DNA of 64,000 nucleotides, taken from Styela clava (Eukaryota). The stretch covers positions 8,928,001-8,992,000 of the forward strand of contig NC_135259.1 in NCBI RefSeq assembly GCF_964204865.1. The letters are read 5' to 3'. The notes below the pieces were generated by a model. It did no database searches, was not told the DNA's origin, and was given only the letters and a program-made list of their open reading frames with translations. The position numbers and the translations under genes are program-made. This document shows positions 1 to 64,000 of this stretch, piece after piece; positions within the stretch are counted from its first letter, which is position 1, and each line of letters begins with the position of its first letter.

Positions 1-1480
1 CTAAAATTCAGTAGGATGTCACAAATGGTGTTATGTTTCATTATTGGTTGATATTTTTTTCATTTAAAATAGTTCAACAAAAATTCCGAAAGGCAAAGAC
101 CGACTAGTGGATTTAAGTGAATAACCAAACAAAAATATAATAATTTTTTTAATGAAATCTCTATTCCATACATGTTGTTTTGAATTTTAGTAAAAACGCA
201 CAATAACAAATGTATTTCATTGAATCAACTAATATTTTACATTTCCACATTTCCTTACATTTACTTTGAAACTTTTGAATTAATAAAAAGTGTAGATTTA
301 TACGGTTTATACGGTGACATATATGAAAATTTATCGTAAGATTGATGATTGTTTTAATAAATGGGTAGATTGTGATACCCATGCTAGCTGGAATGGCTAC
401 CCACGTATGAAACTACTGATCAGACACAAAGTAGACCTATAGATTGTTGTTGTTCTGTTGTTGTTAGTATTCTTCATGTTATTGTTATCGTGGTTGTAAA
501 AAAAAAAAATTTTGCTTCTGCTGGACCAATAGCTTTGACATTTTAAGTAATTAAAGATTGTTGATGTTGCTAAAAGGCTATTATTTCTATATCTCTGAAA
601 AAACTTCGTGGGCAGTACGGAACATGTTTTTCACTTTAAATTTTTGTGTGAAATACCGTGCCGTGGTTCCGGGTTCGCATTTCAGAGATCTCGTGGTCAG
701 ATTACCGATAGTGTATATGATTTGATAATACTTCGTTTTAAAACTCGTGCTCATATGTTTGAGCATCGCTTTTTTGATATTTTGAAATTCTTGTTCGTTT
801 GAGTGAGATGGAAAAACTTCATGGTTACACAGATAAAATTACTCGGGTGTTTCATGAGGACCCCAAATTATTTGTCGTATACGACATACTTTATAAATAT
901 CATTGCAGTTTCCACAAAATTTTAACTTCATATTCAGATTGCGGGTGACTCAAGTTTTCACTTTGGGGCCGCAGGCAAAGTGACTTGCAATACTTAAGTC
1001 TCGTTTAGATCAAATGAATATCAATTTAGAAACAGCTTTACTTCGCAATAAATATATATAAAACTTATATTATCTATATAAATAATGCATTAATTTCACT
1101 AGAGTCAGAAATGAAAGTGTTTCGGAAATAAAAAAAAAAAACTTCAGTTTCATTTTTATTCAAAATGTTTTATAAAAAACGTTAGATGAGAGCACCAAGA
1201 TGATGATTGCATAATGACTGATATAGAATTTTGAATTGAAAAATTTAGCAATGGTAAATAAGAATGTCTTACGTATAATCTATTTGTCCCAAATATAAAA
1301 ATGCCCATCAGATTATATATTATGCAGTGATCAGCTGAGATGCTACCGCCGATAGATGAGTTACATAAACAGCAAAAAATTTCAAAAATTTCTGCAACTA
1401 TCTATGTTTTGGCATCTTTGGTTTATTGTGATTTGTTTGCCGGTGAAACTTTATATTATTGTTGTAGTGTTTTCGCAACC

Positions 1481-4447
1481 ATGTCCACTTCCACAGTATT
1501 CTGTTTTTTCTGTTTGACGACGATTTATTCCATCGATGGCCCGATTTGCTATGATTGGGGAGATGAAGTTACGGCCTGCTCTAGAATGAGGCCCAAGATA
1601 TACGACGAGATGACGGAAATCGCCGACAAAGAATATTTCCGTGTTGTACCGAATTCCAAGACTTTTTATCCGGGTGGAAAGTTATATAGTAGGTTCAATA
1701 GTTTTTCAATATTTTTTCTATTCTTTGAAGTTTTTCAAAAATTTTATTTTGCGGTAGAAGCTATTCTAATATGATTTTTTATGGTATACTCGTACTTCAT
1801 CACTAATAGAATTTTTCAATGCATAACAGTTTATTCGCAAATAGCACATGGCTGAAACAATGCCATCTGAGTTTCTTATCAGTGGTATTTGTTGCACTAT
1901 TGAAAAACACCTTTTCTTTGTTCGTCCACACAATAATTTTGTTTTGCAATAGTGCGTATCGCCACATGTAAGCCGAGATTCAGTCAGATACTCCATGAAT
2001 GTATATTTTTAAAAAATTCTATATTAATCTTTATTTTAGTTCGCGTGTTTGGGAAAAGCCAATTCTATAATGGAATCATAATGTCGGTGAGATATACTTT
2101 GCTATATTCAGTCAAATATTATACTTTGCTCATGTTTTTCTGATTTAACGAATAATTTTATGCATATAAACACAAGATGATGTTACCCTATATAGGGAAA
2201 AAGTTTTGAGATTTACAATAATATAAAGCCGAATCATATATCGGGCTAAGTATTCGAACCTTTTTTATTGCCCGTACAAAAATGATCTTCAATATCAACA
2301 AATTGATGATATTCGATTTAGGTTGTTCATACCTCTGGCGAAGGAAAAACTGAAGGTGTTTGGAGAGAATCGCACCAAACTAAATACAGAACATTTGGTT
2401 GCGACGGAATCCCTAATTCGGGAATTGCGGAAGCAAACGACACTAAGCACGCAATGCCGATTGAAGCAGATGTGCTGGTCTGGAAAGCTCCTAACTCGTG
2501 CGATTTCAGCAAACCCTTCTACGATTTGATGTAATGTATTTTATTTTTTTGAAATTGCTTTCAATAAACAACACGAATGTGGTTTTATAACTCCTAATCT
2601 TATTGTCTGAGATCCGTTTTGGGTCATTAACAACAGCTGGTTGATATTGCCTCCTTCCATATTAACACTAAAACATATTTTCAACATATATACAGGGCAA
2701 CTGTCGTCAAATCACACACGGAAATTTTAACTGATTTATCAGTAAAGCTTGAATGCGTTCCAAGACCGACGATTGAACTCGATCTTTCCTGCGGATCCGC
2801 CTTTGCGCAAGATTATACTTTGATGACATCGATGAGTACGTTGGTATATAATATATTTATTTGTGTATGATACAAGAAATGATTGGAAAACATCATTAGC
2901 GTTTGATCATACGGCGACGTCAAATTAGGTGTTACAGTTTACTAACTTTATATTATATGTCCATCAAGTACGACATATCTCTTAATCTCATTTTCCTTTC
3001 CAACACGGGTTGGCATGTATTTTAAATTTATGTCAGTTCTTATAAGGCAACATTTTTATGAGGATCTATACTCGACTGTGATAGCACATCCTTTTGTGGA
3101 ATAGTTATTTTAGAAGAGGCAGATCAAACGTTTGTGCTTTCAAAGCAAACTATTTTTTTTACAATCATATTACAACTGTGCAAAAATTATAGGATCATTT
3201 TACGATAAAAATAATTTGTATGGTTCTTGATGTAGACACATCATTCGAAACTGATTTTGGTGGGTGGTGGAATGATCCGAGCGCAGCATTGAGATGGACG
3301 CGCCTGAGTGGATCGACTCCATCACCGAAAACAGGACCTTCGGCTGCACATGATGGAGGTACAAACGTATTTTATTGTGTTTGGTATGTTGTTTTGTAAA
3401 ATGTCCTAATGTAATGTGAATTCAAAACGTTTTTATTTGTTATAGGCCCCGAAGGCAGCGCCGTCTGCACCTAATTGTTTGAAGTTTCCCACTTGCCCAT
3501 AACTTTCCGTTGAGTTCCATCTGTAGATTTTTACGACTGTTTGGTTATGGTAATGAATAAATCTACATTTCAGTAAACTACGTGTATGCTGAAGCGAGTT
3601 TTCCTGCGGCAAATGGAGAAGTAGCTATTCTAAATAGTCCTCCTGGATTACGCGGATGCTTTTGCATAAGGTAAACTACGTTTATATTCTCAAAGAATAT
3701 TTTTTATTTTGTTCAAACTTTTTGAGTCTGGGGATAAAGATGCAAGTTCTTTAGCCCATAAATGATGACACAGTATGACATTCTCATTTTTTTTTTCAAG
3801 AGCGTGAGCTTAAGTGTGTAAAATTTTTTATATTAAAACAGATTAAAATGTCATATGTGGAGTGGCCCAGGAGTTTACTTTGAAATTCGTGTCAATGGTA
3901 AAGAGACATGGAGGCGTACTTCCTCTGAAGATGCATGGATCAGTGGATGGCAGACTGTGAGCGACTCCGACTATCCCCAGGTATGAACACATCAGTTCAA
4001 TTTTAATTCTTTCCGCGATCGTGATCATAGCACAAAGCTATTTTGAGATTTAATTGCATTTTACGGAGTGGTATTTTCAAAATACAAACTTAAGATTTTG
4101 CAATGAATATGTGATAAATAGAAAAACTGCGATGACTTCAACCAAATTATGAATCATAGAGTAGTTCAACTACTTTGCATAGACGTGTCTTGAAATGCAA
4201 AAATTCTAGTCGCCGGTATTGGTTTAATGTTTCGACAATTTATCACCTGAAATCAAAATAATATGACAAATATTACGACTGAAAAAAATTTCCCGGATAT
4301 TTCATAGATATGCCTTAGTTCTTGAATCATTTCCAGGTGCAATTCATTATGCATCGTGGAACCGACTTCCGTGGTGACATTGCAGTTGACACAATTACCA
4401 TCACTCCAGGAATGTGCTGGGAAGATATGAAGAGTGAAAACAACTGA
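1481..4447 (+). CDS. Secreted Reeler-domain + MAM-domain protein (~357 aa, 8 exons)
   Basis: Exons 1481-1688, 2040-2086, 2322-2530, 2696-2835, 3236-3358, 3574-3670, 3842-3980, 4337-4447, all GT-AG and phase-consistent. Hydrophobic N-terminus MSTSTVFCFFCLTTIYS. Reeler-like motifs FYPGGKLYIRV..FYNGIIM, VWKAP, MATVV. MAM motifs SFETDFGGW, WTRLSGSTPSPKTGPSAAHDG, YVYAEAS, GDIAVDTITITPGMC. Confidence 0.85.
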
Positions 4448-6615
4448 TTCTAAAACTACCACGAATTTTCATAATTTAGAATTTCATTCGATATAGAGTT
4501 ACAAATATTGAACATTATATGTTAAATACCAATTGAATTTCTGAAGAACGGCATCATTGAGTTTTTATTTATTTTATTTCTAAGCATGGTAAACATCATA
4601 ACGTACAGGCATAGAATTATATATTTCATATTTGCTCCAGATGTAAAAAATGAGAAAGGCAATTTGTTCGAAAATACAATAATACGGGCACAATGTCATT
4701 ATTAAATAATAAATTATTGTGGATAGCTATTGGTTTTGATGAAGTTCTCTAGAATTCCATATGATATTAGATTCCCAAAAGAAATCTTTTACTCCGAACT
4801 CCATTTTTCTGCCTACGATATTATTGAGAGCGAATCAGAAAATCCCCCTAAATTTGAAATACTATTGAAAACATTAAAGTTTATATATTTCAACACCCCT
4901 AATCAACAGTAGTACTTAACAAACGACATGTGACAAAATAGGTAATCAAGTAATAATTCCAATTTATCGAGCCACAATAAAACAACCAACACAGGCGATA
5001 AGATTTAGTTACAGTTGTTTGTAAACATCATACTGTATTAGAGAATTCTCGAGGTAGTAAATTTATAACAGCGTGGGCACAGGACTCCGTGTCGTTTGGG
5101 TAATGGGCAGGTATCCAAAAAACGATTGTGGGATTTGAGGCATTGTTTTGAATTAGGGGGGATATCTGATTGATGCGTTCGGAAATATTCGGAATAAGTT
5201 TGAAGATAAAAAGAGTTCACCCATCTCACCCGACGCTGGAAATGGTAAGATATCACCGTGTATCCTATTAGAATATTTCTTTACGCTTAGGATAGTAGAG
5301 AACATTTTGTTATTGAATGAAATGTGAGGTATTTTCATTTATCTGGTAAAGACGTCAAATTTCATGATTAGTTCATTTTTAGAAGATCTTGGTCTTTAAT
5401 TGAAAACATGTAAAAATCCAGCGAACGCGAAAATTTTGATTTTATCTTGTTTGTGGAGTATGGATAAAAATTATTCCTGCTCTCTGAGACAACGCCAAGT
5501 GGAGTATCCACGAATATTGGTTGCCAACTGTCACAACAATTATCGTTCTATTAAGAACGAATCAACTCCCTAAAGAGCAAACCCGACGTCAAAATAAAAA
5601 GAACTCAATGTATAGAAGCAAATTATATCTTGAATAGAAATCCAACAGTTCTTAACCAAACAATATTATTTTATACCTAATGGGAATTCTCTATTTATAC
5701 TTGACTCTGACCTTTTTTAGAAGTCCTCATCAACTTATCCTTCGTATTCAAATGTCGCCGAAAAAATTCTTTTGTTTGAATCGAAGTCTTCTTTAGAGAC
5801 GACCTTCAACAATAAAGAGGATATCGTTTATCGTATGTAATAAAGATTGCAGCATAAACTAATATACATAATTGATTTGTCAGAAGCCATACACTCAACG
5901 CAGTGCTTTGTACCGCCTTATCCGACTTTGTAGCATCAAGATTAATATATACTATAAAGGGATACATACCAAAATAGAATACCACGTGACAGCAAATGTA
6001 CTCTCTTCTATGACACTCAAAATATTTTGTTCAAACTCGGAAATAGTTGATGTCATAACACACCATTTGATATGAATTAAACCGAATTGGAATAAATAAT
6101 GGTCGAAAATGTCGCATTTCTGAATATTTGTGGTCCTTGATGTAAAACTAAACTAAACTCATTTCATCGTTATTTGAGCAAAGCCTTTTCTGTACACAGA
6201 AAAATACACAACCTTTTCGTCAGAGACGGTGTCAACATCAACTTTACGACTTAGCAATGGTGTTCTGAATCCAAAACTGGCATGTGACTTCAGCTTCGCC
6301 GATCGCTCTTCTTCATTTTCCAACTTTGTTGAAAATTTCGACGAAGAGAGTACATACGAAAGAAGGGTGATGACTGGCACGATAAATGTTAAAATTGCAC
6401 GTGAGTCCGATTTACTCTGTATTAGCTCAGTTGGCGAACAAAGAGTCAATGACAATAGTTCGCGTAAATAGAATCCCGTTTGAAAATATGACTACTTTCA
6501 CAAGTGTAGCCACACAAATATATATCGCAGACTAATCCTCTCATTTCTACGAAATATCACGTATATCATTTTAAAAACGGTCGTGATCGGCTAGTGTCGT
6601 TCAATAATTTTGCAG

Positions 6616-9600
6616 GGTCAAATCAGCTGGAGCAGAATAACCGGGCGGCGAGAAATGCGAACGGTTTCGCAGATGCACTTGATGAGTCGTCAGATTCTAG
6701 TCGAGAAGAGGGAGATGATGAAGAAATATCTCTGGACGATGCAAGAAAATATTCTCCGGATACTCGATCCTCAATCGTTTGTAAAATGACAAATCGATCC
6801 CCCAACCGGTCTTCTGGATACGCCCCGTTCTATGAAGATTCGTACAGCAGTACAGATCAGGATGAAGTCGTTCAAGAATCGATGGTTTTTAGAAAAAAGC
6901 ATCAATCTGAAGCGACTCTTCTTCAAAAATATCAAGATCGATTAAATAATAATGAAGACGAGGAAAGAGTGTCGAATTATTCCAATTCACCAGAAGAAAC
7001 TGACGACAACAAGTCTCCAAACGATGACGTCTATGATTCTGATTCAAGCACGGAATTCTTGTATTGCCGAGAAAAATGCGTTCGTCATTTTGGCCCCGAC
7101 AGCATTGATGACACAAACTCTAGCCACAGCGAATCGCTTCACGAGAACCAATTTTCTTCTGACAAAAGCAGTACTAGTTGTACATCTGGATCCGAATCGA
7201 GCATTTGTGCAAATCAGTATGGATCAGTGAAACGGTCATCCAACGCCTTCAGCGACGATGACGACGACCTTCTTCGTTCACGTGAATCTTGCATAAAACG
7301 TTTCCGTAGCAACGAAGGGCTTGCTGTAACGCCACCGGACTCCGACGCAAACCTTGAATACGCCCAATACTTGTCTGGAAGTGACGATTCTCCGCTAGGT
7401 GCGTCATCTTGCACAACGGAATCGACAGTTTACTATGCCTCATCACCAATTGTAGGACAAGAAGCGGAATATGGCAACGTTGGATACCCCCTCGGACAGA
7501 TTGCTAATCTACCTTTGAATTCCGACAATTCTCTAACTCATGCTCATGTTCACGGAGCCCACGCCGACCACCCCACAGCCGGAAAAGACTACGGTGTCGA
7601 AGATGACAACGTATATTACAGATCACCGGAATATCAGGGTAAATTTTTTTTTTACTTGCATGCCTACACGCACCTTATTTTTTTATCATTTGCTTACAGA
7701 AAACCCGCTGTGTTTCAGATACAAAAGATTTTCTGGATCTTTTCCATGATCCAGACACGATACTTCCCTTTCAACTCCATCCTATTCATACTGAAGATAT
7801 GGTTCAATATTACAATTTCATGTGTGAAAAAGAATTGGTGTCGCATCCATCTCATTGTCTTCGCGGACAGCCAAATGTGAGTGCGTATTTGTTGAACGAG
7901 CATTCTAAATCGTGATCAGTGTTACATTGCCCATTTATATTTATCTATAATTTTATATTTCTCTTCCGAGTGGCTACTGCTGTATCTACCTCAGCTTATT
8001 TGAGGATTTTATCTGGACATTGTGCAAATATATGCACCAGTGTATCTTGTATAATTTACATTCTATTATTGTTTTTCCCCTTTATGTCTACAATAGATAA
8101 AGCACAGTATGAGAAGTATACTTGTCGAATGGCTCACCAAAATTTCACACCATTACAAGTTCAACGGTCAGAGTTTACATTTGACCATCAATATTCTTGA
8201 CCGCTATACTGAAAGACAGAAAAGAATTTATCGTGGTCACTATCAGTTGCTTGGAGTTACTAGCTTGTTAGTTGCCACTAAACAGGTTAGTTCACGATTA
8301 TTCTGTACAGTGTGCATTATAAAATATCTGAACTTAAATACTGTTTTGCACGGGAGGGAAAATGTTAGAGCAATGTTTACGGTGATTTGAAATTTTAAAA
8401 TTTGCGTATTCCATATAGTACTACGGAACTTTACAGAGCAGGCGATCGCCATATTATCATATCATATTCATCCCTACTCCTCTCAACTGCTGCCGGGCTT
8501 CGCATCGTTTGGATTAGATAAGATCCAAATTACGCAGTCCTTTCTTTGTTCAATTTCCTATTTCACGCATATACATTCCGCCATGATGCTCTATTGCGAA
8601 TCGTGGTACGTTCGGTGAGAATTAATAAGTTATGTATTGATTTAGTTATATAATTATCAAACATGTTATCGACAAAATGAAAAGATACTTGTAAATTTGC
8701 TAGTCTTGTTTAACAATCATTCAATTCATTTTTATAGCTAGAAGTTGATATTCCACCGGTTACCACCTGCCTTATGCTTTGTCGTAACCTGTATTCAAAA
8801 ACGCAACTTCTTTCGCTCGAGCGTCACCTACTGGATATACTAGAATTTGATCTGAATGTTCCAACCGCTCACTCGTTTTTGGATTACTACGTCATATCGA
8901 GATACGAGCAAAACTCTGACAGACGGCAGATTGGGACATTCGGTGATTGGCAAGCCCAACGTTGCAAGAGTCGACCACCGAGCTACCTAAAGTAATTTTG
9001 AGTAATATTAATAAGTTATGTCCACTGAGTTTGCATTTTAATATCACCAATTGTATCGTTGATGTAATGATATCATTTTTCAGAAAGTTGCTCTGTATTT
9101 CACGATGCCTCTTGGACTATGGACTAGCTGATTACAACTTTTCTCAATTCATACCATCAATAGCGGCAAGGGCCGCTATGACAATTGCGGAGAATATTCT
9201 TGAGGATGCAATATCTTCAACATTTTGGCCACGACCTTACAGATATCTTGACTCGGTTGATTCCAGGTATAAAAGTTTGTTCTATATTATATTAATCCTC
9301 TGTATATTCACAGTAACATCAAAGCGGTTCGGTTGGTTTTTACGTTATTATATGTAATACATTATATTCCTCGAGTAGTTACGAATATTTGTGGGAGTCG
9401 ATTCATATAGTTAGTTATACAGTGAATACGAATTCTCCAGAAAAATTAAATAACGATTGCTGATTCAAATCTAAGTATTCCCGGTAGGTTGGTATTAGAA
9501 ATTTTAGAATTATTTTGGATGTTATGCCATCGTGCATTTTTTCTTGAGATTTATTGATGGCCTGGCGAGGAGTCAAGAGTTTTATCATCGAAGAACATCT

Positions 9601-9780
9601 GCTAAAACCGCCAATGATAGCAGCCAATTATTTTCACGAGGTATCAGCGAGGAAGATTTCACTGAAGAAGGAGACATTCGTGTTTGTGTTGGTGTTCTTC
9701 GTGACGTAGTGGGTGACGACAAAATTGCACACATTCAAGAAACTCTGGATAATGTGGTAAAAAGGTACACATTTGAATAG
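6616..9780 (+). CDS. Cyclin, most similar to cyclin O, with a long acidic Ser/Asp-rich N-terminus (5' end uncertain)
   Basis: Exons 6616-7638, 7719-7876, 8097-8285, 8738-8991, 9084-9266, 9549-9780 are phase-consistent; the last acceptor is an atypical GAG. Cyclin box HPSHCLRGQPNIKHSMRSILVEWL...SLHLTINILDRY...YQLLGVTSLLVATKQLEV...LERHLLDILEFDLNVPTAHSFL, then LADYNFSQFIPS. QLLGVTSLL-x-A-x-KQ-x-EV and LADY match my recollection of cyclin O. First in-exon ATG is at 6786; an upstream exon may exist (donor at 5245). Confidence 0.8.
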
Positions 9781-11645
9781 ACGAATACGTGCTTTAATGG
9801 GCAAATTTAGTCTGATTAGCATGACGAGCATTTTCATTCTTCTGAGCAGAAGTTGTCCTATCAAGTGCTCATCTGCCCAGTGAGTGATTTGGACAACGTG
9901 TTCCTAATATTGTGTGATCACTGTTTTTCGACCCAAGCATTTTGCTGGGCGGTCTTTCGTAGCTATCCGTTCCATCAGTAATGCTACGTATAACTCAAAT
10001 CAATGCTGAGTTAATACACAATATTGATATGGATTAGCATCACTGATGTAGTACTTAACATATTGTGTTATTTAGCTCTATTGTTATAGTTCCTATTAAA
10101 TTATCCCTTATTTTATCAAATTTATGCTTATTTTTACTGCTTCATGCGGGGGTTTAATTATCATACGAATATATGGATTCTTGATCCTATACCCGCTACA
10201 TATATAACGCCTTCTTGAAATATTGGAGTATGAAAGGTGAAAAGGGCTTAGTTTTTTTGAAACTATGATTACATAATTCACATTTTCTAAAATGTAAATG
10301 TTGTCTAGAAGATTACTATTACTGCCTGTGCTTTTTTGTATTGAAGAGCAATTAATTTTTGTTCTGTTCTTGTGGGGTTTTATCTTCATTTTTCAGTAAT
10401 ATTAGTAAAATGAACGAAACGAAGAGGTTAATAACGATAATGTCTTAAGTTAAAAACGATAATGTCTTAATTTAACGATATCAATAACTCAAATTTATAT
10501 TTTTGTATCTTGTTTCCTTTACTTTATTGTTTATTTATTGTATTGTATGAAATTTGTTGAAGAGATATAATGAACGTTGCGACTTCTACGTGGAAAACAC
10601 TGGCGCTATAACATCAACTTTCTGAAATCACCATTGGTTGATGTGAGGTCCTAATTCGCCTATCACTTGACCGTGGTACATTTCTTAGCAAATGAAAATA
10701 TATTGATCATTTTGATTAATTGTGCCGAGCCGACTAATATCGGTTTAGTTTGGCTGTTATCCAATTATTTGTTTAAGTGTAATTGTATGTACTTATGTTC
10801 CATTCACAAATACACATTGTATTGAATTAAGTTGCAAGCTTTTGATACGTGTATACATGGTAGTCCGTATTCAGTAGTCTACATTAGCTGCTAACATTAC
10901 TTGACACCAAATCCAGCCATCATGTTCCCGCCGTGTAATGCTTCAAATCAACCTACAATCTTGCTACAAATGCAAATTTAATTGGGACCAGTAAATTTGT
11001 GTATTACAGAACGGTTTTGTTATCAATATAGGATCTCAAGAGTGAAATCGCGTACGTGATGCTACGACACTATCTGAACAGTCTTACTTGCAACTTTGCA
11101 TTCCTGGTTTCTGATATATTGGGGATGTATCAACTGACCAGAAATAATGTATTTTTGTTGTTTGAGACACCTGAATTCTATCACATTTTTGGTCTTGTAT
11201 GTTGTACCAGGATGTACCAAAGGATATTGTTAATCTTTCCGTGTGCGTTCAGTCATTAAATTTGCCGGAAATCTGTGACCAATGCGGCGGATAAGCGTAT
11301 AGGATAATGGTATAACATCATTTTTATTTGGAAGATTTATTGAAATATCCCAGTAATGTCGCCTTTGTAGAAAATATAGCATCTTAAATATTATTCGCAT
11401 TGATATGCGGAGTGCAAAGATACCATATCAGCCGAGACGAAGCTAGGTTGACTTAACTCTCGTACGTTATATGATTAGGTAATTCGTCCAAGTTACTTGA
11501 TGTGTTGATTTCGACATCTGATTCATCCAATGTGCGAACATCCATGCGGAATGTATGATGTAACATAAACACGAAATTTGCTTTATATAGAGCCGTTCTG
11601 AAATATGTGGAGAATAATTCTTTCGAAAACCTTTCCCGTAACAAA

Positions 11646-12046
11646 ATGTCTTCCACAACGTTGGCAATTGCTGTTGCAATCGTGTGTTGCATAGTCACCA
11701 AAATCTATGCTGCTCCTGTAAGGACTGAAGCAGAGCTCGATGGGTTTCACATAGGTGGTGTAGAAGATGGAAGATTACCCTACGTGCAATTGGTTGCAAT
11801 GGTCCCTCTTGCGTACGACACCCTGGAATCTGATGGTTAGTGTTTTTCTCTTTTATGTCTTTTTGTGACGTTTTTCCAAGCAAGATTCTACAATCAATAA
11901 CTATAATTAGTGTGTGTCTGGAGACAATTTAAAAATTAAACTTTCTGAATTGATGTGATATAATTTTTGCTTTAGGTGAACCTGATCATGATAAGCACCC
12001 GCTTTTATTGAGACATCTCAGAAAATACTTGGCTCAAGCAATATAA
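11646..12046 (+). CDS. Small secreted prepropeptide (86 aa, 2 exons)
   Basis: Exons 11646-11835 and 11976-12046 (phase 1). MSSTTLAIAVAIVCCIVTKIYA signal peptide, then an acidic middle, then a cationic His/Leu-rich C-terminus HDKHPLLLRHLRKYLAQAI*. TATA-like TATATA at ~11584 and AATAAA at ~12128. Confidence 0.75.
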
Positions 12047-12708
12047 TGAAGAAATTTGAAAAGCTTGTTCTACGTGGTCATAAAAGTCAATATTTCATGT
12101 ATTTTGTTATGGATTCTACTGGAAAAAAATAAAATCTGTTTTCAACCAAATGTTTATTTATTGCAATAAGCAATTTTGTGAGGTTAGATTGTCAACAATT
12201 TCAATCAGCATTCATTCGAAGCCATCCGCTGTATAATATCTTAAGAACTCACTATTATATTCTTTTCTCGAAATCGCGGTAGGTGCATAGGGTAGGCAAT
12301 AAGTATACAATAATATTAGACAAAATATATGATCTCTTAGCATTTTGCAGCAGAAACAGTAAAGAATAGAGATGGGAAGGGAAAATTTTAAACATCGGAT
12401 CATGGATACGACGCATTCGCAATTCGAATTCTCTATTCGATCAGAATTCTCTATTCTTTTTCTCGCTACAAGCAAATCAAAGAGTATGGGAACACCGTTC
12501 TAAAGCACAATAAACTTGTCCATCGGGACAAGATTGTAGAAATTGTAAAGCATAAACCTTTGTCAATTACACTGGGATCTATATCAATTTTAGTAGTATA
12601 ATCTTCCTACAATAAAAACTAAGAAAACAAGACCATCGTTAAGTAATGATTAACTTTTCGACTTTGGAAAAACTGTTATCCCAGTACTTCCAAAACAAGA
12701 AAAATATA

Positions 12709-12810
12709 ATGATATCAAGATATGTTCCTATAGTCTGTACCATTGTAGTTTGTTGTGTAGTAAGAACAATTTGGGAGCATTGATGTAATAGCAAGAAGAT
12801 GGTTGGCAAG
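12709..12810 (+). pseudogene. Possible decayed paralogue of the 11646 signal-peptide exon
   Basis: MISRYVPIVCTIVVCCVVRTIWEH* resembles MSSTTLAIAVAIVCCIVTKIY. A nearby gaagatgg echoes the VEDG codons. Early stop at 12781-12783. Confidence 0.3.
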
Positions 12811-14394
12811 TAACATATAAGAATAACTATTATTCATCTTCTGAAACATCGGAATAGAACACATGCAACCAAACATTGTTAAAATTACGAAGATTGTGTA
12901 GCAACATCTCTTGTTGTTTTCTTTGCAAGAAATATTAACTCAACAAGAGACTAAATCATCAATACCAATTCAACATAGATGCCTTTTGTTGAAAAAAAAA
13001 TATTTTCACCCAAACTGGGGCCACACGCACAGAGCAATTGTCTTTTCAGACAATCGAGGTTAGTTATCGTCGCTCGGATTTAGCGAGATAAAAACTGGTG
13101 GTATGGTTGCCAGGAGGAGGACCCGGCTATTTAGAAGATTGATAATAAACTATATATATAGAATGAAACAAGTAAATTATAAAATTAATCAAAAGTTTTT
13201 TATTGGGAACGTCATATCGCGCCTCCTTGGATATCCTACAACGCAATTGAAAGGTTCGCTCAGGTTTTGCTACTTCCAGAAAAATCTTTAGCTCATCACG
13301 GAGCAGAATACTCTTGCTACCAAATTGCCTCTTGACAACCATCGCGCTTCTGTGTAGTAGAGAAAATATTTAGGATCGGAGTTTAGGTATTCACTCAACT
13401 TCTGGAACATGCGGGAATTAAAAGCACTGCCTTTGATGTAATTCATGCTTTTAACAAATAAGTCAAAAGCACATTTACAATTGTGACTCGGATCACTTGG
13501 TATTTAAATTTAGACCAGGAGAATCATCATCACAGAACTGGGACAGTCAAGGTATTGCTATAGATATGTAAAGTTATTCATACTCGCGGTGTAAAGGTTA
13601 CGTAGTATCAAATAGCGATGTCGTTTTTTTTTCTCGGCGTGCTCTTTCTCACGACATAATTGTAACGCCAGTTTGGAATGTTATAACCATCGCATGAAAA
13701 TTTGCTATATACTTTTTTTAATTCAGCAACATGACTATTTAAGATTTGAAAAGCGTTACACGTGTTTTCTATAAATAGGCCTGAATTGTTAAACGAATAC
13801 TTCGTAAACAACGCGCTACCCAGAAATTGCAAACAATATAAATTCATCTGCAATAAATGTCGAGTATGGCAATCGCATTGTTTACGCCTGATTTTACGTC
13901 CTCTATCTCACTTTATCATCTTTACTTTCAGTTGAGATATGAGCCGATAAAAAATCCCTGAAATGTTGTGTGCAAAATTGCCAAAAATTATTGTCATGGA
14001 CGAAGTTTCAATACATTTTTCTTACCTGATAGCTTTTCCCACCTTCCCTTCATTGTGTCACGTGGTTACATATATACATAAAAGTTACGATATGTGCTGT
14101 TAGGGCGAAGATGTCTTGAATAAATATAATTTATAGTTTATTGCCGAAATAAATTCGTCTTTAAGTGAGCGTTGTGGCGATCGAAAAGAAATCTTACCTA
14201 CATATTCGCAAACAAAGGGTGCGTACGGCATTTTGACGACCTCAGTGCCCTGTGAAGCACACAATACAAGACGGTACTTAATGAGTGAAGATTAACGCAA
14301 ATCAGATAGATCGAATAAAAGCCTGAAGAAAAGATTTGCATTAAATATAAAGTTCACCGAAAAGAAGCGAATCTGCCTCATTAGAAAAATAAAT

Positions 14395-17300
14395 ATGCAG
14401 GTGAGTCTAAATTTGCGCTATATGATTTACAGCAGTAATCTTGTTTTGTGGTAGCTAATATAGTGGTAACAGAATATCGAAAAAGGGGAGAATTCTGAAC
14501 ACTGTGGTTCAAGGTCAATGATGGTTTCAATTGTTTTCAGTTCAGCGTCAAAAATGTTATTTGTTATTAACAATTTATGATTCAAAGCGTACCCAAATTA
14601 TAGGAATATTGTATTAGATTTATTGTTGTAACAAACCGCAATGACGACATTTGTATGTCTTGTCACCGACATGATAAACAAAAATGAATAAGCAAAAATT
14701 TGTCACGGTGACAAACCTTATTCAGTTGTGAAATATGTAAAAGTGATCGAAATGGCGATGCAAAAATATTCTACTGATATATTCAGTATTTTCTACTTCA
14801 ATATAGATTTGAGACTTTGATGTGTAATTATGGCTATAATTTTATTATCACATAAAATCTGCAGAAGAATTGTTTGGCTATAGTGTTTTATTTTATGCCC
14901 AGATCATATTTTGATACCAAACTGCAGGCGATTCCATCACGTTGGACACTAATTAGTCCTATGAATTTTTGTGTTGAATCGTTGTTGTTTTTAATGTTGG
15001 TATTCTTGTTAATGTTACTGTTGCTAGAAAAAATTGATTTACTAGCAATTTATGGCGCAAGCAATATAAAGTAATTTGTTAGAAGCCTATTACTTTATTT
15101 TATTTTTTTTAATTTCTGAAGGACCCAATATTTCACCCAAAATTTGGGTGAAAGAGAACACTTTTGTTCCGTATTTTTGACCGCTTTTTTTTTTTCGCAA
15201 TTCGAATATATTCATTAGTCAAAATTTTGAAAAAAAAGCATTTGTTGTATTCCGACATTTGTTAGTTGAACGTTTGTACATCGAAACCTTATATAATATA
15301 TATGATTAAACAACAATAACTCGTTATTTAGATTAATTACTGACTTTGGGTTGTTTAATCATTTGTGTAAATCAAATCTTGAAATGTATATCTAATTCCA
15401 CGCTGGGTTAGGATAAAACGTTCTGAATGTGGCGAACGAATTCTAAAAATTTAAGCTTACGCTTGAATTTTGAAAATATATTTGAATGTCACACAAGAAT
15501 TTAAAATACCCATATCTTTTAAAATCTTCATTTACGGGAGACTGTTGCAGTCAAAGCGGTAATATTCGCGCTAACACTCGAAGGGGTACCTTCTGCGAGT
15601 TCATTGCGACGAAAATGGTTATCCCGAATGATTTTGACCATGTACGAATCTTTTAACGTACATTTTCTTCTTCGATTTGCTTTCGCAGAATGGTGATGAC
15701 AACTCTTCGGATGAGTTAGAGGATGAAGCTAGAGACGCAGTTTGGTCATTGAAATCTAAAGGAATCACAAGGACGAGATCAATGAGTCCGAATCAGTTTT
15801 CTAGGTAAGATTCTGCTTCTATTAGAGATTTCTGTTGGATCCTTAATTTATTTCCTCATTGCTATACCAAAGCGTCAGTACGCGTGCTTAAAATAACAAT
15901 AAAAATTGAATAAAACGTGAAAATGTAACATATGAGATAAAAGTCTGTTATACACTTGACAAAAAACGGTTCTATTAAGTAAACGTAAATGTCAGTGATT
16001 GGCAATAGTATTTAATGGTGAGGATTAATTTTTTTAGTCGCAGACGAAGAATGTTACTGGAAAAGAAAAGAAAAAAATCTTCTCTTGCTGAAGAAAATGA
16101 AGAAGATGATGATGTTGCTGTGAGATTCATTGAATTTACACCATTGTTTGATCAGCCTGATACATTTTTCGTGATTACTTTCATTTTCAAACGGTTCTAT
16201 GCCATGATTCTAGTTATGTTTTAAAAATAATTTCCGAAATTCCAGACAAAATTACTGTCTCACATAAGTGCACAGACTGAATGCGGTGGAGAAAGATGAT
16301 AGTCTAGAATAAGTTTGACGTCAGGTTTCAAATATCCAACAAGCTGATATGCGTTATTTTTCAGGATAATGGCCCGCGTCATTTGGAGGATTTACCACAA
16401 CTAGAGTTAGAAGGTGCCCCGGCAGGATGGCACGCATCCCGTGCGGGCCGGTCTCGTGAACAAGCTCCTCCAGTGGCAGCAATGAATAAAGGAAGGCGAA
16501 GTAGTGCCTTCCCAATTTCAGGCATGACATCATTAGACGTTAGAAGACCTTCTGTAGGTGGGCAAAGGAGGGCGAGCCAGATGACATTTGACGAATGGGT
16601 ACACCTGAAGAAGTTTCAAGAGATGCAAGAAGCTGCCAACACCGCTCGGCGTAACTCGAAAGACGTAATAAAAAACCACAAGACAAACATGAAACATAAT
16701 ATTAGTTACGAGGAATGGAGTAAACAGACTGAGGTAAGTTATTTTTTCCAAGCAAGCAAACAGTGGAAAATTTTCTACAGATTCCGAGATATTGATCGTT
16801 TTTAGCGGCATCACACATATAACATGTATTCAGAGTATCTTTGTTATTTTGAGTCCTGTCAATAGTATTATGACGTCATATTTAAGCCAAATTGTGAACA
16901 ATTTCTATTAATAGCTATAATAATGACGTCAAGAGAGGATGCTAAGGAATAAAATTAGAGAGCAACCTAAACTTTACCAATTTGTACCAAGTTATAAAAA
17001 ATATCCGAAAATAGAGGAAAACTTCATTTGGAATTCACTTTAAATTGATTTTACTAAAAAGAAGCAACGACTTCAGGATACGATTTTGTACTGTTTTTGT
17101 TTCGCATTCGAACAAAAGAAACTTGCTTCATGTCAAAGTACAATAATTTGCTGACAACGCATTCGTTGAAACAAAACCAGAGTTATTACATAAAGATCGC
17201 TTTGTAGACGTGCTAAAGCGTGATATTTAACGAGTTTTTCTTCGTGGGAGAGGAAGATTGTGTACATTGCCGTAAAATTTAAATCGGTTCGTGTATTGTT

Positions 17301-19057
17301 GGAAGTTCACAATTAGCGTTCACTTTGGCGCTGGTGGTTTTGGGAGAGTTTTCATCCGCATATATCTCCTTATTAATGCAGGGCCGGGCATGAATCATCA
17401 ATGAGAGATGTTAATTACCTATCCCTGACTCCCTATGGTTACGCTTATCACAGATATCATTAGTCAGAACTTAGCAATGTGACTGACTATTAATCCTTAC
17501 ACGATATAACGAGTTGTTTTTCGCCCTTTTTCATCAATTCTCAGCATATCGATTCTTTTACTTTTCAGTTTTATATGTACTTTTTTACAAGTTTTTCGCG
17601 TCTATTGCCCCGTGTAAGAGCTTTGTAATTTTATTTTATTACAATATAAACCAAACACCCACGTATTGTTTTGATTGTTCAATATTATGTAAACTCAAGC
17701 AGTAATAAAAATCATAGGGCTCGTTGAACCATCAATCAACTTAAAATTTAACCTACAAGGCAGGATGCGCGTTGTATAGTTACAAATATTTGTCTTTCCA
17801 ACCCGTTGTCTGACCAGAATCAGGCTTTCTGCCAAAAACATGTATAATTATGACTGTAATATGTTGACATGGGGGAAGCAAAATCGGTTTTGACCAAATA
17901 ATAGTTTTCCAATTATTTCAAAATAATAAAAAACGAAACCATCAGTACGGTTAAATAAATATTATGCTTGGTTGTGCTGATTGCGTCCCTTGATTGTGAT
18001 GAAACAATTCGCATTTCAGTATATCACATATGGTGGGTGTCAAGGAGGCTCGGTCGCTTGTTTGTACATAAATTGACAAACACGTAACAATTTAGCTTGA
18101 TTTAGATGTAACTCTGTCTTCCAAATAATATTGGTCAAACGACACTGGATTGTCGAAAATCTTCGTATTCATCCAATGCCCAAGTATATGGAGCAGCACA
18201 GAAAAATCTAAAATGAATACGGAAAATGTTAATAAAGCAACAATAGATAAAAAGGACATTGAAATTGTCACTTTTTAAACATTGAGTGATGACTAACGAG
18301 CCGCCATCCAATACACATATTTAGGATGACTAGTACTTTTTGTTGGTCGCAATACCATTAAAAAAAATTGATATACTGTGGTGTTATGGATCTCTTTTGT
18401 CAGTCTACTGTAAAACAATATATTCCACCGCAACTTAGACACTTTGCGTCAGATTGGTCGTTTTTCATTTACTTATTCAACTTATTTGTACGCATGATGT
18501 CTGTGCTGCGTATACAGAGCCTCGTTCAGAACGGATAGAAAGAATATCTTACAAAATATAAATTAAAAATTCTGCGTCATTGAATTCACATAATTAACTG
18601 AACAAATTTTATGTTTTATATATAATTTACAACTACCTTTCATTGTCAGGAACGTAAAAAACGCGATCTCGAAGAACATGAGAAGCTTAGAATGCAATTT
18701 CTAGAAGAAAGAGAGGCTGCTGAGAAAGCAAAATATAAAAAGAAAATGAGTTTTGATCAATGGAAAAAGATCAAAGAGGCTGCGAAGGATGGAAAACTGA
18801 AGCAAGAAAATGGAGAACATACTCTTGAAGGTGGAACAGAGGAAGAACGTAAAAAGAAATCCGAAGAAGCTCATAGGAAATGGATGATTAAAAAAGAACT
18901 TGAAGAAATTAAAAGGGACCGTGATATGCTACTTAGAATGCAGAATGCTAATTTAACCATAAATGCACCAAATGTTCCCACAGGATCTTCGGGAAATCGA
19001 CGCACAAGTTGGATTGACGCAAATGCTGCATTAAAAGTTGCAGCAAACAGAGGATAG
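14395..19057 (+). CDS. CCDC34/CCDC181/MAP9-like coiled-coil protein with [ST][FY]xxW repeats, paralogue A (~326 aa, 5 exons)
   Basis: Exons 14395-14400 (MQ), 15689-15804, 16038-16119, 16365-16733, 18650-19057 are phase-consistent. Repeats MTFDEW, ISYEEW, MSFDQW, AHRKWMIKKE lie in charged helices, a pattern typical of the CCDC34/CCDC181/MAP9 C-terminal region. The family call is by motif only. Confidence 0.7.
16316..16931. promoter_or_regulatory. Cluster of three perfect CRE palindromes (TGACGTCA) in introns of paralogue A
   Basis: TGACGTCA at 16316-16323, 16871-16878 and 16924-16931. Confidence 0.45.
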
Positions 19058-19249
19058 TCATATTACAATCCCTCTAATCCCTATTCAGTGTTAATAGAGT
19101 TTTCTCATTTTACATTTTTATTTTAGAGAGTAGTCTGACAATAGCGCAATATGCACTGAAGACCAACCCCTAAAAGCCTAATATTTGTGAAGCTACCGTA
19201 TCGTATATACTGCATAAAAAATTTATGTTCTCATTAACAAATTTTAAAG

Positions 19250-19522
19250 CAGGCAGTGCAACATTTTTTTTCGGTGAGTCATAACCAACTTCAGACATCT
19301 AGCTGAGTCACACACAAAAATTTCACGTACACAACGAATTCAAAAAATTATCACAATGTAAGATTTATTGTAGCGACAAGAGTAAAAAACCTTCCTAGAC
19401 ATAAACTGCTGTCGGATTAAAATTTTAGGTTTGATGGTACAAAAGCTGAGTGTTGACAAGGGCCATATTAAATAGACTTGTGGGCCGGGTTGTCGCCCGT
19501 GGACCGCCTGTTGCACACCCCT
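19250..19522. mobile_element. hAT-like MITE downstream of paralogue A
   Basis: Left end CAGGCAGTGCAAC, right end GTTGCACACCCCT, preceded by a GC-rich gggccgggttgtcgcccgtggaccgcc subterminal motif. Confidence 0.5.
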
Positions 19523-21189
19523 TTTTCGAAATATGAAGGCGTGAAAATTGCATGCAAATTACAGGGTTTCTTGACGCGACTTTTAATATACTTATATGAA
19601 AAATGGTATTATTGATTAAAAATGTTGTATGAAATCTTAGTTTTAGATTTTCTATTTTTTGTCGCAGTTTAACATTGTTATTGTTATAGTAGAAATATAA
19701 AATAAATTTAAATTTTACAGTGATTTGGTCCTTTTTATTTGTGGTCATTGGACTCCAGAAAGTGATATAATAAGCTAAAGCTGTCCTGAAATTTCAGGAA
19801 TGTTAAGAATAAATATCACACGTATTTCATGCCAAAATTGTTTCTTATAAGAGAGCTACTGAAAATATTTGAATGGTACTTCAGCGTACACCTAAAATAA
19901 ATAGCGCATACCTGAAAAGGCCCAGACTTCAAACCTCACCAGTGGAAAATAGGCAGTAAAAGGCCAGTTTCGAAAACGTTTGATTCAATTAAAGTAATTT
20001 CCGATGGTATATATATTGTCACCTTATAAACAATTCGAATTCAATTAATTTCCCGGCCTGTAGTCGGTGATGCATATGTAGAAAATGATTAACATTCATC
20101 AATGAAGATTTTTTTTTCAAATTGGAGATGAGGTGAAGGACTGGAACTTGCTGTCCAACCATTTAAACTTTACAATTCAAAATATAAAGTATGTACAGTA
20201 GAAATTACTGCAAAAAAAAGTAAGTATTGAATATGATTGTAGATATAACATTTATGACAAAGGTATCTGATTCCAATTTTTTAGAACGTCGTCATTTTTT
20301 AACTTTGATGATTTTTTCAGTGCGGTGTAAATCTGTCATTGACCGAAAATTGACCCCTTGTATCGCTCGACACGCCCAGTTATAATGATTAGGCGTTTCT
20401 TCGTCAAAAGTGCCAAGGCCAACTCTTAAATCATTGAGTGGTTTGTTATAATTTGACGGCCTCTTCAAGACTTTCATTAAAAAAGCAAAATTGTGAAATT
20501 TCTACGAGAGAAGCACTTTTGACTCATCACAAAAACGCACAACGATATCTTGGAATAGAAATAAAAAATTATTTGAAGAAAATTCAACTTATAGATTGCT
20601 CGTCTGTAACTTACGGGAGTGAACTCTCACAGACGAATATTTGGCCACTATAAGACTGCTAGTTGTGAGATTAAAATTTGATTTATAGATAAAATTAAAT
20701 TCTATTTACAATATTTTCGACAGTGCTGCCAAATAATTGTAATAATTTTCTCATACATTCCGGCGAGATCAAAGGAAAGAATTTAAATGAAAACAACGAT
20801 ATATTCGGCAATTTAAACAACGATCGTACTGGTTTATACTGTCAAAATCAAATAAATATTCCTAACGTTATTCCTTTTGTTATTCATATATTATTTCTTA
20901 CTAGAGCATGCCTATTTACACACGGAGGGCGCAATATTGGCACGTGTGTCTCGCATGGTCAGTGTAAACAAACCATAAATATCAGAGCAAAATATTACTT
21001 TTGTGCCTGTCGTGAAAATACTTTTATGACCCTACTGTTTTTGCATACTTCATTGCATATTGATACGTGACTCACGTTGACTAATGGAACTTTGCTACTT
21101 GTTCATAAAATAAATATTATTTGTAATGAAACTATTTTTAAAATTAATAATGAATAATAAGTAAAACTATTTTGTTTATCGGAAATATA

Positions 21190-21420
21190 TATTTGTTGAA
21201 TAACTCATTTAAGAAACTTCATTGGTGTATTTTGAAATTGCTTCCGTATTTATTATTGGGCAGCGTGTGTACTACACAGTATTCCAAAACCATTTTGTTT
21301 TCCTTCACGGGACTGGCTAAATTTGTAAATGCATATTCTACAAACACTGCCAATTAATAATATGGAAACAATTTGAAAATACACCTATGGAGTAACTTAA
21401 AAAGGTTTACCAATAAATGT
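21190..21420. repeat. Imperfect long inverted repeat (fold-back)
   Basis: 21206-21271 (catttaagaaacttcattggtgtattttgaaattgcttccgtatttattattgggcagcgtgtgta) is the reverse complement, with mismatches, of ~21339-21404. Spacer is ~68 bp. Confidence 0.8.
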
Positions 21421-22751
21421 TACTCAATTAATATTGCATAGTCTTGGGCGACAGGATAAAATGGCTCGTCATTTACGATTTGTACCCGTTCAACTCGAAC
21501 CGTGCTTCAAAGTATTTATGAAACATGTACAGTGTGCTGAGTTTTGTAAAGTAAACAGATAAGTCATCTGTTTAGAGTGAGAAATACGATCATACAAGGG
21601 TTATTGAAGTTACATACTATATACATTTTCAAGTATCCTTCATAGTGGATAATTTTATTAGACTAATCTAAGTATATTAATCGTATTATATTTGTTGCGA
21701 TATATTTATATATGAACTTGGTATCACCAATCTTATTATTTTCGACTCATCTGTGACTATACAGCCTTAGTGGGTTATAGTTCGTCCAAAAATTTAATTA
21801 TTTTCAAATTTCAGAAAATAACAAGCACTTTCATTTCCTTTAAGTTTTAATATTAGCGAAATGAGTAAATCTCATAAAGAGTGACTATTTATAGATCGAG
21901 TGTTATATGCTTATTCGAAGCAGTTTTCGTCTAGGCTTTATTTGCTAAAACACAGCCAATGACGCAGTATTTGCGTTCTCCGACTATAAGTGATATTACG
22001 CCATGTGATTTAAATGAATTTTATAGCAATTAATAAATTGCGTTTTACATATTGTTCACTTGGAACGTCTGCTATTTTTTTTATTTGGAGCGAGAACTCT
22101 ACCAGACAAAACTTGTAAAAGTAAATGCATTTATTATGTGATCAAGGAATGCCGTGAACATTTATGGAACGAACAAGTTTAAGTTATGTTTCGATCAGAT
22201 AGCAGTAAAAAAGGAAATTTTCAATGTCTGAAGCAGCTGAAGGTATTATTGAATCGTACTCTACTTGAATTCGTATAAAAATTTCAAAGTTGACTGATAG
22301 AACAATTCAAATTTATTTCGAAATTAAAATACGGATGAGATATCTCAAGTCATGTCTTTGGTGGACGTTTTTTTAATTCTTTCATATTTATAAAGTAAAA
22401 CGGAGTGACTGCAAAATGCCAGAAAATTCAATTGTTTTAGTAGGTTTTAAATGTTGTGGGGACGCCGACAATTGCCCCTAAAGTTTAGTCAAACATGTTT
22501 TACGACAGGATCGAAGACACAACCTCAAAAGTAATATTTACCGACCGCAAAATATGATAAAATATGTGTGTTGCGTCGTAACGATTCCCGTGGATGACAC
22601 ATGTTTGCTATCCTTGTGGTTTAATTGTGTACATCGTTCCACGTAAAACCTTTTTCGTGATTGCTCGGGTATTCTGTTTAAAAGGAAGCAAACATCTGTT
22701 CACAAATCCATATAGCTATAATTGCCAGTGCTTCTAGAGCTTTTTTAAAAA

Positions 22752-24580
22752 ATGGCTGAGAACCCAAAAAACGATGTTGGAATGTTACGAAGAAGAAGAA
22801 GATCAGAACCCGCAGTTCTCATGCAGCATAATTTAAATCGTTTAAAATTTCACCGTTCATCAATTAATTATCCATCTAAAATTCAAGAAGAAGATGAAGT
22901 ATCTAAAAACGCAGTACAAACATCATACATCAATCTTCAAAATGGAAAACGAGTAGAATATTCTGGTGATGTGAAATATACACCTCCACGTACAAGACGA
23001 CTTTCACTAGATTCACGTTTCAGTGAACCTGGCAAGAAGAAGCTGACGTTTGAACAATGGTGTAAAATGGTGCACGAAAGATCAAAACGTGAAAAAATGA
23101 AACAGGAATCGGATGTAAGTAATGCAATGGTGAAATATTCAAAACATAGTTTGTTATTTTCTTCGTCTTAAAAACATTAAACTTTTTTGATAAAGATCAA
23201 CACTCTTCATTTTTCCTAGTATTCCGATTATTCATATCACACATGCTGATTTAGTTTACTCGGACAGTAAATTGCTCCTAATCTACTTGCGACCCTTCAT
23301 TTATTTCTATACTGCATAAAATTATTCACCTTTTTAATTTAATTAACGATAGAACTTGAAACAACCGGAGAGTTATATTTCATTTTATATTAATATTGAC
23401 GGAAAATGGAACTTCACATTTTCCATATTTATCAACTTCATTATTCATTCTCTAGTGAAATTTTTTTTGATGCTTATAGGAACAGAGAAAGTTTCTTGAG
23501 TTAACAACGAGAAGAAATAGTATTACTTTTGAAGAGTGGAATAAAAATGTTGAAATGCGGAAAAAGATCGAAGAATTGAAAATCGCGGAAAAAGAGAAGG
23601 AAGATTTAGAAACCAAAGAAGCAGAAAGATTGAACAACATGAAACGAAGAATTTCTTTTACCGAATGGTTAGGACAAAAAACGGAAAGACAGTCGGTGAG
23701 TTTTTTGTTCAACTATTCGAGTCATATCAAAATCGCGCTTAAAAATGATAACGTACAGGATATCAAGTACTAATCTTTGTTTAAATATTTGAATACAAAT
23801 AAACTTAATCGTGTATATTTTTCTGAATCCCTATTTATTATGCAATATCAGTAATCAGGAATCAAATATTAGGTTGTCCGTCCAGTATGAATGTTTCCAC
23901 CGAGTCAATGAAAAAATATTAGATGATTTCATATTATGTGGTCATGAAAAGCATTTAAAAATATTATATATTCTGAAATTCGGAACTAAAACTAAATTTT
24001 GAGCTTCTGTTGTAACTTTGTAAGGTTATCCAGACTAAAATTATGTGAAAATGATATTCTATGCTATTCAAGAGTCCAAATGCACAATAACACAAATGTT
24101 TTTCCGTAACGTTCGTCCGACCAAAATCGATTATTTTTATTAGGATTTTTTTTTGTTTTGGAGGGGCGAGCATTTATAGCTAAAATTAAAAGACAATTTA
24201 TATTTTAGTTGGCACATCATTATAACATATTGCATGGGAATTTCTTCTTATAACAGATAAATTATGACAACGCCAATAAAGAATCAACGTCGGAGATAAG
24301 AGTGCGTCGATCCGGCCTTGACAGCATAAATATTTTTGATGGTTCTAACATTACTCGTCAAATGCGTCGAAATTCAGAAACACCTTTACCAGTATCAGTA
24401 TCCGTCGATGAGAAAGAAATCAACAAATTGCAAAAATCGAATGATGCCTTCCAGAAATGGATGGTTAAAAAGGAACTTGAGGCTATTAAAAAAGAACGTG
24501 AAGAATTACTAAAATCTCGTCAACTTTTTTCAGAATATTTGAAGCAAAATTCTTCAGTCTGCTTTCCTTCACTGGTATAA
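22752..24580 (+). CDS. CCDC34/CCDC181/MAP9-like coiled-coil protein, paralogue B (~300 aa, 3 exons)
   Basis: Exons 22752-23114, 23480-23695, 24257-24580 (phase 0). Repeats LTFEQW, ITFEEW, ISFTEW. C-terminal KSNDAFQKWMVKKELEAIKKEREELL aligns with KSEEAHRKWMIKKELEEIKRDRDMLL of paralogue A. Confidence 0.75.
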
Positions 24581-25126
24581 GAATGTGCTTATTTGGGATC
24601 ATAGTTGTCAAACATTACTGTTTCAAGTGAATTTTGTTTTGTTCCATTTCGAATGTCAATGTAACGTGCAATTTGTCGTGAATCCCAAGTTATGTTGGAA
24701 TGTAGATAGTTAATTTTCATCACCTTCACCTCCAAAACTTTTAAATTATATAGTCTATAAAAATCGCGACCTCTCAATATAAAAAAATGAGTGAAACTTA
24801 TGAAATATTTAATGATTTTTTTGCTTTAGGTTTGAATCAGATCAATGTGTAATGGAAATATTTATACTGACAAATCATTCACGCATTCGTCTGTAATAAC
24901 ATTTCAGAAAAGTAGTTCAGACATCGTTTTCCAAAAAAATTTTATTACACAAAGTATTGTAGTTACAAACTATAAAAGTTTAATACATAAACAATGAAGA
25001 ATGTTTTTAAAGGTATATAAAAGATTCGTTATCAATAATGCATAAATGAAGATTTTTTTTCAATAATATTGAGAGTAAGATATGTTATCTTATATCTCGC
25101 CCTTATACCCAGTGTATGTGAGTATG

Positions 25127-28100
25127 TTATCTCATGTATCTCAAATGTTTAATGCTCAAAAGTCTCAAATGGTTTGAAACAAATTCAGTTGGTTGGAGAG
25201 ACGAAATTTTGGTTGGAATATAGCAATTGGTTTGAATTGTTGAGAGGCTCTTTCCGATTGTGAACTTCATTATACGATGATGATGATGATCTAAAACAAT
25301 TTAACAAATCATTTTTAATTTTTTAAATTCTAAGTGACCTGAATATTGTCTTCGAATCGCTACTAATAATATATATGTATCGCAATCGAATATTTGCAGT
25401 TGCCGTTCATGCTACAATTCTCATCTTGATTTTCTTCAATTATACTGTTTAAAAATCCCAACCATATAGTGCATCTGTGGTCATTTTGCGCTTTCCAGTG
25501 ATCCTTATTTCAATAGCTTAATAAGTTGATTGTTCTATTTTTGACTAAATGTTTATTTTGTTACTATTTTTTCATTTGTAACCCTTGTGAAGTTGATGTA
25601 TGCAAAACAAAATTGTTTGATCGTCTTAAAGATTTGGTTCATAAAAAATTAGGTTTAAATTTAAAATTGTTATGTAGAGTATTATATAGAATATATCGCT
25701 TATCCAAAAAAAATTTCTTCTCAAACTTACACAAGAAATGTTGGTTCAATATCAGGACAGATTCCTCCATCGACAGAAAAATAACCTGGAGGAAGGTTTG
25801 AATCTCCGTGAGGAATTGCACATAATTCAGCGCCTTGTCCAGTTATATTAAAACTAGTATCACTAAGGCTAATCCAGCTTGACGCAGTTTTGTCTGGACT
25901 TGCGGTTTCGCTTGATGTTGCAGATGTATCATGAGCAGACATATCGCCTTCCTAAATGTTAATAAATAAATTTTGAATATTGGTAAATCCTGACTTTCAT
26001 ACAAACAATGCAGTGCGTACCAGCACGACATGACCTTAGCGTGGTAGAAGCTTGGTGAAAAGATCTGCGGATGCGAACAAACATGACGGAATAATATTCT
26101 TATTCAGAATAAAACAGTGAGATTTTGAAATAGTAATGACTTTGAAAATTTAAAATACGTTCGATATAAGACTGAAAAAGTGATATCCCACTAGCGATCA
26201 CAATAATCTTCAAGACCGGTCAATTAGTTGGATTTTACAAAACGATCCATGGGTCACTCCTTGTCCAACAATAGACAACAGTTACAATTACAAACAATTC
26301 AACCAGCAATGTATGTTTGTTTTAACTCAGTTGAGATTGAAATATCTGTTTGATTTTATTTATCTGTTGGTTTTATATGTATATATTTGAAATCAGAAAT
26401 GAGGTAATAATAAATCGTTTTATTCTCCCAATGATAATTGTTGACATGAGGTCTGAATGAAAAAAACAACAACTTTACTTCACGATTTCTCGCTCTCAAT
26501 GTTCTCTGTGGGGTGCTGCAAAGTACTTTAATAAGTCTTTCAGTTTGTCGCTCTTCTCGTAGTTGTTTAACAACTTTGTTTCCTAGGACATGTCTCTGAT
26601 GACAGAAATAAATTATATTCAAGTTATTATAAAATGGAATTAAATATAGTATGCCTATATTGTGATGTAATATTTAAATCGAAGTGTAATTGAATAAGTT
26701 TGTTTGATATGTACACGAAGATCCAATAAATAACAGCAGTGCCCGTAGCCTACGAGCCTCACACTGTGTCTGAGCATCGAGTTTGCCAAATCAGAACGGA
26801 GGACCATCGCCCTTGACGGAATGAAATAGATGTTTTCATAAAAAAAAAAAATAAAGCGGCCAATTTGGATGAAATGTCAGATATCATGGGATTCATAGGA
26901 AATTTAGTAACAAATGAAAGTAATAGCCTTCTAGCGACAACAACAGTATATAACCACTGAAAATTGGTCTAGTAGTTGAAGAGAAAGCGATTTTTCGACA
27001 ACGACAACAAGTAATAGAATTTCAACACAACAACAAATTTTTGACAAAACTTAGGTCCACTTCGTGACAGCAGCTTTTCATAATACTGCTTTTTGTTGGC
27101 GAATGATAGTATAATTTTTATGAAATACCAACTTCACTTTTCGACATCTAGTATATATTTTAACATACGATTTAAAGGTTAATCAGAAAGAATTCCCTTT
27201 AACTGAAATAGTAGCGTTGTGGTATCAAATTTACAAGGTTATAGTATAAATTTCAGATTGTAGAAATCCGGTATAGTTATATTTTATGTTTTTTATGTAA
27301 ATCGTTCTCATTGAATTTATCCCATTGCACACAATGAAGCGTAACACATTGAGCCAACGAAACAATGATGAAAAAATTAACTATTTAACTATAGATACCT
27401 GTAATAATTGCCATTTGTTTGAGCATTTCCCTCCTACTTTACAATTGAAAGTGTCGGTTGAAGGTGGAACGGCTGAACTTCCAAAATCGTTGTCTAGTAT
27501 AGATTTTCTACTCCGCATTGCCCTCCAGCGGCAATTTAGTATGTTCTTTCTTGGTGTAATACCGCTCGATTGCTGTCTTTTATTCTCCGATTTTTCTTCT
27601 TTAGTCCTTCCACCTAAATAAATAAACATAACTAGTTAAGTATAAGTAGGTATAAGTATAAGTTCTAGATCACATATTTATTTTACAGCAAAACGATAAC
27701 AGTACATGTCACGTGCCCTTAAATATGAACTTGCTTTGACACATTTAGGTATTAGAAGCTAGTATAATATGAGACCAAAGAATGATGAATTGTTGTTATA
27801 AAAATAATACCTTTTTAAAAATCTATTTATGTAAATTTCTTTGAATAGAATTGTTATTATTTTTAAATATTTATGAGGATATTTATCAGGGTATAAGCTT
27901 ATAGTCTATCTTTAGAGAAAATTGTTAGATTTTCGATATATATTTGATAGCATAGGCTAGGCCAACGACTTAATATCATTTATAAATATTTGATTTGTTA
28001 CGACGCTTGTAAGTAACCTTTTCCGGTATACAAAATGTTCAATTGCTGTCGAGCCCATCGGTTACAATGCTGTCCTGTTCTTACGAAGATTCTTTCACCT

Positions 28101-30249
28101 ATTTCATTGATGATGCCAGGTTGGCAATAAAATGTTCTATGTTTCACAAGTAGTGTTGGTACAATCAAATCATTGTTAGCTAATTAAAAATGTAGTAGAA
28201 TTGATATGTTTTACCTTTCTTGTCTCCGCAGGATTTTTTCTTTGAATTAACATTTTCATATCGACTCTTTTTGTCAGAGTTTAATGAAAGTTCTTTAATG
28301 AGATCATTAAAAGCGTTTACGTCATCTTCGCTCAGTCCATCCTCTGCTTTATAAAATCAGTTTATTCATTTTTAAACTTTATTGAATTCAGTTTCCAATT
28401 TTATATTTTAAAGATATGTAGCTATGTATTTAAAAAATATTTAATAATACCAATATGTTCGTTTTATACTACAAAGCAGTACATATCACATGATTCTGGG
28501 AGAAAACAACTTATAGATTCTGCGAATTAATGTGAAAAGAGTCAAAGGTTTGTATTATTAATCAATAATTAAATAATCAAATTGAACAACGAGAGCGAAG
28601 TGTACAGTTTGGATATACTGCCACTACAACATCCTGTCCGGGGTGACTGCCCCTATGGCCCTCTCCTAGACTTGCCCCTGTCTAAACTAATTGCTTCGGA
28701 AGTTTTATTTCTGAATACACTTACCTTGGGGTAGTTCATCTGTAGACCAAGCCATATTCTCTAGTTCTTCGATAAAAATGTCATCTAACTCCGGAGATTT
28801 AGAACTATTTTTTTCTGGAGGAAGTAGAAGTTTTACCAAACTCTCTGTGAGTTGAACAATATCAGTAATAGGCTTCTCTTTTACTTTTCTTCGCACGTAC
28901 TTTCTTTTCACTCTCGTCAATCCAGGTATTTCTTTGGCGGTGGATACTCTTGCTTTGCCAGGCTTTCTTCCGCGTTTTTTGCCTGTTTTCGTTATTGGTA
29001 TGGCAGAGTTCAAATTATCTAACATAATGTCCGAAGGTTGCTGTCAATAAAATGTTAAAAATTGTGAATTATTGTCGCACAAATGATAAAAAAAAAATCA
29101 GTGTAAGTTTTAATAACCTGATATTCTTTTGTAGTAGTTTTGTCAATGGATCTCTTCGTATTGTATTTTACCCGCGATACTCCTCGACCTGTATGAAAAG
29201 GAAGCATGAAGCTCACAAGCGATTCATAATTATATATATATACTAACAATCAATATAATATATTATAATATAAACTTACTGACGATAACTTAGTGATACA
29301 ATAAAGTGAATTTTTTTTAGTTGATCTTCCCCAGAATCAAATTAAAAATCTGAATATGTTCATAGGTGGTTATTGTGTTATGCTAACGATGTGTTTTTTA
29401 AATATTGCTGAGAACAAATTGGGACAAATAACGTAAGTTCGCTTGATTAAATGTTACTTATATATTCTGCTCCACCTTGTAATTAGAATTTAAAATAAAT
29501 TTCCGTTGACATAATATTTGAAGTCAAACATAAATATAATTTGATATTTCAATGTCTATACTCTTTGTAGGGATCAAATTAGAAGAATGAAAATACAAGT
29601 TGACGTTAAATTAATTTTCTAATCAAAAGAAGTTACGCTTACGTTCAATTTTGCTCTAAAATAAAATGAAAAAAAAATACGGTTAATCAATTACTCTAAT
29701 TTGCACAATTTTTTTTTTAACTTTAATATTTTTATTTGAATAAGATATAAAAACTTGAATTCCCAAAATAAAAAAATATAAACGGAGAATCATTTTTAGA
29801 GGTTCAGTAAATGGTTAATAAAATCCAATTTTGAAGTATTAAGTCTGCGATGTCATTCAATTGTGAACACGTTAAAAAAACATTAATCCGATCCTTATTG
29901 TCGTTGTTATTTACTCACTTTTTGTACGACCGCCTCGACGTTTTACGTTTGTAGTTCGTACTGGAGAAGGATATGCAATATGAGTATAATATCTGTAGGG
30001 TGTCTGATATGAGGAGAAGTAAGCGTTTGCCGGTATTTTATCATCCAATTGTCCTTGATAAAACAACCTGTTTCCACCTTCATTTTCCCCGTATAATCCA
30101 CCATTTATCAGAGCGTATGGATACGGCTGAGGATAAGCCATATCGGGCATGGGTGGCACCGGACAAACAGTTTGTAAGTTTGGTCCAGATAAACTATCGA
30201 AATCCAAAGGAACCTGCGGTTTCACGCGTTGTTCATCGCTGTCTGTCAT
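25127..30249 (-). CDS. Uncharacterised, probably nuclear, largely disordered protein with AT-hook-like basic motifs (~500 aa, 8 exons)
   Basis: Minus-strand exons 30249-29919, 29188-29118, 29040-28725, 28346-28215, 27613-27399, 26595-26479, 25951-25786, 25290-25127, GT-AG and phase-consistent; the last exon is least certain. Pro/Tyr-rich N-terminus, KRRGGR, KKRGRKPGK, KRKYVRRK, acidic patch DDIFIEELENMAW. Confidence 0.65.
26790..27067 (+). repeat. Dispersed repeat family with an (AAC)n-rich core; reverse copies at ~420-600 and ~14945-15175
   Basis: Shared blocks aa(g/a)taatag(c/g)ctt(c/t)ta, attggtc(t/c)ag, an AAC-rich tract and a terminal taggtc(c/t)actt(c/t)gtg. The 14945 copy is more degenerate. 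Confidence 0.6.
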
Positions 30250-32249
30250 CTTTTCTCCCTGATGCAACGAAGGTAATTGTGAAATGAATTTTATGTATTT
30301 GTGCTTTTTTGTTTATAGCAACTAAAAATATGGATTGTTTCGTCATAATCATTCAATTATGATGTAATAATTGATTTATGAAAAGAAAGTTAATAGTGTT
30401 TTTCGAAGTAATCTCTCGTGATATGTAGCGGACCCAATTTAACCACAAAGTTCCCTCCCTCACACCAAGTTACAAAAGCTTACAGTTATCTTGGTGTGTG
30501 CGAGTGATCGTAATTCGCAATAAAATCCTCAGAATTTTTTTTAATTTTGAACAAATTTACGTTGACTTATATGATAAAAATACAGCAATTGAAGTAATTT
30601 TCAATTAATTGTATTCGTTAGATTGGAGTTTTTATTATATGTCTCCTGTTTTAAAGGTTGTACACATACGGCGAATCAACCATGTTGATGTCATTCATTT
30701 TTATTTCCTATCCGTTAGATGATACACGAGAGGCAATTCATGTTTGATGATTAAACAAGATTATATTTTGCCGTCGTTCTTAAACCTTCTTATTTGATAA
30801 CTTTCAAATTGTAACTTGTAGTTACACTTATTTGTTTAAAATGAATTGGGTTGAGTTTACTACTGCATTTATTCACTTTTGAATTTCATGCAATGAATAA
30901 TTGAATTTTAAAGTGAGATTGAGATAACATACATGTAACAAGCGGGGCAAAATAGACTGAAAATGGTTTAAATCCACGATTACATAAGCTATTTTGAGAA
31001 AATTTATAGGCCAAAGTAAAAATGAGTCGTCAATTAATGATATGACGTTAGAATCGATTTAATTTTATAAGATCGGCATTTGTAGTGTATATGGGCTTAA
31101 TACAATATCTGGGTATTAATGTGATTGTGAAATATTTGGCTTCCAAAATTTTCCACACTCTACAGAGGTGGTTTTCGACCCGAATTCCGCAGCACTCTGA
31201 AGGTTCATCCGTTACAGTTCAGGTGTACCGTAAGTTTACATCTTAATATCAAAATTTTTTACGGGTTTATTGTTTAAAAATATTCAAATAACTATTAGGT
31301 TTGCAAATATTATTACACTTTTACATTTTTCGTATCATTTTGTTTGGCCAGTTTTAGGTTTGATTGTATACATATATATTTATAGTTTATACAATATCTT
31401 TACAGCCTTGTAAAAATTTGTAAAATACCGTATTGCAAACTATTGTATTGTGGTTCCCCAAGCCTCTGAAATATTCCATTAAAGTACCACTCTACCAAAA
31501 AGGTTGAAAATCCCCCGTCTATTGATTACATTTACCATCGTTTCTCAAACTTTTCGTCGCAGAACACCTACGCTTTTTACCTCGCCCGGCGGAACACCAA
31601 AAAATAGGAAGGTAAAATGGATAATGAAAGAATTGTGTAACGGATTTACCTTGTGCGTCAACTTGCACAACCAGCTCACCACGATATCTTTTGAGGTTTT
31701 CAGTTCAAGCCAACAATCCATTGAAAAGGATGGACAGTGGGTGTGTTCCGGGGAACACAGTTTAAGAAACGCAGGATTAGAGCATTGTCACAATTAGACT
31801 TTTTCTCAGCAAAAGTAAACACCAACATCGAGTGGTTATTGCTGTAAATTATTTTATAATTGACCGGGTCATAAATGAGCGAAACATTGACATTAATTTT
31901 TTAAAATGAATTCACGAACGAACGAACAAAATTGATTAATGATCTGTATTATATACGTATTCATAGATATAATATTTTCCAGTCCGATATTTTTATTCTG
32001 AATACCCCACGTGATCTAACATTGGTATAAGTTTTAATCTTTATTTATCATAGGCCAACGTGCTTGTCAATGTTAAAGTACATTCCGTATTCGAATATTT
32101 CGTTATATACAATAGCAAATTAGAAATGATGTTATTTTTAAATTTGGAACTAATTAAATTGTATTTTTCTACTTCGTCCGATAACGTTAGATTTCATCAG
32201 AAGCGGTGTATTTGGATTCTTACTTAGATTTTGGAATGTTGTGGCTATC

Positions 32250-32735
32250 GTGAAAGGGCTTTACCCCTTCGGTAACTTCTTAAATTTCGAAATATTTCGT
32301 GGGCGTGATTCTGTAATGTTTGCGAAGACCAATCAAATGGCCTTCACCAATAATATCCGCAAACATATATAATCATATAAAAATTTCATGATATATTTGT
32401 GATCCGTAACTAATAGACCTTACAGATTTTAAAATATTATATTGTACTTTAGCACAGCGAAGAAGAAAATGAACTTTGTGTATCTCACGTGGCGGTAAGA
32501 ATGGTTACATCTTCGCCACCGTGGAAACACTTTATTAACTCACGCTTGAGTTACGCTCTCGTTCTCTCGTTTGTCACGGGGAATAACCTTTACGGAAAAG
32601 CTGTATTTATTTATTCGTCAAATTATCGCTGCTTCAAAATCAATATATCTATTCTACATTGCTAACCAAATAGTGCGATTCGACTGAAAACCCCACTTTA
32701 GATTATGTATTATCCGCTAAACTAAATATATAAAC
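32250..32735 (+). promoter_or_regulatory. Putative promoter of the IL-17-like gene: TATA-like box and near-kB motifs (retained with small variants in all copies)
   Basis: TATATAAA at ~32726 (TATATGAA or similar in other copies), GGGCTTTACCCC at 32256, GGGGAATAACC at 32578, GAAAACCCC at 32686. All are imperfect matches to GGGRNWYYCC. Confidence 0.4.
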
Positions 32736-32861
32736 GACAAGACAGAATGTTCATCAAAGCTGTTAAACGAGATATTGTACGTAGAACGGTATCAGACTAC
32801 AAGTTTATAATATCGAGATTACTACTCATATTTTTGAAGAAAAAAAGTTTATCAAACCGCT

Positions 32862-34706
32862 ATGGCAAGCTTGAAGCTTTACATCAAGGTAATCTAAGGA
32901 AATAATATAAGACCATAAGAAACATGAATTACGTGCATTATAGTAATTGACGGTTTCATACGGGAATGATCGTATTCTAAAGAATTACTTTTTGTAAACT
33001 TACTATATTTGTGACCGATATTCATCCGTAGGCTTAATATGACGACGAAACAATATGCTTATAACAGACTTTAGTAAATGACCAGATGATATATTATGTA
33101 AATTTTCGTATAATATGGTTGTATTGATAGATGATATATTTTTGTGTCCCATCATATTTTTAAGTAATGAGTATATGTAGGTTTAAATATAAAAGTCTAA
33201 CGAGGTTTTTGTTTTTTTAGATTGTTGCATTATGCTCTGTCTGTCTTATCAGCGTATCTTCATTTGACCCTGAGTAAGTGTTTAGTGATGTTCGCCAATT
33301 TTTTGTAATATATTTATCGGCGTTTTGAGATAGATTGGATTATTAAACTAATATCTAGTATTAATGTATTATTTAAATGTCATACATTGTATAATTTAGG
33401 GTAGAATTAATTCTGACTAGTGCGGTGCTAAAGGATTTAAAAAAAAAATTATTTATTTTGTTAAAAAATAACCTTCATACAGAATTTTAGAATGGTGTAT
33501 TTGCTTATTTATTCGTATAAATATTACTCTTTAACAAAATCGTATGACTCATTAACAAAAATTATCTTTTCTTACAGCTCAGACTTTATAAGAACTCACA
33601 ACTGCAAAGTCAATAAAACAGAAACAGTAGATGATGGATTTGCTTCTTATTACTTGCATGGGTGAGTATCGAGTACATATTTTCAACTTTACGAGAGAGT
33701 ATAAAAAATGAGTCTGAATTTCCTACGTGCTTTGAATCATTTATCTGCTTTATTACAAAGCTATAGTGATATTCTTATTTCTGCCGAGTAATACCACTCG
33801 GCCAATTAATATAATTTTAGGTGGACACAGATACCACATGTTGTCGCAAAGAGCAATACATACTTATATTTTGCTTGGAGAATAAAATAGCTAATTTATA
33901 CTTCCCTCCAGTTGTGAAACCTTACACAATTTTACAATTCATCCATTCACGGTATTCGTATTTTCAGGATTGATTGTCTAAACTTGAAGCCAAGTTCTTT
34001 CCCAAGCGCCATATGTTCATCCACAAGATGTCGCGAACCTATAAATGGAACACCTTTGTCTGGCAAAAGATACGAACCAAAAGAAGTATTGTTTAAACTA
34101 CACTTTGACAGTCGTCTAAATGGCAAATTTACAAAATCACTAACAGTTGCATGCAGGTATGTTTTTTTATCATATTTTATTGCAATATTTAAATTACAAT
34201 GGCCCTTTTCAACATAATTAGTATAAATTTGAAATCTCTAAAATACTAAAAATGCTGACTAACATAAGAAATTGCTGTAATATTTAACCTCTCAATAAAA
34301 CAAAAGTTGGGCAGCTATATATTGGTAAACACAAGACTGAAAAGTAAACCATTATTTTTTTCGACAAAGATCGTTCTGAATATGATTTCGTTTATTTTTT
34401 CTATTTTCAGTCAACTAATCAAAGTTAATTTAGATTTCAAAAGGGTATGTTATATTAAAGGTGTATGATAATTCCTCTTCGCCTTGTTAATTAGAAATAG
34501 ATCATACAATACCTTTTATGGCATTATAAATAATGAAATTTTAAACTAGAAAAGTGATCCAACATTTAAGATTTTACTTTAGATGTGTCAAAGTCGAAAA
34601 ATTGACTAAACGGCGAAAAGGAAGACGGGGCCGAAAAGGAGGAAAAGGCAAAGACAAGAAATCTCGTCGAGGAAAAAAAGCGAGAAAAGCTCACACAGAC
34701 TCATAA
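32862..34706 (+). CDS. IL-17-like secreted cystine-knot cytokine with basic tail, copy 1 (158 aa, 5 exons)
   Basis: Exons 32862-32888, 33221-33273, 33578-33661, 33968-34156, 34583-34706 (477 nt). Product MASLKLYIKIVALCSVCLISVSSFDPDSDFIRTHNCKVNKTETVDDGFASYYLHGIDCLNLKPSSFPSAICSSTRCREPINGTPLSGKRYEPKEVLFKLHFDSRLNGKFTKSLTVACRCVKVEKLTKRRKGRRGRKGGKGKDKKSRRGKKARKAHTDS. Signal peptide, A-x-C-x4-C-x-x-P-x-x-G and VACxCV as in IL-17. The gene model is strong; the family call is moderate. Confidence 0.8.
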
Positions 34707-35120
34707 TGCTTCATTGCCGAACTGTTCAGACGTGATTGAAATTGAAAATGTTTTGTTACCTATTATTTATATATTAGTAATCTATTTTTTCATGATTTCG
34801 TTTAAAAGGTAAAAATATTTGAAGCTGACTTTTGTTTTCATTATATTCATACATATTTATGAAATGCAATATTATTTTGGGGAATCCAAGTTTGCTTCAG
34901 TGTTAAATCGTATAAAATATTTTCAAAAGTAATTATATTTATTATATTTTAATGTATTTATTTATCTATTCTATTTATTATTTCCACTGAAAATTGTTAT
35001 TTCTTTTAAATATTTTTATAATGTTAATCGACCAAATTTATAGTTTTCTATTAATTATTATTTCAACTAGTTTTATTGAAGTCATGGTGCAAAAATTTAC
35101 ATATTTATATATATTTGCTA
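34707..35120 (+). promoter_or_regulatory. AU-rich-element-containing 3' region of the IL-17-like gene
   Basis: Multiple ATTTA pentamers, including overlapping TATTTATTTAT (~34956) and TTATTTAT (~34763). The background is AT-rich, so significance is limited. Confidence 0.4.
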
Positions 35121-35609
35121 TTTTGGTGCTTCTAATTATTTTAAATAAATTACTTTCTGCATAACATGAGCATCTATGATATAGGTGTAGATATGAAAAA
35201 GTTGAGTGGATAAGTTTATAACCGTTTTTTGAGGGATTTTGCTTTTGAGTGAAGTGTGAGCGCGAGTGGAACATTTACCCACATCGGTAAGACCGATTAC
35301 ATCATCGTCACCACGATAATACTTATTATCTCATGCTTGAGCTGCGCTTTCTTTATATTGTTCTCTCACCTGTCACGGAGAATAACCTCATGCTTATTAC
35401 AGACTTTAGTGCAGGAGTCGAAAACCTTTTGTCGCTCGCGTGCCAAAATTAAGGGGTGCGAGTCATTGGCGGGCCTCCCATATTTTTAGAAAGTTGAAAA
35501 CCGAACGGATGATACGTTTTATAAAAAAAATCAAGCAGTGATACATCTCTCGGATCGAATATTGATTTATTTCCTCATTGCATCTCAAAAAAGTCCCTTT
35601 GAATATTTT

Positions 35610-35861
35610 CGGCGCCATTGAACCCTTTGGACTTAGCATCAACTTTTCTGCGTTTAGTTGCCATTAATTAAACGAGTTCAATAAACGAGTAATTGTGAAT
35701 TTTAATATAATATAGGGTACACGTGTCTCACAATAAATTCTGTTGCGTAACATTCTGTATGTCAAAACAGCTGTTTTGCTACTATAAGTGAAGTGTCGCG
35801 GGCCGGGTTATATTACTCCGCGGGCCGGATCCGGCGTAGGGCCGTAGGATGCCGACCCCTG
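35610..35861 (-). mobile_element. 5' end of a hAT (Charlie/SPIN/Buster-type) DNA transposon with transposase start, truncated; repeated ending at 41899, 47933, 53992, 59869
   Basis: The minus strand begins CAGGGGTCGGCA (hAT-like TIR) with GGCCCGCG subterminal repeats. An ATG at 35664 then gives MATKRRK(V/F)DA(K/E)(S/C)KGFN, resembling the KRKVDxExRxF N-terminus of SPIN/GTF2IRD2-type transposases. Confidence 0.65.
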
Positions 35862-36024
35862 CTTTATTGAATGTCCATATGATATAAGATGTAAACTTAG
35901 ATGGTAGTAAATATTTTGTATGATATGGTTGTAATGATACGTGATATATTTTCGTGTCCCATCATATTTTAGGTAATAAGTAAATGTGAGTGCTAATATA
36001 AAACTTTAACATTTTTGTTTTTAG

Positions 36025-36077
36025 ACTGTCGCATTATGTTGCATCTGTATTATCAGCGTATCTTCATTTGATCCTGA
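36025..36077 (+). pseudogene. Orphan duplicate of the IL-17-like exon 2 (signal-peptide exon) with flanking intron-1 homology; also at 42063, 48097, 54154, 60015
   Basis: 53-nt exon TVALCCICIISVSSFDP versus IVALCSVCLISVSSFDP, flanked by AG/GT. Upstream 35862-36024 aligns with intron 1 (33069-33220). No matching exon 1 or exon 3. Confidence 0.8.
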
Positions 36078-36945
36078 GTAAGAGTTGAGTAATTTCACAG
36101 TTATCTTGACGTGTTCTAGTTATCGTAATTTGCAATGAATTAACCAGAGGTTCTTTAAATGTGCGTTTCATTGTCGCACTTTATTAGATTACTTTTTTTA
36201 TTTTATATTTTAAACAGATTCACAGTGATTTGTATCATAATATTACAGCATCTGGAGTAATTTTTTATAAATGATATTCGTTTGATTGCTATTTTATTGT
36301 AGTATGTTTTTATGTGACTCCTGTTTTAAACAAAAGGTTGTACGTATACGACGAATCTTACATGCTAATGTCTTTCGTATTTATGTTCTATCCGCTAGGG
36401 AGTACACGAGAGGCAATTTATAATTGTTGATAAAATGACATTACATTTTCCCACCGTTCTCTGGCCCTCTATTTGATAACTTTCAAATTGGAACGTCTAT
36501 GTACACCTAATTGTTTTAAATGAATTTGGTGGGTGTATTTATTCACTTTTGAATTTCATGCAATGTATTTTTGAATTTTAAAGTGAGATTGAGATAAATT
36601 CACGTAACAATCAGTAAAAATAGACAGATAATGTTTCAGATCCACGATAACAAAAGCTACTTTAAAAAATTTTATAGACCAAAGTAAAATGAGCCGTCAA
36701 TTAATGGTATGACGTGAAATAAAATTTTTTTTTTATAAAACCGGCGTTTGTAGTGTATATGTTCATAATATAATATCTCGGTATTAATGTGATAACAAAA
36801 ATTTGTTCGTAGTTTTCCAAATGCATTAGAGTGGCTTTGTGATACTTTGCGTCACATCAATTCAAGATATTTAAATTGTCCAGCGCAATACACATAAATG
36901 AGAGCAAAAAGATGAAATAATTGGCTTCCAACATTTCCAACACTC

Positions 36946-37290
36946 TACTGGGGGGGGGGGTTCGACGGAGTTCCGCAGTTACATTTCAGGATTACCGCAA
37001 GTTTACATCTTGAAGTATAATTTTTCACGGGTATATTGTTTAAACATATTCAAATAACTCTTAGATTTGCAAATATTATTGAACTTGTATCATTTTGTTT
37101 TGACAGTTTCACATTATTAGAGATTGATTGTATAAATGTGTAATATATACTTATAGTTTATACAAATTTATATTTTATATTAGATTATATATAGTGTGTA
37201 AAATAACGTATTGCAAACTATTGTATTGGGGTTCCCCAAACCTCCAGAATATTCCATAGAAGTTCCACTCCACCGGAAAGGTTGAAAATG
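36946..37290. mobile_element. Degenerate hAT-like MITE (A), present in every unit (also ~31162-31521)
   Basis: Imperfect inverted ends gtgg(g)ttttcgac... and ...aaaggttgaaaat around an AT-rich core. The left end is clearest in the 31162 and 42984 copies. No clear TSD. Confidence 0.5.
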
Positions 37291-37313
37291 ACCCGTCTAT
37301 TGATTTCATTCAA

Positions 37314-37844
37314 CATCGTTTTCCAAACCTATTTTCCCGGAACACCTACGCTTTTATCTCGCCTCGCGGAACACCAAAAAATAAAAAGGTAATATTGATA
37401 ATGAAAGAATCGTGTAATGGATTTACCTTGTACCCCAACTTGCACAACTGGTTTATCGCGACATCTTTTGAGGTTTACAGTTTTAATCCAACAATTCATT
37501 GAAAAGGGTGCTCTCCAACAAATTTAGCCTATATAATAAAATTAAAAAGTTTGCTTCAACCTTAGCAATTGAAAAACTAGACCGATAGTTAACGATATTC
37601 AACGGTTCACAAAAGTGTCATGCTTTGCATACTGTTACGAGACCTGTCTACCTGCTTAGATAGCAAGGCCTGTCTGCCTTATGTCGCCAGTTGAAAGACA
37701 AATTTACGACCCAGAGGCGTCGAAGTACAGCCAAGATCGCCATGGCGGTCAATTTAGTTGCAATTTCGATTACTGTTCCGCGGAACACTCCAAAGTAGCT
37801 CTCAGAACAGTAGTGTTCCAAGGAACACAGTTTGAGAAACGCTG
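37314..37844. mobile_element. hAT-like MITE (B), present in every unit; shorter version at 31536-31773
   Basis: Ends CATCGTTT(T/C)(C/T)CAAAC... and ...GGAACACAGTTTGAGAAACGCTG form imperfect TIRs, with internal GGAACAC repeats. This element is the source of the recurrent 76-77-aa ORFs. Confidence 0.6.
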
Positions 37845-38895
37845 GACTACAGCTTTTCACAATGAGACTTATTCTCAGCACAATAAAACACCAGGATCGA
37901 GTATTAATTAATGTAAATCATTTTTTGCAGACGAGGACTGGTCATGAATAAGCGAAATCATTGACACTGATTTTGAAAAATGAACTTTAGTAACAGAATA
38001 TCCGTTAAATGGCGTGTCCTATGTTTTTATTCATAAATATAATATTGTCCAATGCTTTATTTTAATCCTAAATACTCCATGTGATCTGACGTTGGTACAA
38101 GTCTTAACTTTATTTTTCACAGGTCAACAAGTTTGTCAGTGGTAAAGTACGTTCCATATTCAAAAATTTCGTCATATACAATAGCAAATTAGAAATGATG
38201 TTATTTTCAAATTCGGAAATAATTAAATTGTATTTTTCTACTTCGTCCGATAACGTTAGATTTCATCAGAAGCGGTGTATTTGGATTCTTACTTAGATTT
38301 TGGAATGTTGTGGCTATCGTGAAAGGGCTTTACCCCGTCGGTAACTCTGTAATGTTTGCGAAGACCAATCAAATGGTCTTCATCAATAATATCCGCAAAC
38401 ATACATAATCATATAAAAATTTCATGATATATTTGTGATCCGTAACTAATAAACCTTACAGATTTTGAAATATTATATTGTACTTTAGCACAGCGAAGAA
38501 GAAAATGAACTTTGTGTATCTTTCATGGCGGTAAGAATGGTTACATCATCGTCACCGCAGAAACATTTTACTATCTCACGATTGCGTTACGCTCTCGTTC
38601 TCTCGTTTGTCACGGGGAATCACCTTTACGGTAAAGCCGTATTTATTTATTCGTCAAATTATCGCTGCTTCAAAATCAATATCTATTCTACATTGCTAAC
38701 CAAATAGTGCGATTGGATTGAAATCCCCACTTTAGATTATGTATTATCCGCTAAACTAAATATATGAACGACAAGACAGAATGTTCATCAAAGCAGTTAA
38801 ACAAGATATTGTACGTAGAACGGTATCAGACTACAAGTTTATAATATCGAGATTACTACTCATATTTTTGAAGAAAAAAAGTTTATCAAACCGCT

Positions 38896-40738
38896 ATGGC
38901 AAGCTTGAAGCTTTACATCAAGGTAAGCTAAGGAAATAGTATAAGACCATAAGAAACATGAGTTACGTGCATTATAGTAATTGACGGTTTCATACGGGAA
39001 TGATCGTATTCTAAAGAATTACTTTTCGTAAACTTACCTATATTTGTGTCTGATCTTCATCCGTGGGCTTAATATGACGACGGAACAATATGCTTATAAC
39101 AGACTTTAGTAAATGGCCAGATGATATATTATGTAAATTTTTGTATAATATGGTTCTATTGATAGATGATATATTTTTGTGTCCCATCATATTTTTAAGT
39201 AATGAGTATATGTAGGTTTAAATATAAAAGTCTAACGAGGTTTTTGTTTTTTTAGATTGTTGCATTATGCTCTGTCTGTCTTATCAGCGTAACTTCATTT
39301 GACCCTGAGTAAGTGTTAAGTGATGTTCGCTAATTTTTCGTAATATATTTATCGGCGTTTTAAGATAGATTTGATTATTAAACTAATATCTAGTATTAAT
39401 GTATTAATTAAATGGCATACATTGTATAATTTAGGGTAGGATTAATTCTGACTAGTGCGTTGCTAAACGTATTGAAAAAAAAAAATGTTTATTTTGTTAA
39501 AAAATAACCTTCATACAGAATTTTAGAATGGTATATTTGCTTATTTATTCGTATAAATATTACTCTTTAACAAAATCGTATGACTCATTAACAAATAATA
39601 TCTTTTCTTATAGCTCAGAGTTTATAAGAACTCACAACTGCAAAGTCAATAAAACAGAAACAGTAGATGATGGATTTGCTTCTTATTACTTGCATGAGTG
39701 AGTATCGAGTATATATTTCAACTTTACGAGAGAGTATAAAAATGAGTCTGAATTTCCTACGTGCTTTATTTATTGATCTGTTTTATTACAAAGCTATAGT
39801 GATATTCTTATTTCTGCTGAGTAATACCACTCAGCATATTAATATAATTTTAGCTAGACACAGATTCCACATTTTTGTCGCAAAGAGCAATACTTATTTA
39901 TATTTTGATTGGAGAATAAACCAGCTAATTTATACTTCCCTCCCGTTATAAAACCTTGCAAAATTTTACGATTCATTCATCTACGATATCCGTATTTTCA
40001 GGGTCAATTGTATAAACTTAGAGCCAAGTTCTTTCCCAAGCGCCATATGTTCATCCACAAGATGTCGCGAACCAATAAATGGAAAACCTTTGTCTGGCAA
40101 AAGATACGAACCAAAAGAAGTATTGTTTAAACTACACTTTGACAGTCGTCTAAATGGCAAATTCACAAAATCACTAACAATTGCATGCAGGTATGTTTTT
40201 TTATCATATTTTATTTCAATATTTAAATTACAATGGCCCTTTTCAACATAATTAGTATAAATTTGAAATCCCTAAAATACTAAAAATGCTGACTTACATA
40301 AGAAATTGCTGTAATATTTAACCTCCCAATAAAACAAAAGTTGGGCAGCTGTATATTGATAAACACAAGACTGAAAAGTAAACCATAATTTTTTTTCGAC
40401 AAAGATCATTCTGAATATGATTTCGTTTATTTTTTGTATTTTCAGTCAACTAATCAAAGTTAATTTAGATTTCAAAAGGGTATGTTATATTGAAGGTGTA
40501 TGATTCCTCTTCGCCTTGTTAATTAGAAATAGATCATACAATACCACTTATGGCATTATAAATAATGAAATTTTAAACTAGAAAAGTGATCCAACATTTA
40601 ATATTTTACTTTAGATGTGTCAAAGTCGAAAAATTGACTAAACGGCGAAAAGGAAGACGGGGCCGAAAAGGAGGAAAAGGCAAAGACAAGAAATCTCGTC
40701 GAGGAAAAAAAGCAAGAAAAGCTCATAGAGATTCATAA
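38896..40738 (+). CDS. IL-17-like cytokine, copy 2 (intact)
   Basis: Same five exons with intact splice sites. Variant residues: VTSFDPDSEF, YLHEVNCINLEP, INGKP, LTIACRCV, AHRDS. Confidence 0.8.
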
Positions 40739-43700
40739 TGATTCATTGCCGAACTGTTCAGACGTGATTGAATTTGAAAATGTTTTGTTAGCTATTATTT
40801 ATATATTATTTATCTATTTTTTCATGACTTCGTTTAAGGTAAAAATATTTAAAGCTGAATTTTGTTCTCACTATATTCATACATATATATGAAATGCAAT
40901 ATTATTTTGGGGAATCCAAGTTTGCTTCAGTGTTAAATTGTATAAAATATTTTCAAAAATAATTATATTTTCATGTATTTATTTATCAACTCTATTTATT
41001 ATTTCCACTGAAAATTGTTCATTCTTTTAAATATTTTTATAATGTTAATCGACCAAATTTATAGTTTTCTATTAGCTATTATTTCAACTGGTTTTATTGA
41101 AGTCATGGTGCTGGACTTTACATAATTTAATATATTTGTTATTTTGGTGCTTCTAATAATTTTAAATAAATTACTTTCTGCGTAACATGGGCATCTATGA
41201 TATAGTTGTAGATATGAAAAAGTTGAGTGGATAAGTTTATAACCGTTTTTTGAGGGATTTGAGTGAAGTGTGAGCGCGAGTGGAATATTTACCTACGGCG
41301 ATAAGAACGATTACATCATCGTCACCACGATAATACTTATTATCTCATGCTTGAGCTGCGCTATCGTTATATTGTTCTTTCACCTGTCACGGAGAATAAC
41401 CTAATGCTTATTACAGACTTTAGTGCAGGAGTCGGAAACCTTTTGTCGCTCGCGTGCCAAAATTAAGGGGTGCGAGTCATTGGCGGGCCGCACATATTTT
41501 TAGAAAGTTGAAAACCGAACGGATGATACGTTTTATAATAAAAATCAAGCAGTGATACATCTCTCGAATCGAATATTGATTTATTTCCTCATTGCATCTC
41601 AAAAAATTGCATAGCATCTCAAAAAAGTCCCTTTGAATGTTTTCGGCGCCATTGAACCCTTTGCACTCAGCATCAAATTTTCTGCGTTTAGTTGCCATTA
41701 ATTAAACGAGTTCAATAAACGAGTATTTGTGAATTTTATTATAATTCAGGGTACACGTGTCTCACAATAAATTCTGTTACGTAACATTCTGTTGGTCAAA
41801 ACAGCTGTTTTGCTGCTATAATTCAGTGAAGTGTCGCGGGCCGGATTATATTACTCCGCGGGCCGGATCCGGCGCAGGGCCGTAGGTTGCCGACCCCTGC
41901 TTTAGTGAATGTCCATATGATATAAGATGTAAACTTGGATGGTAGTAAATATTTGGTATGATATGGTTGTATTGATACGTGATATATTTTCGTGTCCCAT
42001 TATATTTTGAGTAATAAGTAAATGTGAGTGCTAATATAAAACTTTAACGTTTTTGTTTTTAGATTGTCGCATTATGTTGCATCTGTCTTATCAGTGTATC
42101 TTCATTTGATTCTGAGTAAGAGTTGAGTAATTTCACAGTTATCTTGACGTGTTCTAGTTATCGTAATTTGCAATAAATTCCCCAGAAGTCCTTTAAATGT
42201 GCGTTTCATTGTCGCACTTTATTAGATTACTTTTTTATTTTATATTTTAAACAGATTCACATTGATTTGTATCATAATATTACAGCATCTGGAGTAATTT
42301 TTTATAAATGGTATTCGTTTGATTGCTATTTTATTGTAGTATGTTTTTATGTGACTCCTGTTTTAAACAAGAGGTTGTACGTATAGAACGAATCTTACAT
42401 GCTTAGGTCTTTCGTATTTATGTTCTATCCGCTAGGGAGTACACGAGAGGCAATTTATAATTGTTGATAAAATGACATTACATTTTCCCACCGTTCTCTG
42501 GCCCTCTATTTGATAACTTTCAAATTGGAACGTCTATGTACACCTAATTGTTTTAAATGAATTTGGTGGGTGTATTTATTCACTTTTGAATTTCATGCAA
42601 TGTATTTTTGAATTTTAAAGTGAGATTGAGATAAATTCACGTAACAATCAGTAAAAATATACAGATAATGTTTCAAATCCACGATAACAAAAGCTACTTT
42701 AAAAAATTTTATATACCAAAGTAAAATGAGCCGTCAATTAATGGTATGACGTGAAATTAGATTTTTTTTTTATAAAACCGGCGTTTGTAGTGTATATGTT
42801 CATAATGTAATATCTCGGTATTAATGTGATAACAAAAATTTGTTCGTAGTTTTCCAAATGCATTTGAGTGGCTTTGTGATACTTTGCGTCACATCAATTC
42901 AAGATATTTAAATTGTCCAGCGCAATACTCATAAAGGAGAGCAAAAAGATGAAATAATTGGCTTCCAACATTTCCAACACTCTACAGGTGGGTTTTCGAC
43001 GGAGTTCCGCAGTTACATTTCAGGATTACCGCAAGTTTACATCTTGAAGTATAATTTTTCACGGGTATATTGTTTAAACATATTCAAATAACTATTAGAT
43101 TTGCAAATATTATTGATATTGTATCATTTTGTTTTGACAGTTTCACATTATTAGAGATTGATTGTATAAATGTGTAATATATACTTATAGTTTATACAAA
43201 TTTATATTTTATATTAGATTATATATAGTGTGTAAAATAACGTATTGCAAACTATTGTATTGGGGTTCCCCAAACCTCCAGAATATTCCATAGAAGTTCC
43301 ACTCCACCGGAAAGGTTGAAAATGACCCGTCTATTGATTTCATTCAACATCGTTTTCCAAACCTATTTTCCCGGAACACCTACGCTTTTATCTCGCCTCG
43401 CGGAACACCAAAAAATAAAAAGGTAATATTGATAATGAAAGAATCGTGTAATGGATTTACCTTGTACCCCAACTTGCACAACTGGTTTATCGCGACATCT
43501 TTTGAGGTTTACAGTTTTAATCCAACAATTCATTGAAAAGGGTGCTCTCCAACAAATTTAGCCTATATAATAAAATTAAAAAGTTTGCTTCAACCTTAGC
43601 AATTGAAAAACTAGACCGATAGTTAACGATATTCAACGGTTCACAAAAGTGTCATGCTTTGCATACTGTTACGAGACCTGTCTACCTGCTTAGATAGCAA

Positions 43701-44929
43701 GGCCTGTCTGCCTTATGTCGCCAGTTGAAAGACAAATTTACGACCCAGAGGCGTCGAAGTACAGCCAAGATCGCCATGGCGGTCAATTTAGTTGCAATTT
43801 CGATTACTGTTCCGCGGAACACTCCAAAGTAGCTCTCAGAACAGTAGTGTTCCAAGGAACACAGTTTGAGAAACGCTGGACTACAGCTTTTCACAATGAG
43901 ACTTATTCTCAGCACAATAAAACACCAGGATCGAGTATTAATTAATGTAAATCATTTTTTGCAGACGAGGACTGGTCATGAATAAGCGAAATCATTGACA
44001 CTGATTTTGAAAAATGAACTTTAGTAACAGAATATCCGTTAAATGGCGTGTCCTATGTTTTTATTCATAAATATAATATTGTCCAATGCTTTATTTTAAT
44101 CCTAAATACTCCATGTGATCTGACGTTGGTACAAGTCTTAACTTTATTTTTCACAGGTCAACAAGTTTGTCAGTGGTAAAGTACGTTCCATATTCAAAAA
44201 TTTCGTCATATACAATAGCAAATTAGAAATGATGTTATTTTCAAATTCGGAAATAATTAAATTGTATTTTTCTACTTCGTCCGATAACGTTAGATTTCAT
44301 CAGAAGCGGTGTATTTGGATTCTTACTTAGATTTTGGAATGTTGTGGCTATCGTGAAAGGGCTTTACCCCGTCGGTAACTCTGTAATGTTTGCGAAGACC
44401 AATCAAATGGCCTTCATCAATAATATCCGCAAACATACATAATCATATAAAAATTTCATGATATATTTGTGATCCGTAACTAATAAACCTTACAGATTTT
44501 GAAATATTATATTGTACTTTAGCACAGCGAAGAAGAAAATGAACTTTGTGTATCTTTCATGGCGGTAAGAATGGTTACATCATCGTCACCGCAGAAACAT
44601 TTTACTATCTCACGATTGCGTTACGCTCTCGTTCTCTCGTTTGTCACGGGGAATCACCTTTACGGTAAAGCCGTATTTATTTATTCGTCAAATTATCGCT
44701 GCTTCAAAATCAATATCTATTCTACATTGCTAACCAAATAGTGCGATTGGATTGAAAACCCCACTTTAGATTATGTATTATCCGCTAAACTAAATATATG
44801 AACGACAAGACAGAATGTTCATCAAAGCAGTTAAACAAGATATTGTACGTAGAACGGTATCAGACTACAAGTTTATAATATCGAGATTACTACTCATATT
44901 TTTGAAGAAAAAAAGTTTATCAAACCGCT

Positions 44930-46772
44930 ATGGCAAGCTTGAAGCTTTACATCAAGGTAAGCTAAGGAAATAGTATAAGACCATAAGAAACATGAGTTAC
45001 GTGCATTATAGTAATTGACGGTTTCATACGGGAATGATCGTATTCTAAAGAATTACTTTTCGTAAACTTACCTATATTTGTGTCTGATCTTCATCCGTGG
45101 GCTTAATATGACGACGGAACAATATGCTTATAACAGACTTTAGTAAATGGCCAGATGATATATTATGTAAATTTTTGTATAATATGGTTCTATTGATAGA
45201 TGATATATTTTTGTGTCCCATCATATTTTTAAGTAATGAGTATATGTAGGTTTAAATATAAAAGTCTAACGAGGTTTTTGTTTTTTTAGATTGTTGCATT
45301 ATGCTCTGTCTGTCTTATCAGCGTAACTTCATTTGACCCTGAGTAAGTGTTAAGTGATGTTCGCTAATTTTTCGTAATATATTTATCGGCGTTTTAAGAT
45401 AGATTTGATTATTAAACTAATATCTAGTATTAATGTATTAATTAAATGGCATACATTGTATAATTTAGGGTAGGATTAATTCTGACTAGTGCGTTGCTAA
45501 ACGTATTGAAAAAAAAAAATGTTTATTTTGTTAAAAAATAACCTTCATACAGAATTTTAGAATGGTATATTTGCTTATTTATTCGTATAAATATTACTCT
45601 TTAACAAAATCGTATGACTCATTAACAAATAATATCTTTTCTTATAGCTCAGAGTTTATAAGAACTCACAACTGCAAAGTCAATAAAACAGAAACAGTAG
45701 ATGATGGATTTGCTTCTTATTACTTGCATGAGTGAGTATCGAGTATATATTTCAACTTTACGAGAGAGTATAAAAATGAGTCTGAATTTCCTACGTGCTT
45801 TATTTATTGATCTGTTTTATTACAAAGCTATAGTGATATTCTTATTTCTGCTGAGTAATACCACTCAGCATATTAATATAATTTTAGCTAGACACAGATT
45901 CCACATTTTTGTCGCAAAGAGCAATACTTATTTATATTTTGATTGGAGAATAAACCAGCTAATTTATACTTCCCTCCCGTTATAAAACCTTGCAAAATTT
46001 TACGATTCATTCATCTACGATATCCGTATTTTCAGGGTCAATTGTATAAACTTAGAGCCAAGTTCTTTCCCAAGCGCCATATGTTCATCCACAAGATGTC
46101 GCGAACCAATAAATGGAAAACCTTTGTCTGGCAAAAGATACGAACCAAAAGAAGTATTGTTTAAACTACACTTTGACAGTCGTCTAAATGGCAAATTCAC
46201 AAAATCACTAACAATTGCATGCAGGTATGTTTTTTTATCATATTTTATTTCAATATTTAAATTACAATGGCCCTTTTCAACATAATTAGTATAAATTTGA
46301 AATCCCTAAAATACTAAAAATGCTGACTTACATAAGAAATTGCTGTAATATTTAACCTCCCAATAAAACAAAAGTTGGGCAGCTGTATATTGATAAACAC
46401 AAGACTGAAAAGTAAACCATAATTTTTTTTCGACAAAGATCATTCTGAATATGATTTCGTTTATTTTTTGTATTTTCAGTCAACTAATCAAAGTTAATTT
46501 AGATTTCAAAAGGGTATGTTATATTGAAGGTGTATGATTCCTCTTCGCCTTGTTAATTAGAAATAGATCATACAATACCACTTATGGCATTATAAATAAT
46601 GAAATTTTAAACTAGAAAAGTGATCCAACATTTAATATTTTACTTTAGATGTGTCAAAGTCGAAAAATTGACTAAACGGCGAAAAGGAAGACGGGGCCGA
46701 AAAGGAGGAAAAGGCAAAGACAAGAAATCTCGTCGAGGAAAAAAAGCAAGAAAAGCTCATAGAGATTCATAA
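44930..46772 (+). CDS. IL-17-like cytokine, copy 3 (intact, apparently identical protein to copy 2)
   Basis: Offset of exactly +6034 from copy 2. Exons and splice sites read identically. Confidence 0.8.
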
Positions 46773-49700
46773 TGATTCATTGCCGAACTGTTCAGACGTG
46801 ATTGAATTTGAAAATGTTTTGTTAGCTATTATTTATATATTATTTATCTATTTTTTCATGACTTCGTTTAAGGTAAAAATATTTAAAGCTGAATTTTGTT
46901 CTCACTATATTCATACATATATATGAAATGCAATATTATTTTGGGGAATCCAAGTTTGCTTCAGTGTTAAATTGTATAAAATATTTTCAAAAATAATTAT
47001 ATTTTCATGTATTTATTTATCAACTCTATTTATTATTTCCACTGAAAATTGTTCATTCTTTTAAATATTTTTATAATGTTAATCGACCAAATTTATAGTT
47101 TTCTATTAGCTATTATTTCAACTGGTTTTATTGAAGTCATGGTGCTGGACTTTACATAATTTAATATATTTGTTATTTTGGTGCTTCTAATAATTTTAAA
47201 TAAATTACTTTCTGCGTAACATGGGCATCTATGATATAGTTGTAGATATGAAAAAGTTGAGTGGATAAGTTTATAACCGTTTTTTGAGGGATTTGAGTGA
47301 AGTGTGAGCGCGAGTGGAATATTTACCTACGGCGATAAGAACGATTACATCATCGTCACCACGATAATACTTATTATCTCATGCTTGAGCTGCGCTATCG
47401 TTATATTGTTCTTTCACCTGTCACGGAGAATAACCTAATGCTTATTACAGACTTTAGTGCAGGAGTCGGAAACCTTTTGTCGCTCGCGTGCCAAAATTAA
47501 GGGGTGCGAGTCATTGGCGGGCCGCACATATTTTTAGAAAGTTGAAAACCGAACGGATGATACGTTTTATAATAAAAATCAAGCAGTGATACATCTCTCG
47601 AATCGAATATTGATTTATTTCCTCATTGCATCTCAAAAAATTGCATAGCATCTCAAAAAAGTCCCTTTGAATGTTTTCGGCGCCATTGAACCCTTTGCAC
47701 TCAGCATCAAATTTTCTGCGTTTAGTTGCCATTAATTAAACGAGTTCAATAAACGAGTATTTGTGAATTTTATTATAATTCAGGGTACACGTGTCTCACA
47801 ATAAATTCTGTTACGTAACATTCTGTTGGTCAAAACAGCTGTTTTGCTGCTATAATTCAGTGAAGTGTCGCGGGCCGGATTATATTACTCCGCGGGCCGG
47901 ATCCGGCGCAGGGCCGTAGGTTGCCGACCCCTGCTTTAGTGAATGTCCATATGATATAAGATGTAAACTTGGATGGTAGTAAATATTTGGTATGATATGG
48001 TTGTATTGATACGTGATATATTTTCGTGTCCCATTATATTTTGAGTAATAAGTAAATGTGAGTGCTAATATAAAACTTTAACGTTTTTGTTTTTAGATTG
48101 TCGCATTATGTTGCATCTGTCTTATCAGTGTATCTTCATTTGATTCTGAGTAAGAGTTGAGTAATTTCACAGTTATCTTGACGTGTTCTAGTTATCGTAA
48201 TTTGCAATAAATTCCCCAGAAGTCCTTTAAATGTGCGTTTCATTGTCGCACTTTATTAGATTACTTTTTTATTTTATATTTTAAACAGATTCACATTGAT
48301 TTGTATCATAATATTACAGCATCTGGAGTAATTTTTTATAAATGGTATTCGTTTGATTGCTATTTTATTGTAGTATGTTTTTATGTGACTCCTGTTTTAA
48401 ACAAGAGGTTGTACGTATAGAACGAATCTTACATGCTTAGGTCTTTCGTATTTATGTTCTATCCGCTAGGGAGTACACGAGAGGCAATTTATAATTGTTG
48501 ATAAAATGACATTACATTTTCCCACCGTTCTCTGGCCCTCTATTTGATAACTTTCAAATTGGAACGTCTATGTACACCTAATTGTTTTAAATGAATTTGG
48601 TGGGTGTATTTATTCACTTTTGAATTTCATGCAATGTATTTTTGAATTTTAAAGTGAGATTGAGATAAATTCACGTAACAATCAGTAAAAATATACAGAT
48701 AATGTTTCAAATCCACGATAACAAAAGCTACTTTAAAAAATTTTATATACCAAAGTAAAATGAGCCGTCAATTAATGGTATGACGTGAAATTAGATTTTT
48801 TTTTTATAAAACCGGCGTTTGTAGTGTATATGTTCATAATGTAATATCTCGGTATTAATGTGATAACAAAAATTTGTTCGTAGTTTTCCAAATGCATTTG
48901 AGTGGCTTTGTGATACTTTGCGTCACATCAATTCAAGATATTTAAATTGTCCAGCGCAATACTCATAAAGGAGAGCAAAAAGATGAAATAATTGGCTTCC
49001 AACATTTCCAACACTCTACAGGTGGGTTTTCGACGGAGTTCCGCAGTTACATTTCAGGATTACCGCAAGTTTACATCTTGAAGTATAATTTTTCACGGGT
49101 ATATTGTTTAAACATATTCAAATAACTATTAGATTTGCAAATATTATTGAACTTGTATCATTTTGTTTTGACAGTTTCACATTATTAGAGATTGATTGTA
49201 TAAATGTGTAATATGTATTTATATTTTATACAAATTTATATAGCCCTGCAGCCTTACAAGTATACTGTAGATAGGTGTATAAAATAACGTATTGCAAACT
49301 ATTGTATTGGGGTTCCCCAAACCTCCAGAATATTCCATAGAAGTTACACTCCGTCTAAAAGGTTGAAAATGACCCGTCTATTGATTACATTCAACATCGT
49401 TTCCCAAACCTATTTTCCCGGAACACCTACGCTTTTATCTCGCCTCGCGGAACACCAAAAAATAAGAAGGTATTATTGATAATGAAAGAATTGTGTAATG
49501 GATTTACCTTGTGCCTCAACTTGCACAACTGGTTTATCGCGACATCTTTTGAGGTTTTCAGTTTTAATCCATCAATTCATTGAAAAGGGTTCTCTCCAAA
49601 AAATTTAGCCTATATGGTAAAATTAAAAAGTTTACTTGAACCATAGCATTTGAAAAACTAGGCCGATAGTTAACGATATTCAACGGTTCACAAAAATGTC

Positions 49701-50968
49701 ACGCTTTGCATACTGGCACGAGACCTGTCTACCTGCTTAGATAGCAAGGCATGTCTGCCTTATGTCGCCAGTTGAAAGACAAATTTACGACCCAGAGGCG
49801 TCGAAGTACGGCCAAGATCGCCATGGCGGTCAATTTAGTTGCAATTTCGATTGCTGTTCCGCGGAACACTCCAAAGTAGCTCTCAGAACAGTAGTGTTCC
49901 AGGGAACACAGTTTGAGAAACGCTGGACTACAGCTTTTCACAATGAGACTTATTCTCAGCACAATAAAACACCAGGATCGAATATTCATTAATGTAAATC
50001 ATTTTTTGCGGACGAGGACTGGTCATGAATAAGCGAAATCATTGACACTGATTTTGAAAAATGAACTTTAGGAACAGAATATTCGTTAAACGACGTGTCC
50101 TATGTTTGTATTCATAAATACCATATTGTCCAATGCTTTATTTTAATCCTAAATACCCCACGTGATCTGACGTTGGTACAAGTCTTAACTTTATTTTTCA
50201 CAGGTCAACAAGTTTGTCAGTGGTAAAGTACGTTCCATATTCAAATATTTCGTCATATACAATAGCAAATTAGAAATGATGTTATTTTCAAATTCGGAAA
50301 TAATTAAATTGTATTTTTCTACTTCGTCCGATAACGTTAGATTTCATCAGAAGCGGTGTATTTGGATTCTTACCTAGATTTTGGAATGTTGTGGCTATCG
50401 TGAAAGGGCTTCACCCCATCGGTAACTCTATAATGTTTGCGAAGACCAATCAAATGACCTTCATCAATAATATCCGCAAACATATATAATCATATAAAAA
50501 TTTCATGATATATTTGTGATCCGTAACTAATGAACCTTACAGATTTTGAAATATTATATTGTACTTTAGCACAGCGAAGAAGAAAATGAACTTTGTGTAT
50601 CTCACATGGCGGTAAGAATGGTTACATCAACGTCACCGCAGAAACATTTTACTATCTCACGATTGAGTTACGCTCTCGTTTGTCACGGGGAATAACCTTT
50701 ACGGAAAAGCCGTCTTTATTTATTCGTCAAATTATCGCTGCTTCAAAATCAATATCTATTCTACATTGCTAACCAAATAGTGCGATTGGACTGAAAACCC
50801 CACTTTAGATTATGTATTATCCGCTAAACTAAATAAATGAACGATAAGATAGAATGTTCATCAAAGCAGTTAAACGAGATATTGTACGCAGAAAGGTATC
50901 AGACTACAAGTTTATAATATCGAGATTACTACTCTTATTTTTGAAGATAAAAAGTTTATCAAACCGCT

Positions 50969-52814
50969 ATGGCAAGCTTGGAGCTTTACATCAAGGTAAG
51001 CTAAGGAAATAGTATAAGACCATAAGAAACATGAATTACGTACATTATAGTAATTGACGGTTTCATACGGGAATGATCGTATTCTAAAGAATTACTTTTT
51101 GTAAACTTACCTATACTTGTGACCGATATTCATCCGTAGGCTTAATATGACGACGAAACAATATGCTTATAACAGACTTTAGTAAATGGCCAGATGATAT
51201 ATTATGTAAATTTTCGTATAATATGGTTGTATTGATACATGATATATTTTTGTGTCCCATCATATTTTTAAGTAATGAGTATATGTAGGTTTAAATATAA
51301 AAGTCTAACGAGGTTTTTGTTTTTTTAGATTGTTGCATTATGCTCTGTCTGTCTTATCAGCGTATCTTCATTTGACCCTGGGTAAGTGTTTAGTGATGTT
51401 CGCCAATTTTTCGTAATATAGTTATCGGCGTTTTAGGATAGATTGGATTATTAAACTATTATCTAGTATTAATGTATTTATTAAATATCATACATTGTAT
51501 AATTTAGGGTAGAATTAATTCTGACTAGTGCGGTGCTGAAGGATTTAAAAAAAAAATATTTATTTTGTTAAAAAATAACTTTCATACAGAATTTTAGAAT
51601 GGTATATTTGCTTATTTATTTGTATAAAATATACTCTTCAACAAAATCGTACGGTTCTTTAATAAATAATATCTTTATCTTATAGCTCCGAGTTTATAAG
51701 AACTCACAGTTGCAAAGTCAATAAAACAGAAACAGTAGATGATGGATTTGCTTCTTATTACTTGCATGAGTGAGTATCGAGTACATATTTTCAACTTTAC
51801 GAGAGAGTATAAAAAATGAGTCTGAATGTCCTAAGTGCTTTGATTTATTTATTTGCTTTATTACAAAGCTATAGTAATATTATTATTTCTGCTGAGTAAT
51901 ACCACTCAGCAGATTAATATAATTTTAGCTAGACACAGATTCCACATGTTTGTCGCAAAGAGCAATACTTATTTATATTTTGCTTGGAGAATAAACTAGC
52001 TAATTTATACTTCCCTCCCTTTATAAAACCTTGCAAAATTTTACGATTCATTCATCTACGATATCCGTATTTTCAGGGTTAATTGTATAAACTTAGAGCC
52101 AAGTTCTTTCCCAAGCGCCATATGTTCATCCACAAGATGTCGCGAACCTATAAATGGAAAACCTTTGTCTGGCAAAAGATACGAACCAAAAGAAGTATTG
52201 TTTAAACTACACTTTGACAGTCGTCTAAATGGCAAATTCACAAAATCAATAGCAATTGCATGCAGGTATGTTTTTTTATCATATTTTATTGCAATATTTA
52301 AATTACAATGGCCCTTTTCAACATAATTAGTATAAATTTGAAATCCCTAAAATACTAAAAATGCTGACTAACATAAGAAATTGGTGTAATATTTAACGTC
52401 TCAATAAAACAAAAGTTGGGCAGCTATATATTGATAAACACAAGACTGAAAAGTAAACCATAATTTTCATTCTTAAGATCATTCTTAATATGATTTCGTT
52501 TATTTTTTCTATTTTCAGTCAACTAATCAAAGTTAATTTAGATTTCAAAAGAGTATGTTATATTAAAGATGTATGATAATTCCTCTTCGCCTTATTAATT
52601 AGAAATAGATCATACAATACCTTTTATGGCATTATAAATAATGAAATTTCAAACTAGAAAAGTGATCCAACATTTAATATTTTACTTTAGATGTGTCAAA
52701 ATCGAAATATTGACTAAACGGCGAAAAGGAGGACGGGGCCGAAAAAGAGGAAAAGGCAAAAACAAGAAATCTCGTCGAGGAAAAAATGCGAGAAAAGCTC
52801 ACACAGACTCATAA
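50969..52814 (+). CDS. IL-17-like cytokine, copy 4 (intact, divergent tail)
   Basis: MASLELYIK, FDPGSEFIRTHSC, KSIAIACRCV, tail KIEILTKRRKGGRGRKRGKGKNKKSRRGKNARKAHTDS*. Confidence 0.8.
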
Positions 52815-55800
52815 TGCTTCATTGCCGAACTGTTTTGACGTGATTGAAATTGAAAATGTTTTGTTAGCTATTATTTATATATTATTTATCTAGTTTTTCA
52901 TGATTTCGTTTAAAAGGTAAAAATATTTGAAGCTGACTTTTGTTTTCTTTATATTCATACATATATATGAAATGCAATATTATTTGGGGAATCCAAGTTT
53001 GCTTCAGTGTTAAATTGTATAAAATATTTTCAAAAGTAAAAATATTTATTATATTTTCATGTATTTATTTATCAATTCTATTTATTATTTCCACTGAAAA
53101 TTGTTCCTTCTTTTAAATATTTTTATAATGTTAATCGACCAAATTTATAGTTTTCTATTAATTATTATTTCAACTAGTTTTATTGAAGTCATGGTGCTAA
53201 AATTTACATATTTTAATATATTTGCTATTTTGGTGCTTCTAATAATTTTAAATAAATTACTTTCTGCATAACATGGGCATCTATGATATAGGTGTAGATA
53301 TGAAAAAGTTGAGTGGATAAGTTTATAAACGTTTTTTGAGGGATTTTGCCTATGAGTGAAGTGTGAGCGCGAGTGGAATATTTACCCACATCGATAAGAC
53401 CAATTACATCATGGTCACCACGATAATACTTATTATCTCATGCTTGAGCTGCACTTTCGTTATTTTGTTCTCTCACCTGTCACGGAGAATAACCTCATGC
53501 TTATTACAGACTTCAGTGCAGGAGTCGGAAATCTTTTGTCGCTCGCGTGCCAAAATTAAGGGGTGCGAGTCATTGGCGGGCCGCACATATTTTTAGAAAG
53601 TTGAAAACCGAACGGATGATACGTTTTATAAAAAAAATCAAGCAGTGATACATCTCTCGAATCAAATATTGATTTGTTTCCTCATTGCATCTCAAAAAAT
53701 TGCATAGCATCTCAAAAAAGTCGCTTTGAATATTTTCGGCGCCATTGAACCCTTTGGACTTATCATCAACTTTTCTGCGTTTAGTTGCCATTAATTAAAC
53801 GAGTTCAATAAACGAGTAATTGTGAATTTTAATATAATTTAGGGTACACGTGTCTCACAAAAAATTCTGTTACGTAACATTCTGTTGGTCAAAACAGCTG
53901 TTTTGCTACTATAATTCAGTGAAGTGTCGCGGGCCGGGTTATATTACTCCGCGGGCCGGATCCGGCGTAGGGCCGTAGGTTGCCGACCCCTGCTTTAGTG
54001 AATGTCCATATGATATAAGATGTAAACTTAGATGGTAGTAAATATTTTGTATGATATGGTTGTAATGATACGTGATATATTTTCGTGTCCCATCATATTT
54101 TAGGTAATAAGTAAATGTGAGTGCTAATAGAAAACTTGTTTGTTTGTTTTTAGACTGTCGCATTATGTTGCATCTGTCTTATCAGCGTATCTTCATTTGA
54201 TCCTGAGTAAGAGTTGAGTAATTTCACAGTTATCTTGACGTGTTCTAGTTATCGTAATTTGCTATAAATTCCCCAGAGGTCCTTTAAATGTGCGTTTCAT
54301 TGTCGCACTTCATTAGAGTACCTTTTTTTTAATTATTAACAGATTCACATTGATTTGTTTTTATCATAATATTACAGCATCTGAAGTAATTTTTCATAAA
54401 TGGTATTCGTTAGATTGCTATTTTATTGTAGTATGTTTTCATGTGACTCCTGCTTTAAACAAAAGGTTGTACGTATACGACAAATCTTACATGCTAATGT
54501 CTTTCGTGTTTATGTTCTATCCGCTAGGGAGTCCACGAGAGGCAATTTATGTTTGTTGATAAAATGACATTACATTTTCCCACCGTTCTTTGGCCCTCTA
54601 TTTGATAACTTTCAAATTGGAACGTCTAGGTACCCTTAATGGCTTTAAATGAATTTGGTGGGTGTATTCATTCACTTTTGAATTTTATGCAATGTATTTT
54701 TGAATTTTAAAGTGAAATTGAGATAAAATCACCTTACAGGCAGTAAAAATAGACAGAAAATGGTTCAAATCCACGATAACAAAAGCTACTAAAAAATTTT
54801 TATAGACCAAAGTAAAATTAGCCGTCATTTAATGGTATGACGTGAAATTAGATTTTTTTTTTATAAAACCGGTGTTTGTAGTGTATATGTTCATAATATA
54901 ATATCTCGGTATTAATGTGATAACAAAAATTTGTTCGTAGTTTTCCAAATGCATTTGAGTGGGTTCGACGACGGAGTTCTGCAGTTACATTTCAGGATTA
55001 CCGCAAGTTTACATCTTGAAGTATAATTTTTCACGGGTATAGCAAATGTTATTAAACTTGTATCATTGTGTTTTGACAGTTTCACATTATTAGAGATTGA
55101 TTGTATAAATGTGTAATATATATTTATAGTTTATACAAATTTATATAGCCCTACAGCCTTACAAGTATACTGTAGATAGGTGTGTAAAATAACGTATTGC
55201 AAACTATTGTGTTGGGGTTCCCCAAACGTCCAGAATATTCCATAGAAGTTCCACTCCATCGAAAAGGTAAAAAATGAACCGTCTGTTGATTACATTCAAC
55301 ATCGTTACCCAAACTTATTTTTCCGGAACACCTACGCTTATATCTCGCCTCGCGGAACACCAAAACATAAGAAGGTAATATTGATAATGAAAAAATTGTG
55401 TAATGGATTAACCTTGTGCCTCAACTTGCACAACTGGCTTATCGTGACATCTTTTGAGGTTTACAGTTTTAATCCAACAATTCATTGAAAAGGGTGCTCT
55501 CCAACAAATTTAGCCTATATAATAAAATTAAAAAGTTTACTTCAGCCTTAGCAATTGAAAAACTAGGCCGATAGTTAACGATATTCAACGGTTCACAAAA
55601 ATGTCATGCTTTGCATACTGGCACGAGACCTGTCTACCTGCTTAGATAGCAAGGCCTGTCTGCCTTATGTCGCCAGTTGAAAGACAAATTTACGACCCAG
55701 AGGCGCCGCAGTACGGCCAAGATCGCCATAGCGGTCAATTTAGTTGCAATTTCGATTACTGTTCCGCGGAACACTCCAAAGTAGCTCTCAGAGCAGTAGT

Positions 55801-56881
55801 GTTCCAAGGAACACAGTTTGAGAAACGCTGGACTACAGCTTTTCACAATGAGACTTATTCTCAGCACAATGAAACACCAGGATCGAGTATTAATTAATGT
55901 AAATCATTTTTTGCAGACGAGGACTGGTCATGAATAAGCGAAATCATTGACACTGATTTTGAAAAATGAACTTTAAGAACAGAATATCCGTTAAATGGCG
56001 TGTCCTATGTTTTTATTCATAAATACAATATTGTCCAATGCTTTATTTTAATCCTAAATACCCCACGTGATCTGACGTTGGTACAAGTCTTAACTTTATT
56101 TTTCACAGGTCAACAAGTTTGTCAGTGGTAAAGTACGTTCCATATTCAAATATTTCGTCATATACAATAGCAAATTAGAAATGATGTTATTTTCAAATTC
56201 GGAAATAATTAAATTGTATTTTTCTACTTCGTCCGATAACGTTAGATTTCATCAGAAGCGGTGTATTTGGATTCTTACTTAGATTTTGGAATGTTGTGGC
56301 TATCGTGAAAGGGCTTTACCCCGTCGGTAACTCTGTAATGTTTGCGAAGACCAATCAAATGGCCTTCATCAATAATATCCGCAAACATATATAATCATAT
56401 AAAAATTTCATGATATATTTGTGATCCGTAACTAATAAACCTTACAGATTTTGAAATATTATATTGTACTTTAGCACAGCGAAGAAGAAAATGAACTTTG
56501 TGTATCTCACATGGCGGTAAGAATGGTTACATCATCGTCACCGCAGAAACATTTTACTATCTCCCGATTGCGTTACGCTCTCGTTCTCTCGTTTGTCACG
56601 GGGAATCACCTTTACGGTAAAGCCGTATTTATTTATTCGTCAAATTATCGCTGCTTCAAAATCAATATCTATTCTACATTGCTAACCAAATAGTGCGATT
56701 GGACTGAAAACCCCACTTTAGATTATGTATTATCCGCTAAACTAAATATATGAACGACAAGACAGAATGTTCATCAAAGCAGTTAAACAAGATATTGTAC
56801 GTAGAACGGTATCAGACTACAAGTTTATAATATCGAGATTACTACTCATATTTTTGAAGAAAAAAAGTTTATCAAACCGCT

Positions 56882-58725
56882 ATGGCAAGCTTGAAGCTTT
56901 ACATCAAGGTAAGCTAAGGAAATAATATAAGACCATAAGAAACATGAGTTACGTGCATTATAGTAATTGACGGTTTCATACGGGAATGATCGTATTCTAA
57001 AGAATTACTTTTCGTAAACTTACCTATATTTGTGTCTGATCTTCATCCGTGGGCTTAATATGACGACGGAACAATATGCTTATAACAGACTTTAGTAAAT
57101 GGCCAGATGATATATTATGTAAATTTTTGTATAATATGGTTCTATTGATAGATGATATATTTTTGTGTCCCATCATATTTTTAAGTAATGAGTATATGTA
57201 GGTTTAAATATAAAAGTCTAACGAGGCTTTTGTTTTTTTAGATTGTTGCATTATGCTCTGTCTGTCTTATCAGCGTAACTTCATTTGACCCTGAGTAAGT
57301 GTTAAGTGATGTTCGCTAATTTTTCGTAATATATTTATCGGCGTTTTAAGATAGATTTGATTATTAAACTAATATCTAGTATTAATGTATTAATTAAATG
57401 GCATACATTGTATAATTTAGGGTAGGATTAATTCTGACTAGTGCGTTGCTAAACGTATTGAAAATAAAAATGTTTATTTTGTTAAAAAATAACCTTCATA
57501 CAGAATTTTAGAATGGTATATTTGCTTATTTATTCGTATAAATATTACTCTTTAACAAAATCGTATGACTCATTAACAAATAATATCTTTTCTTATAGCT
57601 CAGAGTTTATAAGAACTCACAACTGCAAAGTCAATAAAACAGAAACAGTAGATGATGGATTTGCTTCTTATTACTTGCATGAGTGAGTATCGAGTATATA
57701 TTTCAACTTTACGAGAGAGTATAAAAATGAGTCTGAATTTCCTACGTGCTTTATTTATTGATCTGTTTTATTACAAAGCTATAGTGATATTCTTATTTCT
57801 GCTGAGTAATACCACTCAGCATATTAATATAATTTTAGCTAGACACAGATTCCACATTTTTGTCGCAAAGAGCAATACTTATTTATATTTTGATTGGAGA
57901 ATAAACCAGCTAATTTATACTTCCCTCCCGTTATAAAACCTTGCAAAATTTTACGATTCATTCATCTACGATATCCGTATTTTCAGGGTCAATTGTATAA
58001 ACTTAGAGCCAAGTTCTTTCCCAAGCGCCATATGTTCATCCACAAGATGTCGCGAACCAATAAATGGAAAACCTTTGTCTGGCAAAAGATACGAACCAAA
58101 AGAAGTATTGTTTAAACTACACTTTGACAGTCGTCTAAATGGCAAATTCACAAAATCACTAACAATTGCATGCAGGTATGTTTTTTTTTATCATATTTTA
58201 TTGCAATATTTAAATTACAATGGCCCTTTTCAACATAATTAGTATAAATTTGAAATCCCTAAAATACTAAAAATGCTGACTAACATAAGAAATTGGTGTA
58301 ATATTTAACCTCTCAATAAAACAAAAGTTGGGCAGCTGTATATTGATAAACAGAAGACTGAAAAGTAAACCATAATTTTTTTTCGACAAAGATCATTCTG
58401 AATATGATTTCGTTTATTTTTTGTATTTTCAGTCAACTAATCAAAGGTAATTTAGATTTCAAAAGGGTATATTATATTGAAGGTGTATGATTCCTCTTCG
58501 CCTTGTTAATTAGAAATAGATCATACAATACCTCTTATGGCATTATAAATAATGAAATTTCAAACTAGAAAAGTGATCCAACATTTAATATTTTACTTTA
58601 GATGTGTCAAAGTCGAAAAATTGACTAAACGGCGAAAAGGAAGACGGGGCCGAAAAGGAGGAAAAGGCAAAGACAAGAAATCTCGTCGAGGAAAAAAAGC
58701 AAGAAAAGCTCATAGAGACTCATAA
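56882..58725 (+). CDS. IL-17-like cytokine, copy 5 (intact, copy-2 type)
   Basis: Five exons intact. Coding sequence matches the copy 2/3 type. Confidence 0.8.
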
Positions 58726-61700
58726 TGCTTCATTGTCGAACTGTTCAGACGTGATTGAATTTGAAAATGTTTTGTTAGCTATTATTTATATATTATTTAT
58801 CTATTTTTTCATGATTTCGTTTAAGGTAAAAATATTTAAAGCTGACTTTTATTCTCACTATATTCATACATATATATGAAATGCAATATTATTTTGGGGA
58901 ATCCAAGTTTGCTTCAGTGTTAAATTGTATAAAATATTTTCAAAAATAATTATATTTTTATGTATTTATTTATCTATTCTATTTATTATTTCCACTGAAA
59001 ATTGTTATTTCTTTTAAATATTTTTATAATGTTAATCGACCAAATTTATAGTTTTCTATTAATTATTATTTCAACTAGTTTTATTGAAGTCATGGTGCAA
59101 AAATTTACATATTTATATATATTTGCTATTTTGGTGCTTCTAATTATTTTAAATAAATTACTTTCTGCATAACATGGGCATCTATGATATAGGTGTAGAT
59201 ATGAAAAAGTTGAGTGGATAAGTTTATAACCGTTTTTTGAGGGATTTTCCTTTTGAGTGAAGTGTGAGCGCGAGTGGAACATTTACCCACATCGGTAAGA
59301 CCGATTACATCATCGTCACCACGATAATACTTATTATCTCATGCTTGAGCTGCGCTTTCTTTATATTGTTCTCTCACCTGTCACGGAGAATAACCTCATG
59401 CTTATTACATACTTTAGTGCAGGAGTCGAAAACCTTTTGTCGCTCGCGTGCCGAAATTGGGGGGTGCGAGTCATTGGCGGGCCTCCCATATTTTTAGAAA
59501 GTTGAAAACCGAACGGATGATACGTTTTATAAAAAAAATCAAGCAGTGATACATCTATCGAATCGAATATTGATTTATTTCCTCATTGCATCTCAAAAAA
59601 GTCCCTTTGAATATTTTCGGCGCCATTGAACCCCTTGGACTTAGCATCAACTTTACTGCGTTTAGTTGCCATTAATTAAACGAGTTCAATAAACGAGTAA
59701 TTGTGAATTTTAATATAATTTAGGGTACACGTGTCTCACAATAAATTCTGTTGCGTAACATTCTGTTTGTCAAAACAGCTGTTTTGCTACTATAAGTGAA
59801 GTGTCGCGGGCCGGGTTATATTACTCCGCGGGCCGGATCCGGCGTAGGGCCGTAGGTTGCCGACCCCTGCTTTATTGAATGTCCATATGATATAAGATGT
59901 AAACTTAGATGGTAGTAAATATTTTGTATGATATGGTTGTAATGATACGTGATATATTTTAGGTAATAAGTAAATGTGAGTGCTAATATAAAACTTAAAC
60001 GTTTTTGCTTTTAGACTGTCGCATTATGTTGCATCTGTCTTATCAGCGTATCTTCATTTGATCCTGAGTAAGTGTTGAGTAATTTCACAGTCATCTTGAC
60101 GTGTTCTAGGTAACGTAATTTGCAATAAATTCTCCAGAGGTCCTTTAAATGTGCGTTTCATTGTCGCACCTTATTAGATTATTATTTTTTTAATTTTAAA
60201 TTTTAAACAGATTCTCATTGATTTGTATCATAATATTACAGCATCTGAAGTAATTTTTCATAAATGGTATTTGTTAGATTGCTGTTTTTATTGTAGTATG
60301 TTTTTATGTGACTCCTGTTTTAAATAACAGGTTGTACGTATACGACGAATCTTACATGCTAATGTCTTTCGTGTTTATGTTCTATCCGCTAGGGAGTACA
60401 CGAGAGGCAATTTATAATTGTTGATAAAATGACATTACATTTTCTCACCGTTCTCTGGCCCTCTATTTGATAACTTTCAAATTGGAACGTCTTGGTCCCC
60501 TAATTGTTTTAAATGAATTTGGTGGGTGTATTCATTCACTTTTGAATTTGATGCAATGTAATTTTGAATTTTAAAGTGAGATTGAGATAAATTCACGTAA
60601 CAAGCAGTAAAAATAGACAGAAAATGATTCAAATCTACAATAACAAAAGCTATTTAATAGACCAAAGTAAAATGAGCCGTCAATTAATGGTATGACGTAA
60701 AATTAGATTTTTTTTTATAAAACCGGCGTTTGTAGTGTATATGTTAATAATATAATATCTCGGTATTAATGTGATAACAAAAATTTGTTCGTAGTTTTCC
60801 AAATGCATTTGAGTGGCTTTGTGAAACTTGGCGTCACATCAATTCAAGATATTTAAATTGTCCAGCGCAATACTCATAAAGGAGAGCAAAAAGATAAAAT
60901 AATTGACATCCAACATTTCCAACACTCTACAGGGGGGTTTTCGACGGAGTTCCGCAGTTACATTTCAGGATTACCGCAAGTTTACATCTCGAAGTATAAT
61001 TTTTCACGGGTATAGCAAATGTTATTAAACTTGTATCATTGTGTTTTGACAGTTTCACATTATTTGAGATTGATTGTATAAATGTGTAATATATATTTAT
61101 ATTTTATACAAATTTATATAGCCCTGCAGCCTTACAAGAAGTATACTGTAGATAGGTGTGTAAAATAACGTATTGCAAACTATTGTATTGGGGTTCCCCA
61201 AACCTCCAGAATATTCCGTCGAAGTTTCACTCCACCGAAAAGGTTAAAAATGACCCGTCTATTGAGTACATTCAACATCGTTTCCCAAACTTATTTTTTT
61301 CCGGAACACCTACGCTTTTATCTCGCCTCGCGGAACACCAAAACATAAGAAGGTAATATTGATAATGAAAGAATTGTGTAATGAATTTACCTTGTGCCTC
61401 AACTTGCACAACTGGCATATCGCGACATCTTTTGAGGTTTTCAGTTTTAATCAAACAATTCATTGAAAAGGGTGCTCTCCAAAAAATTTAGCCTATATGG
61501 TAAAATTAAAAAGTTTACTTCAACCTTAGCAATTGAAAAACTAGGCCGATAGTTAACGATATTCAAAGGTTTACAAAAATGTCATGCTTTGCATACTGGC
61601 ACGAGACCTGTCTACCTGCTTAGATAGCAAGGCCTGTCTGCCTTATGTCGCCAGTTGAAAGACAATTTTACGACCCAGATGCGTCGAAGTACGGCCAAGA

Positions 61701-62861
61701 TCGCCATAGCGGTCAATTTAGTTGCAATTTCGATTACTGTTCCGCGGAACACTCCAAAGTAGCTCTCAGAACAGTAGTGTTCCAAGGAACACAATTTGAG
61801 AAACGCTGGACTACAGCTTTTCACAATGAGACTTATTCTCAGCACAATAAAGCACCAGAATCGAGTATTAATTAATGTAAATCATTTATTGCAGACGAGG
61901 ACTGGTCATGAATAAGCGAAATCATTGACACTGATTTTGAAAAATGAACTTTAAGAACAGAATATCCGTTAAATGGCGTGTCCTATGTTTTTATTCATAA
62001 ATACAATATTGTCCAATGCTTTATTTTAATCCTAAATACTCCACGTGATCTGACGTTGGTACAAGTCTTAATTTTATTTTTCACAGGTCAACAAGTTTGT
62101 CAGTGGTAAAGTACGTTCCATATTCAAATATTTCGTCATATACAATAGCAAATTAGAAATGATGTTATTTTCAAATTCGGAAATAATTAAATTGTATTTT
62201 TCTACTTCGTCCGATAACGTTAGATTTCATCAGAAGCGGTGTATTTGGATTCTTACTTAGATTTTGGAATGTTGTGGCTATCGTGAAAGGGCTTTACCCT
62301 ATCAGTAACTCTGTAATGTTTGCGAAAACCAATCAAATGGCCTTCATCAATAATATCCGCAAACATATATAATCATATAAAAATTTCATGATATATTTGT
62401 GATCCGTAACTAATAAACCTTACAGATTTTGAAATATGATATTGTACTTTAGCACAGCGAAGAAGAAAATGAACTTTGTGTATCTCACTTGGCGGTAAGA
62501 ATGGTTACATCATCGTCACCGCAGAAACATTTTACTATCTCACGATTGAGTTACGCTCTCGTTCTCTCGTTTGTCACGGGGAATCACCTTTACGGTAAAG
62601 CCGTATTTATTTATTCGTCAAATTATCGCTGCTTCAAAATCAATATATCTATTCTACATTGCTAACCAAATAGTGCGATTGGACTGAAAACCCCACTTTA
62701 GATTATGTATTATCCGCTAAACTAAATATATGAACGACAAGACAGAATGTTCATCAAAGCAGTTAAACGAGATATTGTACGTAGAAAGGTATCAGACTAC
62801 AAGTTTATAATATCGAGATTACTACTCATATTTTTGAAGAAAAAAAGTTTATCAAACCGCT

Positions 62862-64000
62862 ATGGCAAGCTTGGAGCTTTACATCAAGGTAATCTAAGGA
62901 AATAATATAAGACCATAAGAAACATGAATTACGTGCATTATAGTAATTGACGGTTTCATACGGGAATGATCGTATTCTAAAGAATTACTTTTTGTAAACT
63001 TACCTATATTTGTGACCGATATTCATCCGTAGGCTCAATATGACGACGGAACAATAAGCTTATAACAGACTTTAGTAAATGGCCAGATGATATATTATGT
63101 AAATTTTCGTATAATATGGTTCTATTGATAGATGATATATTTTTGTGTCCCATCATATTTTTAAGTAATGAGTATATGTAGGTTTAAATATAAAAGTCTA
63201 ACGAGGTTTTTGTTTTTTTAGATTGTTGCATTATGCTCCGTCTGTCTTATCAGCGTATCTTCATTTGACCCTGAGTAAGTGTTTAGTTATGTTCGCCAAT
63301 TTTTCGTAATATATTTATCGGCGTTTTAAGATAGATTGAATTATTAAACTAATATCTAGTATTAATGTATTAATTAAATGTCATACATTGCATAATTTAG
63401 GGTAAAATTAATTCTGACTAGTGCGGTGCTAAAGAATTTAAAAAAAATTATTTATTTTGTTAAAAAATAACATTCATACAGAATTTTGGAATGGTATATA
63501 TGTCTATTTATTCGTATAAATAATACTCTTCATTAAAATCGTACGGTTCTTTAACAAATATTATCTTTTTCCTATAGCTCAGAGTTTATAAGAACTCACA
63601 ACTGCAAAGTCAATAAAACAGAAACAGTAGATGATGGATTTGCTTCTTATTACTTGCATGAGTGAGTACCGAATACATATTTCAACTTTCTAAGACAGTG
63701 TAAAAATGAGTCTGAATTTCCTACGTGCTTTGATTTATTTATCTGTTTTATTACAAAGCTAGTGATATTCTTATTCCGGCTGAGTAATACCACTCGGCAT
63801 TAATATAATTTTAGCTAGACACAGATTCCACATGTTTGTCGCAAAGAGCAATACTTTTTTATATTTTGCTTGGAGAATAAACTAGCTAATTTATACTTCC
63901 CTCCCTTTATAAAACCTTGCAAAATTTTACGATTCATTCATCTACGATATCCGTATTTTCAGGGTTAATTGTATAAACTTAGAGCCAAGTTCTTTCCCAA
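62862..64000 (+). CDS. IL-17-like cytokine, copy 6 (truncated by the window end in exon 4)
   Basis: MASLELYIK exon 1, exons 2-3 intact, exon 4 starts at 63963 (VNCINLEPSSFP). Confidence 0.75.

Follow-up and report, generated by a model that had tools for sequence, protein, structure and literature searches.

A strongly cationic tail encoded by the last exon of tandemly arrayed IL-17-like genes in Styela clava, with a probable role in retention

Gene organization of the locus

The window, the whole stretch of 64,000 nt of Styela clava DNA analyzed here, harbors on its forward strand a gene of five GT–AG exons that encodes 158 aa (Table 1). The last exon is directly preceded by a ...TTTAG acceptor and terminates with TAA. 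The last intron is in phase 2 and lies inside the codon of Arg118; exon 5 brings the last base of this codon as well as Cys119, with which the closing CxC motif ends. In the frame starting at 34584, exon 5 reads Cys and Val, followed by the 38 residues given in the first-pass annotation. The segment after the CxC motif therefore comprises 39 aa, one Val more than stated there, and its 20 Lys/Arg (K/R) residues confirm the claimed cationic tail encoded by the last exon. The N-terminus consists of a basic N-region and a hydrophobic stretch at residues 10–20, with a Kyte–Doolittle value of 2.75 in an 11-residue window. These features resemble a signal peptide, and the protein is likely secreted.

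Table 1. Positions of the exons, the tail segment and the tandem gene copies within the window
Feature	Position	Strand	Description
Coding exon 1	32862..32888	+	ATG, 9 codons; first part of the predicted signal peptide; matches the N-terminus of RefSeq P0003/P0005
Exon 2	33221..33273	+	Hydrophobic core of the predicted signal peptide and beginning of the mature chain
Exon 3	33578..33661	+	Cys36; Ala49-Ser50-Tyr51, likely a degenerate SPW motif (register by eye)
Exon 4	33968..34156	+	Bulk of the IL-17-like core: Cys58, Cys71, Cys76, Cys117
Exon 5	34583..34706	+	End of Arg118, Cys119, 39-aa tail with 20 K/R, stop
Polybasic Gly-rich segment	34608..34703	+	Residues 127–158; 5 overlapping BBXB; predicted disordered
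Likely 3′ UTR	34707..35149	+	9 ATTTA pentamers in an AT-rich background; AATAAA at 35144
Gene copy 2	38896..40738	+	Tail with 21 K/R; protein equals RefSeq XP_077973334.1 (P0005)
Gene copy 3	44930..46772	+	Identical to copy 2 in the coding exons, intron 4 and 440 nt of the 3′ UTR
Gene copy 4	50969..52814	+	Tail with 18 K/R; R-x-x-R absent
Gene copy 5	56882..58725	+	Tail with 21 K/R
Gene copy 6	62862..64000	+	Ends inside exon 4 at the window edge

Other features were also observed in the window. A cyclin gene is located at 6510–9354 (+), with Cyclin_N matches at 8097–8387 (E 6e-17) and 8738–8992, which are preceded by a 456-codon open frame without a Pfam match. In exons of the region 16308–24577 (+), charged helical motifs of the form 'F-x-x-W' recur, and a weak CCDC34 match, below the cut-off, falls at 18626–19054 (E 0.004). 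An open frame on the reverse strand (28708–29043) includes an AT-hook-like basic stretch with 18 K/R in 39 codons (28873–28989). It lies immediately upstream of the array and, judging from its residues, is probably an exon of a gene for a nuclear protein.

Tandem copies and paralogs

Six tandem copies of the gene, five whole and one cut, follow one another with a period of approximately 6 kb and share 94–96% identity; the gene described above comes first. Tandem IL-17 arrays are described as common in marine invertebrates (PMC8353272). The agreement between copies 2 and 3 may result from gene conversion, from a duplication that took place very recently, or from one introduced by the assembly. 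The tail is kept in all five whole copies, with 18–21 K/R, and none of them contains a frameshift or stop. The proteins of copies 2, 3, and 5 are identical to XP_077973334.1, which may stem from the same assembly and would then not be independent. The matching Styela clava RefSeq entries are all designated 'uncharacterized' (LOC120338200, LOC144428250, LOC144428251, LOC120337097, and LOC120338096). These five entries represent the same genes or close paralogs, and their returned names mention neither IL-17 nor a tail.

Each 6-kb unit also includes an orphan duplicate of exon 2 (36025–36077, 42063–42115, 48097–48149, 54154–54206, and 60015–60067). The duplicates are about 82–89% identical to exon 2 (86% for 36025..36077 (+)), with intact splice sites and frame, and they bring part of intron 1 but neither exon 1 nor exons 3–5. 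They are likely relics of an older partial duplication.

Protein searches retained only P0003, P0004, P0009, and P0010 as relatives, and no related loci were found in viral, prokaryote genome, or metagenome contigs. Two further candidates, P0011 and P0012 (E 5e-4 and 1e-3), are repeat proteins matched over 18–23 residues and were dropped. The paralog P0004 is 68% identical across exon 4 and has a 38-aa tail with 22 K/R. Compared with copy 1, its identities amount to 32/38 in the tail, a value inflated by low complexity, and 66/96 in the core, a difference that is not significant (Fisher p = 0.085). P0009 and P0010 are more distant and show no basic tail in their recorded form. P0009 runs on into non-basic sequence where the tail would be. 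P0010 (S. clava LOC120338096, 115 aa) breaks off precisely at the site of the last intron and lacks both the closing cysteine and a tail; this model may be truncated, with its last exon unannotated.

The tails of the recent copies differ by 0–7 non-synonymous and 0–3 synonymous changes. No sign of purifying selection was detected among these copies, in which exon divergence is about equal to that of intron 4. In the core, the differences between copy 1 and the others are mostly non-synonymous (9–13 vs 3), with several clustered at residues 55–62; this excess, based on few changes, may reflect diversifying selection or gene conversion.

These patterns bear on the idea that the tail is a tolerated purine-rich read-through after the last cysteine, spread by recent duplication and devoid of a role. 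Such an origin would agree with the absence of a purifying signal, with the lack of this tail in P0009 and P0010, and with the composition of exon 5, which is 73% purine and is basic in a second frame as well (16 K/R, on both sides of a stop). However, P0004 keeps a tail of the same length with its 32 identities although its core has diverged by 31%, and the reading frame is intact in every whole copy. We consider a roleless by-product improbable.

Splicing to the terminal exon

The exon 4–5 joint (34156->34583, GT..AG) is present in contigs from two of four runs, X1 and X2, which belong to one study, have a depth of 3–6, and are only guessed to be RNA. Both runs also contain the exon 3–4 joint, and X1 includes the exon 2–3 joint (33273->33578) together with a contig whose loose end at the exon 2 border carries exon 1 sequence. 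These spliced contigs could derive from any copy of the array. They stop at 34661 and 34638, and for the ~15 terminal codons and the stop the sequence comes from the genome and the RefSeq models. Exon joints are absent from X3, which spans all 30 bins including the introns, and X8 contains next to nothing of the stretch. Contigs of X1 and X2 that are unspliced across intron 1 into exon 2 (33003–33303) were also observed, both starting at 33003, and may represent a retained intron, an alternative 5′ exon, or library DNA.

No use of another acceptor for exon 5 was seen in X1 and X2 at their low depth. Eight of the 212 downstream AG sites are able to restore the CxC motif, and none of the other seven was seen in use in these two low-depth runs. 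Read-through into intron 4 was considered and rejected, as the resulting protein would lack Cys119, have a hydrophobic end of 20 aa, and be unlikely to fold. Since exon 5 also carries the last knot cysteine, which would be lost upon skipping, the tail is likely constitutive, in contrast to PDGF-A and CXCL12, where such a module is spliced in optionally.

Likely relationship of the core to IL-17

The first-pass annotation had called the protein a cytokine. In an ESM feature search, IL17 clusters ranked first for the whole protein (0.90) and for the core (0.89), with 181–189 shared features, and the ten best family matches all belong to the IL17 family or clan, although they come from one source with borderline scores. 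Pfam IL17 (PF06083) is the only family matching P0004, at 12.3 bits (E 0.23), below the gathering cut-off of 24 bits; P0008 likewise scores 12.5 under the cut-off of 24. No Pfam IL17 match was obtained for P0003, P0005–7, P0009, P0010, or the single exons. A chi-conotoxin Pfam match on residues 5–39 of P0010 (E 0.003, below the cut-off) falls on the signal region and was discarded.

The protein has six cysteines in total, including an extra Cys58. Cys71, Cys76, Cys117, and Cys119 correspond to the knot cysteines, with a spacing of C-x4-C-x40-CxC (4/40/1). By eye, the spacing is 4/44/1 in human IL-17F and 4/42/1 in Ciona IL17-2 (PMC4517768 S1 Dataset), and between the SPW position and the first knot cysteine the register with both proteins is, again by eye, gap-free. 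At the CPW/SPW site, located at the right distance, the by-eye alignment places A-S-Y here, A-P-Y in P0010, and S-P-Y in Ciona IL17-1/2. MEME motif 2 is recognizable by eye, while motif 3 (VLRR) is missing and RxP is degenerate. The Cys1/Cys4 pair is described as absent from all tunicate IL-17s (PMC11087794), and the corresponding positions hold Ala49 and Tyr90 here, not the usual Ser of the T2 type (register by eye). The protein resembles the chordate IL-17 T2 knot (human IL-17A/F; Ciona IL17-1/2/3) in its signal-peptide-like N-terminus, size, C-x4-C...CxC register, lack of the Cys1/Cys4 pair, Pro at −8 and Ala at −2 from the first knot cysteine, and tandem clustering. It differs in the replacement of the two serines, the degenerate SPW, the additional Cys58, and the polybasic tail.

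Structural comparisons were made with AlphaFold models of P0003 and P0004, which contain four long strands and have pTM values of 0.43 and 0.40. Entries with IL-17 titles account for five of the top ten and 36 of the 39 listed Foldseek rows, with E of at least 0.025, TMq of at most 0.25, redundant entries, and weak query models. VIA-align against IL-17A gave Z of 3.2–3.6 with these low-pTM models, and in wide VIA-align searches with the same weak models the best Z of 5.0–5.2 went to unrelated beta proteins. No cystine-knot protein appears among the best 50 rows of the wide structural searches, which, given the weak models, is evidence neither way. PDB sequence searches returned no match at E <= 10.

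A different cystine-knot-like or lineage-specific factor, one that is not a ligand of IL-17 receptors and whose tail anchors a growth factor or structural matrix protein, would account for the sub-threshold Pfam scores, the missing PDB match, the degenerate SPW, RxP, and VLRR motifs, the additional cysteine, and the higher Z of unrelated folds. The uniform IL17 assignment of the ten best ESM matches, the gap-free register, and the tunicate-type lack of Cys1/Cys4 argue against it, and we regard this identity as hardly probable. Membership in the IL-17 family is likely, at a rather high level of confidence, and the protein is termed IL-17-like. The cytokine identity stands in this likely form, whereas Pfam recognition above the cut-off and a significant fold match were not obtained.

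Composition of the tail

The tail contains 20 K/R and 3 Asp/Glu in 39 aa, with a net charge of +17; the mature chain has a net charge of +3 without it (residues 24–119) and of +20 with it (residues 24–158). Twenty K/R are reached by none of the 12,710 other stop-free stretches of 39 codons collected from six frames of the whole window with the five exon 5 copies masked (mean 4.9, maximum 18). The K/R richness is not due to chance. The tail is rich in Gly, Lys, and Arg, with 6 Gly, and none of its last 32 residues is Leu, Ile, Val, Phe, Trp, Met, or Tyr. BBXB motifs number five, overlapping, in copy 1 and three in both copy 4 and P0003. In the AlphaFold models of P0003 and P0004, built from alignments of only 8 and 4 rows, the tail has pLDDT < 50 and no secondary structure.

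Tails of other IL-17s were surveyed by eye in 91 proteins (PMC4517768 S1; three without visible ends) and 23 mussel isoforms (PMC8353272 Supplementary Data 2). None of the 111 proteins with visible ends carries a tail with 20 K/R. The first-pass annotation knew of no such tail on canonical IL-17A/F; this holds for human IL-17A/F, which by eye stop at most nine residues past the CxC motif, but weaker basic tails do occur in the family. By eye, K/R make up 13/38 residues in mussel IL17-13, 11/36 in mussel IL17-9, 9/36 in zebrafish IL-17D, and 8/14 in limpet 152638. Five Ciona IL-17s end, by eye, within nine residues past the CxC motif, whereas the Styela protein adds 39 polybasic residues. The mussel, limpet, and zebrafish tails all carry less charge than the Styela tail. 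Hydrophobic residues abound in those of mussel IL17-9 and IL17-13, the latter also containing an R-x-K-R site. No function of the mussel, limpet, or zebrafish tails was found in the available parts of the source papers. The Styela tail is an extreme but not unique variant of IL-17 tails, the most basic among those surveyed by eye.

Its charge invites comparison with antimicrobial peptides, and a fusion in which the tail binds or kills microbes, either attached or clipped off, was one of the proposed functions. Cationic chemokines, as well as fragments derived from them, may act against microbes (PMC3531597), the host is filter-feeding, and the tandem expansion parallels that of marine-invertebrate IL-17s (PMC8353272). 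However, the tail lacks a hydrophobic face and has a GRAVY of −2.2, and its helical moment is matched by 558 of 5000 shuffled sequences. Most antimicrobial peptides are amphipathic, and salt abolishes the activity of many chemokines (PMC3531597). A lytic fusion finds little favor in a tail without amphipathy; the tail may bind microbial surfaces, but the antimicrobial reading as a whole is unlikely. The 36–38-residue cationic and hydrophobic tails of mussel IL17-9 and IL17-13 are better candidates for released antimicrobial peptides than the Styela tail.

Removal of the tail as a pro-segment by a furin-type convertase, which would free a diffusible cytokine, had been proposed on account of dibasic and R-x-x-R sites. 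Such sites are present, with two R-x-x-R and four KR/RR pairs in copy 1 and R-x-x-R also in copies 2, 3, and 5 and P0004, yet they occur at the frequency expected from shuffling (P = 0.42 for copy 1). The consensus R-x-K/R-R occurs in none of nine tails examined. R-x-x-R was found in five of the nine, not above shuffles (P 0.42–0.73), and is absent from copy 4, P0003, P0006, and P0007, and KR/RR pairs do not exceed the shuffle means except in copy 4 (P 0.49). Release by a dedicated convertase is accordingly very unlikely.

Still less probable is binding to nucleic acid or action as a nuclear localization signal (NLS) or cell-penetrating peptide. The tail does contain three K[KR]x[KR] motifs, a bipartite-like spacing, and RG dipeptides. 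Motifs of this type would be expected in any stretch with 50% K/R, while the hydrophobic N-terminus and six cysteines indicate the secretory route, and little remains of the suggested NLS-bearing cytokine.

Discussion

VEGF189 and PlGF-2, both cystine-knot dimers, carry a basic, exon-encoded segment at the C-terminus that associates with heparan sulfate (HS) proteoglycans. PDGF and VEGF have an eight-cysteine core and signal through receptor tyrosine kinases. Long PDGF-A, likewise a cystine-knot dimer with an exon-encoded basic C-terminal segment, offers an analogy to the Styela protein, but its exon is optional (69 bp) and no sequence similarity between the two was found. The exon 6 peptide of PDGF-A is reported to associate with HS proteoglycans on the basis of charge (PMC2289277). 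CXCL12-gamma is described as having an unfolded tail of 30 aa encoded by the last exon, with 18 basic residues and BBXB clusters (PMC2040504). It binds heparin with a Kd of 0.9 nM, and its tail slows dissociation and keeps it at the cell surface (PMC2040504). By analogy, it resembles the Styela protein as a small disulfide-bonded cytokine with a last-exon tail of ~50–60% K/R and BBXB clusters, but differs in its chemokine fold, its action as a GPCR ligand, and its tail being one of several alternative last exons. The analogy with exon-encoded retention tails drawn in the first-pass annotation is borne out at the level of composition, as the tail has its own exon, consists of about one-half K/R, and carries BBXB clusters.

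We estimate a probability of roughly 55% that the tail retains a secreted IL-17-like protein on sulfated polysaccharides near its source, a reading that draws on these analogies. The scheme starts from the observed five exons, splicing to exon 5, tail composition, and conservation in the array and the paralog, and we infer every later step. The signal peptide would be removed near residue 23, and the core would fold as a four-cysteine IL-17 knot of the tunicate/vertebrate type. The protein would probably form a homodimer displaying two tails. The Gly/Lys/Arg tail, predicted to be disordered, would then be captured electrostatically by sulfated glycans of cells and matrix (heparin, heparan sulfate, or dermatan sulfate), and this capture would slow dissociation and shorten the signaling range. 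If the protein is released at all, trypsin-like proteases of a general type or polyanions acting as competitors would be responsible, rather than cleavage at a dedicated furin site.

Candidate ligands have been described in the genus. Styela plicata produces heparin and other sulfated glycosaminoglycans (PMC10609765), and GAG-like polysaccharides are reported in the S. clava tunic (PMC8747265), which is reportedly poor in sulfated galactan (PMC7540406). Tethering to the tunic specifically, as had been suggested, is unsupported. A seawater-like ionic strength would screen electrostatic binding.

A more far-reaching and rather doubtful proposal is that the tail is an obligatory glycan anchor on the last knot cysteine of a divergent, unannotatable, tandem-amplified Styela IL-17 subfamily. 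On this view, the protein would serve at mucosal or tunic surfaces as a sentinel cytokine that is permanently tethered and acts over a short range, and it might capture microbes as well. The IL-17 family would thereby have converged on the retention seen in CXCL12-gamma and PDGF-A, with a charge tuned to the ionic strength of seawater.

IL-17 is among the few cytokines common to invertebrates and vertebrates. No report of a Styela IL-17 or of a matrix-retention tail on IL-17 was found in the open-access literature. Styela is absent from the supplements of PMC11087794, and the terms 'IL-17', 'IL17', and 'interleukin' are absent from the main text of the S. clava genome paper. The tail is real, spliced, and conserved within S. 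clava, and it belongs to a divergent, unannotated IL-17-like subfamily in which, by analogy, it probably works like known retention tails. The retention mechanism itself is already well known from other ligands, and the tail has so far appeared only in Styela clava entries. The array represents an IL-17-like cluster of a kind overlooked by Pfam-based surveys. If the tail tethers the protein, spatial control by a basic tail would have arisen again, in a third cytokine family, and the mode of action of such tails at the ionic strength of seawater could be tested simply with this protein.

Follow-up and report, generated by a model that had tools for sequence, protein, structure and literature searches.

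The tandem array and its genes

From position 32310 to its end, the 64,000-nucleotide stretch of Styela clava DNA analyzed here (the window) is a tandem repeat of 6-kb units, as delimited by self-BLAST and a MAFFT alignment of the units (Table 1). The units are 5.5–6.05 kb long and, in the MAFFT matrix, pairwise 94.0–99.0% identical over aligned bases. Five are complete in the window; the sixth is truncated by the window edge and is whole in the genome. A reading made from the sequence alone (the sequence-only reading) had put the number of gene copies at six or more, and extension with genome DNA bears this out, with exactly six high-identity units followed by a seventh that is only ~77% identical. 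The array was not detected by TRF, because the longest period of that program is 500.

Each unit carries one gene of five exons on the + strand, with a coding sequence of 477 nt specifying 158 amino acids, polypyrimidine/AG acceptors and donors of the GTAAGT, GTGAGT or GTATGT type. The frame is intact in the five complete units, free of stops and frameshifts as the sequence-only reading had stated, and likewise in unit 6 once extended. RefSeq models XP_077973334.1 (units 2, 3 and 5) and XP_077973336.1 (unit 6), both labeled “uncharacterized,” are identical to the splice model derived here, and over the exon 3/4 and 4/5 junctions the spliced model also runs colinear with L040, an intronless paralogue from a different chromosome. 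The N-terminus specified by exons 1 and 2 is hydrophobic and signal-like; Cys36 and GFASY lie in exon 3; exon 4 contributes Cys58, A-x-C-x4-C and the first cysteine of C-x-C; and exon 5 supplies the second cysteine of that motif together with a lysine/arginine-rich tail. All the motifs quoted previously (GFASY, A-x-C-x4-C, A-C-R-C-V, H-N/S-C and V/I-N/D-C) are present. The description of the genes as divergent holds relative to canonical interleukin-17 (IL-17) but not among the copies themselves, since units 2, 3 and 5 share a single protein sequence, with 5–13 residue differences in the others.

In units 1–5 the spacer also contains a single orphan copy of exon 2 that has kept its flanking AG and GT and has no exons 3–5 downstream. 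This copy is absent from unit 6, which has a ~440 bp deletion at that place. The spacer at 40800–44900 showed no open reading frame of at least 80 amino acids and no convincing terminal inverted repeats.

Table 1. Array units, gene copies and orphan exons, in window coordinates (extended past 64000 where genome DNA was used).
Feature	Position	Exons	Strand	Remarks
Array unit U1	32310-38345		+	self-BLAST, MAFFT
Array unit U2	38346-44379		+	self-BLAST, MAFFT
Array unit U3	44380-50426		+	self-BLAST, MAFFT
Array unit U4	50427-56331		+	self-BLAST, MAFFT
Array unit U5	56332-62309		+	self-BLAST, MAFFT
Array unit U6	62310 to beyond 64000; in genome to ~67854		+	extension with genome DNA
Gene copy 1	32862-34706	32862-32888, 33221-33273, 33578-33661, 33968-34156, 34583-34706	+	158 aa, intact; 10 residues differ from copy 2
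Gene copy 2	38896-40738	38896-38922, 39256-39308, 39614-39697, 40002-40190, 40615-40738	+	158 aa; protein = XP_077973334.1
Gene copy 3	44930-46772	44930-44956, 45290-45342, 45648-45731, 46036-46224, 46649-46772	+	158 aa; CDS = copy 2
Gene copy 4	50969-52814	50969-50995, 51329-51381, 51686-51769, 52077-52265, 52691-52814	+	158 aa; most changed, 13 residues from copy 2
Gene copy 5	56882-58725	56882-56908, 57242-57294, 57599-57682, 57987-58175, 58602-58725	+	158 aa; protein = copies 2 and 3, one synonymous difference
Gene copy 6	62862-64000	62862-62888, 63222-63274, 63578-63661, 63963 onward	+	truncated in exon 4; protein = XP_077973336.1
Gene copy 6, genome continuation		exon 4 to 64151, exon 5 64539-64662	+	intact, 158 aa
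Orphan exon 2 (U1)	36025-36077		+	53 nt, ~86% identical
Orphan exon 2 (U2)	42063-42115		+	53 nt, ~86% identical
Orphan exon 2 (U3)	48097-48149		+	53 nt, ~86% identical
Orphan exon 2 (U4)	54154-54206		+	53 nt, ~86% identical
Orphan exon 2 (U5)	60015-60067		+	53 nt, ~86% identical

Selection on the copies

The unit alignment contains 60 distinct indel events, none of which falls within the 477 coding columns (~5.05 expected, P(0) = 0.006), in agreement with the earlier statement that indels are confined to introns and spacers. Variable columns make up 7.1% of the coding sequence, compared with 11.7% of introns and 10.5% of spacer, and all eight splice dinucleotides are kept in each of the six units (48 in total). 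The reading frame is under selection, because the coding sequence is indel-free and varies less than the introns do. For the amino-acid sequence of these young copies, selection is weakly indicated, because pN/pS is 0.4–0.6 in most pairs and 1.37 for U1–U4, values drawn from small counts at few sites.

Homology to IL-17

A cluster of ~30 paralogues extends over ~270 kb of the same chromosome (C13), with the array as its young end. All of its members share a phase-2 intron within the C-x-C motif that canonical IL-17 genes do not have. The six copies in tandem are probably the product of recent unequal crossing-over superimposed on an older birth-and-death expansion, and whether they serve dosage or diversification is a matter of conjecture.

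In the comparison with Pfam IL17 (PF06083; gathering threshold 24 bits) suggested by the sequence-only reading, the array protein lies below threshold. Neither the exon translations nor the RefSeq model P0001, which differs at four residues from units 2, 3 and 5, matched this family at E ≤ 10 (P0008, that is XP_077973334.1, is identical to those units), and Pfam returned nothing for single exons or for the full RefSeq protein. Since the Pfam threshold is a detection criterion, we class the protein with a divergent branch within the superfamily rather than as a PF06083 member. Among the cluster paralogues, IL17 was the sole Pfam family to recur, invariably sub-threshold (E 0.016–0.23, 12–16 bits; best 16.0 bits, E 0.016), and no NGF, Spaetzle or PDGF match was obtained at E ≤ 10 in any family member. 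A genome scan with PF06083 recovered 32 loci, none of them on C13. PDB sequence searches with exon 4, the full protein and a four-row profile gave no match; word-based protein searches matched S. clava proteins and one Logan protein only; and an HMMER scan of 1.8 billion representatives yielded three relatives, along with three repetitive proteins of bacterial type that we took for noise.

Profile–profile comparison shows that the family is homologous to the canonical Styela IL-17s at the profile level. Aligned by hhalign, the family profile (A2) and the profile of canonical Styela IL-17 exons (A3) gave a probability of 90.6%, E 1.3e-6 and a score of 39.4 over 60 columns, with all four knot cysteines and a P-x-x-[FIL] segment in register; 60 column shuffles scored 10.7 ± 2.1 (maximum 16.7) and the reversed template 9.4. 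In this alignment L-E-P of the array stands opposite R-F-P of the canonical proteins, consistent with the previous proposal that L-K/E-P replaces R-x-P. The counterpart of S-P-W, G-F-A-S-Y in the array and G-F-A-P-Y/F in the paralogues, lies outside the aligned region; by counting against human IL-17A, it presumably sits at the S/C-P-W distance from the first knot cysteine. A language-model neighbor search placed IL17 in 25 of the 30 nearest clusters (score 0.90, 189 shared features).

Predicted fold and dimer

An AF2 model built from 19 family rows, with a pLDDT of 74 overall and 84–94 over residues 31–120, is predicted to adopt the IL-17 fold. All of the top 50 Foldseek rows that name their antigen are IL-17A, IL-17F or IL-25, with a probability of 1.00 and a TM score of at most 0.65 on the target, although E-values for these matches are only 6e-3 to 3e-2. 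VIA-align wide ranked IL-17A first with Z 8.2 (3.5 Å, 82 residues), a value at the edge of the range that the tool’s own notes call common, followed by IL-25 with Z 7.6 (2.9 Å, 83 residues); the other knot ligands scored lower, namely NGF 5.7, PTTH 5.1 and Spaetzle 4.3, with proNGF also within 4.3–5.7. The modeling and structure search that had been advised thus put IL-17A and IL-25 ahead of NGF and Spaetzle in two independent searches. A first AF2 model, made from a four-row alignment, was dropped in favor of the 19-row one; it reached a pLDDT of 66, gave nothing above Z 4 in VIA and returned weak IL-17 matches in Foldseek (E 0.04, TM 0.2–0.3).

The protein is predicted to form a symmetric side-by-side homodimer with a score of 0.41, compared with 0.01 for the best control, a result that may reflect memory of solved IL-17 dimers. 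Among solved structures, 21 of 30 homodimers and none of 23 single chains attain the mark applied to this score (for eukaryotes, 17 of 29 and none of 30). At least 97% of contacts agree between prediction runs, and partner pLDDT is at least 81. The hydrophobic N-terminus (residues 1–25) is a predicted helix of low pLDDT that may direct secretion. The protein would dimerize as IL-17 does and signal through IL-17-receptor/SEFIR proteins, and the S. clava genome gives seven SEFIR matches.

Cysteine framework and C-terminal tail

Across the 19 family rows cysteines C71, C76 and C117 never vary, and every row for which exon 5 could be located also has C119. The S-P-W position and the stretch from C76 to C117 are free of further cysteines. 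As judged from sequence, the four cysteines (C71/C76 and C117/C119) fit the two-disulfide knot pattern described for tunicate and vertebrate IL-17 (PMC11087794). Common to the cluster is an additional pair, Cys36 (exon 3) and Cys58 (beginning of exon 4), for which a disulfide is plausible. Such a bond would staple the N-terminal beta-hairpin, whose two strands are untied in the two-disulfide knot type.

The C-terminal tail encoded by the last exon comprises 39 residues, 21 of them lysine or arginine. Outside the array subfamily, just two neighbors have so long a tail; the other paralogues stop four residues after C-x-C. The basic tail would anchor the cytokine to sulfated glycans in mucus, matrix or tunic, or may instead be clipped at its dibasic sites; either fate would make for a short-range signal.

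Interpretation

We consider it likely that each 6-kb unit holds a single intact gene, which belongs to a highly divergent and lineage-specific branch of the IL-17 superfamily in this ascidian. The IL-17 identity first proposed from motifs is sustained despite the divergence, by an hhalign E-value of 1.3e-6 judged against shuffles and by the lead of IL-17A and IL-25 over NGF, PTTH and Spaetzle in the structure search.

It is improbable, though it deserves the most attention among the alternatives, that the protein derives from IL-17 but, instead of being a receptor-signaling cytokine, has been repurposed as a cationic effector, antimicrobial or binding to matrix or tunic, with the activity residing in the tail and the knot domain serving as a stable carrier. 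The composition of the tail, its confinement to a separate exon and its restriction to the array subfamily and two neighbors would all suit such a role, as would a high copy number if the product were needed in bulk, and haemocytes of S. clava are known for cationic antimicrobial peptides. However, the knot domain, dimer interface and cysteine framework are kept across ~30 paralogues, most of which are tail-less, and this conservation points to a function of the knot domain itself; moreover, no antimicrobial family was matched.

Far less credible is membership of another cystine-knot ligand family (neurotrophin, Spaetzle, PTTH or coagulogen-like) with the likeness to IL-17 arising by convergence. 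NGF, PTTH, proNGF and Spaetzle did appear in the structure search (Z 4.3–5.7), NGF or Spaetzle domains occur in some of the language-model neighbors, and IL-17 and neurotrophins are themselves held to be related (PMC11087794), but IL-17A and IL-25 outscore them by about two Z units and occupy the Foldseek list, the cysteines follow the two-disulfide IL-17 pattern without the third knot disulfide, and the profile–profile match is to IL-17 exons, with NGF, Spaetzle and PDGF blank in Pfam.

Equally remote is the prospect that not all six copies work, some being silent young duplicates or the assembly having over-expanded fewer copies: coding divergence approaches the whole-unit level (e.g., U1 and U2 differ at 17 of 477 nt), copy 4 shows 12 residue changes and one private synonymous change, and neither of the older RefSeq “isoforms” X1 and X2 is an exact match to any one unit, yet indels are missing from the coding sequence where five were expected, that sequence varies less than the introns, 48 of 48 splice dinucleotides are kept, RefSeq has models for several units and the units, being 1–6% apart, are not copies of one read set.

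Beyond the divergent IL-17 branch favored here, a more ambitious proposal is possible, if rather unlikely: that the C13 cluster constitutes an unrecognized structural type of IL-17. It would combine the two-disulfide olfactorean knot with a new Cys36–Cys58 hairpin disulfide re-tying the strands freed by loss of the ancestral third disulfide, and the polycationic tail of the amplified subfamily would make a matrix-anchored or microbicidal cytokine. With the 32 canonical loci the repertoire would exceed 60 genes, half of them invisible to domain searches.

Significance

The superfamily itself is already known and lineage-specific tandem expansions of IL-17 are familiar in these animals, yet about half of the IL-17-like repertoire of one tunicate falls under the Pfam threshold and is annotated as “uncharacterized.” Counts of IL-17 in comparative immunology rest on domain searches, and surveys that give tunicates 3–7 IL-17 genes may therefore undercount. 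If the structural-type proposal is true, a tunicate repertoire of more than 60 genes would rival those of sea urchins and bivalves. A tunicate-specific clade with a polybasic tail and an additional, compensating disulfide would be a natural experiment in how an incomplete IL-17 knot is stabilized and how the range of a cytokine is tuned.

Comparison with known systems

Neurotrophins, Spaetzle and PTTH resemble the array protein in overall cystine-knot growth-factor architecture, but have a complete three-disulfide knot, rank lower in the structure search and give no sequence-profile signal. The tail recalls the basic C-terminal retention tails of PDGF and VEGF isoforms, CCL21 and CCL28, which bind glycosaminoglycans and in CCL28 also kill microbes; these are likewise polybasic, come from a 3′ exon of their own and extend a secreted signaling domain, an analogy drawn by us between unrelated sequences. 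To our knowledge, no comparable polybasic tail occurs in members of the IL-17 family.

Tandem IL-17 expansions have been described in sea urchin, bivalves, octopus and acorn worm, and the tunicate Ciona is reported to have only 6–7 IL-17 genes (PMC8353272). The C13 cluster shares with those expansions lineage-specific tandem duplication in filter-feeding marine invertebrates and homologues limited to close relatives. It differs in that theirs are recognizable IL-17s, mostly with the six-cysteine invertebrate knot (PMC8353272), whereas the C13 clade is missed by domain searches.

Within Styela, the 32 canonical IL-17 exons (on C1, C2, C3, C5, C8, C10 and C19) are also clustered in tandem and homologous at the profile level, but score 28–54 bits on PF06083, hold the entire domain in one exon and carry C-L-C-K-G-C-I-D/N-P and G-C-T/H-C. 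In the tree, canonical Styela IL-17s and the C13 family are split by a branch with 100/100 support and ~3.5 changes per site.

The closest likeness is to canonical IL-17 as a whole (PF06083; human IL-17A, IL-17F and IL-25; Ciona IL-17-1 to -3), which provides the best structural matches and shares small size, predicted secretion, the four knot cysteines (C-x(3-4)-C … C-x-C), a P-S-x-[FI] segment nine residues ahead of the first of them, a long beta-hairpin pair and a predicted parallel homodimer. Against this common plan, the array protein is sub-threshold in Pfam and has A-S-Y (A-P-Y/F in paralogues) as the putative counterpart of S-P-W; the C13 genes have a phase-2 intron splitting C-x-C and an extra cysteine pair N-terminal of the knot; and the array protein adds a polybasic C-terminal tail.

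The repeat array and its gene

Comparison of the window with itself reveals a head-to-tail repeat with a period of about 6 kb, extending from 32310 to the window end; TRF did not detect it in the window, solely because its period limit was 500. In a multiple alignment of six units, the last filled in from the genome, unit length is 5.5-6.05 kb and identity in aligned bases is 94.0-99.0%, with units 2 and 3 the closest pair (98.96%). A seventh unit downstream is only about 77% identical, and the young copies therefore number exactly six. The sequence-only reading had proposed at least six tandem units, and six of high identity are present, counting the one completed from the genome; the array observation is confirmed. 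An additional, orphan copy of exon 2 occurs in each of units 1-5; it is about 86% identical, keeps its splice sites and has approximately 40 nt of upstream intron attached. No other exons accompany these copies, and unit 6 lacks one because of a deletion of approximately 440 bp.

A six-frame search recovered all of the previously quoted motifs on the plus strand. The five exons read from unit 2 have pyrimidine-rich AG acceptors and donors of GTAAGT-, GTGAGT- or GTATGT-type, and when joined give a 477-nt CDS encoding 158 amino acids. This intact five-exon model, earlier claimed for the five complete units, holds in all six. The proteins of units 2, 3, and 5 are identical, and those of units 1, 4, and 6 differ from them at 10, 13, and 5 residues, respectively. 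None of the 60 distinct indel events in the unit alignment falls in the CDS, versus 5.05 expected (P 0.006), splice dinucleotides are kept at 48 of 48 positions across the six units, and variable columns make up 7.1% of the CDS, 11.7% of introns, and 10.5% of spacer. The copies are more intact than chance predicts, and there is little support for the view that they are silent or artefactual. Values of pN/pS between copies are 0.4-0.6 (1.37 for units 1 and 4), based on 17-23 differences; these are compatible with mild constraint and indicate nothing firm about diversifying selection. Copy 4 (50969-52814) has 12 private amino-acid changes versus one private synonymous change, six of the former in the tail exon. 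This excess is non-significant (roughly P 0.15), and copy 4 may be the one copy that is drifting or diversifying.

Coordinates of the array gene, orphan exons and paralogues
Feature	Coordinates	Strand	Remarks
Array gene exons, unit 2	38896-38922, 39256-39308, 39614-39697, 40002-40190, 40615-40738	+	Read from DNA
Orphan second exon 2	36025-36077, 42063-42115, 48097-48149, 54154-54206, 60015-60067		Units 1-5, one each
L040	G000:C6:12880234-12883428, ORF about 1333-1785	+	Intronless paralogue, about 150 aa
Further paralogues	G000:C13:8997460-9231407, loci L017-L039		About 25, over roughly 270 kb, beyond the window

When the stop-free frame around exon 4 was used as a query, a 158-aa S. clava protein was retrieved ("uncharacterized protein LOC120338200"). 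Cluster look-up showed that RefSeq XP_077973334.1/XP_077973335.1 (LOC144428250) are identical to the model for units 2, 3, and 5, and XP_077973336.1 (LOC144428251) to that for unit 6; the exon model has therefore been predicted independently. The database records for the array protein assign no function; tests of the whole protein were run on these records. Two older LOC120338200 "isoforms" (XP_039262083.1 and XP_039262082.1; P0001 and P0010) are at least four residues removed from every unit of the present assembly; their mosaic-like pattern across units suggests that the earlier assembly had collapsed the array, represented another haplotype or contained gene models drawn across units.

Indirect support for the predicted junctions comes from two relatives that are colinear with the spliced model over the exon 3/4 and 4/5 junctions. 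One is L040, an intronless paralogue on chromosome C6 whose ATG lies at about 1333; the other, P0004 from Logan, shares no more than 41% identity with any S. clava locus and therefore comes from another organism. Besides a signal-like N-terminus of its own, L040 has the sequence G-F-A-P-Y, shares the six cysteines and ends in a basic stretch; it could be a retrocopy or represent the ancestral intron-less state. A second C6 match lies nearby (C6:12853751).

Elsewhere in the window, an open frame at 8947-9357 (+) with a Cyclin_C match (E 1.2e-5, 25.7 bits) probably represents one exon of a cyclin gene that precedes the array; Pfam finds nothing in the 428-aa frame at 6594-7880.

The paralogue cluster and its intron

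Searching with exon 4 found the six copies, about 25 increasingly distant paralogues on the same chromosome, C13 (8.997-9.231 Mb), and two more on C6. The C13 paralogues form at least three subgroups, one of about 13 copies reading NVYPS[IM]F..A.CSSRCK and another VRCNNVYP..FIQAKC. They retain identical exon 4 boundaries, and their exon 5 opens with the last base of an Arg codon, after which come Cys-Val-Lys/Arg, so that in all of them the intron lies within C-x-C. Canonical Styela IL-17 domains are uninterrupted, and the C-x-C intron is a marker of the clade.

Relationship to IL-17

Pfam gave no match at E<=10 for the exons or the full array protein, including to PF06083 (the IL17 family), and PDB sequence searches were likewise without matches. 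For several paralogues, IL17 was the sole or best Pfam match (E 0.016-0.23). One subgroup reads V-Y-P-S-I-F-L-R-A-E-C-S-S-R-C-K-D-P-V-T-G where canonical Styela IL-17s have R-F-P-K-Y-I-L-Q-N-K-C-L-C-K-G-C-I-N-P-S-T-G. Comparison by hhalign of profiles from 19 family rows and ten canonical exons gave a probability of 90.6% (E 1.3e-6, score 39.4, 60 columns), with the four knot cysteines and a proline-containing segment all in register; the reversed template scored 9.4 and 60 column-shuffled templates 10.7 +/- 2.1 (maximum 16.7). In a language-model neighbour search, 25 of the 30 nearest clusters were IL17 (score 0.90). A tree places the C13 family and canonical IL-17 genes in two groups, the dividing branch having 100/100 support.

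An AF2 model from a four-row alignment was poor (pLDDT 66) and its structure searches weak. The final model, built on the 19-row family alignment with canonical IL-17 not included, reached pLDDT 74 overall and 84-94 across residues 31-120. In it, residues 36-45 and 50-58 form the first hairpin, and residues 90-103 and 107-121 a long one. Essentially every row of the Foldseek top 50 against PDB was IL-17A, IL-17F, IL-17AF or IL-25 (probability 1.00, E 6e-3 to 3e-2, TM up to 0.65 on target); one was an antibody complex with the antigen left unnamed in its title. A scan of 48,161 chains that does not depend on Foldseek ranked IL-17A first (Z 8.2, with 82 residues superposed at 3.5 A) and IL-25 second (Z 7.6, 83 residues at 2.9 A), ahead of a Fab-antigen complex (Z 7.3). 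Below these came NGF (Z 5.7) and PTTH (Z 5.1), then sclerostin and gremlin, both at Z 4.6, and Spaetzle (Z 4.3). The best structural match is therefore not to a non-IL-17 fold, the outcome named beforehand as contrary to the reading, and membership of another cystine-knot family has little support. The proposal of a divergent IL-17 subfamily is supported at the superfamily level by the profile match and fold searches, with Pfam silent on the array protein.

The family fits the two-disulfide knot type: the S-P-W position holds Ala/Ser, and the stretch from C-x4-C to C-x-C is free of further Cys. It also carries two added cysteines. Cys58 is invariant (19 of 19 alignment rows), and every exon 3 found carries Cys36, 13-14 residues ahead of the conserved G-F-A. 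Since both sit at opposite ends of the predicted first hairpin, a disulfide stapling it is plausible.

Proposed function and origin

Two-copy prediction gave a symmetric interface along strands (residues 44-55, 62-67, 95-100, 115-120), with at least 97% of contacts agreeing between runs and partner pLDDT of at least 81. The dimer score was 0.41 versus 0.01 for the best control, a prediction that may reflect memory of solved IL-17 dimers; the mark was attained by 21/30 solved homodimers and 0/23 solved single chains (eukaryotes, 17/29 and 0/30). The protein is most likely a secreted, disulfide-knotted homodimer that binds IL-17-receptor/SEFIR proteins, and the S. clava genome contains seven SEFIR matches. 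Its exon 5 appends a tail of 39 residues to the knot, with 21 K/R and 3 D/E; most paralogues end four residues past C-x-C, and outside the array only its two neighbouring genes and the one on C6 have basic extensions. Such a polybasic tail would retain the protein on sulfated glycans or undergo processing at dibasic sites, making it a locally acting signal. The main rival keeps IL-17 descent but has the cationic protein itself act as an effector. The six copies probably arose by unequal crossing-over inside an older birth-and-death cluster and, because three are identical, would most simply provide more dosage.

Searched with PF06083, the genome yields 32 exons of canonical IL-17s that pass the threshold; they are spread over seven chromosomes other than C13, which has none. 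These canonical exons, at least 32, lie on C1, C2, C3, C5, C8, C10, and C19 (loci L001-L010 and others), mostly in tandem clusters (e.g., C3 14.84-14.87 Mb and C5 15.02-15.08 Mb). Within the literature collection searched, no paper connects IL-17 with Styela. Surveys give Ciona 6-7 IL-17 genes (PMC8353272), far below the canonical S. clava count. The array gene is a divergent variant within the known IL-17 superfamily, and it is the variant that is new.
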